Program-made: the position numbers and the translations under genes
The notes under the pieces: model-generated
The model's input: the letters and a program-made list of their open reading frames with translations, nothing else
Told to the model about the DNA's origin: nothing
Databases searched by the model: none
Shown here: positions 1 through 64,000 of the stretch, in pieces
Layout: every line of letters starts with the position of its first letter
Position numbering within the stretch: position 1 is the first letter of the stretch
Source of the DNA: Euglena gracilis
Taxonomy: Eukaryota
NCBI GenBank assembly: GCA_039621445.1
Contig: CP154954.1
Span: 47,161,847 to 47,225,846 of the forward strand
Direction: 5' to 3'
DNA length: 64,000 nucleotides

Positions 1-625
1 CTGACTGTCTCCCATCAGGATGATGTCGTCCAGGTATACAAAGCATAAAGGCCTTTGGCCCTCCAACGTTTTTCCAGGCATTTCATTAGACTCATGAATT
101 TTTCTGGCATCACATTTAAACCAAAACAAACTGCCTGGAATTCCCAGCATGTGTCTTCCAGAGTCATCCTCATGTAGGGTCTTAGGGCTGGGTTCAACAT
201 TAAATGAAAGTAGGCGTCCTTTAAGTCTACTTTCGCACCCCATTGTCCTTTTTTCAGGAGCCTGAAGATGACCTGGATGTTGTCCAGTTTGAAGGGGTGG
301 GGGAAAAAATGCTGGTTCAGCTGGCGACAGTCGCTGATTAAACGATGTTTCTCCCCCTGAGGTTCTTTTTTGGAGATTAAAAACCAAGGGATGGTGTGTT
401 GGGTACCTTCCCAAGGGACTGGTTTTATGGCTCCTGCCTGAAAATAGTCTTGTATAATACTTTTTGCCTTTTGTATTTCCACCTTTGACTTTGGTATGGA
501 ACATGTGCTGAGGGAGAGGGGTCACTCCCAAGGGGGGGTTACCCCCTGTGCGATGAGTTGCAACACCCTGGGGGGGCAACCTTTTGCCACCATGGCAGCT
601 GGTCCTGAAGCCTCTTAAACAGAGG
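1..625 (-). pseudogene. DIRS reverse transcriptase N-terminal part, frameshifted
   Basis: LFKRLQDQLPWW..., the 15..482 ORF and YLDDII lie in different frames. This could be decay or homopolymer sequencing error. Confidence 0.8.
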
Positions 626-732
626 CACTCCCAGAAAGTGCTCCTCTGTCAGCAGCAGCACCTCGGTGATCTGTTCCAGAGATCTCAAGCTTGCAGCTTC
701 CCACAGCGTGCAGATGTCTTGGCTTCTGCCCC

Positions 733-1512
733 TCAGGCTGGTTGACTTTGTGGCACAATGCCCAGCTCTGGGGGACACAATGTCCTTTTGGGACTTGATG
801 AGTTCTGACTGAAAAGGAAGGAGCAATACTTCCTGGCAAGGTGTTGGGCAAACCATTTTCCTCCTTTGGACTTGCCTTTCCCTTTGGGGCCAGACCGCCA
901 TGGTCTCGGTTGCCAATTTGTTTGCCATTGCTTGAACTTCCACACTTTTCCACCTGTGGGGGTGGGTATATGCCACATGGGGAACTCACCCATGAAGGGG
1001 GATTTGATACCCTCTTTGTTGATGCCAGCTTGGGCTTTGGCCATTTTGATGTCTTCAGGGGTGAACAGGCCATTCCCTGGCTGTATGGTCTGAGGGATGC
1101 TCCTCCTCTTCCTCTCCTTGACAATGTGCCCTTCACAGGCAGCCACATATGCGAATAATTGTTGGCTCAAACCCAATATGTCTTCAGGGGCTCCTTGTAA
1201 GGTGCAGTGCAGCGCTGCCAAGATACGCAGTATGTTCAAGAACTTCTGCTGGACTGCACGCATGGTGCGGTCATACCCACTCTTACCGTCTTGACGGTGG
1301 TTGTTTTCCTCCGCTTTGGGCTTCAGGGTCTTCCAGGTGGGTATCTGTTCCAGCAAACTTCGTACTTCCAACCGTAAGTCCCCAGACTGTACCTGTGTGC
1401 ATATCCCCTCCAGGTCCCCCGGCAGTGCCTCCTCGGCCGTCTGCAAGGGGAAGTCCTGGGCTTCCTCCGCCGCGCGCGCTGCCTCCTCGTCGCGATCCAT
1501 CTCCGCCGCCAC
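733..1512 (-). CDS. Putative gag-like protein of the second DIRS copy (true start unresolved)
   Basis: Lies directly upstream of and overlaps the RT frame; helical core followed by a basic G/K/W-rich tail. No diagnostic motif. Confidence 0.55.
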   Translation of the reverse strand: MAAEMDRDEEAARAAEEAQDFPLQTAEEALPGDLEGICTQVQSGDLRLEVRSLLEQIPTWKTLKPKAEENNHRQDGKSGYDRTMRAVQQKFLNILRILAALHCTLQGAPEDILGLSQQLFAYVAACEGHIVKERKRRSIPQTIQPGNGLFTPEDIKMAKAQAGINKEGIKSPFMGEFPMWHIPTPTGGKVWKFKQWQTNWQPRPWRSGPKGKGKSKGGKWFAQHLARKYCSFLFSQNSSSPKRTLCPPELGIVPQSQPA

Positions 1513-1844
1513 CGTCGTCGCCCACTTCTCGTACAGCTTGAATTCTGAGCTCCAATGACGGTATCGAGACGTTCTTCGTGAGTGAGACGCTGTAAAGGTA
1601 CCGCAAGATATGGTTGTAGGTTACACTCCACCATAGCCACTCCAGTGAGCTTCCGTGCGGCAAGGGCACATCGGGCTGTATCCAACCCTGCTCCAGTCCA
1701 CTTCTTACCTGAGCCAAATCGTGGCCATCACGGCGGTAGCGTCGGCATCTGGCAAGAAGGCTGTTGTCAGCGATTCTTGTAAGAAAATGTTGCTCCACGC
1801 CGCTTCGAAAGCCTCTTTGTCGGTCTCGTCTTGCAGGTGCGAAA

Positions 1845-1972
1845 GACACCTCGGGCTCCGCACTTTGCCCTTGTGAGGCCATGCCTTGCTCGCCGGCGGT
1901 TTGTTGTGTGATTGTTCGCTGCGCTGGGTTAGGAGGTCCTGCTTAGTGCCTTTTTTCGCCGGAGTTGGCTGA
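1845..1972 (+). repeat. DIRS left end (lE + left ITR)
   Basis: 1869-1972 is the near-perfect reverse complement of 6222-6323; 1845-1880 is complementary to ICR 5984-6019. Confidence 0.93.
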
Positions 1973-2128
1973 TTCCTAAATTGCCCTTCGACACCCCAGA
2001 AGAAAGGAACTGAGTTTCAAACGAAGGAGAACCAAAAGGAGAAGTCAAAATCAAAAGAATATCCAGAAGAACAAGAACCAGAGGAATATCAATTGAGAAT
2101 TCAAATATCAATTTCAAAATTGACTTCG

Positions 2129-3238
2129 ATGAGCAATGAAGTGGGGAAGAAACTGGAAATTTGCGGTCGACGTGAACTACCTGGAGCAGCTGTCGCCGCG
2201 GCAGCCGGACGACCTGGAGGTGCAGACGACATGTGGCGAACCGTGGCCGCCCCTCCCCCCCAGATCCCAGTTTCAGAAATTTCCCAGCAGAAAACCCCAC
2301 CCAGTGACGGCCACGGCCTGTGGACCACAGTGGCCAGAAAGACCAGAAGGAAGAAGGAACCCCCAGCCCAGCAGCACCGCCTGGGCATTGGGGCCCAATC
2401 AAGCAAGAGGGGGCAGAAGCAGACCACAGGATTCCACAGACACGTTCCACAATGGCGCCCAGCCGCCAGACCACAATTCGAACAGAAGTGGAGAAGATGG
2501 AATCAAGGCCAAGGTGGAGGCCATGGTGGCCAATTCCAGAAGCAATTCCCTTCAGGAAGAGGGAGAAAAGGTCTGCCACATCCCCCCAACCTTTCTAACA
2601 CAACAACCCCTCTCAAGGGGAGGAAGGGGGGGCACAGGAGCCCCCCCAGATTTCATGTGGAGCTGGAGACCAATGTCAAACTCAGCCCCATGGAGGGGAA
2701 ATCAGGGCCAAGGCGGCCAGAGTTTGAATCATTTGCACGGCCATGGTGGCCAAGAAGTGCAGGGCCATGGAGGCCATTATCTTCAGGGCCAGGGCGGCCA
2801 GAACTCACAGGGCCATGGTGGCCAAAGGGGTGGTCCAGAAATGGCCCCCCAGAAGCTAAGGTGCCAACCTTATATCAAGCATCTCCAGCCCCAGGAGGAT
2901 GCCCTAGAGAGGGCAAAGGAGGACGAGGGGGTCAACCCCCCAAATCATTTAATTCTACCCATGGAAGGGGAAATCAAGGGGGGGACCCTCAGTGGCCCCC
3001 CTATGGTATGTCGTCAGACAACACGAAGGACAAGATGGAGCAGAGAGCCTGTGAGAGAGAGGGTGAGTGCATGCACACCCCCCCATCCATTACATCAAAC
3101 TCCAGGGGCACCAAAGGTTGTGAAATGTCCCACAACCCCCAACCAACCCCCACAAAATCATTTGATTGCAGATGTAAATTCCATGGAGGAAAAGTGGGGG
3201 GGGCACCCCCCTGCACCAGAGACTGCAAAAAAGTCTAA
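2129..3238 (+). CDS. DIRS gag-like ORF1
   Basis: First ATG ORF after the left ITR, G/Q/R/W-rich; a homologous sequence recurs at 46.7-47.8 kb. Confidence 0.55.
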   Translation: MSNEVGKKLEICGRRELPGAAVAAAAGRPGGADDMWRTVAAPPPQIPVSEISQQKTPPSDGHGLWTTVARKTRRKKEPPAQQHRLGIGAQSSKRGQKQTTGFHRHVPQWRPAARPQFEQKWRRWNQGQGGGHGGQFQKQFPSGRGRKGLPHPPNLSNTTTPLKGRKGGHRSPPRFHVELETNVKLSPMEGKSGPRRPEFESFARPWWPRSAGPWRPLSSGPGRPELTGPWWPKGWSRNGPPEAKVPTLYQASPAPGGCPREGKGGRGGQPPKSFNSTHGRGNQGGDPQWPPYGMSSDNTKDKMEQRACEREGECMHTPPSITSNSRGTKGCEMSHNPQPTPTKSFDCRCKFHGGKVGGAPPCTRDCKKV

Positions 3239-6200
3239 AATGGTGGCTGAAAAATGCCCCCCCAGCAACCTGCCAACTTATAAAAGATGGAATTCAACCC
3301 CCCTGGGTCAAACCACCAAAATTATCCACGCATCCAAAAACCAGAGCCAACCTAGATCTGAGACAGGCAGAAAAAATCCTGTTGGATTACGAAAAATCTG
3401 GGTCCATAAAGAGGGTTCAGGATTCAGGAACCCAACATCTAATTCCCTGGTTCCTGATATCAAAACCAGATGGGGGGCAAACGAAATGGAGGTTCATCAG
3501 CGACTGCAGGGAAATAAACCAAAATTTTCCCGTGAAAGCTTTCAAATTAGATCACATTCAAAACATTTTCCCAGTTTTGGAGAAAGGCCACTGGGCGGCC
3601 AAAATCGACCTGAAGGACGCATATTTTCACATTCCAGTGAACCCAACCCTAAAACCCTTTCTAAGGCATCAGGTGGGGGGACAAACCTGGGAATTCCAGG
3701 CAGGCTGTTTTGGCCTAAATGTGATGCCACAAATTTTTATGTCAGTCATGAAGACATTCGAGAAACGTTGGAGGAAAAAAGGAATCCAGGTTTTTATTTA
3801 CCTGGACGACATTTTACTGGTTGCCCCCACTCAAAATACATTGCAAAAAGACTTGAACAGGGTTGTAAGAGACCTAATCGACTCGGGGTTCAAAATAAAT
3901 GTCAAAAAGTCAACCTTGGAGCCCACACAGGTCGTAAACCACTTGGGCTTCCAGTTAAATTTCCAAGAGGGAAAATTACAAATTCCCCCACAAAAAGTGA
4001 AGACAATAAAAAAGGAGCTTGGGAAAATAGTGAAAAAAGATTTCATGTCGAAAAGGCAGTTAGCTGCCATTTTGGGTCAAATCAGGTGCAACCTCATGGC
4101 CCTGCCTTTTTTAAGGGCTTTCACAGACTCCCTAACAAGATTTTTGGTAAACAAGTCTGCAGCCCCATGGGATTCAAAGCATTCCATTTCACAGGAAATA
4201 AAAGCCCAATTGAGGGAAATAAAAAATCTGCTGGACTCCTGGGGGGGCAGACCTTTCCCCCAAAATGCAACAAGGGAGTTGCATTCAGACAGCAGCACCC
4301 ATGCCTGGGGGGGGCTGGACATTCACACTGGAGAAGTTGTCCAGGAGTTTTGGAGAGAAAACTCCATTTTACATATCAATGTCAAAGAATTACGTGCAGC
4401 CATCAGCACAGTGAAAAGTCTAAGCAGGCCAGGGGAAACGGTGTCCCTTTCAGTAGACAATCAGGTAATTTATTATTACCTGACAAAAGGGGGGGGCAGA
4501 AAAGACCCTTTCAACAGCCTTCTAAGGCCATTTTTCAAATGGTGCATGGAAAACAATTTAACTCTACAAGTGAAATGGGTTCCTTCACAGGAATGCTTAG
4601 CAGACCCCATAAGCAGGTGGGAGTCAGACAGGGGGGATTACTCACTGGACCCCCAGCTCTTTCAATGGCTAAGGCAGCATTTCAAAGATTTCATAAATTT
4701 GGAAACAGATTTATTTGCCTCCCCAGGCAACAAAAAACTGCCCAATTTTGTGGCCCGATGGCCCCACTGGGAGGCCAGGGCAGTGGATGCCCTCCAATGT
4801 CCCTTGGACAACATGGGGGGACTTTATGCAAACCCCCCCTGGTCAATCATTCAGCAATTTCTCCCACGATTGAGAATGTTTCCCCAGACCAAAGTTTTGA
4901 TGGTCACCCCCTTTTGGGATTCAGCCACATGGTGGCCCCAATTAATAAAGATGAAAGTGCCAGGAACCCCCTGCCTGAAAATCACCCCCTACAGGGGCAT
5001 GTTCAAAAACTGCAGGGGGGAGAAAATGCCACCCCCCAGATGGCCCCTCCTTTGCATGATTTGCTCAGGCAAATTCTGGAGGGGAAACAAATTCAGAATA
5101 AAACCATTGACGATTTCCTGGGGAGAAACCCCAGCTTAAAGCGTTATCAAAGCGCTTTTACACTTTTATGGGTAATCTTGGAAAAAATGGGGGTACCCCC
5201 CCCTGAAGCCACACCTGACCAAGTGGCTGACGCTTTGATACAATTATTTCAATTTTCCAAGTCCCAGGCCCGTAATGCCTACAGTGCAATGCTTTTGATT
5301 CCTGGGTTTGGTGGACTGAGATTCCACGCCATGTTGGCACCTTACAAGAGGCTCTGGAACCAAAATCTGGAGAAATATGGTGCTTTTTGGGATCCCCTCC
5401 CAATCCTCTTGGGGCTGGCCCAAGCCCCCTTTCCCACTGATATTTGTGCATTACGTACACAACTTATTTTTTGCTCACGAATCCTCTGTTTATACAGATC
5501 TTCAGATTTGGAGAGGATCAAACGTACCACCAGTGTGTTGGGCAAGGCGCCCTACATCAAAATCAGGCGTAAAGGCCAGAAATTCCATAAGTGGGAAAGA
5601 GTTGTGTCCATTCCACAATGCCCCAAAATAAGCCCATTTCATTTGATGATGTCTTATGTTGCAGCAACAAGGTCATTCGTGAGACCTGGGGGGCCCCTTC
5701 TGATTTCACTAAAACCCCCCTTTAAGCCCATAAGTGCAGACACCATTGCTTCCATAACAAAAGATTTTTTGGCCAAACATGGGGTGCCCCCCCAGGTGTG
5801 GGGGGCCCACTCCACCAGAGGAGCAGGAGTTGGTTTACTCAAAAAATTGGGCCTTTCTGCCCAAGAAGTTTGTGAAATTGGTCAGTGGAGGGGGGTGGAG
5901 GCTTTTACAGCCCACTACCAACGACTTGGTGCCCAAGGTGCCCTGGAAAATGCCCTGGCCCCCCTAATTTCAGTGCACAATCAGGCCTCACAAGGGCAAA
6001 GTGCGGAGCCCGAGGTGTCTCGTACTCCCTCGAGGAAAACCGACAAGGGAGGAAGGGACACCGAGGGCGAAGCACAAAGACCTTGTGAGCCCAACCCCCC
6101 CACCCATAAAAGAAAATTTGTGTTCAAAAGCCCTCGGTCAGAAAACGGGGGCCAGGGGGGGGAGAGGGGGGGGACCCCCCCCAGGGGCAAGAAGCCACGT

Positions 6201-6263
6201 CGCCAAGTCGGAGCAGCATCGTCAGCCAACTCCGGCGAGGCGGCACTAAGCAGGACCTCCTAA
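2136..6263 (+). CDS. DIRS tyrosine recombinase (domain about 5050-5950, at the end of a 1375-codon open frame)
   Basis: Catalytic residues R (LYRSSDL), K (RRKG), HSTR, GQW and HY are all present. Confidence 0.9.
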   Translation: MKWGRNWKFAVDVNYLEQLSPRQPDDLEVQTTCGEPWPPLPPRSQFQKFPSRKPHPVTATACGPQWPERPEGRRNPQPSSTAWALGPNQARGGRSRPQDSTDTFHNGAQPPDHNSNRSGEDGIKAKVEAMVANSRSNSLQEEGEKVCHIPPTFLTQQPLSRGGRGGTGAPPDFMWSWRPMSNSAPWRGNQGQGGQSLNHLHGHGGQEVQGHGGHYLQGQGGQNSQGHGGQRGGPEMAPQKLRCQPYIKHLQPQEDALERAKEDEGVNPPNHLILPMEGEIKGGTLSGPPMVCRQTTRRTRWSREPVRERVSACTPPHPLHQTPGAPKVVKCPTTPNQPPQNHLIADVNSMEEKWGGHPPAPETAKKSKMVAEKCPPSNLPTYKRWNSTPLGQTTKIIHASKNQSQPRSETGRKNPVGLRKIWVHKEGSGFRNPTSNSLVPDIKTRWGANEMEVHQRLQGNKPKFSRESFQIRSHSKHFPSFGERPLGGQNRPEGRIFSHSSEPNPKTLSKASGGGTNLGIPGRLFWPKCDATNFYVSHEDIRETLEEKRNPGFYLPGRHFTGCPHSKYIAKRLEQGCKRPNRLGVQNKCQKVNLGAHTGRKPLGLPVKFPRGKITNSPTKSEDNKKGAWENSEKRFHVEKAVSCHFGSNQVQPHGPAFFKGFHRLPNKIFGKQVCSPMGFKAFHFTGNKSPIEGNKKSAGLLGGQTFPPKCNKGVAFRQQHPCLGGAGHSHWRSCPGVLERKLHFTYQCQRITCSHQHSEKSKQARGNGVPFSRQSGNLLLPDKRGGQKRPFQQPSKAIFQMVHGKQFNSTSEMGSFTGMLSRPHKQVGVRQGGLLTGPPALSMAKAAFQRFHKFGNRFICLPRQQKTAQFCGPMAPLGGQGSGCPPMSLGQHGGTLCKPPLVNHSAISPTIENVSPDQSFDGHPLLGFSHMVAPINKDESARNPLPENHPLQGHVQKLQGGENATPQMAPPLHDLLRQILEGKQIQNKTIDDFLGRNPSLKRYQSAFTLLWVILEKMGVPPPEATPDQVADALIQLFQFSKSQARNAYSAMLLIPGFGGLRFHAMLAPYKRLWNQNLEKYGAFWDPLPILLGLAQAPFPTDICALRTQLIFCSRILCLYRSSDLERIKRTTSVLGKAPYIKIRRKGQKFHKWERVVSIPQCPKISPFHLMMSYVAATRSFVRPGGPLLISLKPPFKPISADTIASITKDFLAKHGVPPQVWGAHSTRGAGVGLLKKLGLSAQEVCEIGQWRGVEAFTAHYQRLGAQGALENALAPLISVHNQASQGQSAEPEVSRTPSRKTDKGGRDTEGEAQRPCEPNPPTHKRKFVFKSPRSENGGQGGERGGTPPRGKKPRRQVGAASSANSGEAALSRTS
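3178..5139 (+). CDS. DIRS pol: reverse transcriptase - RNase H - DNA N6-adenine-methyltransferase-like domain
   Basis: IDLKDAYFH, FGLNVMP, YLDD; RNase H HSDSS..WG, HINVKELRA, VDN, ADPISR; MT DLFAS..N and LYANPPW. The frame is open from 3178 with no ATG near its start. Confidence 0.93.
   Translation: MPWRKSGGGTPLHQRLQKSLKWWLKNAPPATCQLIKDGIQPPWVKPPKLSTHPKTRANLDLRQAEKILLDYEKSGSIKRVQDSGTQHLIPWFLISKPDGGQTKWRFISDCREINQNFPVKAFKLDHIQNIFPVLEKGHWAAKIDLKDAYFHIPVNPTLKPFLRHQVGGQTWEFQAGCFGLNVMPQIFMSVMKTFEKRWRKKGIQVFIYLDDILLVAPTQNTLQKDLNRVVRDLIDSGFKINVKKSTLEPTQVVNHLGFQLNFQEGKLQIPPQKVKTIKKELGKIVKKDFMSKRQLAAILGQIRCNLMALPFLRAFTDSLTRFLVNKSAAPWDSKHSISQEIKAQLREIKNLLDSWGGRPFPQNATRELHSDSSTHAWGGLDIHTGEVVQEFWRENSILHINVKELRAAISTVKSLSRPGETVSLSVDNQVIYYYLTKGGGRKDPFNSLLRPFFKWCMENNLTLQVKWVPSQECLADPISRWESDRGDYSLDPQLFQWLRQHFKDFINLETDLFASPGNKKLPNFVARWPHWEARAVDALQCPLDNMGGLYANPPWSIIQQFLPRLRMFPQTKVLMVTPFWDSATWWPQLIKMKVPGTPCLKITPYRGMFKNCRGEKMPPPRWPLLCMICSGKFWRGNKFRIKPLTISWGETPA
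5984..6089 (+). repeat. DIRS internal complementary region (ICR)
   Basis: 5984-6019 is the reverse complement of 1845-1880; 6020-6089 is the reverse complement of 6315-6384. Together they encode the circle junction gtacga|gacacc. Confidence 0.93.
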
Positions 6264-6384
6264 CCCAGCGCAGCGAACAATCACACAACAAACCGCCGGC
6301 GAGCAAGGCATGGCCTCACAAGGTCTTTGTGCTTCGCCCTCGGTGTCCCTTCCTCCCTTGTCGGTTTTCCTCGAGGGAGTACGA
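6222..6384 (+). repeat. DIRS right ITR + rE extension
   Basis: Inverted copy of the left ITR followed by a 61-nt extension complementary to the ICR. Confidence 0.93.
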
Positions 6385-9233
6385 TTTTGCATGATCAGCT
6401 TGAACGAATGGTCACAGCTCCGTGCCAAAAAACGGTTATGATCCGCCTATTCCGGCAAAGAAAAGCAGTAAGAAACACCAAAACCAACACCAGAAAAAGA
6501 CAAACAACAGCCGGAAAGAAGAGCAAGACCTCACCGGGGTCTTGTGCGGAGCTGTCCCCTGCAAATGGGGTTCATCCGTAAGTGAACCAAACCATTTCAA
6601 CCGTTTTTCTCTCTGCCTAATTGTGCCTAATTTTGGGCAATGCCTGAAATTGTGATGATGAAGGTTTTGCTCGCAGAAAATGAATTTCTTTCGAAAAACA
6701 AGCGCCCTAAATTCAACCTTTCTGCAAAATAACTATCCTGGTTCTCATGTGAGAGATGACGTGGGCAGAAACAGTGGCAGGGGCAGAAGTTTATGTGATT
6801 GTCAAGAACCTCCCTCCCGACTGGTTGGACACGTCTGGACAGTGGTGAGATTCTCACAAAAGCGATGATGGTGTTGGGATCTCTTGGTGTTGAAACATCT
6901 CCCAAACCAAAAAAAGCATCTGGTCAGAAACAACAAAGAATTCACTGGAAGGGCTGCACGAGAAAGCCCCAAACCGTTGCTTGCCGACCATGGGGGGGGT
7001 TTAACGACCGGGACCCCCACCCACTCACTTTCCCCCGAAAATGGCCGAAAAATCGCAAAAAAGCTAAAAATAGCACCTTTTCAAAAAATTTCAGCGCCAA
7101 AAAAAATATCCCACCCCAGGGGGGGGGGGGCTTGGCCGGACCACACCATTGCTGGGCGACCCCTGAGGGGGGGGGGGTCACTTTCCGCTCCGAAAAAACC
7201 AGTCAGTTACTTTACTCCCGGGGGGGGGGGGTCGACCACTCTTGAATTCGCTTATGTTGGCAAGGCACCATGGTGACGCAATGAGATTGGAGGTATGTTC
7301 TCATATGTGGCCCTCGCCCAATTTGAGGAAAAGGAGGCAGAGTTCAATCAGAAGAATGGTCACACAAATGTCCTGGAGTTTGCCTATTCCTTCATCATGA
7401 ATCAGTTGCCAAAAACTTCCAAAAAATTTCCGGCACCTTTGGCGCCAAGCCAGCCACTTTTTCATTTTCATGCCAACCCCCACCCCCAGACCGGACAGTC
7501 ATTCACTATTCCGAACCATACATCTCTCTAAGGTTTTGCGAACCCCCCCCCCCCGGGGGCGGCTGCAGTCAGCCCCGATTTGGGCCCAGCCCAGCCGCCC
7601 TCCCCCCGGGGGGTGCTGCTACCCTGATAGCCAGCCCCTTTTTGGGGGTCCAGCCCAAAATTTTTCGGCGCAAAGCGCAAGTTTTTTTTTGAAAAACTGT
7701 GTTCAAAAGTGGCCAAAAATGGGGTTTGGGGGGCGTTTGGGGCATTTTTTGGGGGTTTCAGATGCATCATTTTTTCAAAACTGTGTTCTGCAGGACATTT
7801 TTGGGCATTTTTCTGATTTCACTCCAGCTCGCCCCGGTTCGCGTCCAGCCGGGGTCCAGCCCCCCCACCCCCCCGCGGGGGGCGGGCTAGCCAGCCCAAA
7901 TTTCTAGCCCTAGCCCAGCAACCCCCCCCCGGGGTCCTGAAAAAGATGTATGTTCCGAACCCCCTCGGGCAAAAAATGGTCCATTTCGGCTGTTGTCGGC
8001 TGCGGGAAAGGTGGGAGCGTATTTTTGGGAACGGGTGGCCCTACCCCCAGGCCCTGGCAGGTTTGGCTCCGGGTGTGGGCACTGGGGGTGCCCCATGGTT
8101 GTGGTGCTACCAAAGAGCATGTGGAGGGTAGATGCATTTCCTTTTTTTGTTTTTAATCACAAATTGTGCTGCTTTCAACCACACATCCCCCCTGGTGGGG
8201 GGGGGTCGGCTGGACCCCCCCCCCCCGGGGTCCAAGGCAAAAAAAACCCCTGATACGCACACACATCTGTTTCTGTTGCCAAAGAAACCCCACACCAGCT
8301 GACAAAGAAGAGGTGAAGAAGACCCTGTTGGCCAGATGGAAATGAGCAGAGGTCAAATCAGAACCAGAGCTTCCAGGCTGGAATGCAGGTGGGTTTCTTC
8401 CTCAGAACTGGGAAAAATATTCGCACCGAGATGAAGGTTTTTTCTTGCAAAATCCTGGAGAATCGGAGCCAGCGTGTCGCTGAGCGACCCCCAAGGTGTT
8501 CCACACGAAAATTTGGGCTGGCTGACCCCCCCAGGAAGTGAGAATTGGCCAACTGGGGATTGAACCAGGAACCAAAAAAATCGAAACTGCACAATTTTTT
8601 CAAACTGCCAATCTTTTTCCACCCCAAATTATGCCCTGACCAGCTTTCTGAGCCACTTTGTGCACAATCACCGTCCAGCCGTCCCTTGGGTGTCTGAAAC
8701 TCATCAATTGGAGGGGGGGCTGGCTGGTTGGACCCCCAAGGGGGGGATGGGCGGCCCGTCGACCATTGACCTGATCGGGGCAGGTTGTATGGTTTTTTTT
8801 TGGTGAAAACAAAACCAGCTGGCCATCATTGAAAGCTCTGGGGCGACTCGAAATGGGAAGAGAGAAAGGGGGCAAGTCAATGGGTTGAACCCAGGGATGT
8901 GGAGGAGGTTGCAGGGATGTGGAGGAGGTTGGTTTAGGGCCCACAATTAAATCAATTCTCTGCAACTGTTGCTGCACAGTGAAGAAAAATTGATAATTTG
9001 GTCCAATGGGGTTCATTGGACAAAATTATTCGGCAAATCCCACTAATGAAATGGTGACAAAGTTGAAGTCCGAACTAGGGGGGGGGGCTGTGCAGGAAGG
9101 CCTGGTGAGGTGTAGACCCCAGGCTTCTTTTCACCAACGCCGGGGGGGGGGGTTCCTTGTGCTGAGGTGCCCCAGCAGGCACCCCCCCCCCCGGGGGTTG
9201 GACAGAGAGAGAGGGGTCCCCCACCCCTGTGGG

Positions 9234-9827
9234 TAGGGCAGAACGGGAAGGCCTGGTGGGGGGGTTGGTCGACCCCCCACTTGGGAGGTGGGGGGGGGGT
9301 AGACCCCTCCACCCACCACAGAATTTTCACCAATTTCGGGAAGACGGGGATTTTGGCCGGAAAAATGCACCCAACCCACATGATTTTTTTATGGAAAACC
9401 ACATTTTTTTCACAAAAAAATCTCAAACATTTCAGGGTAAAAAATTGGTAGTTTTTAGGGGGGGGGGGGTGAAAAAAATGCAGGTCAAAAAAAGTGGACC
9501 AAATTTTGGCACAATCAAATTTTACTGACATTTTTTTTGGACTTTAAATGGCATTTTCTTTGCTTCAAAACCTCTCAAAATCAAAAAATTGAGAAAATGT
9601 TGAATTTTTGGAAGTTGTGAAAAAATGGGGTTTTCAGGGATTTTTTGGGGGGCCTCCCATATGGGTCCCAAAATGGGGCAAAAAAACATCCGGCGCCAAA
9701 GGCCAGAAAATTTTTTTCAGGTCCAAAATTGGTGCTCCCGGAAACATGGGAGAGGTGGTGGGAGGGGGGGGGGGGTGGTTGACCCCCCCACCACCCTGGC
9801 TGTTTGGCCGATTCCCGTTCTGCCCTG
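9234..9827. mobile_element. Non-autonomous TIR element with 8-bp TSD (hAT-like)
   Basis: Ends tagggcagaacgggaa / ttcccgttctgccctg; TSD cctgtggg at 9226-9233 and 9828-9835. An inverted partial copy lies at about 42356-42830. Confidence 0.88.
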
Positions 9828-12001
9828 CCTGTGGGGGAGGGGGTGTGGTCAAAAATATCTGGCGCTTTGCGCCGGAAAAAAAGCCAAAACCTTGCCAGGG
9901 GATCATAAAAACCCACAAGGGCTTTGTGTGTTTCAAATTTCGAACATTTTCCAAAAATACCAAAACATCAACAAATGTACAACATGCTTAAAAATGGAAA
10001 AAAACCTTTTTATATATTTTCTGGCGCGCAGTGCGAAAGAAAAACTTTGCTATCTTTAGACGTGCTTGGATTTTTTGAGGGGGCAGGGGCGGGGGGGGGG
10101 GGGATGGGCCAGCTTCTTTTCAGGAACCCCAGCCATTTTCCAAAAATTTTCGGCGAACCCGCCTCTGGCCTGGGACCCCCCGGACGGGGGGTTCCCAGGC
10201 TCCAGACCAGTCGAGACTTCCCCCCCTCCCACCCAGGGGTTTTTTAAGATCGGGGGCCCCACCAGGGTTTGACGTAGAGCTGGAGACCACCCCGGCCCGG
10301 CCCGGGAAAATCGCTCATTTTCGGCTCAAAAACAGTTTTTCTGGGTCGGGGAGGCCAAAAAACATCGTTTTGGGGCCAAAAAAATTTTTCGATTTTTTTC
10401 GACTTTTTTTTTTGACCGGTTTTGACCCAAAGTCATGGGTTGGTGGCCCAAAACGGGGCGCTGGCGGGTCGAAAAACGCTCATTTTCGGCTCAAACACAG
10501 GCTTTCCGGGTCCGGGAGGCCAAAAAACATGGTTTTGGGGCAAATTTTTTTTTCGACTTTTGACCCGGTTTTGACCCAAAGTCAATGGGTTGGCGGCCCA
10601 AAACGGGGCGCCGGCGTTTTCGAGATATTTTGAATTTTTCGATTTTTTGACCCCAAAATCACCCTGCAATTTCCCCAGAAAAAAAAAACGGTAGACAACT
10701 TTTTTGCTCGGGCCATATCTCCGGACTGGCGGGGAGTTACGGGTAACCGAAGGTCTCTGGAGAAACTAGGGACCCTCTCCTAACCTATGGGCTATTCACT
10801 TTGGAGGCCCGGAAATCCAATCACATCGATAATCCTCGGGGGCCATTGCCTACCCAGGGGGGGGGGCGGGGGGGTCGGACCCCCCCGTCGCCGGGGTGGT
10901 AAGCTTCGCTCTTACTCTAAAGAGATAAGAGCTCAGCGACCCCCTCCCTGGGGGGGGGTCCCGGGGGACCCACTCAAAAATCGCGAAAAATTCCAATAGC
11001 ACCTCTTTCAAAAAATTTCGGTGCCGAAAAGTATATCCCACTCCCCCCTGGGGGGCTTGGCCGGACCCACTCCCCCCCCCCGGGTTCCGCGACTAAAAAA
11101 AAGCCCCTGCTCCTACCTCGAAACTGAAGGGGGAAAATTTTCGGTTTTGTGGAAGACCTGGACACCACGTCGGAAGGAAAATTCGCAATTTTTGGAACTA
11201 TGGGGGGGGTCCCCTCCCAACACCCCGGGGGGTCCGGACCGTACCATTGCTTACCAACCAACCGGGAGAGGTCACTTTCCACTTTCAAAAAAACCAGTCA
11301 GTGACCCCCCCTCACTGCCTCAAAACCGAAGGGCTTCCCATCTATCCCTGCCCAGGGGGTCCAGCCCCAAACCCAACCATCTCCCGGGGGGGGGGGGGGT
11401 GTTCTGACTTAAAGACACCTGGTGGGGGGGGGATGATTGGAGACACAAGGATGTTGCAGATATTAGAAATGTCCGGAAGCTGGACTTGAGGTTTTGTGCG
11501 ACCCCAGAGGTGAGTCAGTGGTGAAAGCAGCAAGATTCTGTTTGAGGACACAGAGAACCTGTGATCCTTTTGGCTTGCATGGGCATTGAAAGAATCCAAG
11601 CTGTAAGCTGAAGAAAAAAGGTCAGATGAAGAGAAAAGGTTGGCTGGCAGGCTTGACCAAAAATACCCAAAGAAGCCAAGCTCAGTTACGTTTTACATCA
11701 AAATTTTGGGGTGAACCCCAAACCCTCAAAACGAAAATTGATTGGCAAACCACCATTTTGACAATCATATCTAAACTTTCCATGCTAAACACCGAAAAGT
11801 TTCGGCTCATTATTTCCAAACAAATTATGGCGAGAAAGTTTTTTCTCCAGAAGCAGTTTTGCCAAACAGAATCGGGGCGTGGAGTCACATCTCTATGGCC
11901 AGTGGAGTCAAGGGTCACGGATTACATTGACTTTGGTTCGTCGAAGTCAACCGGTTCAAAAGGGTCAAGCTGGTCAGGTATCGGTCGCGCGAATCCGTGA
12001 A

Positions 12002-15000
12002 TTGGGAACAGAATCCGCTGGATTTTCCAGAAAAAAAATGTTAACAAGATTCTTTCTTTCAGAAAAATGTGATGTTTCCATTCATGCAGACCTCTGGGGA
12101 AACGCAGAGGACAATGGAATCAAATGCCTTTTTGTTTTCAATCAACCCACCCACCCAAAACCCTTGCAAAAAAAGTCTTCCGGCCAAGTGGACAGACAAT
12201 GCGGGACCATGGTGCATCCAATCTTTTTCTTTTGGTGGGGGAGGGTTCCAACAGGATTCTGGGTATTGGTGTCCGTACCGATTCATGCCACTGGGCCCAT
12301 ATGAAGGTTGAAAGCCGTCGTAGTTCTCAGCGGGCGGTGGGGGTGTGGGCAGACATTCACTTGGTGTATATCATAATGTCGCTGTGATGTGCAAGTGATA
12401 CACAAATTTCTTTGTGGTATTGCCTTTGGCCCTTCTTGTCTGTGTGTGTGGAGGTGGTCTTCCGAGTGAAAAATATGTCGAAACTGTGATCTTTGATATG
12501 CACTGGCCCCCCAAAAAATCAAAAAGACAATAAAAAAGGACAAAAAGTTTGGTATCAGGAACAATTGGGCCCAGATCATACCATTGCTTGGCGACCCCCC
12601 CCGGGGGGGTCACTTTCCACTCTGAAAAAACCAGTCAGTCACTTTACCCCCCCCCCCCCGGGGGGATCAGCCACTCTTCAGGAGCAATGAAATATTGCCA
12701 AAAAGTCTCAAAAAATCGAAAAAATTTCCGGCGCCTTTGGCGTCACTTTTTCATTTTCGGGCCTACCCCACCCCCCAGGGGGGGGGGGGGCTCTTGGCCA
12801 AAAACCAGTCAGTCACTCTGAAAAAACCAGTCAGTCACCCGCCGGGGTGGGGTAGGACAGGTGTTGAGCAATGGTGTGGCCCAGATCAAATCATTTCAGA
12901 GAAACTCAAGAAATTGCAGGGAACAAAAAACGTGTCGCATTTTTGTCACCTGCTTTTTTCGTGATACACATTTAATGCACTAAAATTTTGGTGATATATG
13001 TGATGCACAGTGATACACAATTTTTTTTGCTGATGCAATAAATGAACGTCTGGGTGGGGGTGGCGGGAGCATGGTGCCAAAAGACTCCGGCTCGGTAGGG
13101 TAGCCAGACACAGGACATTGCGAAACAGCCAAACAGGCAAGAAAGAAAAGAATTTGCAAAAGAAGTTTCGCACATGCCCTGGGAACTGTAATATGATGAG
13201 GGATCCTCAACTTGCGGTGGGGCACCTTCAAGCCTTGGTCTTCCCCTTGCAGGACGCGGCTTGCAAGCGGCAAAAGCAATCCAGATGCCCTTCCCAGAAT
13301 ATTTTTCATGACCTTGAGCTGTAGGATCCAGGCTTCTGAGATGAGGAAATCATTCTACGAACAGAAAATATGGGGTGAAGATGGACTGCGCAACCAGCAA
13401 CCTGAACCATCCGGTTTGGCCAAAGAAGCTTTTGGTGGAAAAAAAGTAAAATGTCGCCATTTGTGGGGAAGCGATTGAATTGTCACTGTCAATCACAAAT
13501 AAAACTTGGAAGCCACCACATTCTTGCTCTTTGTTTGGAAGAAGTTTCTTCTTGAATTTTTTTTAGAATTTTCTATCAAAATGGTGAAGCCTTCTGCAAA
13601 AGGTCAAAAGGCATTTACAGGAGCCTGGTTGGATCCATCACATATCCATGCAAAGCGACCAAAGCATGAACTGCACTTTCAACAGAATCCATCTTGATCT
13701 TTTGCAGACAGGTGCTTGCAGTTGATTCCTCATACAACCAGGAGAAAGGCAACCCACCCATTTCGAGAACCAAAGGTTTCTGTATAATTTTGATTGTTGT
13801 CATCTGCACCAAGGTTCCTTCAAGAGAAAGACCCCTGGTGCCCCCCCCACCCTGGCTGACCAGGGGAAGGTCCCAAGGGGGAGGGGAACAACCCACCCAC
13901 CCAGGGTGGCGCCCCCCCCCGGGGGGGGGGGGCGGGGACCCCCCCCAAAATCGGGCCCGTTAAAGGCAATTTTCAAAAACTTTCGGCGCTTTGCGCCGAA
14001 AAGGTATACCCAGCGCCTCCGGCGCGGGACCCTCCCCCCCCCCCGGGGGGGTCCGGCCCAGACCCACCCACCCACCCCTCCCCCCGGGGGGGGGGGGGGG
14101 GTCAGGTGACTTAAAAAGAAGCCGGGAGGGGAAGGGGGAGGAAACCACAAAAAAAGAAGTTTCAAGTCCAAGTGAGAGTCATGGCACAAAGTGGGCCACC
14201 ATACCCCACCATGTGCATCTGGCTGATAATTTTTCCGAATCATCATTTTGTTGGCACATCGGGGGACCCATTAAACTGTTTGAGTGCCCGAAGGGAATCA
14301 ATTAAAAGTCCCCAGGGGGGGGGATAAACCCCCACACCCCCCAAGAATGGGGGCCCCACTTATTCCATGTGTACCCAGCGAATGTGGTTGGACAATTAGG
14401 TGCTGAAGGATCCGACCAAAAAATCGGTGGAACACGATTTTTTCTAAAAAGGCTTGGAACGCCAGGGAGGGTGCCCAAAGGGCTTTGTGGACCCCGGGGT
14501 TCTCACCAGAGACAGGGTTTGGAGTTTTTCTTGGTTATTCGTGGAAAGCGTGGGAAAAAATATTTTGACCCCCCCCCGCATACACTCTGCCATTACGGGA
14601 GTCAGATGGGAGGTGGGGGGGTCGGGTCGACCCAGGCTTGGGAATGTCGGAGGAGGGGGGTGGGGGGACCCCATTCCAAAACCAGGGGGTACCACGTACC
14701 TCCTGTCTGCGGAGCTTCCCATACAACACTGACCCCCTATGACACCCACTCAAAGAAAATTCCCTTGGTGCCGAAGGAAAACTTTGACCAAAAATTCGGC
14801 GCCCCCGAAAATAAGGCCTGGGGGTGGGTTGGACTCCCCCACCACCCACAGGTTTGCGGGGATCCTTGTGCAGCTGTGGGTTGACCCGGCTGGCACCCGT
14901 AGCAAGGCAAAAAAAAAGCCCAAATCCAACCAGCCTGGTTTCCAGCCTGATTCTTGAGTGGAAAACCAAAAAAAATGGCCAAAAAAATGGCAACAAGTTA

Positions 15001-17273
15001 TTTTTGAAGTCTCTTTCCAAAAAATCCCACAAACTTTCGCTGCGGGAGCCAAATTGCTGCTCAACACACAGATCACTTGATTTGGGCTCGGTGTGTGCTG
15101 CTTCTGAGCACTTGCCTGCTTGTGGCCCTGGTGTTGTCTGTCTTGAACAGTTCACAACTTTGAACAGCACCATACTGCCAAAACAGGGAAGCCAAAGCCT
15201 CAGGATCCAAAGGAATGTTGCAAGATATGTGCAGCGTGTCGCACGGTGGGCGGATGTGATCGAAGTTCCTGCTCTCTGGCTTCCGGAAACGATGCATGTC
15301 AGAGTTGCTGAAATCTTGGGTAAGACCATCGTCCTCTGCTCCTGTTGACATCAAATAGGGGTGATGCAACCAGACTGATATTTTGGTGCTCTTTCTTTCC
15401 AACCGGCCTGCCCGAGTCAGGAATTTTCTTGCGGAATCTCCTGGGGGGAGAGGGGGGCCAGCTGGAAAAAGGTGCTGGCTGGACACCCCGGGGGGCTGGC
15501 AGCGGCACTCAGTGGGTACCCCACCCAAAAGCAGGCAAAAAAATCCAAGTCTGGCTGGGCCTGTTGGGTTGGAAAAAAAGGTGGGGTGGGCTCCCCTCCA
15601 GTTTTCACATTTTTTTGCAGTGACACCCCGGGGGTTTGTATCAAAAGCCATTCAAGTGATTGCATCGTTCCGCCACCAGAATGCGAGGAAAGGAAATTCC
15701 ACTCCTCGAAAGTTAGGGACTTGACTTGGAACAGAAATTGATCCAAAATGCTGACCAATCTCTGACAAAATTCGAAAACTTGGGGTGAATGAGGGAGTGG
15801 GATTTTACGCTTCAAATTTTGGTAAAACTCCAAGCCTGACTGCAGGCTAAAAGTTATGCTGCATGCCCAAGACCGATTCCCCACCACAATTCTCAATAAA
15901 ATTTGGTGAGGGTCGCAGAGCGACGGAAGGGTTGGCAGCTGATTGTGATAAAAACCGTCAGGAAAACGCTCATCACTGATCAATTGTTGCCAGAAAAAAA
16001 CCCGGAAACCCAGAATTGAGACCAGCCTGTGCGTGACCAGCTGACTTGGAGAATCTTTCCGATGAGAGGGCATCTGTTCAAGTTGGTGAGTGCCGACCAG
16101 GCTTGGCTGGAGTCCCGGACAATTGACAGCCATTCTCACCAGGTCAATCTATTCTCTTCTTATTTTCTTTCCCCCCTATCCTCTGTCTTTCCTACGCTTC
16201 CTGAACAGCTTTTTCACCTTCATGACATCTCCTGCTGTGCCAAATAAGTTGAACAGTATCTGTGGCGTTGCCCTTTCATCCACATTTTTAACCCACAAAA
16301 CACGTTGATAAGAAGTCGCTGGAGGAGCAGGATACAACTGTGCCTGCTGTTGCCACATTTGGCTGCCATCATCTTGCGGTTGTTGTGGTGGTGGTGGCTG
16401 ATAGGTCATGGTGCTGGATGTTCCGTAGGCGGGTTGCATTGGTGGAGGAGGAGCTGCTGGGGGAATTCCAGTGGAAGCCATGGGATAAGCTGGAGGTCCC
16501 AGGGCACCTGGCGGAGTTGAGAGCAAGGACGGTTGTCCCTGGTTCTCAACTGTGTAATCCTTTGCACACAACTTTGCATCAATGGAAGTTAGTCTTCAGC
16601 AGACGCCAACTTGCACTGTTTGATTTGAAAAAATAAAATGTATTCAGAAATCAAAAGGCTGTGAGTTGGCGTTTGACCGGGAGAATTGAATCTGCATGTG
16701 GCAAGATCCAGTAAAAATGTGTTTTCCATTGAACTGCTCTTTTGCGGTGGCAGCTTCTTGAACACTCTCCATCTCCACAAAGCCTTGAATTTGTCCATTC
16801 TTGGGTGATATTGCAACTTTCCGCACTCGTCCAGCCATGGAAAACACTTGGTACAAAGTGTCAACATCCACGGGATGAAGGAGCAGAGTGACCAGGACAA
16901 ATAGAATGTTGTTTGGAGGCGTTTCATGCAAATCAGTGTGCAGTGTCAGATTTTGCCTGTCCGAGTACACAACCTTTACGTGCTTCCCACGTACAATGGT
17001 GTTGCCTCCGGTGTTGTGCATGAATTTTTGGGCTGACTGTAGGGAAGCAAACTCGACGAAAGCCTCCTTCTTGTTCAACAGCTTCAGGATATTTGTGACA
17101 ACACCAAAAGGTGCACATGCAGCATTAATCTCGGAGTCAGTTGCATAGTCTGGTAGGTGGCGGAAGTAGAGTACCCGGCTTGGACTACTCATCAATCCGG
17201 ATTGCCCAAACCTATCGCCAGCCTCTGCAGTAGGTGGTCTTCTCACACCGCCAGGAACGTCATTCAGGAACAT
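12002..17273 (-). CDS. Polypyrimidine-tract-binding / hnRNP-L-like protein, 4 RRMs, about 559 aa, 9 exons
   Basis: Exons 17273-16679, 16594-16196, 16134-16033, 15365-15122, 13699-13631, 13323-13185, 13105-13056, 12344-12265, 12003-12002 sum to 1680 nt in frame. PTB-like motifs: PSRVLYFRHLP, PPNNILFV, GSCHMQIQFS, LTQDFSNSDMHRFRKPESRNFDHIRPPCDTLHIS, IKMDSVESAVHALVALHG. The intron 2 boundary is uncertain. Confidence 0.88.
12004..12264 (-). other. PTB intron 8, 261 nt, nonconventional, splits the stop codon
   Basis: accCAGaatcctgttgga / tccagcggattCTGttccc stem; the join reads caa t|aa. Confidence 0.72.
12345..13055 (-). other. PTB intron 7, 711 nt, nonconventional; decayed copy of the tgtatcac hAT-like element
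   Basis: CAGacgttcat / gtgaatgtCTG 11-bp stem; TSD relic cccccacc / cccacacc; both ends homologous to the elements at 20758 and 37447. Confidence 0.85.
12577..12878. mobile_element. MITE with 8-bp TSD nested in PTB intron 7
   Basis: TIR cataccattgct / agcaatggtgtg; TSD gcccagat at 12569-12576 and 12879-12886. Relatives (aaaaccagtcagt motif) near 7140-7240, 11240-11310 and 30650-30960. Confidence 0.85.
13106..13184 (-). other. PTB intron 6, 79 nt, nonconventional
   Basis: tccCAGggcatgtgcgaaac pairs with gtttcgcaatgtcCTGtgtct; joins in frame. Confidence 0.8.
13324..13630 (-). other. PTB intron 5, 307 nt, nonconventional with 7/8 TSD relic
   Basis: aacCAGgct / agcCTGgatcc; 8 nt before CAG = gatccaac, 8 nt after CTG = gatcctac; restores MDPTAQ..GKGIWIAFA. 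Confidence 0.82.
13700..15121 (-). other. PTB intron 4, 1422 nt, nonconventional, contains nested repeats
   Basis: aagCAGgcaagtgct / agcacctgtCTGcaaaa (11/12 paired); joining gives TRATIKMDSVESA (RRM4 RNP1 region). Confidence 0.82.
15366..16032 (-). other. PTB intron 3, 667 nt, nonconventional
   Basis: gcaCAGgctggt / atcagtCTGgttgc stem; joining gives WSHHPYLMSTGAEDDGLTQDF, which matches the PTB RRM3-RRM4 linker. Confidence 0.85.
16595..16678 (-). other. PTB intron 1, 84 nt, nonconventional/intermediate
   Basis: ggtCAAacgccaact pairs with agttggcgtCTGctgaa (11/12). A 1-nt slide gives GT...AAG and the same mRNA. Confidence 0.8.
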
Positions 17274-17376
17274 TCAGCGACCTTTCGCCTTCAAGGAAGA
17301 AGAAAAATCATTGAAAAAGGGTTGTAGTAATTCCTAATTCCCACACACAAAAGAACTTTTCTGTTCGAGACCAAAG

Positions 17377-17826
17377 ATGGCTGAGGAGCAAACTCCAGCG
17401 CCCGCAGAACATAAAGAGGGAACTGCGAACACCATCAGTGTTAGCTTGCAGCGATCTCCTGTGTTCTATGCTAACCTTACGAAGCGATTCCTTCATGGTT
17501 CTCCTTCTTTTTTTAAAGGACTGCAGACAATTTGTTTTGTTTTTTTAGGTGGTGAACTGGAAGTCAAGCTTACAGGTTTAGGTGATGCCACCACAACCGT
17601 TGTTGGTGCCTGTGAGATTCTCAAGAGACAAGAAGGGTTAGTCACGGTTTGCTTCGGAAAGGAATATTTACCACGTCAAAATTCCTCTTGCCTGTAGGTT
17701 ACAAAGGTTGAAACTTCGCTCTCTGAGCGTGGTCAAGCACGCTTGATGGTTGTTGTTACGAAGGGACCAAAGTTCGATGAGTTGGACAAGGACCCAGCGG
17801 AGAAGGGGGAGGCAAAGGCGGTATGA
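17377..17826 (+). CDS. Alba-domain DNA/RNA-binding protein, 115 aa, two 51-nt GT-AG introns
   Basis: Introns 17498-17548 and 17647-17697. Spliced protein NTISVSLQRSPVFYANLTKRFLHGGELEVKLTGLGDATTTVVGACEILKR..VTKVETS..ARLMVVVTKGPKFDEL is typical of eukaryotic Alba. Confidence 0.9.
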
Positions 17827-18441
17827 CACTGTAGTTACGTCACCATCCTTATGAATTTATCTTTCAGGGCGCTGAGAAGGACTCCACAGGTTTGCAACTC
17901 TGTGACACGGAAACTTAAGAATTGGGATTTTTTCCAAGTGGTATTTCTTCTTTTCTTTGTGCAACATCCATCGGTCACTCAATTCGATGTTGTTAATTGA
18001 AGAATTTGGCCCTTTGACATGAATACACTGTGCCGGAATTTCCAGCATTTTTCCAGCACCTCCGAAAAGTGCCAAGAGCCACAGGAAAAGTTGCCTCCAC
18101 AAATGAATGAATTCAAGAAAATTTGAGTGAAAAAAGAGTTGATCCATTGAACAACAAAGGAAACTGAATTTTTCAGAAAAAGAAAAAAATTTGATGAACG
18201 TTGGACAAAAAATTTCTTCCCATCTTTTTCCCCATCTCAACACATTTTCCCCTCCTTGTTGGGAAGGGACCAATTGTGCAGAAGAAGGGCGCAAGGAATT
18301 CTTCTTCGACAAATTTTGTGGTGCTGGCAGGCACTGAATTATCCCCTTCACCCAACGACCCTGACACCTGGCCAAAATCCTCTGCTTTGCCCGAGTGACG
18401 TGATGGCACTTTTTTTCGCTGATTTTTGTGCATAAAAAGCC

Positions 18442-19412
18442 TCTGATACGAAAACTGTGTTCAGAACGCAGCCCGAACCGGCGTTCCGGAACACGGCTTC
18501 ACACCCGAACCGGCGTTCTGAACACAGTTGTTGAACCCGTGGATTAGAGGCTCTGCTTCACGCCCGAACCGGCGTTCAAGGAATCACGGCCAATTTCGGC
18601 CTAAATACCACCCCCCCCCTTTATTGTCCCACCGACCTGCCCCCGGGAGGCCCGACTGGACAATAAAGGGGGGGGGGACAATAAAGGGGTACCAAAGGAA
18701 TTTCATTGGCCGGGCTTGTGACAGATTGGCCACGGGGGGGGGGGGGGGGGGGGGGGGGGGGGAACCTTTTTGAGCATTTTTGACCTCCTTTGGGCGAAGG
18801 GCCATGTCGATCGGTCGATTGAAGTTTTCACAAATGTGATGCCATGTTACCCATCGATCGAAGCTCTTCTCAAGGGCTTTTGACAGATGGCCACAGGATT
18901 CAGCCATTATGCACACAGTGCTTGTTTTTTTTCAGCGATTGTGTGTTTCAAAATTTGACATCCTAATTTGTGAAATCCCACACCTCAGGTGCCATACAGC
19001 ATATCAATCGAAAGCTCTCCCCATGAGCTTTCATTTGGTACCCTTAGAACCACAGAGCCACACTGCACAGCGCCCTGAAAATCGCTGATCGCATGTTCCG
19101 ACCCTTTTCGCAAATTCTAAATCCACTGTTCACCTGTCATGTTGCCCCTTGTTTGAAAGCTCTTCTCTTTCAGCAGATGGCCTTAGATTTCAGCCGTGCT
19201 GCATGGTAATCTATTTCACAAAATCGCCAAGTTTGGCCAAATGGAAATTGTTGCACAAAATACCCCAATTTCTGGCCAAATACCCCCCAAAAACTGCTCA
19301 GATATGATTGCTTTTTATTTTGGTCCCCTGGACGCCGTCTTCCCGCCCGAACCGCGTTCTGGAACACGGCTTCACGCCCGAACCGGCGTTCTGGACACAG
19401 TTTTCGGATCAA
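18442..19412. mobile_element. About 1-kb dispersed element with cgcccgaaccggcgttctgg subterminal repeats
   Basis: Inverted ends (tgatacgaaaactgtgt / acacagttttcggatca); a second copy lies at about 25431-26512. Confidence 0.7.
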
Positions 19413-19574
19413 ACTGGGCTCAGCCACAATTTGTTTAAAAACGTGTTCTGTGTCAAGAACTGTGTTTGGGCCAAGAGTTAGGGGGAGCCCAGGGGCGGGG
19501 ACCGCGGCGCCGAAGGCGCCGCGGTCGCCCCTGGGCCCCCCTAAAACCTTGGCCCAAAACACTGTTCTTGTTTG

Positions 19575-20735
19575 AAAACGTGCCCAACCACAGATGCCCT
19601 CCCCTTTTTTTCCGCAGCCCTCCCACTGTGGCTAAACGCACGGCAAACTTTGTGAATGGTCTTTTGCCACCTCCCCCTAGGACGGAACTGTTCCTGGCTG
19701 CTCTCGCGGTATACCAGCAAGCTTGCTGTTGCTGCCAACTTTTTGGAGTTCGCCAAACTGTGTCAACATCGGCAAGCTTCTTATCCTGAGCTGGATGCTT
19801 TGTTGCCTGGACGGGATGGGAGCAAGGAATTTCTTAAGCCGGAGGGTACCCTACCCCCGGGGGGGGGGTCCAGCCAGCCAGCAGCTCAAATCCAGCCAGC
19901 AGCCCAAATTCGGGCTGGGAGCCCCCCCCCCCGGGGGTCGAGTGAAATAAAGTCGGGTCCAGCACGGCCGGAGGCCGGGCCAGCCGGCCGCAGGCCGACC
20001 AGCCAACTGGGCTATCCAGCTCACTTATCCCCGCATTTTCCCCCCTCATCACAGCCCCTCCATCGCAGCCCCCCAGCCTTGATCTAGCTCCACCCATCAA
20101 AATGTCGAAAATGGCAAAAATGTGCAAGAAAATTTTGTTTTTCCTCGACCCAGCCCAGCCCAGCCTGCTCCAGCCCCGGACCCCCCCCCCCCACCCCCAC
20201 CCCCCCCCCGCGGGCGGGAGCAGCCAGCAGCTCAAATCCAGCCAGCAGCCTTTTTGCCAGCCGGAGGCTGGACCCCCCCCCCCGGGGGGTCCTTAAGAAA
20301 TTCCCTGGATGGGAGCTGGAACCCACCCTGTTGTTCGATGAGGCAAGCGTCATTGAACAATGTGTGGCTCAACGTGCGCAGCAGTCGGGAACTTTGTTCG
20401 TTTCAGGGAATCGTTCGGCAACCTCTTTTCACACATACGTGAATGCCGTCGCTCGGGCATTCCGCAAAACAACTACCGAGGGAGTAGTGTTGCCTTCCTC
20501 AGAGCGCCAATTCCCCCATTTCAACGAGCTGTTTTCGCGTTCCCTGGAGCGCGAACGCGCGCGGAAGGCAGTGTCAACGGTGGTGTTGTTTGTGGTGTTG
20601 CCATTCCCAAAAATCCAAATTGTGTGGAGCGTGGTGTGTGACGCCTGCGGTTTGGCATATCATTTTCATTGCCAAGCTTTGCGGCGGCCACCAAAGTATG
20701 GCTCTTTTTTGTGTAAAGCGTGTCGTGTTCCGTGA
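19575..20735 (+). pseudogene. Degenerate coding relic ending in a PHD-like finger, probably TE-borne
   Basis: VVCDACGLAYHFHCQALRRPPKYGSFLCKAC at the end; frameshifts upstream; interrupted by the element at 19823-20307. Confidence 0.45.
19823..20307. mobile_element. MITE with 8-bp TSD (CAA...CTG ends)
   Basis: TIR caaggaatttcttaag / cttaagaaattccctg; TSD gatgggag at 19815-19822 and 20308-20315. Confidence 0.88.
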
Positions 20736-20757
20736 TGTCGTGTCAGAGTGCTCCAAG

Positions 20758-23521
20758 CATACCTCCATTTAGTATGTATCACCAAATTTTTTTTACGTAT
20801 CACATGTATCACGGCCTAAAAATTAATGTATCACATTTGTATCACCAAAAAATTTTTAATGTATCACATATGTATCACCAATAAAATTATAATGTATCAC
20901 ATATGTATCACCAAAATTTTTCATAAGAATTTCCTTTTTTACATCAAAATTTCTGTTCCGCTTTTCATCCTTGTTTCTTTGCCTCTCTGCAGACAAATGG
21001 AACATTTTTCTTGTGATAATGCTTTCGGCAATGTGTTACGACTCACCAATTCGGCAATTTTTTTTTCCAATTTGTAGTCGGGATTATAGTAATTACCTCC
21101 CCCCCCCCTGGGCGCTTGGCCCCCTCCTCCTTACATGCAAACTTGGCCCCCCTAAAGTTGCCTTTTGGCCCTTTGCACATGGCCGCCAAAATTCTTAACA
21201 TGCAAACTTGGCCTCCCTGAGGTTGACCCCATGGCTTTACCTTCAATCATGGCCCGGGTCAAGCGCCCGGGAGGGGGGGAGGTAAACCCTCCCCCCAAAT
21301 AACACCCCCCAAATAACACCCCCCCCAATGATACCCCCCACACGGGGTCTGACTTCGGCCACCGAATTAATACCCCCCAAATCTCGGGCCGACGACCCAG
21401 ATTTTGACCTGAAAAGTTGGGTAAAAATAGCAGTCTCTGATAACAAATTACGAAAAATTTCGATTTTTCTTGATCATCTCGCCTCCAAAAAAAATGCTAA
21501 ATTTTATGAGAAAGCACAAAAAATGACCCCAAAGGAGGTTTTGGGTGCTATTTTTTTTGGGACTTACGGGACTTCGAAAAATTTCGAAAATTTTTGGGAA
21601 ATAATACCCCTCCTCAAGTAATGCCCCCCCCCCCCTCGGGGGACTTCGGGCGAAAAAATAATACCCCGGGTATTATTTGGGGGGGGTTTACTCTTGGCAA
21701 TGGTTCAAGGCTGTGTTTATAGCAACATGGCTTTGGTCAAAGTCTGTGTTTCTAAACACAGACTTTGACGTGCCGAAGTCCGTGTTTAGAAACACAGACT
21801 TTGACCTAAGTCTGTGTTTCTAAACACGGACTCCGACCAAGAAAACTGTGTTCACAAATACTGTGAACACAGTTTTCTTGGTCGGAGTCCGTGTTTAGAA
21901 ACACAGACTTAGGTCAAAGTCTGTGTTTCTCGGAGTATTTGGACCCTGAAACATCCCAATGATGCAGAAATAAAGGACTTTGGGGGGGGTCAATTTTTGG
22001 GCTTTGGCGCCTTCGGAGCCAAGAGAAAATGGCCCCTTTGAGGGGGGGGGGAACAAATTTGCCAAAACGGCCATTGTGAGGGAGGGGACACTTGGGGGGG
22101 GGGGTCAATTTTTGGGCTTTGGCGCCTTCGGCGCCAAGGCCACTTGGGGGGGGGGGGACAAATTTGCCAAAACGGCCATTGTGAGGGAGGGGACACTTTG
22201 GGGGGGTTAATTTTTGGGCGCCAAGAGAAAATAGCCACTTTGAGGGGGGGGACAAATTTGCCAAAACGGCAGGGAGGGGACATTTTGGGGGGTCAATTTT
22301 TGGGCTTAGGCTCATTTGGCGCCAAGAGGAAATGACCATTTTGAGGGGGGGGCCAAATTTGCCAAAAATTTTGACCATTATGAGGGGGGCACTTTGAGGA
22401 GGGTGAGGGTCTTTTTTTCTGTCCCAAGTGGCCTAGAGGGTGGCTCCCCAAAAATATCACCATACAAGGTTAGGTTAGGTAACATCTGTGCTCATCAACT
22501 TTTGGGAGCCTACCAAAGAAGTCATGGATCGTGGGTGCAGCGCCCGGAGCATTCTCATCAACATTGCAAAGTGAAGCACGCAAAATGGGGTATGCAAAAG
22601 GAAGGAGACGATGTAATCTTGTGTCATTTCTTCACATATGTTCCCATGTTTAACGGTAATGTTACCACTATTTCGAAAGGATTCTACCACCCCCCCCCCC
22701 CCTTTATTGTCCCCCCCCCCTTTATTGTCCCTGGGCCCCGGCCGACGGGGGGTTTTTTTGGCCCGGCCAATGAAATTCCTTTGGTACCCCTTTATTGTCC
22801 CCCCCCCCTTTATTGTCCGGTCGGGCCTCCTGGGGGCAGGTCGGTGGGACAATAAAGGGGGGGGGGGGTGGTAGTTCGGAAGACCACAGACGGCGGCCAA
22901 AAGCTGCCCGGCGGACACATTTTCTTATTCTGAAACCGTGTTTGGGCCGATTTCGAGACTTTAAAAGTCTTAAATCTTCGCCCAAAACACGGTTTCAAAC
23001 AAGAACAGTGTTTTGGGCCAAGGTTTTAGGGGGGCCCAAGGCGCGGTCCCCGCCCCTGGGCTCCCCCTAACTCTTGGCCCAAACACAGTTCTTGACACAG
23101 AAAAGGTTTCCGGCGTCCCAGAGCTGTGCAGCGGATCCTAATTCAGCTTCGCTTTGTCCCAAAAATCTGTCGTCAGTCTGCCGTCCGTCGTCAAGGTTGA
23201 GAAACACAGACTTTGACCAAAGCCATGTTGCTTTATAAACACAGCCTTAAATAACTGCGTTTCGAAACGCAGACTCAGGTCAGAGTCTGCGTTTAAGACG
23301 CAGTTCTTGATATGGAGGAATTGTTGTCTCGGAATCCTGGCTTCCGCGTTTTGAAGGTTCCCTTTGGAAGGAGCGGCTGAGAAGTTGCTGACAAAAAAAG
23401 ACAAAAAAATTTGTGTATCACATGTGTATCACCAAATTTTTTTTAACGTATCACATATGTATCACCAAAATTAAATTAATGTATCACAGATACGTTGTGA
23501 CTCGCACTAAATGGCGGTCTG
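20758..23521. mobile_element. Non-autonomous hAT-like element (tgtatcac family) with nested insertions
   Basis: TIR catacctccatttagt / actaaatggcggtctg; TSD gctccaag at 20750-20757 and 23522-23529; subterminal tgtatcac arrays. Confidence 0.92.
22685..22873. mobile_element. TA-flanked MITE (Tc1/mariner/pogo type)
   Basis: TA-ccacccc..tttattgtccc / gggacaataaagggg..gtgg-TA; a relative lies at about 18607-18760. Confidence 0.75.
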
Positions 23522-23825
23522 GCTCCAAGGCAACGTCTAGCCTTCTGTTGTGTTGTAGAGTGCCCCCGACCCGCCTCACTCGTTGAGGACCACCTCGGCC
23601 TCTCAACCTCTCGCCGATTTTTCATGATAGCGATTTTTGCTTCTTGCTCGGGGTTGCCACAGATGCCTTAATGGAAAACGTGCCTGACCACAGATGCCCT
23701 AACGGAAAACGTGTCGTTGCCACAAATGCCCTAATGGAAAACGTGTTCATGACCACGAATTGCAGGGCAGGCATTTGGCGGGCTGAACACGTTTTTAAAT
23801 TTTTCAAAGGAATTTTGACTATAGG

Positions 23826-24253
23826 CAGGGGGGGGGAATGCGTTTCGCATTTTTGCGCATTTTTTGCGCATTTTTTCAAATTTTCCAAAAATGCGCATTT
23901 TTTCGCATTTTTTGCGCATTTTTTCGTTTTTTTCAGCGCATTTTTTTTTTTTTTGGCACATTTTTTTGTTATTTTCTTTTTTTTTTTTTTCCAAAAATTT
24001 CGCATTTTTTGACCATTTTTGCAATTTTTTGCAAAAATTTGAAATTTTCGACTTTTTTGAAACTTACATTTTCCTCATTATTCTACATAATTTCTTCAAA
24101 TTTGGTGCCATTTTTGCATGTTTTTGGATAATTTTTGCATTTTCGTGATTTTTGCGCATTTTTTTTTTTTTGCGCATTTTTCTCGCGCATTTTTTGCACA
24201 TTTTTTGCGCATTTTTTTTTTTTTTTCCAAAATGCGCATTTTTGCGCACCCTG
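23826..24253. mobile_element. CAG...CTG element with 7-bp TSD (tgcgca family)
   Basis: ctatagg at 23819-23825 and 24254-24260; internal ttttgcgcatttt repeats. Confidence 0.8.
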
Positions 24254-24924
24254 CTATAGGTCGGTATAGGTCGGGTCGACCATGGTCGGCCCGACCTGTT
24301 TGTTACTGACCATTATGGTCGGCCCGACCATTTGGAGGTCGGGCCAACCATATGGTCGGTTGAAACGACTTCCATGGTTTTCCATTTCAGAAGCATAAAA
24401 ATCCTTGGCCAAACCCTGTGGAACATACAGATGGCTATTTACCTACCTGGGTGCACACAAAAGGAGTTTGTTGGGGGGCGCGTTTTGGCCATCCTTGCCT
24501 TGCACACACAAGGGGATTTTGTTATTTTAGGCGGGGGGGGGGCGGGCCGACTAAGTTCGTGTTTTTCATTTTTTTTTCCATATGGGATGCTTTTTGACAG
24601 TTTCAAGGTGATTCCAATGTGTTTCCATCCTTTTTGAGTCAAATTTGCCGAATCAATTTTTGAGGGGGGGCTCCGTGCGGATTTCCGGTGGTGGTTGCGG
24701 CGCAAAAAAATTTTCTGCCCGGAGCTCAAGAATGTTGATGTGGAGGTCTCGCTTGACATGGTGAAAACTGATCTGTAAAACAAACAAGAACGTTTGCACA
24801 AAAGTTCACTCCCTGCCGCCAAATACCCTTCTCGGCCATGGTCGAGAAAGTGTCAAAGAGGCTAGGCAGGGGAAGGGGCCAAAAGGAAATACATGTGGGA
24901 CACAATTTAAAAAGACAATTGCCT

Positions 24925-25172
24925 GTCAGGGTCCCGCCCGGGAAACTGTCAGGGTCCCCGGTACCGGCCAACCTGCAGTATAGGAAGTTGTCAGGGTCCC
25001 CGGTACCGGCCAACTCAGGGTCATTTTTCATTGGCTTTCCATTGACATGCCCTACCGGGGAAACTGTCAGGGTCCCGCCCGGGAAACTGTCAGGGTCCCT
25101 GGTACCGGCCAACCTGTCATGATAGGAAGTTGTCAGGGTCCCTGGTACTGGCCAACCTGTCAGGTGACAGTT
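24925..25172 (+). repeat. Degenerate tandem array of tgtcagggtccc-containing units
   Basis: About 7 occurrences of tgtcagggtccc(g/c) separated by two recurring spacer types. Confidence 0.7.
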
Positions 25173-25430
25173 TCCGGGGGGGGGGTAGCAAAATTTGGAC
25201 TAGCTGCAGTCCAGCACCCCCGGGTACTGCAATCCCTTATGCAAATGCCTGGTTGTGGAACTGGCGTCCCAAAAACGCTGGCTTAAGAAAAGGGGTGGCG
25301 GACGCTGGTTGTCGTGATGAGAAAAATCATCCATCGGTGGTTTCAAACGTTGTCATTACAGCTGTGTGACAAAAATGGCCTATTTCTTGGAGCAAACTTA
25401 GACTGTGCCTGTGAATCCATCCCTGAATAA

Positions 25431-26512
25431 TCTGATACGAAAACTGTGTCCAGAACGCCGGTTCGGGCGTGAAGCCGTGTTCTGGAACACGGCTTCACGC
25501 CCGAACCGGCGTTCTGGACACAGTTGTTGAAACCGTGGATTAGGGGCTCTGGCTTCATGCCCGAACCGGCGTTCAAGGAATAAAGGCCAATTTCGCCCTA
25601 AATACCCAGTTTCTGAACATTTTTGGGCATTTTTGGGATCCTTTGGGCTCATGGCCATGTCGATCGGCCGATTGAAGTTTTCATCCGTCTGATGCCAGGT
25701 TACCCATCAATCGAAAGGTTTTTTTTTCTTCAGAATTACGATTTGGAATTTTTTTTTGGTTGGACCACCCCTAGGTTTTTTCAGAATCACGGTTGGGAAA
25801 TTTTGGCTGGACCCCCCCAGATTTTTTCAGATTTGCAATGCCGAATTTTTGGTTGGACCCCGCTGGTTTTTTTTCCAGAATTATGGTTGGGATTTGATCC
25901 CCCCTTTTTTCAGAATTCCGGTTCAGAGATTTTGGCTGGGTTTCTTCACAAACACGGTTGAAAAAAAAATGGCTGGAGCCCCCCCCTGGGGTTTTTTCAG
26001 AAGTACGGTTGGGAAATTTTGGCTGGACCCCCCCTTCAAAATTGGTTGGACCCTGGGTTTTTCAGAATTATGGTTAGGAAATTTTAGCTCCCCTTGGGTT
26101 TTTTCAGAATTACCATTTTTGGACCCTTTTCGCAAATTCCAAAATCCACTGTTCACCTGCCATGTTGCCCCTTGATCGATAACCCTTCTCAAGGGTTTTA
26201 GATGGCCTTAGATTTCAGCCCTGCTGCATGATATTCTATTTCAGAAAATCCCCAGATTTGGCCAAATGGAAATTGTTGCACAAAATACCCCAATTTCTGG
26301 CAAATACCCCCCAAAAAGTGCTCAGATATGATTGCCTCATGTCTACAAACCATTTTGGACACTTTTTGGTACTTTTCATTTTCGGTCCCCAGGACGCCGT
26401 TTTCCCGCCCGAACCGGCGTTCTGGACACCGGTTCGGCGCAGAAATTTCTGCGCCGAACCGGCGTCCAGAACGCCGGTTCGGGCGTGAAGCCAGAGCCCC
26501 AATACACAGTTT
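25431..26512. mobile_element. Second copy of the 18442-19412 element family
   Basis: Colinear similarity including aaatccactgttcacctg and gatggccttagatttcagcc. Confidence 0.7.
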
Positions 26513-28046
26513 CAACAAAAATTGGGTGGTAAGGTGCAAAAATTATGCTCAGGGCAGAGATGTTATTTTTTGTTTTACTCGACGGAAAACATGATCACCC
26601 AAAAATATAAAGAAAAAAACGTGTTCAAAAAACGGTGTTTTGGTCGAAACCCCTGTGTTTCTTTGCAAAAAAAATCACGTCGAAAACCTGGTTGTTTCAA
26701 AACAGCTTGTCATTCTTGCTTCAGGGGGGTATATTTCTTTTCTTTCAGAGGTGGTTTTTTCGGCTCCGTGCGGATGATTGGCTATGACGATCCGGGAGGT
26801 CGTACCGACCTAGGTCGGGCCGACCGTTGGCTATGGCTTATCGACCATTGGAGGTCGGGCCGACCTGGTCGGCCCGACCTCCAATCAACCACATTACCCC
26901 CCCCCTTTTTTTGGAAATTTAAGACCCCCCCCCCTGGCCCCGAGCGGATTTCCGGTGGTGGTCGCTGTGGTGGTCGGCCCGACCAATGGTCGGGCCGACA
27001 TGTTCGACCTGTGGTGGTCGGGCCGACCTGGTCGGCCCCACCACCATTTTTTTTGCACTACCCCCCCCCCTTCTGGAAATTTAAGCCCCCCCCCCTGAAA
27101 TTTTTTTGTCCAAATCACCCCAAAACCAGTCAAAACCCACTTAAATGGCTCCAGAACCCACCAATCGGGGGTGAATATGCAAAAACTTGGGGGGGAAATG
27201 CCCATTTTGGGCCACTTTTGGCAAAAGAACACCACTCCCCATTGGATTTTCAATATAATTGCAAAATTTTGCACAAAAAGGATTTAGCCCTCCAAGTATG
27301 TTGCCAACATAGAGGGGATTTTGTTATTTGATGGGGGGGGTGCGGGGGGGGGGGCGGAGCCCCCCCCCGCCTATGAAAAAGTGAGCCACAAAAAACAACT
27401 TCTCCTTTCTCCCCCGAGCCTGTTGCCCAACTCAGAAGGGGATTTTGTTATTTGTTGACGTTCGGATGGGGTGGAGGGAGGAGTTTTTCCTGCCTCTCTC
27501 GTGATGCAAGAATGCTTGCATTTCTAAAGGATTTTCATGTAATCCCTGTTTCATCATTGTTTTTTTTTTTACTCCTCCGGGATCCCATCAAGGGTCCACC
27601 GACCCCCCACCGTCCAAATATTTCCATCTGGGGGGTGTTTCTTTATCGTATAACCGTACCCCCCCCCTTAGAAACAAAATTTTGTCTACGACCGGGTCCT
27701 GCAACCTGTGATCCGGGGGGGGAGTTTCGTACACCTCCGGACCTCATTCCGGGTGATTTTTTGGGCCCGCCACAGTGCGCAATGTTATAACCAATACCAC
27801 CAACCCACCGACCACCACCTACTTGTTGTGGACCGGGGGGGGGGGTCTTAACACCCCCCCATGAACCTGCAACCTGGGACAGGGTGGTCGTAAATGAGGG
27901 GTGGTCGTACGACTGGGGGGGGGGGGTAAGACACTTATTTGGACCCATCCGGACCATTTCCGGGTGATTTGGGCCCGCCACAGACCATGATTATAACCAC
28001 CGACCAGCCACCGACTTGTTTGCATGGGATTTTCTTCAGGGGGACT

Positions 28047-28944
28047 TAAATGTCGGCGGTACTGACCCGTTAGTACATTAGAGTGGGTAGTCAGACTACC
28101 CAATACCCCCCCACCCCGTCTCGCCGACCAGCTACCGACCATTAGTCGGCTGACTCCCCCCCCCCACCCCCCAGTCTACTGCCATGCGCCACGAAGGCCT
28201 CCTGGTCGAAGGCCGCACAGCGGCCGAGGGCCGCCGCAACGGCCGAAGGCCGCTGCAATTCAGACCAACCAGTCGGCCAACTACCCAATACCCCGCCACC
28301 CCGTCTCGCCAACTAGCTACCGACCATTAGTCAACCGACTACCCCCCCCCTGCCAATCTACCGCCATGCGCCCCGAAGGCCGCCTGGCCGAAGGCCGTGC
28401 ATCGGCCGAAGGCCGTGCATCGGCCGAAGGCCGTGCATCTGCCGAAGGCCGAAGGCCGCGCAGCGGCCGAAGGCCGCTGCAATTCAGAACTTGAAAAGTT
28501 GATGACGTTATTTAAAGGAGTAGGGTTAGGGTCAAGTTTCCATCCCTAACTGTCCCATCCCATCCCCTCAACGTCAACGTCGTTAAATTGGTGTCTGCAG
28601 GGGACCCATAAAAACATTGGGGGACCCGAGCGAGGCGCTGAGCGAGGGTCCCCCAATGTGTATTAACCCTAGTTGGGCGCCTCTTTGGGCACCACTTTTT
28701 CACGGATCAGTCACCGACCCTTCAGCTGGTCGATCGACCCTTCAACTGTTTGGTGGCAGGCTGGAAAGGGGGGCTGGTCGGCCGACTAGTCGGCTGACTA
28801 GCCAATTGGTTGGCCGACCGACGGCGCCAATTGGTCGGTTGGCCTGGTCGGCAGCTAGTCGGTGAGACAGGGGGGGGGGGGCAGTTGGCCGACTAGTCGG
28901 CGAACTACCCACTCTGTGCTACTGAGTCAACTGCCGACTTTTAA
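28047..28944. mobile_element. TTAA-flanked TIR element with gccgactagtcggc / ggccgaaggcc repeats
   Basis: ttaa-atgtcggc...gccgactt-ttaa; the left end recurs at about 39086-39190. Confidence 0.55.
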
Positions 28945-31364
28945 ACCCCCCCTGAAAGAAAACTTCGGATCGGGTGGAGGGGGGAGTTTTCTGCCTCTCG
29001 TGAGAGTCATGGCCAGTTTCCCCCTACGACCCCCCCAGGACCCACCGGGGGGCGGTACCCACTTTAGAATAACCTGAACTTGTGCTGCAAAATTTTTGCC
29101 AAAAAAAATGCGGGACCCACCAAGGACCCCCCCAGGACCCCCCCCCCCCCAGCACCCTCCGAAGGACTCCCCCAGGTCCCCCCCAGACCCCCCCCCCAGG
29201 ACCCCCCCAGGACATGGTCCTGGGGGGGGGGGAGAACTGGCCATAAGTGCATTTCCGGGTGATTTGGGGCCTTCACAGACCATTTTTATGCCCACCGACA
29301 GCCCAGACCACCCCGACCAGGGGGGGGGGGGTTTAGAAATACAAAAAGGGGGGGGGGTAGTGCAAAAAAATGGTGGTCGGCCCGACCACCACAGGTCGGT
29401 CGACCACCACCACAGGTCGGGCCGACCATGGTCGGCCCGACCAGGGCTAGCTAGTGAGAAAAAAAATTTGGGGCCCCCAAAAATGGCCAAAAAATGCCCG
29501 TTTTTTTGGCCATTTTTTGGGAATTTTTGGAACAAAATCAGCCAAAAACCTAAATTAAAAAAAAAAAAACCTCATTTTCCGTTTGTGGGTTGACCACCCC
29601 CCCCCCCCCCCGGCCCCCCCCCCCCCCGGGGGGGTCTAGCTAGTCCATTTTTTCCAGTGTCCACCCGATTGGCTAGCCAGTACCCCCCCGGGGTCCTTTA
29701 TATCAAGAACTGCGTCTCAAACGCAGACTTGGGTCAGAGTCTCAAACGCAGACTCTGACCCAAGTCTGCGTTTAAGACGCAGTTATTTAAGGCTGTGTTT
29801 ATAAAGCAACATGGCTTTGGTCAAAGTCTGTGTTTCTCAACCTCGATGACGGATGGCAGACTGACGACAGATTTTTTGGGCAAGGCGAAGCTGAATTAGG
29901 ATCCACTGTACAGATCTGGGACCGCCGGAAACCTCGGAATAAGTCCAGGTACAAACCCACCCCTCAATCAAAAGCTCTTTTCATCAGACGATTAGTCATC
30001 ACCACCAATTCAGCCCCACCGCCTGGTAGGTACTCTCATTTCATGTCATTGGGAAATCCTAATTTCACAATTCTTGTATCCCCCTGGACCCCTCAGGTCG
30101 CCGATTCGAACAGAAAAAAACGTTTCTGTGTGGTTCTCAGGCCATCGACCCCCCCCCACTCTGTACAAAACCACCCCTCATTACGACCACCCCCCGGTTC
30201 ACAGGTGAAGGTCATGGGGTGTACATCCCCCCCCCCTTGTCGTTGACACGGCGTGTCGTTGACACACCCCCCGTGTCAACGCAACTTGCCGGAAACATAT
30301 TTTTTCTTTTGCGTTGGCCACAGTTTCTGACAAATTTCAGCCAGGACGTTTCAAAAATGGGTTGAATCTTCTTTCCAGCCATGGCTTCGAATGTCATCCC
30401 CATTCGCACCGGCCACAGTGTGGCGGACATGCATTCACGGGGTCATTCATTGTTACTGGTGCGGTCGATTTTTTTTTAGGTACTGTGTCGTTGACACGGC
30501 GTGTCGTTGACACACCCCCCCGTGTCAACGACATTTTCCTGGAACATTGGCGTGTCAACGACAAGGGGGCAGACAATTGCTTAAGCGCACGTCCCACGCC
30601 CCCTCGCCTCCCCCCCAGCACTGTCCCTCCCCCGCCCCACCACCCGGGGGGGTGGGTGACTGGTTTTTTCAGAGTGACTGAGGTTTTGGGCCCGTTACCC
30701 CCTTCCCCCCCCCCCGGGCGTCGTCCAGAGTGGGGCAAAAGTGAGGTGTGGTCGTCCAGGAGTTTGGAACAAGCTGGCTTGAGTGACCCCGGCGCCGAAG
30801 GCGCCAGAAAAATTTTTTTGGCCTAAAATGGCCTAAAGTGACTGGAAAGTGGCCGTTTTTCTGAGTGGCCGACCCCCCCCCGGGGGGGGGGTAGTGACTG
30901 ACTGGCTTCCCAAAAAAAAGTGACTGACTGGTTTTTAAAAAAGTGGAGTGACCCCCCCTCCCCCCCCCCCCGGGGGTCGGTAAGCAATTGTATGCAAGGG
31001 GGGGGGAGGGATGACCCCCCCCCCCTGGTCACAGGTTGCAGGAACCCGGTCATACGACTAGGGGGGGGGTAAGCCAATCAGGACCAAAATCGCCGCAAAT
31101 TTCAACTCAGATCTGGCCGATCCGACGATCGCGAGCGTATCTCAGGCTGCGTGCAACATATGGGAACCAAGTTACCCCTCGATCGAAAGCCCTTTTCAAC
31201 AGACGGCCAGCGGTGGTCATCAGATTTTTCCATGATTACTCTTAATCCAAAACAGGGCCCATTTTCACCAAAATTGGATATCCACCCCAGTGGTCCCAAA
31301 ATGTCAAATTTCAAAAAACAAAATTCCCGTTATTACCATGTTCACAACATGCCCTGGCAAAACT

Positions 31365-31617
31365 GGTTACCTTAGCCTCCGAGGAGGCTCCTCGGAGCCT
31401 GGTTACCTTGAGCCTCCGCGGAGCCCGGTTACCTTAGGCTCCGAGGAGCCTGGTTACCTTGGAGCCTCCGCGGAGCCTGGTTACCTTGGAGCCTCCGCGG
31501 AGCCTGGTTACCTTAGGCTCCGAGGAGCCTCCGCGGAGGCTCCCCGGAGCCTGGTTACCTTGAGCCTCCGCGGAGCCTGGTTACCTTGAGGCTCCGAGGA
31601 GCCTCCTCGAAGGTAAC
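31365..31617 (+). repeat. Minisatellite, about 25-bp unit ggttacctt(g)agcctccgcggagcct
   Basis: About 9 degenerate copies. Confidence 0.85.
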
Positions 31618-34600
31618 CAAAAAGTTAGGATTCCACTTTTGCAGTAGACCCGTGCACCGCGGCAGCATTTCAGGTGTGCCACGGGTTTGCCGCGGCAAAA
31701 ATTCGATTGTGCACCGCGGAAAATTTTTTTTGCGCCGCGGCTGACTTCGCCACAGCGCATTAAATGAAAGTCTGGTCAGGGTTAAGTTATCATCTCCAAT
31801 GGTTGAAATTTTCCTCATCATTGTTGTATTTGCCTCTATTATTAGTCAACTGGCCAGTGGCTGGGGCCCCCGAAGCGGAAATTTGCTGGAGATGTGGAAT
31901 TCATAAACAAATTGATCAGAAGGAATTTTGCAAGTGTTTTTGAGTCCTGATTCATTCTTATTGAAGATTTCGGAGTTTTTTTTCCTTGAGGATTTTTTTG
32001 CCGTCTCACAGCTTGATACTCCTGATTGGAAATGCCTGAGGATTTCATGGGACATCTCTAGATCCTCTGTGCTTCCCCTCATACCTCACCATAAGTTGCA
32101 AGTTGCCTCACCCCATTGTTTGTTTGGAGATTTTTTCCCTCTGCCAATGATGCACAAAGCCCCATTTCGGAAATGGGTTGCATTTGGTCACAGATCATCT
32201 TTTTCAATAAAAGCTGAATTAATGACAGGGTGCAATTATTTGGGTGCACAGTGCATTACACACGCTGAGCCACCCGCATGCACATCCCGCGTGCCCCTGT
32301 TGAATTTGTCAATGTCCGTTGGTTTGTACAAAATTTGTGTCACCAAATTTCTCAAGCCGGAGGGGACTCTACCATACAATCTTTTTGTAACTGGCCGACC
32401 CCCCCCCCCAGGGATGGGCAAGGTCTGGCCAAAAGAGCAACAAACCGGAATTTTCCTTTGTGCTGGGTCCAGGCAATTTTGATCCGCCCCCGGGAGGATG
32501 GGGTGAAGGAAATATGTTGCAAAGATGGCTTGAATACGCGGTGCAGCGTTGTTTGTCATGCCATTTTTTTCAGAGTGGCTGACTGGTTTTTGCCCTGGAC
32601 CCCCCCCCCCGGGGGGAAACCACCAAAGTCACCTGGCATTTTTTTCTCAGGTCGTTAGTTAGGGGGGGGGGCAGGTCGGCAAAAAATTGGCCAAAGATGG
32701 TGGTACATGGCCATTTTAGGCTGTTTTTGGCCATTCTTGGTTATTTTTAGTTATTTTCAAACATCTTTGGGTATTTTTTGAAATTTTTGTTTTTCAATTT
32801 TTGGCCGCTTGTAACAATCTTGCACATTTAATCTTTCTGGGTAATTGGAATCTTTTTGGAGTTATTGGCCTTTTTGTGCCATTTTTGGGTGTTTTCGGCC
32901 ATTTTATGATGATCATCCCAACAAACTACAAAAAATAATTTGGTGCAATTTGGTGCACCTAACCTCGTGGGTGTTTTTTGTCTTTTTTATGAAAAAAATT
33001 TGTTTGTTTTTTGGGGGTGGTGCAGGTCAGGAGGAAGAATTATGAAAAAAATTTGTTTGTTTTTTGGGGGTGGTGCAGGTCAGGAGGAAGAATGCCATTT
33101 TGGAGGTAGTTGGGAGGTGGCATCCATGATGTTGCATCCCATCACGAGCAGGGTGGCATGCATCCTAAAATCGGTGATTTTTTTGGGTCCAAAAGTGGTC
33201 ATTTTTCATTTCATTTCATTTTTGGGCCATTTTGAACAAAAAAAATACTCTTTGGTTCGAAAGTGGTCATCTTTGGTTGATTTTTATGTCCGATATTGGT
33301 CTTTTTTTTCATTTTTTGAAAGGGAATTTTGTTAGGATTTTCTTGACCGTCACATTTTTTGGGATGTATTTTGGGCCATTTTCGAAAAAACGGCATGGCA
33401 AAAAGGGGGGAGGGGAAACATGAAATTTTTGTGGAAGGAAACCCCCCAAAAAAACAGAAAAGAATTGTCTTCACCCCAGCTTCCATTTGGACAACCAAAC
33501 CCCTCTTTGGCACCCAACGCACAATGCATTTTCACACCCAAAAATGGCCAAAAAATCTTGTCCCCTGAAAAGGGTGCCAAAAATTGGGGCATTTCCACAG
33601 CCAAAACAGATTTTTTGGCCATTTTTCAAAATTTGAAAAAATTACCATTTTGGGAAATTCTTTCCAACTTGCGCAATCTCCCCTTTTGCCAATGGGACAT
33701 TTTTTGGTCAAATATATACGCCAAAAAGCGCCATTGTTTGGGTCGATTTTTTTCACCTCAAATCTTGGCATTTCTTTCCATTTTTTGACCATGTCAAAGC
33801 AAATTTCCAATGGTTTCAACCAGAAAATTGATGAAAAGCGACCAAACCGCCACCTACATCAAAAAGCACATGATGAATGAAAAGAAAGGCTGAAGTGGTG
33901 AAGGTTGATGCATTGTATGAAAATCGAAGGCTCGATTCTCGGGTCACGGGGGGGGTCACAGGGGTAGCACCCCCTTTGAACGTATCTTTTTTTAAAAAAA
34001 GCGTCCAAACAATTGCCAATTATGGCTGGACCCCCCCCCCCCGGAAGGGTTGTTTCCCTGGTCGGAGACGAATATCAGTGGGTCGTTTTGCGGGGGGGGG
34101 GGTGAAGGGGATTCTTTTTCAAAAACACAAGGTGAAGGCTAGTGCTGTCCCCGGAAAAAAACAACAACCAGAAAAAAGAAAAATAATAACCCAAAAAATT
34201 TCAACCCAAAAAGCTCGAGAGCAAGCTTCAGCAAGTTCTTGCTCAACCGGTTTCTTGTTTGGGGAAGGCTTCGTTACAAGGACATGCCTTTCCATGGCGG
34301 TTCTGGAAGGATCAAAGAGGTTTGCTCATCCACACTGGCCCCAGGGTTGTATGGGAAGCTCCCCAGACATGAGGTAGGTGGTGGGGGGTCACCCCCCCGG
34401 GGGGGTACTCCCCCCAGTTTCAGAAGGGGGCCCACCCACCCACCCACCCCCCCCTCCTCTGTAGCGGCCAATAAAAATACCAAGGGCCAAGGGGCACCTG
34501 GGACCCCGGGATTTCGGCTCTCTGGCAAAAAAATTTTGCATTTTGGCAAATTTTTGCCCAGAAAGTACCCGAAAACGGCATTTTGCACCAGGCCAAAAAT

Positions 34601-37446
34601 CTGCCACCCGGACCACGTCATTGTTTACAGAGGTGGTGTCCCAGACCCCTGGGCCAGAGGGGGGGGGAATGCGCTGCACATTTTCCCGCATTTTTGTCAA
34701 TTTTTCAAAAAAGCGCATTTTTGCGCATTTTTTGCCCAATTTTGTATATTTTGCCATTTTTTCACATTTTCCACCCAATTCACATGCTCACCGAATTCTG
34801 CCCACATTCAACTGACCCACTTCTGTCTCCAACGAACCCATTTTCGCATTTTTTTTTCCACCCAAGGGACCCATCTCAAGAAAACCCTTGGGTGATGAGG
34901 TGTGGGTACTCATCCAATGACGATGAGGGCATTAGTGGTTTCAGAGACCCCACACTGACACGTAACCAAGGCGGGAATCCCACTCCCCTGGTCACAAGTA
35001 AGGGCTGACATTGTTGGTTATGGTGAACGGAGAGTGACGCCTTGGTCATGCATTTTTTGGCCAAAATGCAATTTCAGCTCTTTTTGGTGATTTTGGTTTA
35101 ATTTTGGGTTTATTGTTGGAAATTTTTCTAAGTCCTTTTCCCCTTAGGAATGTCACAAACTCAGTGCATTTTTTGCGCATTTTTTGCGCATTTTTTCCGA
35201 GGGCCGTCCAGCGCATTTCCCCCCCCCCTCCCCTGGCAACCCCCTCCCCTGCCCATACATTGAACCCTGCCCCCTGGGGGTCTTTAAAGAAAGTTCCCCC
35301 GACCTGGTCAGCCCACCACCAGACCACCAAAACAGGCTTTTGCTTGGTTGGGTGCCTACCCCACGGGGGGGGGGGGGGCAGTGCTAGGGCAGGCACCTTG
35401 CAGCACCCCTTCCGACCCCCCTGGGGGGGGGGGTGCCTGCCCACAGCAGGCACCCCCTGGGGGGGGGGGTGCCTGCCCACAGCAGGCACCCCCTCCAACC
35501 CTGGCGCTGAAGGGTCGCTGGGGGCCCGGAAAAGGCCATTTTCAATGCAATGAAAATTTTCTGGGTCCCACCCCCCCCCGGGGGGTGTGCCTGGGTGCAC
35601 CCAAGAGCCCCCCCCCCCCTCCCCCCCCCCCGGTCGGTAAAGAAGAGCCTGCACCAAAATCGCCATGGCCATTTTTCCACGGACCCATTAAGTTGGACCT
35701 CAATTCCGCCAAAATTGGTGCAACCTAAATTTTGAAACCTCTGAACCGAAAATCACCCCTTTCCATGATGGGTTTTTGGGGTTTTCTTGCCCTGGTCCTG
35801 CTGCCCAATGCATGCATTTTGTGCACAGTATGCATACACCTCACAAGCTGACCACAGCTCGAATCTTCAGGGTGTGGTTTTTTTGCCTGCCAAAGGTCTC
35901 CATTTCTGCCCCCTCCATTGCCGCTTGTCCGCTTTTCTCAAGTCTTGAAGCCTCACACAGCAGAAAGTTGTGGATTGGTGACAGACGGATCCCATGCAAG
36001 CTTGTTCAGGCACTTGCTGATTAGGGAAATGCACAAGCTTTCCTGTGCAGCCCTGACTGGGCAGGCCTAACGAATGCACAGAACTGACAGTTTGCCAGAA
36101 ATGTCGGACAGCAGTTTCCAAAAGAAAAACTCCATTTGGGTACTGCATGGTGTGTAAGAGCACAACCCGGCTTCTTTTTAAGATCCTTTTGTGGGTCTTT
36201 GCAGAATATTTGTCTGATGAAAGTTTTTGGCTGCTTATTTGACGTGTGCGTTCATCTCATATCCATATTTCTGTTTTGTCATAAAGCAGATAGGCTCGTG
36301 CCGATTCATGAACAAGCATGGAGCACCTTTGGAGGTGACTTTTGTTGACCCGTTTCAAAAAAGGAAGTGGTTGTGAATGTGCCACATATTCTCAGCTTTG
36401 ATGCTAGTGATGGGCCACAAAGGAAGCATTTTTTTTCTTTTCGCATCTTTGCATTTTGTATTTCCGCTACCTTTCAAGGATTGCTTTGCTTGTTTGTTCG
36501 ATCCCCCAAAGACAACCCCATCATGGAAAGCCTGGTCCATTCGGCCATTTTGTCATTGGCAACCCTCGGTGACTGATTGTTTTTGGCCCAAACCCCAGCA
36601 GGGGGGGGGGGGTTGGAGGTCAGACCATAGATTCATTTCACCCATGTGATCCCCCGCACCGGGGGGAGTGCAGTTGGTCTTTTGGAAACAATGAACGTTT
36701 TCTCAAGATATTATTGAAAATTGATTTTTGACTGTGAATCTCACCTCGGTGAAATGGCAAAATTGAAACTGGGGAGTTGGGCCTGTGTTCCGGCTTGTTT
36801 TGTGGCCCAACCCGGCGGTTTTGGGATGTTTTCTGTGGGGAAGTCCATTTTTCAAAATGTCGAAAACACAGCAAAATCGAAGGAAGTATCCAGTGCCCAA
36901 GAATGAAGCCCTTGGAATGCCCTACCTTATAACATTTTGATTTTCCTGAAAGCTCCACCCGTGGAGAGTCCCAGTGGCCTGATATTAAGTCCCCAGTGAT
37001 TTGTTTTTCATTTCCCCATTATTTTGAGGATTATTCGATTTTTTTGATTTGAGCCTGAAGTGGCCCGATTGCAGCTCAGAAAACAAGGCCAATGTGCAGT
37101 GTTTGGAGTTGGTTTCTTTAAAATAGCTCACCCCCCAAAATAAAAATAATAATCACAATAATAAAATTGCCGTAGCTAAACTCCCCATATTGGTTTCTGC
37201 CTCAAGCATCGCCTGACGCCATCAGGCAGGTTCCGGGGGAGAAGAACGAGAATGGGAAAATTGTTGTGGAAGAATTCTGGACGCCATTTTTACTAGCAGT
37301 ATTTCTGTCCAGGGTCCGTCGAATGAACTTCAAGACAACAGCCGTCTTGGAAATCGATTGACCTTTTTCGTTTTCATTTTTCTGAGTGACCTTTTGTTCC
37401 ATTTTGGGCATTTTTGGCGATGTTTAGATTTCTTTAAATTGTTGAT

Positions 37447-39445
37447 CAGACCTCCATTTAGTATGTATCACCCAAAAAAAATTTTCCGTATCACATGTAT
37501 CAGAGCCTAAAAATTAATGTATCACATATGTATCACCAAATTTTTCATAAAAATTTCCATTTTTACATCAAAATGTAATATTTTTTCCCTTTCTGTTCCG
37601 CCTCTCTGCAGACAAATGGTACATTTTTCTTGTGATAATGTTTTCGGCAATGTGTTTTCGGTTACAACTCGCCTATTCTCCCAGCAAAAGTTTTTCCAAT
37701 CTGCAGTCGGGGTTTTAGTGATTACCTCCCCGTTCGCATGTTCAATTCTAAGCACGTTTGCCAAAAATCAATTTTGAAAATGTCCCAAAAACATTCATTT
37801 TGAGCACATTTAATTTTTGGGACGTCCTTTATGAAAAGTGCAATGACAGTGAGCCATTGCCGTCCCCCCTGTGGGAATAGTTTGGGGGGGAGAGCCCGGG
37901 GGCTTGGCTCCGCTCCTCCTTACATGCATACTTGGCCCCCCTAAAGTTGGCCTTTGGCCCTTTGCATATGGCCGCCAAAATTCTTAACACGCAAATTTGG
38001 CCCCCTAAGGTTGGCCCCCTTGCCTTACCTTCAATCATGGCCCAGGCCAAGCGCCCGGGAGGGGTGAGGTAAACCCTCCCCCCAAATAATACCCCCCCCC
38101 TCGAGGTCCGATTTCCTCCACCAAATTAATACCCCCCCCCCCCACCCAAATCTCGGGCCGACGACCCGGATTTTGACCTGAAAAGGTGGGTAAAAATAAA
38201 AGTATCTGACAACAAATTACGAAAAGATTCGATTTTTCTTGATTATCTGGCTTCCAAAAATGCTAAATTTTATGAGAAAGTACAAAAAATGACCCCAAAG
38301 GGGTGTTTTGGGTGCTATTTTGGGCCTAACCCCCCCCCCAAATAATACCCTCCGGGGTTTATTTTTTCGCTTTAAGTCCCGGCCCGAGGGAGGGGTATTA
38401 TTTCCAAAAAAAATTTCGAAATTTTCGAAGTCCCGTAATATCTTGTCAATGGTTTGAGGAATTGTTGTTGCGGAATCCTGTCTTCCGCGTTTTGAAGGTT
38501 CCCTTTGGAAGGAGGCATTTGACAGCAAGAAAACTTTTGGATTCATCACAATTGAGGACATGGCACCCATGGCATTTCCACCGGGGGTCAGGCGTCTGTG
38601 AAGGATCAGTTGGCAGCGTCATCCAGCACAATGTAAGATTTCGTTCCATTCTTCTCTTACCGGGGGGGGGAATTTTGCCCTAGAGAAAATTTGCGCGGAC
38701 AAATTTCGCGGAAGCAAATCCCGCGAAATATTTCCGGGCATTTTTAAGGAATCCCGCGAAATTTTTGTCCATGTATTCCCTTTCACGCCATTTTTGCTTC
38801 ACAGAAAAAAAAATCCCGCGAAATATTTCCGGACATTTTTAAGAAATCCCGCAAAATTTGTCGTCCGCGAAATTGGTCGCCGCAAAATTTCTCTGGCACA
38901 AAATTCCCCCCCCCCCCCCGGTATCCTGTCCAATAAATTTAAAAATAACGGCTGAGAAGTTGCTGACAAAAAAAAGAGAAAAAACATATGGCAGCCGGGG
39001 ACCCGCCCAAAGAAAAAACCCGTGCATGCCCAAAAAAAGATGGCAGGGACCTGCCTTGGCAGACAGGTCAGCGCCACGGAAGCCGTTAAAAGTCGGCAGT
39101 TTTGACCCGTTAGTACATTAGAGTGGGTAGTCGGTCGACTAGTTGGCCGACTACCCACTACCCCCCCCCCCTGTCTCGCCGACTAGCTACCGACTAGGCT
39201 ACTAGGCTAGTGGGTGAACGCCATCTTATGTTTGTCTGAAAATTTTTCATCTTGTAAATCTGTGCTTCACAACTTTTATTATATGTTTCACCAAGGAAAA
39301 TTTGTGTATCACATATGTATCACCAAATTTTTTTTAATGTATCACATGTGTATCACCAAAAAAATTTTAATGTATCATATATGTATCACCAAAATAAAAT
39401 TAATGTATCACAGATACGTTGTGATACGCATTAAATGGCGGTCTG
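37447..39445. mobile_element. Second copy of the tgtatcac hAT-like element
   Basis: TIR cagacctccatttag / ttaaatggcggtctg; TSD ttgttgat at 37439-37446 and 39446-39453; shares an internal segment with the 20758 copy. Confidence 0.92.
38658..38923. mobile_element. TA-flanked MITE nested in the 37447 element
   Basis: TA-ccgggggggggaattttgcc / ggcacaaaattcccc..cgg-TA. Confidence 0.75.
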
Positions 39446-39895
39446 TTGTTGATTCATGAAACTGAAATTCCTGAAACAAGACAATTGGGATTGTATCTGT
39501 CTGTTTGAACAGCTGCCAAATTGCCCCTCAATCGAAAGGTTCTTTTATCTGACAACCAGCAATGGCAACTAAATCTGGCCACATTGTACAGAATTCTTAT
39601 TCTGGAAACTTGAAGTTTCAGAAAATGAAATGGCATATCTTATTTTCAGCCAGTTGTCAGCCCGGAATAGCCAGATCATCCATCTGACGGCAAGTTTTGT
39701 CTCTGTCAGTCCAAAATGCTTCCGAATCCCATAGGACCCAAAATTTCGAAAAAAATCAGAATCCGAAATGTCCAAAATTTCACAAAGATATCCCAATTTC
39801 ACAAGCAACAAATTTCAATGTCTTTGAAATCGACCTGACCCTAAAACTAAACGGGCACTGTCTTGGAAATCAACTGACCTAAACAATTTCTATAC

Positions 39896-39991
39896 AAAAA
39901 TCGACCGACACTAACAGATTCAGCAGGGGCGCCGGGCGCGAGCGAGCGAAGAGAGCCGCCCGGCTGAATCTGTTAGTGTCGGTCGATTTTT
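39896..39991. repeat. Perfect 29-bp inverted repeat with a 38-nt GC-rich loop
   Basis: 39896-39924 is the reverse complement of 39963-39991. Confidence 0.9.
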
Positions 39992-40090
39992 CTAAACCCT
40001 ATTTTGTCTGGGCCCGATCCCTGTCTTGAAATTCATTCGACCGAACCGCCTGGACCGAAATATGGTCTAAAAAGTGGTTTTTGGCCCATT

Positions 40091-40222
40091 AACGGGCGCC
40101 TGAATGGAAATCAACCGACATAAACGGGCGCCTGAATGGAAATCGACCGACATAAACGGGCGCCTGAATGGAAATCGACTGACATAAACGGGCGCCTGAA
40201 TGGAAATCGACTGACATAAACG
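40091..40222 (+). repeat. 32-bp tandem repeat aacgggcgcctgaatggaaatcgaccgacata (4 copies)
   Basis: Head-to-tail copies with no spacers; a second array lies at 40927-41077. Confidence 0.9.
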
Positions 40223-40926
40223 GTTTCCGATGTCTTGGAAATCGACCGACCTTTTGTTTCCTTTTTTGAATGCCTTTTTGTTCGTTTTTGGGACATTGTC
40301 AGTTTCAGCCTGAAACCCGTTAATGTCGACCAACCTTTTGTCTCTTTTTTTTTCGGAATGCTTTTTTCTTCCATTTTAAAAGAAACAATCTCTATATCAA
40401 GAATTGCGTCTTAAACACAGACTCTGACATGAGTCTGTGTTTCGAAACGCAGACTCAGGCCGAATAACAGACTCAGCGTTTCGAAACACAGACTCAGGTC
40501 ACAGTCTGTTTTTTTTTAAGAAACACAGATTTTGACCAAAGCCATGTTGCTTGAACACAGCCTTGGCCCGAAATCCGATGATGTCAATAGAATTGCAATA
40601 CAGGCGTCGAGCCCAGAAAATAGGTTTAACATTGCCAAATCACTCCTCACCTGAAAGCTGTTCTTTCAGATGACCAGATGTTCAGGACAAACTTGCCGAA
40701 TGCTTTTTCTGAAGTTCCAGAAAATGATAATCTTAAGTACCATCCTTACGTCTCTTCCATCCAAAGTTCAGCCAGTGGTGATCACCTGACCATAAAATTT
40801 GTTTTTTGTCTGATCCATAACGCCTCCACAGCCCCATAGGACCAAAAATGTCGAAAAAAAGGGAAATCCAAAATGTCCAAAAAGCCACTAAAAATTCCCA
40901 ATCTGACCAGCAACGGATTTCAATGG

Positions 40927-41077
40927 AATGGAAATCAACCGACATAAACGGGCGCCTGAATGGAAATCGACCGACATAAATGGGCGCCTGAATGGAAATC
41001 GACTGACATAAACGGGCGCCTGAATGGAAATCGACCGATATGAACGGGCGCCTGAATGGAAAGCGACCGACATAAAC
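40927..41077 (+). repeat. Second array of the 32-bp repeat
   Basis: About 4.5 copies. Confidence 0.9.
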
Positions 41078-44000
41078 AATTTCAGCCTGAAATCCGTTAA
41101 TGTCAGTAGAATTTCAAGACAGGTGTCGGGCCCAGAAAATAGGTTTTAAGGACCTGTCCAGCATTTTTCCGAGCCCCCCCCCCCATTCATAAACCCTCCG
41201 TGGCTTATGGGATCTGGTTTGGTTGGTCAGTCCCCCCGCCCTGCCGCCCTGGGGAAGAAAAATGAAAACCGCTGGATTTGATTTTTTTCTGCCACAAACC
41301 ACCCAAAAACTGATTCTTTGGCTGTTTTTTTTTTTTGAGACCAACCATCATCAGAAATGCCATTTTTGAGCAAATTTGCTGAAAAATTGCCAATTTGGGG
41401 GGGGTCCCGGGCCGACCGACCAAACATTGACTAAAATGGGGGGGGGGGGTCATAATTGCAGGAATTTGGTGAAAATCCAACCCCCCCCAAATGACTTTTG
41501 GATTCATTGATGGTCCAAATGAAAGAATGCCCTCGTTGTTTTATTTTTCAATTTCGAGTTCAGTATTTCACTAAATTTTGAGTGTTGGATTTGGGAAAAT
41601 TTCGGTATTTTGATGTGAGTTCTGATGGATTTTTCTGAAATGGGTTCAGGAGGTTTTTTTGCTGAGAAATATCCCCTTGGCATTTTAAGGATTCGTCCAA
41701 TGTTTTTCCTGACAGAACCGTGTAATTTGTACAGATGGGTGATGGGGTTGCCATTATTTTTGGATTCCCCTTCCTGCTTCCCGGGCAAAATGCTTTCTGG
41801 ACACAAGCAGACACTCCAACCAATTGCCTCAGCAGTTGAACATGGGTCATTAGAACACCCTGGTTTAAAGTTTGCTGCAAATGACCCATGATGATGTTTC
41901 CACAGCTGCACAACTGGAGGAAGTGTATGATATGCCAGCCACTCTCTTCTTTGCAAGCGTGGCTTTTCTGCGGAGGTTTTTCCCTTTCATTGTGGGACAT
42001 TTTTGGGTGGAAAATGGAGAGTCCACCCCCCCCCCCCAGGGGGTGGACTCTCCATTTCCGGGCGGGGTCTTCTGACTTGAAAAGAAGCCTGAGTGAAGGT
42101 CAGACCAACCTTGACCCTAATCTAACCCAAACCCCAGGGTCAGATTAGGGTTCAGATGAGGTCAGGTTATTTTATCTTACCGAATTTTTTTGATGGCGTT
42201 TGATGGAGGAAAATTCATGCACATGTGGTCCAGGGCCGCCCGTCCCCCCCCCCCCCGGGGTCCCGGACTGGAGGTGCTGGCATGGATTCCGCTTTGTGCC
42301 GAAAGTTTTTTGGGAAATACCCTCAGACGGCCCGATTTTTGGTCCCCTCCCCCAGCAGGGCAGAACGGGAATCGGCCAAACAGCCAGGGTGGTGGGGGGG
42401 TCGACCACCCCCCCCCCCACCTCTTCCCGTTGTTCTGGTGGCACCAGTTTTTGGACCCCAAAATTTTTCCCGGCGCCAGGTGCATTTTGGACCCATTTTG
42501 GGGCCCATATTTTGGGTCCCCCCAAACCCCCATTTTTTCACACCTTCATTTTGACATTTTTTCAAATTTTTGATTTTGAGAGGTTTTTGAAGGGGAAAAT
42601 GCCATTGAAAATCCAAATAATTTTCCATGAGAAAAAATGTCAGTAAAATTTGATTGTGCCAAATTTGGTCCAATGTTTTCGACCTGCATTTTTTCACCCC
42701 CCCCCCTAAAAGCTACCAATTTTTAAACCTGAAATTTTTGAGTGCTTTTTTTGTGAAAAAAAATGTGGTTTTCATCAAAAAAAATCATGCATTTGGGTTC
42801 AAAAAAGACTCTCGGCCAAAATCCCCGTTTGCCAGGGCAGGAGTCAGACATGGCACGAACCCTGGATCCCTGCCCCTCCCCCCCCCCCCTACCCCTCCCG
42901 GCCCCCCTACCCCCCTCCCACCCGATGAAATTTCCAAAATTGTTGCAGCACCTCACGTGATAAATTGGTCCCTACAGGGTACCAGGTGCCCCAAAAGAGT
43001 CGCCCAGCTGGGGTTTAACAACACACATGGGGGCCAACGCACATGGGGACACATGGGGCTCTCTTGGCGCCAAGCGAGGCGCCAAGAGAGGGTCCCCCCC
43101 ATGTGTATTATCAACCCTATTATTATTTACGCTATCTGGGCGATTATTTGGGTTCGCTGAGCACCCTGTTGAGGCAAATCTGACAACGATGAGCAGGACG
43201 GGTTCAATTATTTGCAGGAGAATCTTACCCCTCGCAAATGGTTTTTTCTGGTTGTCATTTCATCATTTCATGTTTTTTTTGGCCCCCTCCCCCCCCCTTC
43301 CCCAGGGATTGGCCCCAAAACGCATCGGTAGCACAAGGGGTTTTGTTATTTGTTTTGGGGGCCCTCAGAAAGTTGAGAAACAAGACCCCCCACCCTGCCC
43401 CCCACCCTCACCCTGATTCGTGCCATGTGTGGACTCATCATTCAAAACCTGGCGAGGGTCCAGCATCTGCATTGAAAGAAACAGAGCAGCAGAATGTTTT
43501 GGAATTAATTCAGGCAAACAGGAGATAATCTTTCAGTTATGTCATCAACAAAGCTTGGATGGGATATTGCCATCATGTGCAGAAAGGAGATTGTCCTCAG
43601 GGCCACGCACTACAACGTTGCGGTTTCTGTATATTAATGAGGTAGGAACCAGAGAAGGAGAACCCTGGCCGGAATTGATTGCCCCGGAAGGGCCTTACCC
43701 TACCTAAACCTCTTGTTTGTGCTTGTCAAAGTCCCCACCTGGTCTTCTGGACGATCCATTTTTTTTGTGCCCAGACGGTGTGGGCGGCAGAGGTGATAGG
43801 AATACCCGCCTTCGTGGGGCCAATGGTCCTTTCCCTTCTCTGGATTTCTTGGGCACTGTCTGCCAAGGGCTGTGGTCGCCCTGCAGGCCAGCATCCCCCA
43901 CTGCCCATTGGGTCAAGGCAGGAGCCAGCAGAGAGGTATTGAACCTGATAAGGGGAGGGGTCATGGCAGATCTTCTGAGAGAGAGAGAGAGAGAGAGAAT

Positions 44001-44363
44001 ACGAATGTGCAGGGGCAACCAGGCAAATCCACGCACAAACACACCAGAACAGAACAGCCGGCAAGGAAAGCAGGACCTCTCCCTTCCTCCCCCTTCCTCT
44101 GTCGTGGGAGTCCGAAAAAAACTAACCCCCCCCCAAAATATAAAACCCCCTCGGTTTTATATTTGGGCGGAAAAAAAACTACGGTTCCCCTTATCCCTCT
44201 TACGAGTCCCTGGACCAACATATTTGGGCGGAAATTTCAAGACCCCCCGGGGGGGTTTTACTTTGGCGGGAAACCCAAACTTCTGGCAACTTAATCCATT
44301 TTGTCTCCCCCAGCCATTTTGTGTTGTTTCCAATGGAATAATTCCTGTCTGGAGGCTCCCTTG

Positions 44364-46286
44364 ATGACTCAATCATCAAGGGAGTCAATGTCGGTAGTTT
44401 CAAGTGCCGAGACCACTGATATACCAACATCTGAGGTGTCAGGACAGGATGAATCCGAAGCCAATGCTTCAACAGTTGTAGCAGCGCCTGCCCCAAAGAA
44501 ACGCCGTCGCTCCATGGCTTTGTTTGTGAAAAAGAAGGCTATCCTGGAATTTGATGCTGGGTTTTGCTTGTTTGATTGTTCTGATGCAGCTTGCTCTCAT
44601 TATCAAGATTTCAAAGAGTTCTATCTGCAAGGAATACACTGTGTGCCTGGCCAATTTCAACCATGAGTGGTTGCAAAAGAGGGAAGAAATCTTCAAAGCA
44701 TGTGAAGAAATCAAGAAGGGGCGTTGTGGCAAGCGCAAGCGGGTGTCTGGTAATGGCTGGAAAGCGAAGTTTCCAGACCTGGAAAAGAAATTATATGAGT
44801 GGTTTCAACTGAAAAGGCATGTGAAAAAGTGTTTACCATGAATTATGCAAACCCTCACAACAGGTGCAGCAAAAAGAACGTGTCAGCTACCTTGGCCTCT
44901 TCCGTCATGCAAGGGAAACGTCTGCACCATTTGGAATCCCATCCAAGGAGCTCACCGACAAATGGTTTCTGGGCTTCCGAAGGCGCTTCAAGGTGTTTAC
45001 GTACCTGTGATGCCTCCGATATAAATTTTGGTGGTGTCACAGATGGTGAACACCAAGGAGAAGCGCATGTTGAAGATTGACCAGCTGAAGATGCTTGAGC
45101 GCGCACAAGGCTTCCATGGCTACCTTAGACAACTTTACAATCTACTGCGTTTCAAGGTTTTGTGTCACCTGAGGATTTGGTTTTTGGCTTCTTGTGACCC
45201 AGGTGAGCAACGTTGCGAATATGGATGAGAGTCCACTTTCGTTCACTGGGTACAAGTCCAACATGATGTCCTTGACTGTTAAGGGTCTGGACAACGTCGT
45301 TGGTATGTCAATCAACCACGGCAAACTCTTTGTTCTTTTCTCGTTGCAATCAGGGCTCAGCCCAATCACAGAACAAGACCTAAAGAAGGTCGCAACCTTG
45401 ATCATGACGGCATTCCCCCATGAGCAGAAGTTGCGGCCCATCCTGCTCTTCAAGGGCGGTGGACGTGTGTCCGAAGCGGAAAAGAGGAAGTGGAACAAGG
45501 AGGTGATCGTGCGGTTCAATGACACCGCAACCATGGATGGGGAGTTCATGTTGCGGTGTGCGTGATTTCCTAACACACACCGCGCTTTTCGCAATCTCAG
45601 GCATTACCTTCCACTTATCACGGACGCCATGCAAGGGACGGGTCTGTTGGTTTATGACAGCCAGAATTATGCTTAACATTGTGGGTACACTGCTTGGCAC
45701 TGTTGAACCCTGGTTGACTTTTTTTTGCTGCCCCCCCCAGTATTAAGCAAAACCTGATGGCAGCTGCAACAGTCACCTCACAGATGAGGTCAAGGGCGCC
45801 TTGTACGCAAACGGTGTTGCTTTAGCCGTGATCCCTCGCGAAATGACCCTTGCCTTACAATTCCTTGACCTTTACTTTTTTGCGTACTTCAAGCACTTGT
45901 ACGCCGAAGAGGTTGACAAAGTTCTTGAAAAAAAGACTGAGAAATTGAGTGCTTCCGATAAACGGGTCAGCATGACCCATTGCGCGGCGGCTGCATGGAA
46001 AGCCACTTCTGACCGCTTACCCATTGAGCGCCTCTTCCGTGAACTGGGATACATTTGGCATGGGGATGGCTCTGCCCTGAAAATCCCCGTCCTCCCATCC
46101 TACAAATTTGATCCTCTTAGGGCCACCCCAGTTATTCGAGTGCCACTGACGCCATATGAGCGCACTGAGATCCAAAAAATGGCCAAGGAGGACATCATGC
46201 CTGTTGCTGCTGGGTGTTCCCAATCTGTTCTGACCCCTGTTGCGAAGAAGTTAAAGCAGACCACTCTTCCCTTCGGGAAGCCGTGA
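44364..46286 (+). CDS. pogo-family transposase (HTH + CENP-B-like HTH + DD35D), spliced
   Basis: GT-AG introns 44821-44863, 44993-45042, 45157-45202, 45303-45353, 45556-45600 plus nonconventional 45659-45761 give one frame: KFPDLEKKLYEWF, KWFLGFRRRF, NMDESP, VYDSCNSHLT, QFLD. The first junction (about 44561-44608) is off by 1 nt. Confidence 0.85.
45659..45761 (+). other. Nonconventional intron, 103 nt, with 7/8 TSD relic
   Basis: agcCAGaattatgcttaa / ttaagcaaaacCTGatggc; flanks atgacagc / atggcagc; removal deletes an in-frame TAA and restores YD|SCNSH. Confidence 0.85.
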
Positions 46287-46438
46287 GGGATTGGTTGCAA
46301 ACTGCCTCGGGCCATGATCCCTGTTCACCAGCTGCTGCGCCTCCCTTGAGGGGGGGTTTTATATTTTGCGGGGGGGTTATATTTGGTCGCCAAATCAAAC
46401 GCCCTAGGGGGGGTTTTATATTTGGGGGGGGGGGGTTG

Positions 46439-48966
46439 CCCTTTCTTCTGGCTGTCCAAGGGCAAGTTAGGAATCAGCCAACTCCGGCGAAAAAGGCACG
46501 GGGCGGGGCCTCCTAACCCAGTGCAGCGAGCAATCACACAGCAAACCGCCGGCGAGCAAGACATGGCCTCAAAATGACAAAGTGCGGAGCCCGAGGTGTC
46601 GTGGAGCCTTGGTGCCCTGGCCCCTGCTACCCCCCCCAAAAAATATAAACCCCCCCCAAATACAGAGTTCACGAACGAAGAATAACCGAGAAAAGAAGTC
46701 AATATCAGTTCAACATCCAGAAGGACACGAACCAGACGAATATCAACTGAGAACTCAATTTTCAATTTTTAGTTTTGACTTCAATGAGCAATGCAGTGGA
46801 GAAGAAATTGGAATTGAATGGCCACGGACGTCCTGGAGCAGTGGCCGCAGAAGAAGGAGAACTTGGAGATGCGGTCGACACGTGGCAAACCGTGGCCGTT
46901 CCCCCCCACCCAGACCCCCACCCCAAAACTTTCCCAGCCCAAACCCCACCCCAGTGACGGCCACGGTCCTTGGACCACTGTGGCCAGAAGGCCCAGAAGA
47001 CAGAAGTCAGCCCCAGCCCTTGGTGGGCAAAGGATGGCCATGGGGGCCCAAATTACTACACGTTTGTACAATCAAAGCCCACACATCAGTGGCATCTCCC
47101 CCAAAGGCGCACAGTCGCCTGTGCACAAATTGGCCAGAAGAGGGGGAGATGGAATCAAGGCCAAGGAGGTCAACACCACAGGGGCCATGGGGGCCAGTTT
47201 TTCAAGCAAATCCCCTCAGGAAGGGGCAGGTCTGTACAACCCCCCCAATACATCTTGCACAACAGCCCCTCTCCAAGGGACAAGGGGGGGCCACAGCAGC
47301 CCCCCAGATTTCCAATGGGGCTGGAGGCCAAGAAGAACTCAAGGCCCAGAAGACCAACAGATGTATTATGGAAAAAAATTTATACATGGAGACCTTGGAG
47401 ACCAGCAGGGTGGACCCACAGTGACCACCAAGAAGCTAAAGAAGCTGCTTGTAAAATCCCCCGAGGGACCCACAGGGGCCCTCTGCCAAAAATGGGGGAA
47501 AAGGCACCCACAGTGGCCCTTTCAATGACCCAGCCCCAGGAGGAAAAGGGACCCACAGTGGCCCTTATGGAGGGAGGGGCAGGAACCCCTCCAACAAATA
47601 TTTCTCAATTCCCAATTATTCAATCAAGGGGGGGACCCACAGAGGTCCCCCTATGGTATGTCAACCAGCCACATCAACATGGAGAAGACCAGATAGGCCA
47701 AACAGGGGCATTAAACCCTATGGTATGCCTTCCAACAACAAGATCCTCCAGAGAGGTGAGCAGAGAGGGAGAGAGTGCATGCACATCCCCCCAGAAAAAA
47801 ACTCTTTTTCCAAGGGCCCAAGCCCTAGGTGACCTGCTCCCTTTTCGGCTTGCCTCGAGGGAGTACGAGCCCCTCCGCTGACTAATTCCAAAAAAAACTA
47901 GAGTAAACCGATTAGAGTAAAGGAGTTAACCAACTCCTGCCCTTCTGGTGGAGTGAAACCCCCCCCCCCATACACCTGGGGGGCACCTCATTTTTGGCAA
48001 AAAAAAAGTTTTTGTCGAAGAAAACTGTATCTGCACTTATGGGCTTAAAGGGGTGCTTAAGTGAAATGTGAAGGGCTCCCCGAGGTCTGACGAGTGACCG
48101 CGTTGCTGAAACATATGGCATCATCAAGTGAAAGGGGCTGACCTTTGGATATAGAGTTATGGACACAACTCTCTGTCATTTGTGTAATTTTTGCCTTTAC
48201 GCCTGATTTTGATGTGGGGCGCCTTGCCCCACACACCAGTTGTACGTTTGATTCTCTCCAAATCTGAACTTCTTTATAAGCAGAGGATTCTTGAGCAAAA
48301 AATGAGCTGTGTCCACGTGTGAAAGGGGGCTGTGGCCAGTCCAGGAGGATTGGTTGGGGATCTCAAAATGCACCATATTAAGTTTTGGTTCCCAAGCCTC
48401 TTGTATGGTGATAACATGGTGTTGAATCTCCGGCCACTCGCACTAGACCGAGAGGGGAGGAAGGGACACCGTGGGCGAAACACAAACACCAAGTGAGGTC
48501 GGCACCTCACTTGGGGGAAGTGCGGAGCCCGAGGTGTCCAAACCCATGTGCGAGTTAGTCAGTGAAAGGCGGAGCATATTTACAACGGATTTAACGGCTG
48601 CCTCGGTCTGCCATTGACTTTGGGTCTAAAGTCACAATGTTGTTTAAAAACGTGAGGAAATAAGACGATCGTGATCACTCACAAACTCATTCAGAATGTG
48701 TGACAGTGTCTTTTGAAGCCCCCAAAAGGACACAGGAAGCTTCCAGCGACAAAAATGTACCATCACAGATGGATTGCATCTCCGCCACGTCAGCCAACGT
48801 GATAAACTGCACCAGTACTTCCGCCATAGGTCAATTAAGAACAGCCAACTCCGGCAAAATTGCAGCACTCAAGGTGCAAAGCCTAACCTTCCCAAAAACA
48901 TTTACTTCAAAAAGCCGGCAAACAAGGCATGAGCTCACTTGGGGGAATTGCGGAGCCCGAGGGTCA
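46439..48966. mobile_element. Rearranged, decayed DIRS copy
   Basis: Inverted left end 46439-46600; gag-like 46663-47820 (+); rE-like about 47830-47868; YR relic about 47900-48430 (-); ICR/end pieces about 48447-48539; divergent inverted ITR about 48840-48966. Confidence 0.8.
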
Positions 48967-51136
48967 AAATTATTTTGGCGGAGGCCGGGGCCCGCTGCGG
49001 CCAAACTATCGCGAAAAAAGATTCTATGAGGTTATTCGAGGAGGCTTGGCTTGGGTCAAGATTCTCGTTCAAAACAGTTGAACCTTTCCCGCTCAACCGC
49101 GCCACATTGGCCTTTAAAGGGCTCCAAGAGACCCCAAAGAGCCGCCCAACTGGGGTAAAAAATACGGCGGGACCCACGCGAACCGCCCCCCTGTTGAAGT
49201 CAACTGTAGTCGGGGCCCCGGGGGGCCAATGTATTCCGCTATTCTGCGATGAAGTGCGTCTTCAGTCGCTGGATCTGTTGCGGCTGCGTCGCGGTTGCGG
49301 CTGCCCCGGCCGGCGGCGTCCCAACAAGGCAGAATTTAATGACTTCAAAGTCGGACGTGGTTGGGCCGACCGGCCGTGACCCAACCAACGACCACAACCT
49401 CACCTTCCGTGAAAGACCACCCGGCAGAGGGAGGCGGGACACGAAGCACAAAAGCCACCCCACGCGGTGGGCAGGGCGAAATTGGAGCTGCGAAAATTGT
49501 GGCACAAATCGCCGCAAAAGCAACACCCTTGACCAACTGGAATCCTCGGGCGCCATCTTCGCGATTTTCTTTTGAAAAAGATCCAGCCCACCCAACCTTA
49601 CTTTTCAAGAACAACGCCTCCAGGAGGAGAAAAGGGCAAGCCCTACAATTTTGCTTTTCTAAATGCGGCACTCAACTCTTCTTCTGCAAGCCCTGGGGGG
49701 TTATACGGCGTGCCTGCGGCCATCCGTTCTGCTAGCCTCACCGATCCCGGAGAAAGGAGTGCCAGACCTGCCGCCCCATGTCGATGCAGATGAGCCCTCC
49801 TTTGACCAAGCCCCAAAGTTTGCCCAAGGCCCTGATGGCCCACTCCGCGCACCGCCAAAGCGGCCTCACATTAGTTCCCAGGCAGCTCTCCAATCTAATA
49901 TGGCCAATTTTCCTTCAGCCTGAAGTTTGTGCGGTCACATTCCTTACTTGAGGGGTTTCAAATTTGTGTTCGGATGTGCGCATGCGTGTGTGAGCTTTTT
50001 TGTTTGCGTCTGAGATTCTTTTTTGAAAAGATTGGTGACGAGGAGGTGGGGGGTCCGCCCCCCTGAGGGGGTGTAGTGGGTGGCCCAAAGTTTTTTGTAT
50101 TTTTTTGACCTTTGTTCCTCTGTTTTATTTGTTCTATTTATTTTTGTTTTGTTTTATTCTATTCTACTTCTTCCCCCCTTCCCTTCCTTCCCTTCTTCCC
50201 CCCCTTCTAAACCGACCTACCCTTCCAAACCGACCCATTTGAACCAAAAAAAAAGAAAACCCGACCCTTAGCAAGTTGGAAAGTTGGCAAGTTGACAAAC
50301 ATGCACAACATAATGGAAGCCGCCAACAGAAAGAGCGTCCAGGCTCATCCATTATTGGTGACCGGAAATCAGGATTTTGCACCAAAATTAGGTATTTTCT
50401 TCCAAATTTTGGCGTTTTTGGGCATTTTCCTCCGAAGATTTGGAGTTGGCACCCCAAAAAATTACAAAATCAGGCATTTGCCACATAAAATCTGAAGTTT
50501 GCACAAAAAATTAGGCAGTTTGCCACCAAAAATTGGATGTTACACCCAAAATTCGGCATTTGCTCCCGAAAATTAAGAGTTTGCATCTCAAATTGCCATG
50601 CCCCCCCGAGCTCCCCCCCCGAGCTATTCCCATTGGGGGATGGGAATAGCTCACTGTCATAGCACTTTTTACAAAGAACTTTCGAAAAAAGTGCTGAGAA
50701 ATGGACGTTGTTGGGACGTTTCAAAAAATTGATTTCTGGCAAATGTGCTTAAATTGACAATTTTTTGCGGGCATCCAAAAAGCTGCCAAAAATGACCTCT
50801 TTTTGGCTGCCCGAGGCTCGGGTGTGGGAATAGCTCGGGGGGACCTAGGTCTCCCCCCCCGAGCTGTTCCCATTGGGCCGTAAAGGGTCCCGGGGACGGG
50901 AATAGCTCAGGGAGGGGGGATGATAGGCATTTGCCAAATTTAGGAGTTGGCCAACCAAATTAGGCATTTGCCAATTGAAATTACCTTGCTAACATCAACC
51001 TGCTTCTGCATGCCGTCGGCCAGCTGTGTGCTCCCCCTGAAACCAACCCCCCGTCCAAACCGACCCCTTGAAGGAGTTCCGCCAACCCAAAAGTCCTAAA
51101 CCGACGGGTCGGTTTGAATGGGGGGGGGGGTTACGT

Positions 51137-51236
51137 TGTGGCGTTGTGTTGTGTTGTGTTGTGTTGTGTTGTGTTGTGTTGTGTTGCGTTGTGTTGTGTT
51201 GTGTTGCGTTGCGTTGTGTTGCGTTGTGTTGTGTTG
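51137..51236 (+). repeat. (GTGTT)n microsatellite
   Basis: About 19 pentamer units. Confidence 0.92.
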
Positions 51237-52817
51237 AACCCTGACCCTAATCCTGACCATAACCCTATTCCTAAAAATAATGGAGTTCACCCGCACTTTG
51301 ACTTCCGCAATTGAGAACATGGTGTGGGAAAGATTTTGAAGGACGTGTAAAGTGTTCGTTTGAGAGCAGTGCCAGGCAACAGCAATTTTTTTTTCAAACG
51401 CGTGTGGGCGAAATTTCTGGAAAAATTTTACTTTTCTCAATTACACTTTCACCAAGCCTTCTGACCAAAAACCAACGGACGCACCAGAACAGCACATTGC
51501 TCTCAGAACTCGGCAATTGCACAGATCCCAACAATGTGCCACATCTCAAGGTAGCTTCCGTGGGCGCGGTTTCCGCAGGGGCCCCAGGAGCAGCCCTTCT
51601 GCGTGGTCCAGGCCAACCGCCAGGCCAGCACCGAGGGCCATTAGAGCCGCCACCTGGAGCAGCAAGTGTCGCTTGGTCAGATATGGCACGGCGGTTGCTA
51701 CGATGGCATAATAGGCGACAGCCCCGGACGTGCCCTGCGGCCATGTATCCCTGGGCTCTTGCGACCCACAAGCAAGTTTGGGTGTGCGTTCGGTTTTTCG
51801 CATGGCACCGTTTTGAAGTTTTTTCGCATGGTGTCATTTTTTTTGCAGTTTTTGCGGCAGCCAAAGCTTCGGCTGTGTGCTGCGTTTTGGTCCAGGACAT
51901 GCCCCATATTGTAGCCAATACAATACCCATCGTGCATTGGATTGCCCTTAAAACTGGCTTCAAAAAATATCTGCATCACAATTTACCATCTCGACACCCT
52001 CTCTCCGTGAGAAGCGGCCGTAGGCTGAAGAACTGGAGGTGTCAATGGTCGCCAGGGAGGAAGATTGGACATACGGACAAGAATTATTGTGGACAAGAAG
52101 TGCTGTACAAAAATTATGGTTCTGCACACCAAATTGGCACTTGCCGCTCAAACAGGAGATTGGCAACTCAAAACCAAGAACTGGCCACAAAACTGTCATT
52201 TGTCCCCAATTTGGGAATTTGTGCACTCAATGCCCAGACTTGGCACACCAAATTATGGATTTTCCCATCAAACTTTGGAACTGACAATGGGAAATAAGGC
52301 ATTTGCCGCCCAAAATTAGGAATTAGCAAACCGCATTAGGTTTGCAACCCAAATTTGGCATTTGTCCCAAAATTTAAGAGTTTGCATCCAAAATTAGGCA
52401 TTTGCTTCCCAAATTTTGTAGTTTGCACCTCAAATTAGGCATTTGCCTCTCGAAAATTTGGAGTTGGCCCACCAATTAGGCATTTGCTAATTTGGGGGCT
52501 AGGTGCGCCGCTCACGGGGGGGGGGGGTCCCAGACCCCCCCCGCACGGCCCCTGCTCGGCTTTTTTTGGACGCTGTTTTTTCAATTTCAATTTCAATTTC
52601 AAATTCAATTTTAACAAGGGTTTTTCTAAGAAAAGGGAAAAAACACCCACTAGGTTTTGCATATAAAATTTCTGAATACATCTCCATCATTTTTGGCAAC
52701 TTCTGGGTCATTTCTGCCAAAAAAAATCTTTCCACAAAATATGAAAAAGTCATAAATTTGCATTTTTTTTTTGCAGTTTTGGATGTTTTTGACCATTTTT
52801 TTGGCAGTTTTTGAACT

Positions 52818-53227
52818 TACCTCCCCCAACCTTGTCTAAGAACCGGAAAAGATGGGTAAGAACCCGGGGGGGGGGGGTGCTTATTTTGCCAAAATATGGG
52901 TAAGAACCAGGGGGGTGGTGCTTAGACAAGGGGGAAAATTTTGACTGCAAAAAAAATCCGGCACTTCGCGCCGAAAAGGAGAAAACTCCCCTTATTTTGA
53001 AAGTCCACTGTTGAACTTACACACATTTGGTTGCAGAAATCAACAATACCTCACCAAATCAGGTCTCAGAAGTTGCAGAAATTTCAAATTTTTTGAGAAA
53101 TTTCCCTTAAAAATGCACACAAAATAAACCTCCCCGTGACGATGACCTGTAAAAAGATGGGTAAGAACCGGGGGGGGGGGTGGTGCTTAGACAAGGGTGG
53201 TGCTTAGACAAGGGGGGGGGGGAGGTA
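52818..53227. mobile_element. TA-flanked MITE
   Basis: TA-cctcccccaaccttgtctaag / cttagacaagggggg..gagg-TA. Confidence 0.75.
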
Positions 53228-55329
53228 GTAGTATTCGAAGTATGGTTTGGGTGTTTCATAACGAGTTTTCTTCAACAAAACTTTGATGCTTTTTGGGGCG
53301 TTTTTTTTTATAGAAAAAAAGCACGTTGTTTTGGCTTTTTTTAAAAAAAACGCCAACTATGACCTCGACCCCCCTCCGCCCTCTGTGCCCAGCTTCCTCA
53401 TGAAAATTGATCAAAAATGGCCAAAAATGGCCAAAAATGACCACTTTTGGACCCGAAAATCACCGATTTTGGGCCGCGCGCCGCCCGCGCGGCCGCCCTC
53501 GGCCCCCCCCCCCCCCGCAGCCACCCTCAGCCCCCCCCCCCGCCGTGCCTAACCTCCATTGCCTAATGCAATCAGAATTGAACAATTAATGCAATGCAGA
53601 AATTGAACAAAATTGCGGAAACTTTCACACATCAAATCCCCCCGAAAAACCCAGGGGTTCATTGGCTGGGGGAAAAAAGGTGTTCACTAGATCCCCCCGT
53701 GGTCCCCTTGTGAGAGGGCTGGCCAGAGCTGGGTCAAACACGGTCCAGGAGAAAACCAAAAATCAGCAATGTATGTGAATGGCAGCAAGATTTTACTTGG
53801 CCCCCCGGGGGGGGGGCGAACAAAGTTTAAACATACAAATATAAATATAAAATCTACAAACATAAAAAGAAATATAAATCAACACACACATATGGCAGCA
53901 AGGTTTTACTTGCCCCCCGAGTAAAATCTCCATGGGGGGCAGCAGCCTCCGCGTCCGACTCCCCCCCCCCCTTTCGGTCCCGCAGCGGCCTGGATCCGCG
54001 ACGGATCCGGGCAAATCGGTTGGATCTGGGGAGATTTGGCACTTAATTCTGGGAATGGGGCTGCGGTTCGGATCGGCACGCTGAAAAATTGGTCTTTTGA
54101 GGACCCAGACAGGCCGGAAGTTAGGGTACCGTTTTGGGAAGAGTTTTAAAAGGAAGATTTTTAGGGACCCGCAATTTGAGCTGCTAATTTGAGCTGCTGG
54201 CCATTTTAAAAAATTGATTTCCACATCAAAGAAAGCATTGAAGATTTCTTTTGGCCACCAGGGCCCAACTTCATGCCAACCTCCCAAGTGGATTCACAGG
54301 TGACAACTTCCTTGGGGCACTGAATTCTCCTGACATGTCAGGGAGGTCTTCGGATGCTGCAGTGCAGGGGGCGCCCAGCTGGAGCAGCAGCACATCCCCA
54401 CGGCAACGTTCACGGGCAGGCTGCGGAGTTTGAGTTGGCCCAGGCGCTGGGCCCCCACCTTCCCCACCGCGTACACGGCGAACGCCCCGGCCGACAGCAA
54501 CGCCACAAAACGCAGCTCACGAGTGGTGGGGGCACTCGCGCAGTGAGCGGAGCATGGGGTGCAAAGAGGAGGAAGAGTGGGTGAGAATGCATAAATGATG
54601 GAAAGGAGAATCAAAAAATTGGGGGAATGCAAAAAAAAAAGTGTTCGAAAACAAAAAAAAAAAAAAAAGTGATGGCACCACATTTTTTTTTTGGCCCCAG
54701 GCACCCACCGGGGGAGGGGATTTGGCAGACCCACCCACCCTCCCCCCGCCCCCGGTCCAAACTTCCTGAAATCCTGAAAAAATCCCGGACCTTCTTGTAG
54801 TTGTCATTCCAACTGCTCAGAGGCCAATCCTCTTCCGCAAGCTCATGTCTTGGGGATTGCAGAGGCATCCACTTTCAAATGGAGCCTGTACCAGGGGGAA
54901 AAAACCCAAGACCGATATTTCGAAAAAAAAGATCCCTCAAATTCAATATTCTGCAAAAAAACTTCCCTGCAACAATTTGTTTCCTGTTTTTGATTTTTTA
55001 TTCACTGTGAATTTTTGTCGAGACTGTGTATGTCTGCCAAACCAAAAAGGAGGATGGTCTGATGTAGGCTTCGGCGAGTTAGGCGAGGTTGGTGGTTCGT
55101 TTTATTTCCAGAAGAAAAATCAGGTCACAAGGTGTGAGGCCCCACGACATCGTACCTTCGACCTCTTGGAAGGAGGAGGATGGGTATTCAAGGACCTTCC
55201 CTGAAAAAGAGCCAAAGAAACTTCTTTGGTTCCACTTGCGATGAGTTTGGCAACGTTTTTGGTGAATTCCGGGGATGGTACATTACTGTACCGTCCCCAG
55301 AATTCACCAAAAACGTTGATGACACCCAC

Positions 55330-55813
55330 CAGGGGGGGGGGGAAATGCGCTCGCCCGGCCTCGGAAAAAATGCGCAAAAATGCGCAAAAATGCGCAAAAA
55401 TGCGCAAAAAAATGCGCAAAAAATGCGCATTTTTGGAAAAAATGCGCAAAAATGTGCAAAATCCGAGAAAAAATGTGCAAAAATCACGAAAATGCAAAAA
55501 TTACCCAAAAACATGCAAAAATGGCACCAAATTTGAAGAAATTATGTAGAATAATGAGGAAAATGTACGTTTCAAAAAAAATCAAAAATTTCAAATTTTT
55601 GCAAAAAATTGCAAAAATGGTCAAAAAATGCGAAAATTTTGGAAAGTCACGAAAAAATGTGCCAAAAAGCAAAAAAATGTACTGAAAAAAACGAAAAAAT
55701 GCGCAAAAAATGCGAAAAAATGCGCAAAAATGCGCATTTTTGGAAAATTTGAAAAAATGCGCAAAAAATGCGCAAAAATGCGAAAAAATGCGAAACGCAT
55801 TCCCCCCCCCCTG
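55330..55813. mobile_element. Inverted copy of the tgcgca family, 7-bp TSD
   Basis: cacccac at 55323-55329 and 55814-55820; interior is the reverse complement of 23826-24253. A decayed copy lies at about 34655-35235. Confidence 0.82.
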
Positions 55814-56068
55814 CACCCACATCGAAATGCATTCAAAAAAGTGGACCCCCATATTAATCCACTGGGATTCGATAGGGGCCCAAAAGTTAAGCCGCCGGTG
55901 CATATCTCTGTTAACACAGCCAATTTACCCGACACATACTGTTTGTAATTCCTTTTAGAGATAGGGTTAGGAATACAATCGGCGTTCAGAAAAGAAACCA
56001 CAAAAGGGTTAGATCGAAGTTAGAAAGGTGGGCTGAAATCAGGCCCCTGGGTTCGGGTCTTGTTACTG

Positions 56069-56467
56069 GAACCCCCCCCAGGGGGTACCCCCCCCCAATA
56101 TAAAGCCCCCCCTGGGGTTTATTTTTGCTGCCCAAATATAAAGCCCCCCCCCCCTGACGTGGAGCCAGACGCTGGGGTCACTAAGGAAAATCTTTGGGTG
56201 GAAACAAAAAATTTTTCACCAGAAATGCTCCATTTTGGATAAGAATTGCACATTTTGTTTGCAAAAAATGGGAGGTACACAACGAAAATTTGGCATAAAA
56301 TTGGTATTTGGCCACAATTGAAGGCCACCGAAGGTCACAGGGGCCACCCGAAAAAGTTTGATTCCCCCCCTTAATATAAAGCCCCCCCAAATGTAAAGCC
56401 CCCTGGGGGTCTTGAAATCCCGCCCAAATATGAAGCCGGGGGAGCTTAATATTTGGGGGGGGGGTTC
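56069..56467. mobile_element. MITE related to the pogo element at 44124
   Basis: aatataaagccccc repeats; gggggtcttgaaatcccgcccaaatatg is the near reverse complement of about 44219-44248. Confidence 0.7.
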
Positions 56468-59400
56468 AACGCCGTTAATCGGGTTGAGTTTACTGGGATT
56501 TTACTGCAAAAAAAGTGTGGCTGGTTTGGGTGCTTGCAACTCCACGGAGTTTGAACCAGCCCAGAGGCATTCTTTTTGGTGGTTGATTTTGAAGAGTGGG
56601 TGAGTTCATGTCACTGGGCCTGGCACGTTTTCTTTTTGACCAGGTCAGGTCAGGCAAGCCCCCATCAGTCGGGTAGAACTAAAATTATATTGTTATTGGT
56701 ATTAATGTGGTTCTGGCTGGTTTGGGGGGGGGTGGATGGAGCATGCACCAAATATCCCCCCCCCCCAAATCAGACAGTCCTCAGTGTGATGCATCATCTT
56801 TTGGAGATGTTTGGACCCTGACGTAAGCTCCCCTGGCAACAAGATCAGGATTTAAATTCAGAGCAAATAGAAACACACGAAATAAACACCAAATTCGAGG
56901 TAAATACCCTTTAAAAAATGCCAAAAGATCTGACAAACAGAAACCTCATGTCAAGCAGGGGGAAAGAATCAGTGCCCATAAAAGCTGCAAACCCTAAATA
57001 AGACAATCACAAAAATGATCCCCATGGGTCTATTTTCAGAAACCCAAATGCACACAATGCCTTGTGTTCGGGCAAGGCAAGGCACCGGTCTCATTTTTTG
57101 GGGAGGGAAGAAAAGGCAAGAGTGGTTGTTGCTGTACTCCTTTCACTGCTCTGCAAGAATGCAGAAGGCTGAAAAGGTTCGCATCTCCCCCTGCACCCCT
57201 CTCGGGCTTCAACTGGTCACATTGTGTCACCGCTGGGGTTTCAGAAGCTACCGCATTTCACAGCGGAGTGGCCGGCCCCCAGCAGCCACTTGCCCCGCAC
57301 CTTGCGCTGGAAGCCCTGCATTTCCAGCAGGTTCTCGCGGGAGGACGCCTTGCGTTTCTTGATCCGCTGGTTGATGGGGGCAGGGAGCCTCGCCGCGGGG
57401 GCAAAGTGTATCGGAAAACCCGACGTCCCCTTGGCGTGTGTATCAGCAGTGTCCCGTTCCCGTTTCCGAATTGCAGCACAGGATTTCTCAACCGTGTGAG
57501 ATGGGCTGAGGTGCCCTGCTGTCGTAGAGAGCACAGAAAGGCGCGTTAAGTCAGCCACAACAGGCTGACTTAAGACAAGAGGGATGCTGACCCCAGGGAT
57601 GTATGGGAAATACTGAGGAGGGGGGTCGGACACCCTCCCGACACGGAGGGGGGGGGGAGAGGTTCGACCCCCCCTAACCTCGAAACAGTGATGAGGAGGG
57701 AATTTTTTGGCTCTGTGGGTCCACAAGGCTGAATACCAGCCCAAAAATTGTTTAAAGATCCCTGACTTTCTATTTGAAAATAAACCCCCAAAATGTTTGT
57801 TGTTTCGAATTTTTTTGACACCTTTTCCCATCGTGGAAACACCAAAATATCCAAACATGTGTGCAGTATGCATAAAAGGGAAAGGTACTTTTTCTGGAGT
57901 GCAATGCCGAAAGAGAATTTTTCACCTTTTTTGGAACCTGCCAAGCTCTGTCCCCTCCTGGGGGGTTCAGAACCGTATATTTCTTAAAGACCGGGGGAGG
58001 AGGGTGCCCCCCCACCCACCCAGGCCAGGGTACTCCCTCCCCCGGGGAAGGGGGATCAGGGGGGCCAACTCTTGGGGAGTCGATTTTGGGTACACTCCTT
58101 CAGGGGGTACCGGCTCGGCCCAACCCCTCCCCCTCCCCCACCCGGGGTCCAACCGTTAAAAAATCCCACGTCCGGACCCCCCACCTTATGCCCCGGGGGG
58201 GGGGGGGGGGTCAGGACCCCCCCCCACCACCACCCAACTCAAAACCAGAGGGCTTCCCATACATCTGGCCACCCCACAGTGCCACGCCGGCACTTGCGTG
58301 GCACCGCAGGGTGGGCATCCCCAGGGACACAGCCCAGGAAAGAGGCCGTTCCCCGCACTTTGGGGGTCTCCCTGAGCGTAGGTCCTCAGCGCCTTGTTGG
58401 CCTTCGGGTCCACGTGGCTGAGCACGTCCTGGGTCCTCTCCATCAACTCAGCGGGCGCCCCCCTCCCCCTGCGTCCCGCACAAAACCCCGCCCCGGTCCT
58501 CGCCGGCGATCTCTTCCGGTGCAGCCACATCGGCCACCCTGCGGCTGGCAGTCCGGGGGTGTGGACAAACAGAGAAAAAACACTGCACATCGCCACCCTG
58601 GAAGCTGTGACAAGCGCCAAAAGGGTTCAATGTCTGGCTCCACACAAACGACTGCCACACAGACAGGCACCTCAAGCACAATGTGGCGTTGGAAACAAAG
58701 GGTCCAAGGTGCCCAGCCTGAACCAGCCAACAAATGCCCAGCTGCAGACATTACACTCCAGGAATATCGTGCCCGGGAGGGGGGCGAGCGAGGTGCAGCG
58801 CCACCTGCGACTGCAGCCGCCGCTTCATTTGCTGGAGCTGCGCCTGGAGCTGCTGCGCCTTCGCCACCGCTGGCACGGCAGCCGGCGGTCTAGTCAGCCC
58901 GAACAGGCCCCCCCCCCCCCCCCCCGTGCCTATGTACCAGCCCCCCCCCCAGAGGACAGCTGGGGCAATGCTGGCGCATATGGTGGCCTGCACCAGGGAC
59001 CAAAGACGATACAGTTTCGGGGGGGGGGTAGCACCAGGTACCCGTGCCTGCCTGTCGCTTCCTGTTGCTGCCTGGGGGATGGGATGAGGAGCGCAGCACC
59101 CATCCTTGGGGCATTGGGGGTAAAAGGGAAAATGTGGGTCTCCTATTTGATGGAGAAAGAACGACTGAACAGACCAACCCCCATATGTTTGAAGAGAAAA
59201 TGCCCTCTTTGAGTTTGGGGACGGGCGAGCCTGAGCTCTCCGCAGCAGGGGGGGAACTGAACGGGAAAAAATGGTGTGGGAAAAAATCTGAACGAAATTT
59301 TGTTCATCCAATTTCCTCTAGTGAACGCCCAAAAAAATTATTCGGCGCTGCGCGCCGATATTTGAAATGTATTTTCAAATCACTTATATTGGTCATTCAA

Positions 59401-59651
59401 AAAAGATAGAATATATTCTTTGCTTAGCTTTGCAATTTGGAGTGAACTAACTTCAGGTGAAATCTAGAAATGGCTATATGTTGTTCATGTAACAACTCAT
59501 AAATCAAAAATGCATCTATCCTGCGATCTACCCCCGTGATGGGTCCCAACACCATTGAACACAGTTACTCGTTGGACCTCAGGAAAGCGGCGATGGAAGC
59601 AGGCCCCAAGACATTCCCATTTTGACAGAGGGTCTATGGCGAGCCTGTTGG

Positions 59652-60035
59652 TAGCACCCCCCAAAATAAGACCTGATCTTATTTTTTGGGGGTCATTTTG
59701 GATTTTCTTGACCGACCCGGGCCCCAAAAAATCCTCATTTTTTTGGGTTTCTAAAGCGCCTCAAAATTTTCCTTCGGAGCTCCGTGCCATGTGTTAATTG
59801 GTATAAATCAAAACTCGCCATGTTTTTTGTGTTTCAAAGTCGTCAAAAGTTTGCAGAATTTTAATCATTCTTGCACCAAAATCAGCGTTCTCCGTAATAT
59901 TCCAGGAATTTTTCATCGGGCTCAGGGCTTCGCGCCAAATTTGATGATAAATTTGGGGGGTCTTTATTTTGAATTTTTTGCTCAGTCAACCCGGGGGGGG
60001 TCTTAAATTTGGAGGTCTTAAATTTGGAGGGGGTA
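59652..60035. mobile_element. TA-flanked pogo-type MITE
   Basis: TA-gcaccccccaaaataagacc / ggtcttaaatttggagggg-TA. Confidence 0.65.
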
Positions 60036-60061
60036 TGGGCCGCCGTGGGCAACGGCTGGAA

Positions 60062-60722
60062 CGTGGCGGCGTCTGCCTTGACGCCCCGTGAGGCCTCCGC
60101 CAGGGCCTGCCCCGCCGCGCCGTACGCCTCCTGGCGGATGCGGGCCATGGTGTCGATGTGGTCCGCGTCCACCAGGCCCGCCGCGTAGTCCCCGGCAGGC
60201 AGGCACGAGATGGCAAAAAGAACGGCCTCGTGTACTGGGGGCTGCGGGTTCAGTGCGGAGGGAATCTTCTTGGCACGTTTGATGGGGCCAGCCAGGGCTG
60301 TATGGGAAGGCCTGGTGGGGGGGCCGGACCCCCCCCCCGAGGTGGGGGTCCACCACCCCCACCCACCGGCGCAAAGAAAATTTTGACCTAAAAATCGGCG
60401 CTCCCACAGAAATACGGGAAGGCCCGGTGGGTGGGGGTCGACGCCCGACCCACCACCCAGAGGGTTGCAGGGATTCCTCCACAGCCCTGGGGCCAGCATT
60501 GGTCTCGCGCTGCAATGTGGTGCACGAAAACATCACAGCACATCCATCCTGTCAGTGGTGGTTTCTCTTTGCTTTTTTTTGGGGGGGGGGTTGGAACGCT
60601 GGCGCCGGTCTGGACCACGGTGGCCTGCTGGAGGCTTCCGAGCAGCTGCTCCGCCTTGGCGAGGGCTGTGCTGGCGGTTTGGTGGGACTTGAGCAGCCGG
60701 GGTTGGGGGGATGACGCTTGAT
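60062..60722 (-). CDS. Internal exons of a multi-exon gene of unknown product
   Basis: Exons about 60722-60598, 60548-60493 and 60287-about 60062 are joined by a 49-nt GT-AG intron (60597-60549) and a 205-nt nonconventional intron (60492-60288): ALAKAEQLLGSLQQATVVQTGAS|DGCAVMFSCTTLQRETNAG|PIKRAKKIPSALN..DADHIDTMARIRQEAYG. Further GC3-rich exon-like blocks near 62020-61920, 61380-61215, 58875-58750, 58460-58270 and 57580-57240 are not fully joined. Confidence 0.65.
60293..60489. mobile_element. CAG...CTG MITE with perfect 8-bp TSD inside coding sequence
   Basis: TIR cagggctgt / acagccctg; TSD gggccagc at 60285-60292 and 60490-60497; the left end resembles the 9234 element (gggaaggcctggtggggggg). 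Confidence 0.9.
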
Positions 60723-63700
60723 GCCCGCAGACACAGCGAAGAGAAACGGCGACAGAAAAGGGGAAAAGAACAGCGGGAAGGGGCCAAGGTAAGAAATGCG
60801 AGCAAAACAAAATGCAAAAGGACAGAAGCAATGAGTTACGATGCTAACTTGAATCAATACAATACAATACGATACGATGCTAACGCCCACTTGCCACCCT
60901 TGGGGATGAAAATATGTCAAATTCCAGAGTGTGTCACAGTTGAAACTCAACAGTTGTTCAAAAAAGAAAAGTAAACGTAGGTGGACCCCTCCCCCCAGGG
61001 GGGGGGTGGGATGTCACGGGAGGTAGGTTCGTGGGAGGTAGGTGCCGCGGCCTATCAACCAACCAAAACAGGGGTTTGGTTGGGCCGCGGCCGACCGCGA
61101 CCCAACCACGGCCATATTTTGCTGTCAGAATTCTGATTTGGTTGGGCCGCGGCCCCAACCAAACTGCAAAAGACGATCACAAAACAAAAAAAATATTTTA
61201 TGGAGGTTTGGAAAGCCGCCCGCTGGTTGGGGTCTCGGACTTGGGCGGCGCTGGCCGGGGAGGCGAGGTGGGGGGCGGCTTCTCCTTAGGGGGAAGGATG
61301 TCAGACAGGTTCGCCTTGACGTAGGAGCGGGCGATGTCGACCTCGTCATCCGAGATGTCTTCCACCTGGGGCAGCCCCCTGTGGCGTAACCTCCCTACCC
61401 AAATTTGACGACGGGCCATTTTTTGACTTTGGTCAGAGGAAATCCGAAGGGGTCAGGGTGGTTTCAGATGGTTCCAACAAAAATGTCTGATCTCAAAATC
61501 GCTCGATGGGGATCTCCCATTGCCTTGTGGGCCTGGTGCTCTTCTCAGAAGCGGTCCATCCGCTTGTATTCCACTTTTGCGTCAGCCCTGCCCATGGGGC
61601 ATCTGCTCAGTGTGGTCGCGGACCCTTCTCTTCTCCCATCCCGTATCCGTACGATACCGAATTTGTGGTGATTTGAGCGAACACCCCCCGTTTAGGAAGG
61701 CCCCTCGGATGCCGGCCCCCGTACCTTCCAGCCAATAGGGAAATATCCACAATTGAGACAGACCCACCAGTGGCGTGGGAAAAATAAAATGCTGAAGCTA
61801 AGGCATAGTGACAGGGATTCAAGTTAATGGAGTATTAGGCACAAACCACTTTTGTCTCGAAAAGGACAACCCTGAGGCGCTTTGGACCCATTCCACCCTG
61901 TTCCATTCCAGTGCCTGCCAGCCGCCAACGGCCGCGGGGGTTGAGTGGCAGCGGCGGGCTGCTCAGGACCACCTCATCGTCCGCAGCCCCGACGGAGATG
62001 GTCGCCAGCAGCACCGCCAGCGCCAGGAAAAAAAAAAAACAAGGACAACAATAACAGACCCCCCCCGCCACCCGCCCCCTCCAACCACCCCGCGCCCCCC
62101 CCCCCCAACCCCCCCACCCGACGCATGGCACAGGGGGCCACGGGCGGAGCGGGGAGGAGCTGGGCAAGCGGAAAAGGACACCCGTGCCAGCGATCTCGGT
62201 CACTGCCGTCCCATACCGACCTCAGGGTGTGTGCGGTCAAAGCCCTCCCCAAACGGTCACACCGATGCTTTGAAAAGCAGGGTGGCCGGAAACTGGACGG
62301 GGAAAACGTTGAAAGGGGGTGGGCCATTTTGGGGGGAGGGGGTCAAGACACAGGGCAGCAAACTTTGCCAAGGGGTCCGATCAGGCTGTTGCGGTGCCCA
62401 GTTGGAAGACACCTTCCTCCCAGCTGGGGAAGGGATCAGACTTCCCCAGAGGGAGAGGGGGACCCAGCCCGGTGCAGGACACTGCTCCTCCTGGCGGCGG
62501 GGGATCCCCAAAATCAGGCTGTGTGGAGGCATTTCTCAACACTGCGCTTCATGTGGAAACCCAACCCCCCCTCTGAGAGTTCCTACCCTTGATCCGCCCA
62601 CCCCTCCCCGGGGTCTTCCGAATAATAAAAAAAAAGAGGCCTGAAAGGGATCAGGTTATCAGGATCAGGTTGGGGTAGCCAAGAAATAAAACAAAATTGG
62701 GCCCAGAGAATCTGGGAAAGATAAAGAGAAAACAAGAATGCTCTCCCCAATGAAACCGCCCCGCGCATAATTGGTGGATGACTCCCCCAGAAAAAAAAAA
62801 CGGTCGGAAAAAAGCGTGCCTCGGACAGCAGTAGATGACAAAGAAACCAAACAAACAATTGCCGCCTGTGTGGTGGAACTTTTTTTTTGGTGAAAACCTG
62901 AACCCTCTCCTTTTCCACAGGAGGGAGTTGATGCCTCCTTCCATAGGGACAACGAGATAAAATGTGTGAAGTACCAAAACTTCTCATCCTGAAAATGCCA
63001 AAGAAAAAAGCATTTGGCACTTTTGGGCACTTTGTTTGGTTGACTGGGAAAAAAATTCCTCCGGTGCTGTACACAAGGCGGAAATAGGACTTTCAATTTG
63101 ATTTTTTGTGTGGCTGATTTTGTTGCAAAAAAAAACCACAAAAAAATGCCAGAAATGGGCATTTTCGGCAGGTTTTGGGGATGTTTCTGGCGCTTCGCAC
63201 CAGTCAGTGGGAAAATATTTTCCTAGCCCTGCTTGCACACCCCCTGGGGTCCACTAGGATTTCCACTAGCCAATTATGGACTAGCTGCAGTCCAGCCCCA
63301 CCAGGGGGGTACTCAAACCACACCGCAAACTGGGCCAGAAGCGATTTTAGCGCCGGGCATGAACAGACAAGAATCCTGAGTGCAACTAAGGGGCACTCAA
63401 ACCTTTAAGCAGAAGCCTGGAAGGGTGGAAGCAATCCAAAAAGTTGGAGTGAAAGGACAAAGAAATCTGCAGCAAGCAAAGCTTGCCAGCAGATGTTGCA
63501 AACCTGGGGCACCATTGCAAAACAGTGGGTTGCATTGCCCATTGATGGGAAGCACACGGCAGGGAGTTCTACATATGGGACACACGTTTGCGCGGCTGCA
63601 AATGGGCAGCGAGGCCTGGTCCATCCTTGACTCGCACTCCAGGTTCCCCCCCCCAAAGTTAACTGCATTATTTCAGAAACAACCAACGATGCTTTCCATT

Positions 63701-64000
63701 GTTCCTGAATTCAGAGAAGATTGATGCATGTTGATGGTAGCTTGAAGGGCAGCCGGACGTGGACCAATGAATGTCCTTGAAGGGGCAAAAATGGCGACAA
63801 TAGGGTGGGCCCAACTGGGCGACAATTGAGTGACCAAACAAGAGGGTGGAGAATGCTCAAAAAAACTTGCACCCATATGAAAGGCGGCCAACTTCACACA
63901 CTTGTTTCCATCACAACGTAGGATGTGGCATTGGAAAAAACAACTTCCTGAAGCAAAGAAGAAGTTGTGACTAATTCTTGATCACTTTGTGATGGGCTTC

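Follow-up and report, generated by a model that had tools for sequence, protein, structure and literature searches.

Non-GT-AG introns and free transposon-like elements in a 64,000-nucleotide window of Euglena gracilis nuclear DNA (the whole stretch analysed, to which all coordinates refer) have a common terminal architecture, consisting of CAG/CTG ends, a short terminal inverted repeat (TIR) and an in-register 8-nt direct repeat. The sequence-level observation on odd introns and on elements with 8-bp target-site duplications (TSDs) is confirmed, and the interpretation that the introns have a transposon origin is partly supported. An intron composed of one element plus one TSD copy fits both the data and the published code, for which CAG and CTG together with spacers of 3 nt and 5 nt were experimentally required (PMC12501133, available text). 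The intron set (n=9) comprises seven introns of a PTB gene (J1, J3, J4, J5, J6, J7 and J8), a segment in a pogo-like transposase frame and a segment at 60293.

The PTB (polypyrimidine tract-binding protein) gene has its coding region on the minus strand at 12002..17273, from the ATG to a TAA that is created by splicing, and contains Pfam matches to RRM_1, RRM_5 and RRM_8. Exact matches of the deposited protein A0AA51UAN1 (UniRef; P0001; E. gracilis PTB1/2, 561 aa) define eight minus-strand exons from 17273 to 12266 and place 554 of its 561 residues, with exon 1 being 100% identical. The name of this protein matches the PTBP1/PTBP2 set deposited by PMC10679874, and it is probably transcriptome-derived. 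A metagenome scan with A0AA51UAN1 for orthologous PTB loci revealed no relative. The earlier note had proposed that seven PTB introns are cut 3 nt before a CAG (CAA once) and 5 nt after a CTG, and all seven do fit A0AA51UAN1. At six of the junctions, every donor/acceptor pair reproducing the protein was enumerated, giving 6, 3, 3, 12, 3 and 6 compatible options (33 in total); at every junction a single option, and no more, placed CAG at +4..+6 and CTG at -8..-6 (CAA/CTG at 16595-16678), whilst the chance expectation for options with this pattern among the 33 is approximately 0.008 (33/4096). Rule-based removal of the seventh intron, J8 (12004-12264), generates T|AA and places the stop exactly at the end of A0AA51UAN1. 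A GT-AG alternative, reached through a 1-nt slide, is available only for J1 (16595-16678) among the six enumerated junctions. The seven introns lie in phases 1, 1, 2, 2, 0, 2 and 1, with all three phases present. Across the full set of nine, CAG is found at +4..+6 in eight (J1 has CAA) and CTG at -8..-6 in all nine, and a pyrimidine|purine tendency at the junctions is seen in 8/9 and 7/9 introns. The rule-based 5' starts of J8 (ACC), the pogo segment (AGC) and the 60293 segment (CCC) give borders other than GT/GC-AG.

The PTB introns all lie on the minus strand. J1 (16595..16678, 84 nt) has CAA...CTG ends, a 10/11 stem and a flank repeat of 3/8, and the remainder have CAG...CTG ends: J3 (15366..16032, 667 nt, 3/8), J4 (13700..15121, 1422 nt, 2/8), J6 (13106..13184, 79 nt, 2/8), J8 (12004..12264, 261 nt, 1/8, with an 8-bp perfect stem), J5 (13324..13630, 307 nt), with the in-register repeat GATCCAAC/GATCCTAC (7/8), and J7 (12345..13055, 711 nt), with the repeat CCCCCACC/CCCACACC (7/8). 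In-register 8-nt flank identity for J1, J3, J4, J5, J6, J7, J8, the pogo segment and the 60293 segment is thus 3, 3, 2, 7, 2, 7, 1, 7 and 8, respectively, and these counts agree with the series described previously, with 7/8 at 13630, 13055 and 45659, 8/8 at 60293 and eroded duplications at the others. In four of the nine introns, repeats of 7/8 or 8/8 directly abut CAG and CTG, and shifting the register by 1-3 nt reduces their identity to 0-5; in the other five, the identity of 1-3 of 8 is at chance level. The suggestion that intron ends belong with the TIR families of free elements holds for J5 and J7, whose termini resemble free families, but six of the nine introns are without a relative elsewhere in the window. 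The J5 termini, CAGGCTCCTG/CAGGCTTCTG, resemble those of the free element at 35333 (CAGGCTTTTG/CAGGCTCTTC), and this intron was also found blind in a relaxed TIR/TSD scan. The subterminal part of J7 is 72-80% like family B (23402-23470, 39303-39394), and J4 contains a piece (14774-14863) that is 74.5% like the interior of the 60293 element. Terminal complementarity is listed for six PTB introns and nine elements. In minimum-free-energy folds of six introns, CAG-CUG is fully paired in three (J6, 60293 and J8), two of three bases are paired in J1 (CAA), pairing in J5 is only partial and the pogo segment is unpaired at CAG/CUG. Rfam returned no family at the gathering score.

Exact 8-bp TSDs flank nine elements in the window, that at 60293 included. 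The five elements named in the earlier note (9234, 19823, 20758, 37447 and 60293) each have one, and four more are found beyond these (7517-7952, 12577-12878, 30570-30994 and 35333-35651), together with two further elements, at 10234-11109 and 40151-40325, with a 7/8 TSD. Family A is represented by a free element at 9234..9827 on the plus strand (TSD CCTGTGGG, 8/8; ends TAGGGCAGAACGGGAA / CAGGGCAGAACGGGAA), by the element at 60293 and by a third copy on the minus strand (42356..42828), which is 76.5% identical to 9344-9827 and retains the end CAGGGCAGAACGGGAA at 42356; its opposite end was looked for and not found. A 20-base pattern used to seek extra family A copies led to four contigs of 64-69% G+C with unrelated flanks, which were taken as chance bacterial matches. 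Family B has two plus-strand copies, a composite element of 2764 bp at 20758..23521 (TSD GCTCCAAG, 8/8; ends CATACCTCCATTTAGT / CAGACCGCCATTTAGT) and one of 1999 bp at 37447..39445 (TSD TTGTTGAT, 8/8; both ends CAG...CTG), and comparison of filled with empty sites for these copies gives ambiguous boundaries. Family C comprises a free element at 30570..30994 (plus; TSD CAAGGGGG, 8/8; ends CAGACAATTGCTTA / CATACAATTGCTTA) and an element at 12577..12878 (plus; TSD GCCCAGAT, 8/8; ends CATACCATTGCT / CACACCATTGCT) that is nested inside J7. The other free elements on the plus strand are those at 7517..7952 (TSD TTCCGAAC, 8/8; 9-bp perfect TIR CATACATCT), 10234..11109 (CAGGGG...CCCCTG; TSD CTCCCACC/CTCCTACC, 7/8), 19823..20307 (TSD GATGGGAG, 8/8; ends CAAGGAATTTCTTAAG / CAGGGAATTTCTTAAG) and 35333..35651 (TSD CACCAAAA, 8/8; ends CAGGCTTTTGCTT / CAGGCTCTTCTTT). 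Taken as a whole, the elements are best explained, with reasonable though not high confidence, as non-autonomous cut-and-paste DNA transposons of several families, 200-2800 bp in length, with ends of the form 5'-CA(G)...(C)TG-3', TIRs of ~9-16 bp and 8-bp TSDs. One end other than CAG/CTG (TAG, CAT, CAA or CAC) is present in seven of the nine exact-TSD elements and, since in the assay described in the available text of PMC12501133 splicing was lost whenever a single base of CAG or CTG was substituted, most free copies would be unspliceable as they stand.

An excess of 8-nt flank identity over other lengths, for which the earlier note had suggested a genome-wide check, was borne out within the window by an unfiltered tally of exact flank repeats (k=5-12) at TIR pairs with YA..TR ends (n=1,200) versus other ends (n=17,484). 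Counts for YA..TR-ended pairs, from k=5 up to k=12, were 0, 0, 1, 11, 0, 0, 1 and 0 and peaked at k=8 alone, with 1 at k=7 and 0 at k=9, whereas other-ended pairs gave 33, 16, 12, 4, 14, 7, 2 and 1, with no peak at 8. The chance expectation at k=8 is 1200/65536, or 0.02. Seven of the 11 pairs at k=8 are clean elements; one, at 21757, is part of an array of local repeats, and the other three trace back to a subterminal motif, TGTATCAC|CAAATTT, that is repeated in one family. Noise was evident in the relaxed scan (TIR >=8/10, TSD >=7/8), with 18 in register versus 6-11 in shifted controls.

A family A element lies within the coding region of a conserved gene, where 60288..60492 on the minus strand comprises the element together with a single copy of its TSD (GGGCCAGC, exact). 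The element core (60293-60489, 197 bp) has a 9-bp perfect TIR, and its first 60 nt are 78% shared with the free element at 9234. The stretch 60288..60492 is predicted to be a nonconventional intron of 205 nt. The host gene (51549..61365, minus strand; tblastn with P0010 and P0011) is predicted to encode a conserved membrane protein in several exons, with matches at 61365-61105, 60202-59999, 58461-58375, 57387-57274 and 51719-51549 (E 4.8e-13 to 0.015). It is considered to be real because homologs align at both sides of the insertion and because removal of the 205 nt opens a 154-aa frame spanning the site. A search for homologous proteins of near or greater length found none, and the representative search gave distant homologs only. 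For the other host-gene introns (51.5-61.4 kb), the rule alone yields 0, 16 and 4 candidates, with weak stems, for three exon pairs. The first base of the downstream exon at the 60293 cut is C; the published code prefers a purine at this position and an A-to-C change led to an unstable transcript (PMC12501133, text available).

A second segment, of 103 nt, interrupts a pogo-like DDE_1 frame at 45659..45761 on the plus strand and is a putative intron or insertion with CAG...CTG ends and the repeat ATGACAGC/ATGGCAGC (7/8). Once it is taken out, ...LLVYD runs directly into SCNSHLTDE.... The DDE_1 match (E=0.0033, 17.5 bits) is under the 22-bit cut-off and the frame contains an in-frame TGA at 45563, and the segment could simply be an insertion into a transposon that is no longer active. 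Taking out an element with one TSD gives back the frame irrespective of any splicing. The assertion that all nine introns restore the reading frame stands for the seven PTB introns, as judged against the protein, and for the rejoined frames at 60293 and in the pogo-like sequence, but that these last two segments are spliced out of transcripts we infer.

It seems fairly probable that copies of the elements inserted into transcribed exons and were spliced out as nonconventional introns ever since their arrival. With its cuts placed 3 nt ahead of CAG and 5 nt past CTG, splicing would take out the stretch from inverted repeat to inverted repeat plus 8 nt, equivalent to one element with one TSD copy, and because of this the pre-insertion mRNA would be restored in any phase. 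Young introns would be expected to keep an 8/8 or 7/8 duplication and old introns only the parts needed for splicing, namely CAG, CTG and the adjoining stem; for the five of nine introns with no recognisable repeat, transposon origin is an extrapolation. By analogy, the splicing activity might be likened to "RNA-level transposon excision". More tentatively, and at somewhat below an even chance, the euglenid noncanonical splicing code may itself be the footprint of one class of 8-bp-TSD DNA transposon. The machinery would then take the base of the TIR stem as its reference and count off 3 nt and 5 nt, since exactly one element and one duplication are thereby removed and, for the same reason, every new insertion into a transcript would be silent on arrival. 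Such a footprint, if true, would explain why these introns make up ~70% of the total in a sister species. Bolder still is the suggestion of kinship between the nuclease and the transposition machinery.

The order of events could also have been the opposite, with the splicing code arising first and transposon families whose ends matched it by chance, or came to match it through evolution (CAG...CTG and a stem, with an 8-bp TSD suited to the 3+5 ruler), being tolerated in genes, so that the consensus is a selected signal and not a transposon end in decay. Introner elements carrying spliceosomal signals offer a parallel, and the retention in introns of positions 1-2 and the stem while the TSD decays is expected if splicing alone maintains them. 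CAG and CTG are functionally required (PMC12501133, in the portion available), and free copies vary at end position 3, suggesting that the transposition machinery may not need CAG. Nevertheless, the TSD length is exactly 3+5 and the repeats keep perfect register, which is simplest if the ruler was shaped by the transposon class, and on the evidence of this one window code-first tolerance is considered rather unlikely. In E. agilis, the newly gained gapC intron of one strain is accompanied by direct repeats of 8 nt, for which the authors proposed double-strand-break repair (PMC4770533, as available), and repair of this kind, or other intron-gain scars, could generate direct repeats, with the free CAG/CTG elements being coincidental. 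This is very doubtful, as the equal 8-nt length, the register and the end bases recur at elements outside the exons of three mapped genes and at one element nested within an intron, and the 60293 element has family members elsewhere. Hardly credible is traffic in the reverse direction, in which the circular RNAs of excised introns return to the genome through reverse transcription or reverse splicing and thereby give rise to the free copies. Nonconventional introns are indeed released as full-length circles (cited in PMC11282704, available text), but TIRs, a fixed 8-bp TSD and composites of up to 2.8 kb are marks of cut-and-paste movement, and inspection of the element ends revealed neither a poly(A) tail nor any other sign of retro-copying.

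For the elements of the window, the identity of the transposase is a matter that we infer, and the hAT assignment made in the earlier note is unproven. The classical hAT signature combines CAG or TAG ends with 8-bp TSDs; the TSD length agrees with this, nine elements having exact 8-bp TSDs and the peak being confined to k=8. The hAT TIR start consensus YARNG fits family A (CAGGG/TAGGG) and 19823 (CAAGG/CAGGG), but not families B and C (CAGAC/CATAC), 7517 (CATAC) or 35333 (CAGGC). The hAT target preference is nTnnnnAn, and a bias towards it (7/16 half-sites in eight exact TSDs) was not significant (p=0.08). Pfam profiling of 149 of the 237 window ORFs of at least 100 aa detected RVT_1, RRM families, Alba and NicO only, with no hAT or other DDE transposase at E<=0.001 and no DDE_Tnp_IS1595 (the Merlin transposase domain), and the ORFs within the two large elements had no Pfam match. 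Non-autonomous copies need not carry a transposase. On balance, the chances are even that the elements belong to another 8-bp-TSD superfamily, be it Merlin, P or one that is undescribed. Merlin ends usually start with GG, which argues against that superfamily, whereas the TSD length fits the 8-9 bp of Merlin. From E. gracilis itself, two families of Merlin, with TSDs of 8 bp and near-perfect TIRs, are reported in the available text of PMC8101967.

The origin and removal of euglenid non-GT-AG introns have been a question for ~30 years, and the MITE idea rested on inverted repeats alone. The quantitative point made here is that the experimental spacers of 3 nt and 5 nt (PMC12501133, text as available) sum to the TSD length of free families in the window with the same ends; the old idea of transposon origin is therefore directly testable, with ends and cutting rule matching an element plus one 8-base duplication. 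If it is right, young introns throughout the genome should show more in-register 8-nt identity than expected, introns and intergenic DNA should have families in common, and the empty sites of other strains should contain the 8-mer only once. Should the prediction hold, Euglena would provide a second example of intron creation by transposons at genomic scale, one that is independent of the spliceosome.

The introns of the window share with euglenid nonconventional introns (Milanowski et al. 2014, 2016; PNAS 2025 code), as described in the available parts of those papers, the CAG at +4..+6, the CTG at -8..-6, the 3-/5-nt spacers, a terminal stem, variable borders, the pyrimidine|purine tendency and frequent direct repeats at junctions. 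Earlier papers, in their accessible text, already contain a MITE origin and TSD-like repeats (PMC11282704, PMC3935182) as well as one instance of an 8-nt repeat at an intron of recent gain. In those portions, MITE origin is drawn from inverted repeats alone, and the equation of 3+5 with an 8-bp TSD and the free copies are absent; the present window, one window only, adds free families and register. The literature searched contained, in its available text, no explicit link of the introns to an 8-bp TSD or to hAT. A point against the transposon reading is that short direct repeats are reported at conventional introns too, with 84.4% of all introns flanked by them (PMC12501133, same text). Merlin of E. 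gracilis (PMC8101967, available text) is similar in its 8-bp TSDs, a likeness of TSD length. Removal of Ds as an intron is known in maize (Giroux et al. 1994, cited in the text available of PMC3935182). hAT elements and MITEs (Ac/Ds) share with the window elements the 8-bp TSD, short TIRs starting with CAG/TAG, non-autonomous derivatives and subterminal repeated motifs (TGTATCAC in family B), but differ in that no transposase was seen in the window and most window families misfit the YARNG end. Moreover, Ds splicing is imprecise and uses cryptic spliceosomal sites, whereas removal of the window introns would be scarless. The introner elements of Micromonas and Aureococcus, the subject of Huff, Zilberman and Roy in 2016, are reportedly DNA transposons that create introns on arrival. 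As proposed for Euglena, their TSD helps to define the splice boundary, and the element is removed with one duplication. Introner elements, however, depend on the spliceosome and on element-carried GT-AG, whereas GT-AG borders formed from element and TSD were not found in the window introns, which are non-GT-AG and follow a stem-and-ruler code.

The window holds a class of transposons with CA...TG ends and 8-bp target-site duplications (TSDs), and its nonconventional introns have matching ends, in four cases with a matching duplication in exact register. The earlier note had proposed that nine introns restore the reading frame when cut 3 nt before a CAG and 5 nt after its paired CTG, placing CAG at +4 to +6 and CTG at -8 to -6. 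For the seven introns of the polypyrimidine tract-binding protein (PTB) gene, this rule is borne out by P0001 (UniRef A0AA51UAN1), the deposited E. gracilis PTB1/2 protein; for the remaining two, a segment in a pogo-like frame and an element at 60293, insertion is evident and splicing is presumed, since taking out an element and one duplication restores the frame with or without splicing.

The first PTB exon (17273-16680, minus strand) is 100% identical to P0001 (561 aa), RRM domains are present according to Pfam, and exact matches place 554 of the 561 residues on eight minus-strand exons; on this identity, the window is E. gracilis nuclear DNA. All donor/acceptor pairs within 12 nt that reproduce P0001 were enumerated at six junctions, giving 6, 3, 3, 12, 3 and 6 protein-compatible options (33 in total). 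A single option at each of the six carried CAG at +4 to +6 and CTG at -8 to -6 (CAA at the first), with about 0.008 such coincidences expected by chance among the 33. The minus-strand introns with P0001-compatible cuts obeying the rule are J1 (16595-16678, CAA/CTG), J3 (15366-16032), J4 (13700-15121), J5 (13324-13630), J6 (13106-13184) and J7 (12345-13055). Removal of the seventh, J8 (12004-12264, minus strand, 8-bp perfect stem), joins T to AA and creates a stop codon precisely at the end of P0001, whereas the unspliced frame reads further. A GT-AG alternative is available only for the first intron, via a 1-nt slide, and the phases of the seven are 1, 1, 2, 2, 0, 2 and 1. P0001 probably derives from a transcriptome, as its name corresponds to the PTBP1/PTBP2 set that a 2023 study built from RNA-seq and Iso-Seq data and then deposited (PMC10679874). 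Residues 333-339 of P0001 (DMALLEF) are encoded in no frame of the window; the corresponding site is 16118-16193 (minus strand, PTB exons 2/3), where a GT-AG intron would yield KQWLSIVRD instead, and the pattern DMAL[LM]EF is matched in six of eight database relatives. The depositing study reported more than two copies (PMC10679874), and the PTB gene in the window may therefore be a near-identical paralog, or an allele carrying a local lesion.

When the octamer immediately preceding CAG was compared with the one immediately following CTG, the nine introns gave identities of 3, 3, 2, 7, 2, 7, 1, 7 and 8, the repeat being absent at five. The four high scores dropped to 0-5 when the right flank was moved by 1-3 nt, and the probability of at least 7/8 at a single site is about 4 in 10,000; the age series described earlier, from perfect through 7/8 to eroded duplications, is accurate because of these values. 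Short direct repeats have been reported to flank 84.4% of all E. agilis introns, conventional ones included (PMC12501133).

Removal of 45659-45761 (plus strand) brings ...LLVYD against SCNSHLTDE..., a junction whose sequence resembles the region around the second aspartate in pogo-type DDE transposases; the frame matches Pfam DDE_1 below threshold (E=0.0033; 17.5 bits, where the cut-off is 22). An in-frame TGA lies at 45563-45565, upstream of this 103-nt segment. Either the gene for this transposase is dead or it may contain another small intron, and the segment itself may be a mere insertion within a dead transposon. A frame on the minus strand is broken by the element at 60293-60489 (197 bp, 9-bp perfect terminal inverted repeat (TIR), exact duplication GGGCCAGC), and taking out 205 nt leaves a 154-aa open frame spanning the site. 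Since the distant homologs P0010 and P0011 align with exons between 61365 and 51549 that lie to either side of the insertion, the host is a real, conserved gene. The multi-exon gene (51549-61365, minus strand) encodes a conserved, predicted membrane protein; in its intron between ...QQATV and DGCAVMF... (about 60552-60610) GT...AG can be drawn, with CAG at +4 and CTG one base off the rule. The cut at 60293 leaves C as the first base of the downstream exon, a position at which a purine is preferred and an A-to-C change gave an unstable transcript (PMC12501133).

When the window was scanned for inverted-repeat termini bordered by exact 8-mers, each of the five free elements named in the earlier note (9234, 19823, 20758, 37447 and 60293) was recovered, together with 7517-7952, 30570-30994 and 12577-12878, the last nested within a PTB intron. 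A relaxed scan added 35333-35651 but was noisy (18 in register against 6-11 in shifted registers); duplications are 7/8 at 10234-11109 and 40151-40325. The length of the duplication was assessed with 18,684 inverted-repeat pairs (at least 9/10 bases, 30-3000 bp apart, low-complexity sequence left out). Pairs with YA...TR ends (n=1,200) were flanked by exact direct repeats of 5-12 nt in 0, 0, 1, 11, 0, 0, 1 and 0 cases, whereas pairs with other ends (n=17,484) gave 33, 16, 12, 4, 14, 7, 2 and 1, and the peak at 8 was absent; the 8-nt excess is thus confined to YA...TR ends, with 11 matches against 0-1 at lengths 5-7 and 9-12. These 11 comprise seven clean elements, one doubtful match within a local repeat array (21757-21816) and three arising from one family's repeated subterminal motif, TGTATCAC adjoining CAAATTT. 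One end departs from CAG/CTG (TAG, CAT, CAA or CAC) in seven of the nine exact-TSD elements; the 37447 element carries CAG and CTG at its two ends. The elements at 9234, 12577, 19823, 20758, 30570 and 7517 combine perfect 8-bp TSDs with otherwise perfect inverted repeats, and their end-to-end mismatch is nearly always at position 3 (CAG versus CAT, CAA or CAC) or position 1 (TAG), a bias that may stem from how the ends are processed or from selection against splicing of the elements.

The exon-borne 60293 element belongs to family A (CAGGGC...GGGAAGGCCTGGTGG), with 78% identity across its first 60 nt. This family also has a free copy at 9234 and a third copy, 42356-42828, which is 76.5% identical over 511 nt and has one recognised end; J4 contains a related piece. 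J7, with ends CAGACGTTCATTTA and CAGACATTCACTTG, is 72-80% identical to the subterminal region of family B (CAKACCKCCATTTAGT; 20758 and 37447), and the J5 ends CAGGCTCCTG/CAGGCTTCTG are similar to those of the free element 35333 (CAGGCTTTTG/CAGGCTCTTC). Family C (CAKACMATTGCTT) is represented by 30570 and 12577 and, as fragments, by 7142 and 11242; the start of the pogo segment, CAGAATTATGCTTAA, bears a loose likeness to it by eye. The stretches just ahead of the two fragments (7134-7141 and 11234-11241) both carry CCGGAC; the family C end may be located more distally in these copies, or both may be embedded in a different repeat. No relative was found elsewhere within the 64-kb window for six of the nine introns, which is weak evidence either way.

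The label "hAT-like" is a reasonable guess, and the hAT assignment in the earlier note goes beyond the evidence. A Pfam search of 149 of the 237 window ORFs of at least 100 aa returned no DDE transposase at E<=0.001, whether hAT, Merlin or of another kind; the matches were RVT_1 (two ORFs, best E=8e-21), RRM families, Alba (one) and NicO (one), and the ORFs within two large elements had no Pfam match. hAT targets are biased towards T at position 2 and A at position 7, a bias present in 7 of 16 half-sites (p=0.08), and family A and the 19823 element alone agree with the hAT end consensus, YARNG. In E. gracilis, a survey has reported two Merlin families whose TSDs are 8 bp long (PMC8101967), and the label is therefore a guess.

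Other repeats are also present. C runs followed by G runs (CCCCCCCGGGGGGG palindromes) recur within most elements and long introns (for example 12598-12612, 13914-13932, 14035-14050 and 60330-60340) and may be a separate small repeat. Further transposon classes may be represented by three inverted-repeat elements whose ends differ from those above: 6036-6368 (AAAACCGACAAGGG ends, 14-bp perfect TIR, flanking palindrome CCTCGAGG), 25456-26464 (CGCCGGTTCGGG ends, flank repeats of 7 or 9 nt) and 30247-30503 (CACGGCGTGTCG ends, flank repeats of 7 or 9). An open frame of 1376 codons without a Pfam match (2133-6263, plus strand) lies where the AT skew is strong (0.30). The ORF at 20088-20732 (plus strand), which weakly matches a PHD finger (E=0.001), may represent a further interrupted gene; it overlaps the 19823 element and stops 25 nt short of the family B element of 2.8 kb.

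The published cut sites lie 3 nt beyond CAG and 5 nt beyond CTG. RNA excised at these sites amounts to a single element together with one copy of the duplication, and the mRNA therefore equals the pre-insertion sequence in any phase. The enzyme would recognise the stem and measure outward, and insertions would be neutral upon arrival; the duplication would then erode because selection retains just CAG, CTG and the stem. The observation in the earlier note is confirmed at the sequence level and its interpretation as a whole is partly supported: the core equation, intron equals element plus one duplication, is well supported for this window, and the wording "RNA-level excision" goes beyond the evidence. 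The code may have shaped the transposons, or the transposons the code.

In a full-text literature search of main texts, the identity of 3+5 with an 8-bp TSD was not found stated, and the core equation is unpublished as far as that search reached; nor, in the same main texts, were free copies with these ends, or hAT by name, found. A MITE origin has been proposed from the inverted repeats (PMC3935182) and restated since (PMC6221363, PMC12501133, PMC12621601), and the junction repeats have been called "TSD-like" in a review (PMC11282704). The published analysis of non-GT-AG introns left the "slidable" ones aside. A strain-specific gapC intron of E. agilis has eight-nucleotide direct repeats, interpreted by its authors as a possible break-repair scar (PMC4770533). 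Mutagenesis and synthetic introns have defined CAG/CTG together with spacers of 3 nt and 5 nt, and in a knock-in assay splicing was abolished when CAG or CTG was altered by a single change (PMC12501133).

Follow-up and report, generated by a model that had tools for sequence, protein, structure and literature searches.

A nonconventional PTB intron in Euglena gracilis whose ends are related to free transposon copies

The PTB gene and its 711-nucleotide intron

The DNA analyzed here is a 64,000-nucleotide stretch of the Euglena gracilis genome (contig CP154954.1; below, the window) whose minus strand carries a gene for a polypyrimidine tract-binding protein (PTB). The exons of this gene were recovered by tblastn with the E. 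gracilis "polypyrimidine tract-binding protein 1/2" (P0001; two GenBank accessions) as query, and the translation of exon 1 is 100% identical to this deposited protein. A transcript-derived PTB orthologue from E. longa is 98% identical and carries a run of prolines about as long at the insertion site described below (this run says nothing about the presence of an intron there). The PTB allele of the window differs from RNA and from DNA run X1 at positions 16120-16193 (74 nucleotides versus 19 letters), so its haplotype may be aberrant or misassembled at that place. The features of the gene that concern us are:

12345-13055, minus strand: 711-nucleotide nonconventional PTB intron, made up of a 3-nucleotide spacer (13055-13053), the element and a 5-nucleotide spacer (12349-12345)
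12350-13052, minus strand: probably transposon-derived element CAGAC...GTCTG, 703 nucleotides with the nested insert counted in
13056-13105, minus strand: upstream PTB exon, ending ...ESFGTMLPPPP
12265-12344, minus strand: downstream PTB exon ...PPPPAENYDGFQPSYGPSGMNRYGHQ, its 3' limit predicted
13053-13060, minus strand: upstream copy of the target site duplication (TSD), CCCCCACC on the gene strand and GGTGGGGG on the plus strand, its variant base at position 4 retained in the mRNA
12342-12349, minus strand: downstream TSD copy, CCCACACC on the gene strand and GGTGTGGG on the plus strand, a 7/8 match to the upstream copy
13040-13052, minus strand: 5' arm of the terminal inverted repeat (TIR) and of the 13-bp RNA stem
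12350-12362, minus strand: 3' arm of the TIR and of the 13-bp RNA stem
12579-12877, no strand assigned: nested later MITE, unrelated and high-copy (ends ACCATTGCT / AGCAATGGT), with the 11-bp direct repeat GGCCCAGATCA at 12568-12578 and 12878-12888
13324-13630, minus strand: second PTB nonconventional intron, 307 nucleotides, with a CAG...CTG element at 13329-13627 and a 7/8 match between the copies of its 8-bp TSD (GATCCAAC / GATCCTAC)

A preliminary description of this DNA had taken the 711-nucleotide segment for an intron of a conserved gene, and rightly so: the segment is absent from mature mRNA, its frame-exact removal being evident at the protein level, where the deposited sequence fits the loss of 711 nucleotides, and being accompanied by a fall in RNA depth. 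Summed over both directions, the X21 depth falls from about 83 (bin 11868-12301) to about 8 (12302-12735) and about 17 (12736-13169), and is about 51 in the bin 13170-13603. All six cuts compatible with the protein (6/6) remove 711 nucleotides, which is 703 + 8, and none of these six registers has GT-AG or GC-AG borders. One register, 13055..12345, reads ACC-CAG...CTG-CCCAC, with CAG at +4 to +6, CTG at -8 to -6 and an acceptor exon that begins with A. Passages of the 2025 PNAS paper on the splicing code of such introns (PMC12501133; the names connected with nonconventional introns are Tessier, Canaday and Milanowski) give that code as 3 nucleotides + CAG ... CTG + 5 nucleotides, with a purine first in the acceptor exon. 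Since the segment lies outside GT-AG in all six registers and one register has the published CAG/CTG code, 12345-13055 is a euglenid nonconventional intron and not a GT-AG intron. We infer its exact RNA cut points from the deposited protein and the binned depth. The gene has four nonconventional introns besides this one; removal of intron 2 is confirmed by a direct join in RNA contigs, and that of introns 4 and 5 is supported by RNA contigs.

Across the junction the deposited protein has eight prolines and no threonine, and according to it the variant base of the upstream TSD copy (position 4) is the one retained in the mRNA. An X19 RNA contig with a loose end at 13631 carries the downstream TSD variant (TSD position 6) of PTB intron 4. 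Because the TSDs of the two introns are imperfect, the splice register can be bracketed; if both introns share one register, the mRNA keeps 4 or 5 bases of the upstream TSD copy, the number predicted by the published code being 5. Over the left junction DNA run X1 has a contig (11441-12473) with a depth of 135, compared with 100-163 for other single-copy contigs, and thus gives no sign there of a heterozygous insertion.

The 7/8 TSD at 12342-12349 and 13053-13060 and the nested insert had both been described earlier, and both are real, the insert with the bounds and 11-bp flanking repeat listed above. As to chance, 9 of 2,809 8-mer pairs from the same G-rich flanks (a local null) agree at 7/8, as do 66 of 63,279 8-mer pairs spaced 711 nucleotides apart over the window. 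The terminal 11 nucleotides had been said to pair fully if G-U is allowed; the pairing is as described and the length is not, the terminal helix having 13 pairs, two of them G-U. In both the MFE and the centroid folds of the 711-nucleotide RNA, positions 4-16 pair with the 3' end and leave 3 + 5 nucleotides unpaired (z = -5.26 for the fold; 0/20 shuffles fold as well). The duplex formed by the intron ends has -18.2 kcal/mol, versus -6.4 +/- 2.5 for shuffles; the ends of free copy B (below) form a stronger one, -27.7 kcal/mol.

Free copies and the kinship of the intron ends

The window holds two free copies of a transposon, which we call A and B, one end of a further related element, C, and, inside the intron, motifs of the kind that fill the subterminal regions of A and B:

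20758-23521, plus strand: free copy A, 2,764 nucleotides, tip mutated to CAT, perfect 8-bp TSD GCTCCAAG at 20750-20757 and 23522-23529
37447-39445, plus strand: free copy B, 1,999 nucleotides, CAG...CTG tips intact, perfect 8-bp TSD TTGTTGAT at 37439-37446 and 39446-39453
31761-31774, minus strand: end of the fourth, related element, C, with the same TIR pattern and the T7 T8 variant found in the intron; its subterminal repeats differ
12961-13017, minus strand: four TGTATCAC-type subterminal motifs near the 5' end of the intron element (element positions 36, 46, 55 and 85)
12395-12402, minus strand: TGTATCAC subterminal motif near its 3' end (element position 651)

In plus-strand coordinates the intron element at 12350-13052 lies in the opposite orientation to A and B. 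Its 5' end was compared with theirs by tip-anchored gapped alignment in element orientation with the CAGAC tip held fixed; against B this gave z = 6.3-6.8, with 0/500 dinucleotide shuffles reaching the score at 50, 80 or 120 nucleotides, and against A z = 4.6-6.4, again with 0/500. The same end gives 69.6% identity over 102 columns in blastn (E = 9e-7). Shuffles reach the score of the 3' end in 5/500 (B) and 15/500 (A) cases at 50 nucleotides, in 10/500 (B) and 8/500 (A) at 80, and in 44/500 (B) and 130/500 (A) at 120, which is weaker than at the 5' end. Aligned without gaps, the 3' end is identical to B at 26/38 positions and to A at 25/38 (8/12 mismatches are transitions). Among 2,228 CTG sites on both strands only three, those of B, A and the intron, have at least 23/35 identities upstream of CTG. 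When the 131 GTCTG sites are ranked, the intron comes third (21/33) after B and A; then follow the opposite TIR arm of B with 18 and that of the intron with 17, and no other site exceeds 14.

All 24 exact occurrences of TGTATCAC in the window (21 on the plus strand, 3 on the minus strand) lie inside A, B or the intron. With at most one mismatch the intron has five, all sense and none antisense, within 92 nucleotides of one tip and 53 of the other, and in the same order and orientation as in A and B; the background is 19 matches in 58,534 nucleotides, two strands taken together. In addition, the intron has in common with A and B, beyond the splicing code, a CATTTA after the tip and an A8 tract at equal distance. 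The TIR pattern CAGACNTNCATTTA has 13 matches in the window at up to two mismatches, versus 3.78 expected (0/100 shuffles reach 13); among them are the two arms of each of the three elements A, B and the intron, the intron having no mismatch in its 5' arm and two in its 3' arm. The first 17 nucleotides of element C agree with the 5' arm of the intron at 15/17 positions, and those of B at 13/17. A candidate partner end for C at 30424 lacks a matching TSD, and a partner end for C was not found in the window.

The similarity between the intron and A/B is limited to about 100 nucleotides at one end and about 65 at the other, and blastn finds no internal match of the intron to A or B at E <= 0.01; A and B have about 1 kb in common with each other (about 800 nucleotides on the left, about 200 on the right). 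Because of this lack of internal similarity the intron is better called, as judged from its sequence, a short, divergent relative of A and B, probably a sister subfamily, than a copy of either. The two end alignments quoted in the preliminary description are present where it put them, and they extend significantly beyond the octamer (the 3' end modestly so in gapped tests); its phrase "decayed copy of the free element" holds for the kinship of the ends and not for the status of a copy.

Several broader scans bear on the family. CAG...CTG pairs in which 7/11 bases or more are complementary number 842 in the window, and seven of these, one of them in a C-run, have at least a 7/8 match between 8-bp flanks in the correct register; in shifted registers 1-6 the same scan gives 1, 2, 1, 2, 1 and 1 flank matches. 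A stricter scan, requiring at least 9/11 Watson-Crick TIR bases, yields 57 pairs, and copy B is the only one with an 8/8 flank match. Excision of A or B restores no long open reading frame, and the X21 RNA depth over the body of copy A is 0-2 per strand direction (bins 20548-23585), rising to about 4 just to its left. When metagenome contigs were scanned with the PTB alignment for an empty orthologous site, none of 319 pattern stretches encoded a relative; the TIR-plus-motif pattern was present in 91 stretches of the same collection, about the chance level by a rough estimate, and none of the 91 has two or more GTATCAC within 200 nucleotides.

The hAT superfamily has the terminal consensus YARNG; the tip CAGAC matches it at four of five positions and departs from it at the fifth base. 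The 8-bp TSD, perfect in A and B and 7/8 in the intron, is of the hAT type. A Pfam search of eight long open reading frames of the window found no hAT transposase domain, the only matches being a weak DDE_1 and a weak PHD, so the assignment to a superfamily is indirect. The TIRs CAGAC...GTCTG, the TGTATCAC subterminal repeats and the 8-bp TSD together suggest a hAT-like family.

Origin of the intron and alternative explanations

The explanation that we favor, and consider very probable, is that a short non-autonomous cut-and-paste transposon of the family of A and B landed in a PTB exon and is spliced as a nonconventional intron. The target would have been the proline-rich C-terminal coding region of the E. 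gracilis PTB gene, where 8 bp would have been duplicated, and the element would have belonged to the same family as A and B and to a different subfamily. In the pre-mRNA its TIRs would pair in a 13-bp stem that leaves 3 nucleotides free on the 5' side and 5 on the 3' side, a geometry which would equal the published code (3 nucleotides + CAG ... CTG + 5 nucleotides, a purine opening the next exon). Cuts at these 3/5 offsets would remove the element plus 8 nucleotides, that is, one TSD copy, and return the mRNA to its pre-insertion sequence and frame, and so the insertion would have behaved as an intron from the very outset. Later an unrelated MITE would have nested inside the intron without harm to its removal, because only the ends matter. 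The preliminary description spoke of the conversion of a transposon into an intron; at the level of the family the case is a concrete one, and the conversion step falls away, since 3 + 5 equals the 8-bp TSD and splicing therefore restores the pre-insertion mRNA. With TIR tips and a TSD that already fit the splicing code, the element needed no conversion.

Might the resemblance to A and B be convergence on the splicing code (CAG...CTG and paired ends) and not common descent? Other nonconventional introns of the PTB gene also start with CAGG..., GTCTG is the 3' terminus of three introns (2, 3 and the one under study), and the GT-AG intron 0 has GTCTG just inside its 3' end; all these other PTB introns, intron 0 included, stand outside the TGTATCAC family. 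We nevertheless hold convergence to be very improbable: the likeness exceeds the code in the CATTTA, the A8 tract and the five motifs of a single orientation, no shuffle of 500 reaches the 5' score even with the CAGAC tip fixed, and the intron stands third among the 131 GTCTG sites at 21/33 when the best unrelated site has 14. The events could also have run in the other direction, the intron coming first and the free copies being excised (circular) intron RNA copied back into DNA, and passages of PMC11282704 and PMC12501133 do report full-length circles of excised nonconventional introns. This order is highly improbable too, since A and B have the marks of cut-and-paste transposition (perfect 8-bp TSDs that differ by locus, TIRs and subterminal arrays), are 2-2.8 kb long with the roughly 1 kb common to both missing from the intron, and do not share the 3+5 spacer bases that RNA-derived copies should have brought along. 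We thus infer that the DNA insertion came first. A further reading is that the element is not spliced at all, the mRNA and the deposited protein coming from an allele or paralogue without the insertion. The RNA reads do show at least two expressed alleles (for example 16094 C/T and 15166 A/G), the window allele is odd at 16120-16193, and the joint of this intron, like the joints of the other PTB introns, is not among the 15 best-supported read joints listed (there are 613 further joints). Such a source is most unlikely, however, because the X1 depth at the junction (135 versus 100-163) speaks against a common empty allele, the element has every feature of the nonconventional code for which it was tested, and the same gene has four other nonconventional introns whose removal is confirmed (intron 2) or supported (introns 4 and 5) by RNA contigs.

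One alternative is compatible with a transposon origin and concerns what happened afterwards, namely that selection after insertion favored compensatory terminal-base changes which kept the RNA stem, as the preliminary description had suggested. Both arms differ from A/B at positions 6 and 8 with pairing kept, the two arm differences within the helix form G-U pairs in the sense RNA, and the stem has 13 unbroken pairs where B has a mismatch at position 7. On the other hand, element C (at 31774) already has T7 T8, so that the variant TIR was probably inherited, perhaps from a subfamily; two of two wobble-compatible transitions have a chance of 1 in 4; the next transition differences, at positions 14 and 18, are A-C mismatches, which makes 2/4 wobble-compatible in the first 20 positions; and the intron end duplex is weaker than that of B (-18.2 versus -27.7 kcal/mol). 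The T7 T8 of element C and the stronger pairing of copy B thus speak against the suggestion, and we regard such selection as rather unlikely.

Relation to known systems and significance

A Ds-derived de novo intron in maize, reportedly described by Giroux et al. in 1994 (a paper cited in PMC3935182), is similar in that a hAT-type element in an exon is removed from the transcript; there the spliceosome is said to use cryptic sites and to remove the element imprecisely, whereas the length removed from the Euglena PTB transcript is exactly that of the element plus 8 nucleotides. Non-autonomous hAT elements such as Ds have, like the family described here, an 8-bp TSD, TIRs of about 14-17 nucleotides whose first bases are CAG, and, at either end, arrays of short subterminal repeats; the differences are the tip CAGAC, which is off at its fifth base, and the lack of a transposase in the eight long open reading frames of the window. 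Introner elements and transposon-derived introns were reportedly the subject of work by Huff et al. in 2016. In the introners of Micromonas, Aureococcus, dinoflagellates and Fritillaria, as passages of PMC11282704 describe them, the intron is likewise a DNA transposon plus one TSD copy, MITE-like, non-autonomous and with TIRs, and its removal restores the original mRNA. They differ in being spliceosomal, with GT/AG or variant sites supplied by the element and the TSD, as far as these accounts go, whereas the PTB intron follows the CAG/CTG-plus-stem code. The euglenid nonconventional introns have, in the published passages, no GT-AG borders, CAG at +4 to +6, CTG at -8 to -6, 3- and 5-nucleotide spacers and a purine first, a terminal stem that joins the ends, and short direct junction repeats that make the cut "slidable". 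From these the PTB intron shows no structural difference and is a typical member; what it adds is sequence kinship to transposon copies that are not introns. Nonconventional introns are further characterized by leaving as circular RNA once the conventional introns have been removed.

The proposal that euglenid nonconventional introns stem from transposons (MITEs) goes back to 2013 and was still called unproven in 2018, 2024 and 2025, in passages of PMC11282704 and PMC12501133 among others. The PTB locus is a concrete, family-level case for this published but unproven hypothesis. It supplies a sequence family that has a name and is defined by its TIRs, its subterminal repeats and its 8-bp TSD; members of this family lie within a spliced gene and also elsewhere than in the PTB gene, where there is little or no RNA, as measured over copy A. 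The locus also supplies an arithmetic link, in that the experimentally defined 3+5-nucleotide splicing offsets equal the TSD length. The question of a transposon origin thereby becomes testable genome-wide (through transposable-element family classes of introns, the transposase and the dating of insertions) and at the bench, where the EgGSL2 knock-in assay of PMC12501133 is available for Euglena.

Nonconventional introns are 71.8% of the introns of E. agilis according to a passage of PMC12501133. We give even weight to the truth and the falsity of a more general proposal, that nonconventional splicing may be a precise excision at the RNA level tuned to one superfamily of 8-bp-TSD CAG...CTG transposons, the bulk of nonconventional introns being its fossils. 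If this is true, any new exon insertion, in either orientation, would start out as an intron whose removal restores the frame, B and other free copies whose tips are intact would already be equipped to serve as introns, and the frequent "slidable" junction repeats of nonconventional introns would be decayed TSDs.

Removal of the 711-nt PTB intron

The minus-strand open reading frame 16647-17273 encodes a sequence with 100% identity to the E. gracilis "polypyrimidine tract-binding protein 1/2" (PTB; the deposited protein P0001, 561 amino acids, two GenBank accessions). Mapping this protein back onto the window and enumerating all cuts that reproduce it gives six introns (84, 667, 1422, 307, 79 and 711 nt). 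At the last of these, every one of the six P0001-compatible cuts takes out 711 nt, a 703-nt element plus 8 nt. The P0001 residues across this junction include eight prolines but no threonine, so the mRNA retains the upstream variant of the target-site duplication (TSD) at its fourth base. X21 RNA reads, added up over the two strand directions, reach a depth of about 83 just downstream of the intron and about 51 upstream, against about 8 and about 17 in the two bins covering it. The joint is not among the 15 best-supported of 628 in the reads; from P0001 and this binned depth we infer its exact position. Removal of PTB intron 2 is confirmed by contigs of a second RNA data set (X19) that join 15365 directly to 16033. 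The DNA contig over the left junction of the 711-nt intron (read run X1) has a depth of 135, like its single-copy neighbours (100–163), so a common allele lacking the insertion is unlikely. Scans of metagenome contigs found no orthologous empty site.

The nonconventional (NC) splicing code defined experimentally in Euglena places CAG 3 nt inside the donor and CTG followed by 5 nt at the acceptor, with a purine opening the next exon and pairing that adjoins CAG and CTG (PMC12501133, accessible portions). None of the six registers of the 711-nt intron is GT-AG, and the one running 13055..12345 reads ACC-CAG ... CTG-CCCAC and then A, which is the NC code; these are the intron coordinates of the preliminary description. 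In the predicted RNA fold positions 4–16 pair with the 3' end (13 pairs including two G-U), with 3 and 5 nt unpaired at the ends, in the MFE and centroid structures alike (z = -5.26). All the enumerated PTB introns but the 84-nt one, which is GT-AG, follow the NC code (five of six), and the 711-nt intron is itself an ordinary NC intron.

Several other observations concern this gene and its neighbour. The highly expressed gene on the other strand, 17364-17889 (+), has three conventional GT..AG introns (51, 51 and 47 nt), so both intron types adjoin here; reads before 17369, at its start, carry a ATTTTTTTTC tail that resembles the Euglena spliced leader. At 16120-16193, within the PTB coding region, 74 nt of the window stand in place of 19 different letters in the X1 DNA contig and in RNA (an X19 contig, 222 X21 reads and 27 reads of the RNA set X24); P0001 requires DMALLEF there and the window version breaks the frame, so the site reflects an assembly error or an allele that is divergent or defective. 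In the 3' UTR, 11510-11879 (-), the match of 178 X21 reads to the window stops at 11879; they go on with the 16 nt of 11525..11510 and then with unrelated letters. The stretch they skip contains a 9-bp stem (GATTCTGTT / AACAGAATC) and fits neither the GT-AG nor the CAG/CTG register. One further NC intron is predicted:

12004-12264, minus strand: predicted 261-nt NC intron, CAGAATCC...GGATTCTG, directly 3' of the GHQ codons

Excising it would produce the TAA stop required by the P0001 C-terminus; the alternative predicted acceptors (CTG at 12062 and 11902) would give a stop too.

The intron element and its relatives

12350-13052, minus strand: element in the 711-nt intron (12345-13055); on the plus strand, flank GGTGTGGG, ends CAGACATTCAC ... 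GAACGTCTG, flank GGTGGGGG
20758-23521, plus strand: element A, outside the PTB gene, perfect 8-bp TSD GCTCCAAG
37447-39445, plus strand: element B, outside the PTB gene, perfect 8-bp TSD TTGTTGAT
12579-12877: unrelated, high-copy MITE, a later insertion in the middle of the intron element, 11-bp direct repeat

The left ends of A and B read CATACC or CAGACC and then TCCATTTAGTATGTATCAC, their right ends ...AAATGGCGGTCTG; the tip of A is mutated to CAT, and the tips of B are intact CAG...CTG. In the whole window exact TGTATCAC is confined to A, B and the intron element, with 21 copies on the plus strand (A and B) and three on the minus strand (intron element), so the intron element is inverted relative to the other two. 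In their orientation its first ~100 nt are collinear with B, in the common order terminal inverted repeat (TIR), TGYATCA motif, A8 tract and TGTATCAC-type repeats. The preliminary description aligned both intron ends with the free element and saw a 7/8 TSD in the flanks, and all three observations hold. At the 5' end the tip-anchored gapped score exceeds those of all 500 dinucleotide shuffles with the five tip bases fixed (z = 6.3–6.8 against B, 4.6–6.4 against A). At the 3' end the gapped test gives a weaker result (score equalled by 5–15 of 500 shuffles at 50–80 nt and 44–130 at 120 nt); ungapped, this end is identical to B at 26/38 positions and to A at 25/38, transitions making up 8 of 12 mismatches. 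A comparison of all 2,228 CTG sites (both strands) leaves those of B, A and the intron as the sole ones at 23/35 or better. At one mismatch TGTATCAC occurs in the intron element five times in sense and never in antisense, always close to the ends, against a background of 19 in 58,534 nt, both strands counted. The local chance of the flank match is 9/2,809, the G-rich stretch taken into account.

Sequence comparison found no internal similarity between the intron element and A or B, while A and B have in common a left stretch of ~800 nt and a right one of ~200 nt. The idea that the intron is a decayed copy of the free element is thus right as to kinship of the ends, and a worn-down copy of A or B is rejected; judged by its sequence, the intron element is related to them but short and divergent, with ends ~70% identical.

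X21 RNA depth in the body of A (bins 20548-23585) is 0–2 per strand direction, compared with 40–120 in PTB exons; the bin just left of A reaches ~4, and somewhat more in X24. Removing the element and one TSD leaves open stretches of 108 (A) and 94 (B) amino acids (window background median 150), and restores one of 194 at the intron element. TSD length, TIR and subterminal repeats suggest a "hAT-like" family; a Pfam search of eight long ORFs of the window found no hAT-type transposase. Elsewhere, the 1,376-amino-acid open frame 2133-6260 (+) has no Pfam match at E <= 0.01, 45747-46283 (+) has a weak DDE_1 match (E = 0.0033, below cutoff), and 20088-20732 (+), just left of A, a weak PHD-finger match. 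The nested MITE has C-run/G-run palindromes, relatives at 7136-7243, 11230-11305, 30613-30721 and 32565-32616, and very high summed DNA contig depth.

Origin of the terminal stem

At positions 6–8 the TIR arms of the intron depart from those of A and B, and a further element end bears on this:

31761-31774 and inward, minus strand: solo end of a related element, CAGACTTTCATTTA, then a AAAAAAAATTTTCCG block (A8T4CCG) as in B

Its subterminal repeats are GCGGTGCAC-type, different from those of B, and a search of the window found no partner end. This end carries T at positions 7 and 8, like the intron, and is identical to the intron 5' arm at 15/17 positions versus 13/17 for B, so the intron variant was most simply inherited from another subfamily. 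The preliminary description took the pairing of the altered ends as a sign of selection on the RNA stem after insertion. The pairing itself stands, and both arm differences inside the stem are wobble-compatible, as such selection would have it; but the chance of this is 1 in 4, the two transition differences that follow are A-C mismatches, and the ends of B pair more strongly overall than those of the intron (-27.7 vs -18.2 kcal/mol). Selection is not supported here and seems to us unlikely, with inheritance the simpler account.

Splicing offsets and the target-site duplication

The NC-code offsets, 3 + 5 = 8, equal the TSD length of A, B and the intron element. Cutting out 3 nt, the element and 5 nt would take the element and one TSD copy, and because the offsets sum to the TSD length such removal would restore the pre-insertion mRNA. 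A second PTB intron bears on the register:

13329-13627: element in PTB intron 4, imperfect TSD GATCCAAC / GATCCTAC

At TSD position 6 the X19 RNA contigs agree here with the downstream copy; the upstream TSD bases kept are at least four in the 711-nt intron and at most five in intron 4. If both introns share one register, the two imperfect TSDs bracket it at 4–5, where the published code predicts 5. In a scan of the whole window 842 CAG...CTG pairs reached 7/11 or more complementary bases; flanks are at least 7/8 alike for seven of these in the correct register (one of them in a C-run), and for 1, 2, 1, 2, 1 and 1 in registers shifted by 1–6 nt. Besides the elements described above, CAG...CTG pairs with complementary ends and matching 8-bp flanks at 35333-35651 and 60293-60489 (8/8 each) and at 10234-11109 (7/8) may belong to the same superfamily.

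The proposal that NC introns have a MITE-like origin dates from 2013, a time when euglenid transposons were unknown (PMC3935182); it was still a question in 2018 (PMC6221363), was restated as a hypothesis in 2024 (PMC11170887, PMC11282704) and was termed unclear in 2025 (PMC12501133, PMC12621601), as far as the accessible parts of these papers go. Accessible main text of PMC12501133 and PMC11282704 treats direct repeats as a nuisance ("slidable introns", excluded) or as "TSD-like", with no mention found of an 8-bp TSD, a hAT-type source or a free source family. In the open main texts accessible to us we found no NC intron tied to an identified non-intronic family. Our family data come from a single 64-kb window. 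What is new here is the family-level kinship of an NC intron to A and B and, most important in our judgement, the link between the 3 + 5 splicing offsets and the length of the TSD.

Follow-up and report, generated by a model that had tools for sequence, protein, structure and literature searches.

Nonconventional introns account for about 72% of the introns of Euglena agilis (Nomura 2025, PNAS, PMC12501133). The same work defined their code experimentally as N3-CDG...CH'G-N5-6|R and found splicing to be spoiled once the pairing adjoining the motif was abolished; its supplements, as far as they were available, hold counts and figure legends and no table of repeat lengths. According to a review (PMC11282704) and the Discussion of Nomura 2025, such introns reportedly leave the transcript as circular RNA. 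Their descent from MITEs was proposed by Milanowski et al. 2014 (PMC3935182) and is taken up in the review, and Milanowski et al. 2016 (PMC4770533) described intron 4 of gapC in Euglena agilis ACOI 323 as a recently gained nonconventional intron with eight-nucleotide direct repeats. An 8-nt repeat beside a newly acquired intron of this kind is already on record, and so is the proposal of a MITE ancestry. In the accessible parts of these texts, the MITE-origin papers give neither a TSD length nor a superfamily name, and the review mentions neither an 8-bp or 8-nt repeat nor hAT. Small elements with TIRs and TSDs that turned into introns, and whose removal takes one TSD copy with it, are also described as the introners of Micromonas, Aureococcus and Amoebophrya (PMC11282704, PMC7789003).

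We describe here a comparable insert in the window, by which we mean the whole 64-kb stretch of Euglena gracilis DNA that was analysed. Positions 45659-45761 are probably a euglenid-type nonconventional intron in a pogo-like transposase gene, predicted to be spliced and to have arisen inside the transposase family through an insertion with duplication of 8 nt at the target. The direct support consists of its anatomy, its fit to the code, the junction at the protein level, and its presence or absence among relatives.

The transposase gene and its 103-nt insert

Table 1. Features of the transposase locus, in window positions.
Feature	Position	Strand	Basis or remark
pogo-like element, approximate extent, ends tentative	44124..46437	.	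inverted pairs I1, I3, I6; copies of the C-run/AAATATAAAAC motif bracket it
Transposase gene: 8 exons, 7 introns, 511 codons + stop	44364..46286	+	spliced model open end to end
Catalytic triad	D225 45224-26; D337 45656-58; D373 45867-69	+	spliced model
Nonconventional intron (predicted), 49 nt	44584..44632	+	3+5 rule: ATG-CAG...CTG-CAAGG, then exon A
Conventional GT-AG intron, 43 nt	44821..44863	+	
Conventional GT-AG intron, 50 nt	44993..45042	+	
Conventional GT-AG intron, 46 nt	45157..45202	+	
Conventional GT-AG intron, 51 nt, in frame	45303..45353	+	removal gives gapless alignment to P0020
Conventional GT-AG intron, 45 nt, with in-frame TGA	45556..45600	+	
Nonconventional intron (predicted), 103 nt	45659..45761	+	placed by the 3+5 code: AGC-CAG...CTG-ATGGC, then exon A
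Left copy of the 8-nt direct repeat, ATGACAGC	45654..45661	+	5 exonic nt + 3-nt intron spacer
Right copy of the 8-nt direct repeat, ATGGCAGC	45757..45764	+	5-nt intron spacer + 3 exonic nt
5' arm	45662..45685	+	CAG 45662-64, 5-nt loop, paired 45670-76, 45678-81, 45683-85; fold with CAG:CUG enforced
3' arm	45735..45756	+	paired 45735-41 and 45743-49, 4-nt loop, CTG 45754-56; enforced fold
In-frame TAA inside the 103-nt intron	45674..45676	+	reading-frame check

The host gene resembles the DD35D transposases of the pogo superfamily, a triad known for Passer and Fot (Gao et al. 2020, PMC7386202). With Passer and the Fot/Fot-like group it shares a D-x4-H motif at the second Asp, the 35-residue spacing (111 and 35 residues lie between its three aspartates) and probably the DDE_1 core. 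The spliced product finds P0020 (E 8e-59) and P0008 (E 3e-58) by blastp. Pfam, queried with single exons, gave DDE_1 at 16.4 bits (E 0.007) against a cutoff of 22 bits for the C-terminal exon alone, and no match for the N-terminal exons taken singly. DDE_1 is above the cutoff in 7 of the 10 blastp relatives scanned; as in the pogo superfamily (PMC7386202), homologues also carry CENP-B_N (above the cutoff in P0008 and P0019) or HTH_Tnp_Tc5 (P0020), and P0008 aligns to the N-terminus of the window protein. Inverted motif copies of 25-38 nt flank the gene, and the C-run/AAATATAAAAC motif lies at 44130-50 (+), 46352-72 (-) and 46409-29 (-); the window contains 8 matches to it, where chance would give 0.02. 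Unlike the superfamily as described in PMC7386202, the gene has seven introns in about 1.9 kb, and no clean TA (or TAA/TAAA) duplication was seen at the presumed element ends when these were read from the sequence. Rfam at gathering thresholds identified no family anywhere in the window.

The original prediction had called the 103-nt insert a nonconventional intron, and the sequence features of the published code are all present. At the 5' end, a 3-nt spacer precedes CDG at +4 to +6 as AGC-CAG (45659-45664); at the 3' end, CH'G is followed by a 5-nt spacer as CTG-ATGGC (45754-45761); and the downstream exon begins with a purine, A at 45762. Pairing after CAG and before CTG, which we counted as present, amounts to 14 further bp in three segments behind a 5x4 internal loop when CAG:CUG is enforced, and is absent from the MFE structure with exon flanks. 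The ends of the intron are AG...GC and not GT/GC-AG, and conventional introns occur in the same gene, both as in the introns of Nomura 2025. The sole sequence difference from those introns is the 5x4 internal loop directly inside CAG:CUG, a detail that counts against the code fit. The euglenid pattern of CA at +4,+5 and TG at -7,-6 is retained in three introns of the window. The prediction had also presented the locus as support for a "3+5 rule"; the spacing is indeed obeyed, but this rule is the published Euglena code (Nomura 2025), hence known and not new, and the 103-nt intron belongs to a kind already known, of which it is an instructive but unexceptional case.

The long paired ends that had been claimed appear when the intron is folded alone, as a terminal rod of 3+7+4+3 bp in which CAG:CUG is followed, beyond the 5x4 internal loop, by arms 45670-85 and 45735-49. 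They are unpaired in the MFE structure once 9-14 nt of exon are added per side (z = +1.26). The imperfect inverted arms comprise 19 nt with 79% complementarity, and the end-to-end duplex of -20.4 kcal/mol is reached by 0.05% of arm shuffles and by 8% of places drawn at random from the window in identical geometry.

The 8-nt repeat copies, ATGACAGC and ATGGCAGC, agree at 7/8 positions at an offset of 103 nt and directly abut the CAG...CTG pair, and the bases next to CAG and CTG can pair. Because their longest exact run is only 4 nt, a repeat search with seed 6 did not list this pair. Matches of at least 7/8 between 8-mers at offset 103 occur at a rate of 1.6e-3 (103 of 63,890 window positions), the same rate as across offsets of 40-400, which makes a chance repeat unlikely at a register fixed beforehand. 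The 103 nt amount to the insert together with exactly one flanking-repeat copy. The 7/8 repeat named in the original prediction exists; it may be a TSD, as claimed there, or a repair scar.

Removal of the 103 nt gives ...LLVYD|SCNSHL..., which, as had been predicted, regains D-S-C-N-S-H and the 35-residue spacing, here between D337 and D373 of the spliced 511-aa frame. Sliding the removal yields Asp for starts 45658-45662, all of which produce one mRNA, and Gly for starts 45654-45657; the 3+5 start, 45659, falls within the Asp-giving set. If the intron is retained, the protein stops five residues past D337 and lacks the third Asp. Among conventional alternatives at this site, 16 GT/GC-AG combinations keep the frame open, and 0/16 regain D-S-C-N-S-H.

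In the mechanism we propose, CAG (45662-64) would pair with CUG (45754-56) in the pre-mRNA, with the neighbouring arms lengthening the helix and both intron junctions being brought together. The Euglena nonconventional splicing activity would then cut at a distance of 3 nt before CAG and 5 nt past CUG, joining ...TAT GAC to AGC TGC... so that D-x4-H is regained at the second catalytic Asp. Since the insert and one 8-nt repeat copy would be removed, the mRNA would read like an uninterrupted copy of the gene. From the genomic sequence we infer that the insert is removed from the transcript and that the transposase may be active at present.

Relatives and intron gain within the family

Relatives were drawn from a protein database built on predictions in genomes and metagenomes. 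The junction is spanned by 43 homologues, and D/N-x4-H is ungapped in 42 of them when the aligned rows are read; a scripted count over a 14-residue window found 28 of the same 43 ungapped, 27 with D and 1 with N. This conservation fixes the intron boundary, in agreement with the earlier claim. The comparison with empty sites, proposed with the original prediction, could be made at the protein level and turned out as foreseen: four genomic relatives of about 53-74% identity (P0074, P0075, P0001 and P0015) read Y/F-D-S-C-N-S-H, with no residue gained or lost. P0078, at 84% identity the closest relative covering the site, breaks off five residues into the insert, at the same place as the window copy. 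P0076 and P0077 start inside an intron at the position of 45303-45353, and P0078 reads through the intron homologous to 45556-45600; since these three proteins read into conventional introns 4 and 5, they are genomic ORFs.

The four empty sites, together with the break in P0078, indicate that the intron was gained within the transposase family. It is not private to the window copy, being common to P0078. A search for 'longer' homologous proteins found 0 among 1,458 candidates, and in bacterial and archaeal genome contigs the pattern matched at 123 stretches, with 0 relatives. P0078 has Pro at the window's CAG codon; judging from the protein, the CAG motif would be absent there if the locus is in register.

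As in gapC intron 4 (PMC4770533), some relatives have the intron while others lack it, and its 8-nt direct repeat is longer than usual. The gapC case differs in being a strain polymorphism in a housekeeping gene, whereas diverged copies of a transposase family are compared here, and both the host gene and the repeat sequence are others. The locus adds a second gene to the single published case in which a young nonconventional intron is flanked by an 8-nt repeat. Datable gains are useful material for the question of how these introns originate, and this one is datable, being absent in copies of 53-74% identity and present in the window and an 84%-identical copy, with its repeat still at 7/8. 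It suggests a genome-wide question: is the repeat flanking young introns exactly 8 nt long, in register 5+3 / 5+3 around CAG...CTG?

Origin of the insert

A transposon origin of the insert, asserted in the original prediction, is plausible on sequence grounds; the event would be an insertion with 8-nt target duplication inside the transposase family, most likely of a small inverted-repeat element. Like the elements of the MITE-origin hypothesis (PMC3935182, PMC11282704), the insert has inverted ends, here CAG/CTG with imperfect arms, and TSD-like junction repeats, here 8 nt abutting CAG...CTG exactly; as a single 7/8 instance, this repeat cannot demonstrate a fixed length. Empty sites are seen at the protein level in four relatives without an indel. 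No second copy of the 103-nt element occurs in the 64-kb window (the best other matches are at most 18 nt, E at least 0.44), and the lack of multiple dispersed copies carries little weight because it concerns this window only. Another CAG...CTG element of the window, at 60290-60494, is flanked by a perfect 8/8 repeat and ends in perfect terminal inverted repeats of 10 bp; it also has partial relatives elsewhere.

The same intron could instead have begun as filler DNA captured during staggered double-strand-break repair, with the 8-nt repeat as a repair scar. We regard this as possible but rather unlikely. Milanowski et al. 2016 (PMC4770533) read the repeat of the gapC intron in this way, the window holds no second copy of the insert, and the arms weakly resemble the repeat motif of the host family, as captured local DNA might. 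CAG...CTG ends with extended inverted arms are, however, transposon-like, and the element at 60290-60494, with its repeat, perfect TIRs and partial relatives, argues in the same direction. It is improbable that the insert goes unspliced, that it disables a transposon copy which is dead, and that its fit to the code is coincidental. A stop codon five codons into the insert, the apparent lack of CAG at the P0078 locus and the unpaired ends in the MFE structure with exon flanks would agree with such an insertion; against it stand the fit to all four sequence features of the code and, weak alone, a 511-codon frame that is open, with 173 of its codons downstream of the insert, even though the insert is old enough to be common to an 84%-identical copy.

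We give very little credence to an intron of another repeat-flanked noncanonical kind, such as the introner elements of Amoebophrya or the introns of hemistasiid diplonemids. Inverted ends and short direct repeats occur there too (Farhat 2021; diplonemid paper), but the Amoebophrya repeats are 3-5 nt long and, in the text available, a fixed CAG/CTG spacing is not reported (Farhat 2021), so an introner of that type was set aside; moreover, three window introns keep the euglenid CA and TG positions. The introners of Micromonas and Aureococcus differ in being GT-AG introns removed by the spliceosome, and those of Amoebophrya in their repeats of 3-5 nt, compared with 8 nt here (PMC11282704, PMC7789003).

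The insert might also have been built from the repeat motif of its own host family. In a matrix made from 9 family motifs with the intron excluded, the two intron arms take 2nd and 4th place among all window positions outside the family. This test corrects a regular-expression match of the arms to the family motif, which has little weight since its pattern was written after the motif had been seen. Local alignment of the intron to a pogo-family MITE at 56.1 kb gave a score of 26, which is not significant; controls reached it in 3-16% of cases in three scoring schemes and in about half or more (up to 67%) in a fourth.

The newest surviving idea, which we offer tentatively, is that nonconventional introns stem from elements with CAG...CTG ends and 8-bp target-site duplications, which would explain why the spacers of the Euglena code add up to 3 + 5 = 8. 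Such ends combined with such duplications would amount to a hAT-like geometry. Across the window, CAG...CTG pairs show no excess of flanking 8-nt repeats (19/28,380 pairs, the same rate as for control motif pairs); once a stem of at least 9 is required, an 8-nt repeat is found at 2/82 CAG...CTG pairs compared with 2/1,078 controls. Among the 134 ORFs of at least 125 aa scanned in the window, none pointed to a transposase family that has CAG ends and makes 8-bp duplications. If the idea is true, RNA excision would be tuned to the element plus exactly one copy of the duplication, the insertion would be undone precisely, and such elements could sit even beside a catalytic residue. The 103-nt intron, with its 7/8 repeat, and the element at 60290-60494, with an 8/8 repeat and perfect 10-bp ends, would then be young examples.

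Gene models and the other introns

The locus shows that gene modelling in such genomes has to apply the 3+5 rule; if the rule is left out, the window transposase looks broken twice. The five GT-AG introns of 43-51 nt in the original prediction were recovered, at 43, 50, 46, 51 and 45 nt. A model with a GT-AG intron of 29 nt at 44561-89 and a differently set sixth intron was full of stops and was dropped. Applied blind to the other frame break, the rule yields the 49-nt intron at 44584-44632, which was missing from the earlier list. It shows no flanking repeat (2/8 identical, by eye). Its removal joins frame 0 to frame 1 and makes the alignment to P0008 gapless across the junction, from the RRS to the WL residues, and in its MFE structure UGCAG is paired with CUGCA.

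Gene structure and splice junctions

The split transposase gene contains five conventional GT-AG introns of 43, 50, 46, 51 and 45 nt, as the original prediction had proposed, and two predicted nonconventional ones. Removing both sets leaves an open frame of 511 codons, from the ATG at 44364 to the stop at 46284-86, with the catalytic triad D225 (NMDES), D337 (VYDSCNSH) and D373 (QFLDLY), whose aspartates are separated by 111 and 35 residues. Within the pogo superfamily, a DD35D spacing is reported for Passer and Fot (Gao 2020, PMC7386202). A phmmer search with the C-terminal exon against 1.84 billion representatives matched 72 proteins at E <= 1e-3, including 16 at <= 1e-10; among ten of these relatives searched with Pfam, DDE_1 was above cutoff in seven, CENP-B_N in two and HTH_Tnp_Tc5 in one. 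The predicted spliced product matches these relatives with E down to 8e-59. As a single-exon query, the C-terminal exon reaches 16.4 bits against DDE_1, under the 22-bit cutoff, so the host gene is classed as a pogo-like DDE_1 transposase from its homologues and triad.

The code of Euglena nonconventional introns, 5'-N3CDG...CH'GN5-6/R-3', was established through knock-in mutagenesis; inserting or deleting 1 nt in the 5' spacer was not tolerated, and pairing adjoining CAG/CTG is needed (Nomura et al. 2025, PMC12501133). The 103-nt intron shows all sequence features of this code, including the spacers of 3 and 5 nt noted originally, a rule already in print in that paper. By every sequence test the insert is a Euglena-type nonconventional intron, and it thus falls within an already described type.

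Protein conservation fixes its boundary, as had been argued. Forty-three homologues span residues 331-344; in a scripted count 28 are gap-free there, with D at the Asp position in 27 and N in one. Read from the alignment rows, D/N-x4-H is gapless in 42/43, with the gaps of the others N-terminal to the motif; the exception, the relative P0029, lacks the whole segment. None of 16 GT/GC-AG alternatives with an open frame restored the motif, and with the intron retained, translation would stop at a TAA five codons past D337. Removing 103 nt from starts 45654-57 gives Gly and from starts 45658-62 gives Asp, the set that includes the 3+5 position, 45659.

The 49-nt intron, additional to those originally listed, was predicted from the code at the sole remaining frame break. 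Its removal is required to link the N-terminal HTH-like exon with the remainder of the gene, and the alignment to the relative P0008 is gapless across the junction. A gene model with a 29-nt GT-AG intron did not work and was rejected. Separately, the conventional intron at 44993-45042 has stronger end-to-end pairing than the other four (-4 to -13 kcal/mol), reminiscent of the "intermediate" introns discussed for euglenids.

Features of the window and their positions
Feature	Position	Strand	Description
Transposase gene	44364-46286	+	split gene
49-nt nonconventional intron	44584-44632	+	ATG-CAG...CTG-CAAGG, then A; flanking repeat 2/8
Conventional intron	44993-45042	+	end-to-end pairing -17.4 kcal/mol
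103-nt nonconventional intron	45659-45761	+	AGC-CAG...CTG-ATGGC, then exon A
Direct repeat	45654-61 / 45757-64		ATGACAGC / ATGGCAGC
Inverted arms (repeat search)	45667-85 / 45734-52		19 nt, 79% complementarity
~380-bp element	56087-56466		C-run + AATATAAAGC, the pogo-family terminal motif, at both ends in inverted orientation, also repeated inside
205-nt CAG...CTG element	60290-60494		8/8 flanking repeat GGGCCAGC; perfect 10-bp terminal inverted repeats; -117 kcal/mol fold; partial relatives at 14774-14863 and 9235-9294
84-nt candidate intron	16595-16678	-	GGT-CAA-ACGCCAAC...GTTGGCGT-CTG-CTGAA/G; flanking repeat 3/8
RRM/PTB-like gene	~16179-17273	-	RRM_1, RRM_5 and RRM_8 matches
RVT_1 ORF	3178-5136, in region 2133-6260	+	E 8e-21
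Weaker RVT_1 match	18-521	-	E 2.6e-5
CAG...CTG hairpin element	20225-20323		-46 kcal/mol; internal GGAC-C-run/G-run-GTCC palindrome; 77%-identical partial copy at 19875-19939, 350 nt upstream

Intron gain within the transposase family

The closest relatives are entries in a collection of proteins predicted from genomes and metagenomes. The sequences of P0076, P0077 and P0078 start or finish with unrelated residues precisely at conventional introns 4 and 5, and P0078 reads through the homologous intron 5; this marks all three as fragments of genomic ORFs and shows that intron positions 4 and 5 are conserved in the family. At the D337 junction, P0074 (74% identity to the window), P0075 (68%) and P0001 (61-64%) read Y-D-S-C-N-S-H and P0015 (53-66%) reads F-D-S-C-N-S-H, each with no residue gained or lost. 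At protein level, four relatives thus show the empty site anticipated originally; a difference of exactly 103 nt is supported only as finely as the lack of any amino-acid indel allows. P0078, the closest relative covering the site (84%), instead reads LLVYDNPNNA-stop against LLVYDSQNYA-stop in the window's genomic frame, and thus has an insert in this position too, its 5' end related to that of the window's. P0073, with 84% identity as well, begins 14 residues past the junction and hence carries no information on the site.

With the site empty in the 53-74% relatives and filled in P0078, the intron was, on these protein comparisons, gained inside the family, after the split of the ~74% lineage and before that of the 84% one. 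Conventional introns that are conserved and nonconventional ones that are specific to lineages are also what the literature describes (Milanowski 2014, quoted by Milanowski 2016, PMC4770533). What makes the intron valuable is that its gain can be dated and that the 8-nt repeat flanking it is nearly intact. P0078 has Pro in place of the window's CAG codon, and its locus, if in register, may by now lie outside the code. A pattern scan of bacterial and archaeal genome contigs found no related loci.

A C-run/AAATATAAAAC motif flanks the gene in inverted copies and matches 8 times in the window, where 0.02 matches would be expected, and the ~380-bp element bearing the same motif is probably a non-autonomous derivative of this pogo family; the family therefore looks mobile. 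No clear TA duplication was seen at the ~380-bp element, and none was found at the tentative ends of the transposase element.

Origin of the insert

The original observation is confirmed and its interpretation, a transposon-derived intron, is supported in part. The predicted direct repeat is present, 7/8 identical at an offset of 103 nt with a longest exact run of 4 nt. Across the whole window, 8-mers 103 nt apart match at 7/8 or better with a frequency of 1.6e-3, roughly fourfold the uniform expectation; given this rate and the exact register abutting the inverted ends, the repeat is unlikely to be due to chance. The long paired ends described originally hold for the intron folded alone, where a terminal rod is made up of CAG:CUG, a 5x4 internal loop and a 7+4+3 bp pairing of 45670-85 with 45735-49. 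The end duplex has -20.4 kcal/mol, an energy that 0.05% of shuffled arms attain. However, the window is rich in G/C runs and 8% of its random places attain it too, and with 9-14 nt of exon per side the ends are unpaired in the MFE (z = +1.26).

An 8-nt repeat directly abutting CAG...CTG inverted ends would be the expected trace of a small TIR or MITE-like element with an 8-bp target duplication. The hAT elements have 8-bp TSDs and CAG/TAG ends. Against such an origin, the 64-kb window holds no second copy of the insert, and 8-nt repeats at its CAG...CTG pairs are not enriched (19/28,380, a rate equal to that of control motif pairs). With a stem filter of at least 9, repeats of at least 7/8 flank 2/82 CAG...CTG pairs versus 2/1,078 in eleven control motif pairs in the window; the second of the two is the 205-nt element, whose + strand reading satisfies the purine rule. 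Alternatively, the repeat may be a scar of double-strand-break repair, as proposed for a recently gained gapC nonconventional intron with "eight nucleotide direct repeats" (Milanowski 2016, PMC4770533), a reading we consider plausible here, though the less likely of the two.

The MITE hypothesis for nonconventional introns dates from 2013 and was restated in a 2024 review (PMC11282704) and by Nomura 2025 (PMC12501133). In the limited literature covered, we found neither the arithmetic 3+5 = 8 = duplication length nor a link to 8-bp-TSD superfamilies, no publication combining Euglena, hAT, introns and MITEs, and no TSD length for Euglena introns in two works on nonconventional introns and target site duplication. 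The term "hAT" is absent from the main text of Milanowski 2016, the 2024 BMC Genomics paper and the 2024 review (PMC11282704), and "8 bp", "8-bp" and "8 nt" from the last.

The intron arms are similar to the repeat motif of the host family itself, which we regard as a lead, not a result. On a matrix of nine family motifs with the intron left out, arms 45671-45684 (-) and 45735-45748 (+) come 2nd and 4th out of ~128,000 non-family positions; they score 14.2 and 13.8, which is among the background top matches and well under family instances (18-23). The stretch preceding the 3' arm, a T-run and then GCTGCCC, is collinear with the element at 56.1 kb; local alignment of the intron to that element was not significant, controls reaching its score in 3-16% of cases in three schemes and in about half or more in the fourth.

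Other elements in the window

Removing the 84-nt candidate from the RRM/PTB-like gene yields ...IQFSRLTSIDAK... in a single frame. Its CA at +4,+5 and TG at -7,-6 fit, but the 5' motif has A in third position, outside the CDG code; it is a probable nonconventional intron. The RVT_1 ORFs are retroelement copies, and the 1,376-aa frame at 2133-6260 (+) has no Pfam match. The palindrome inside the hairpin element recurs at many positions in the window.
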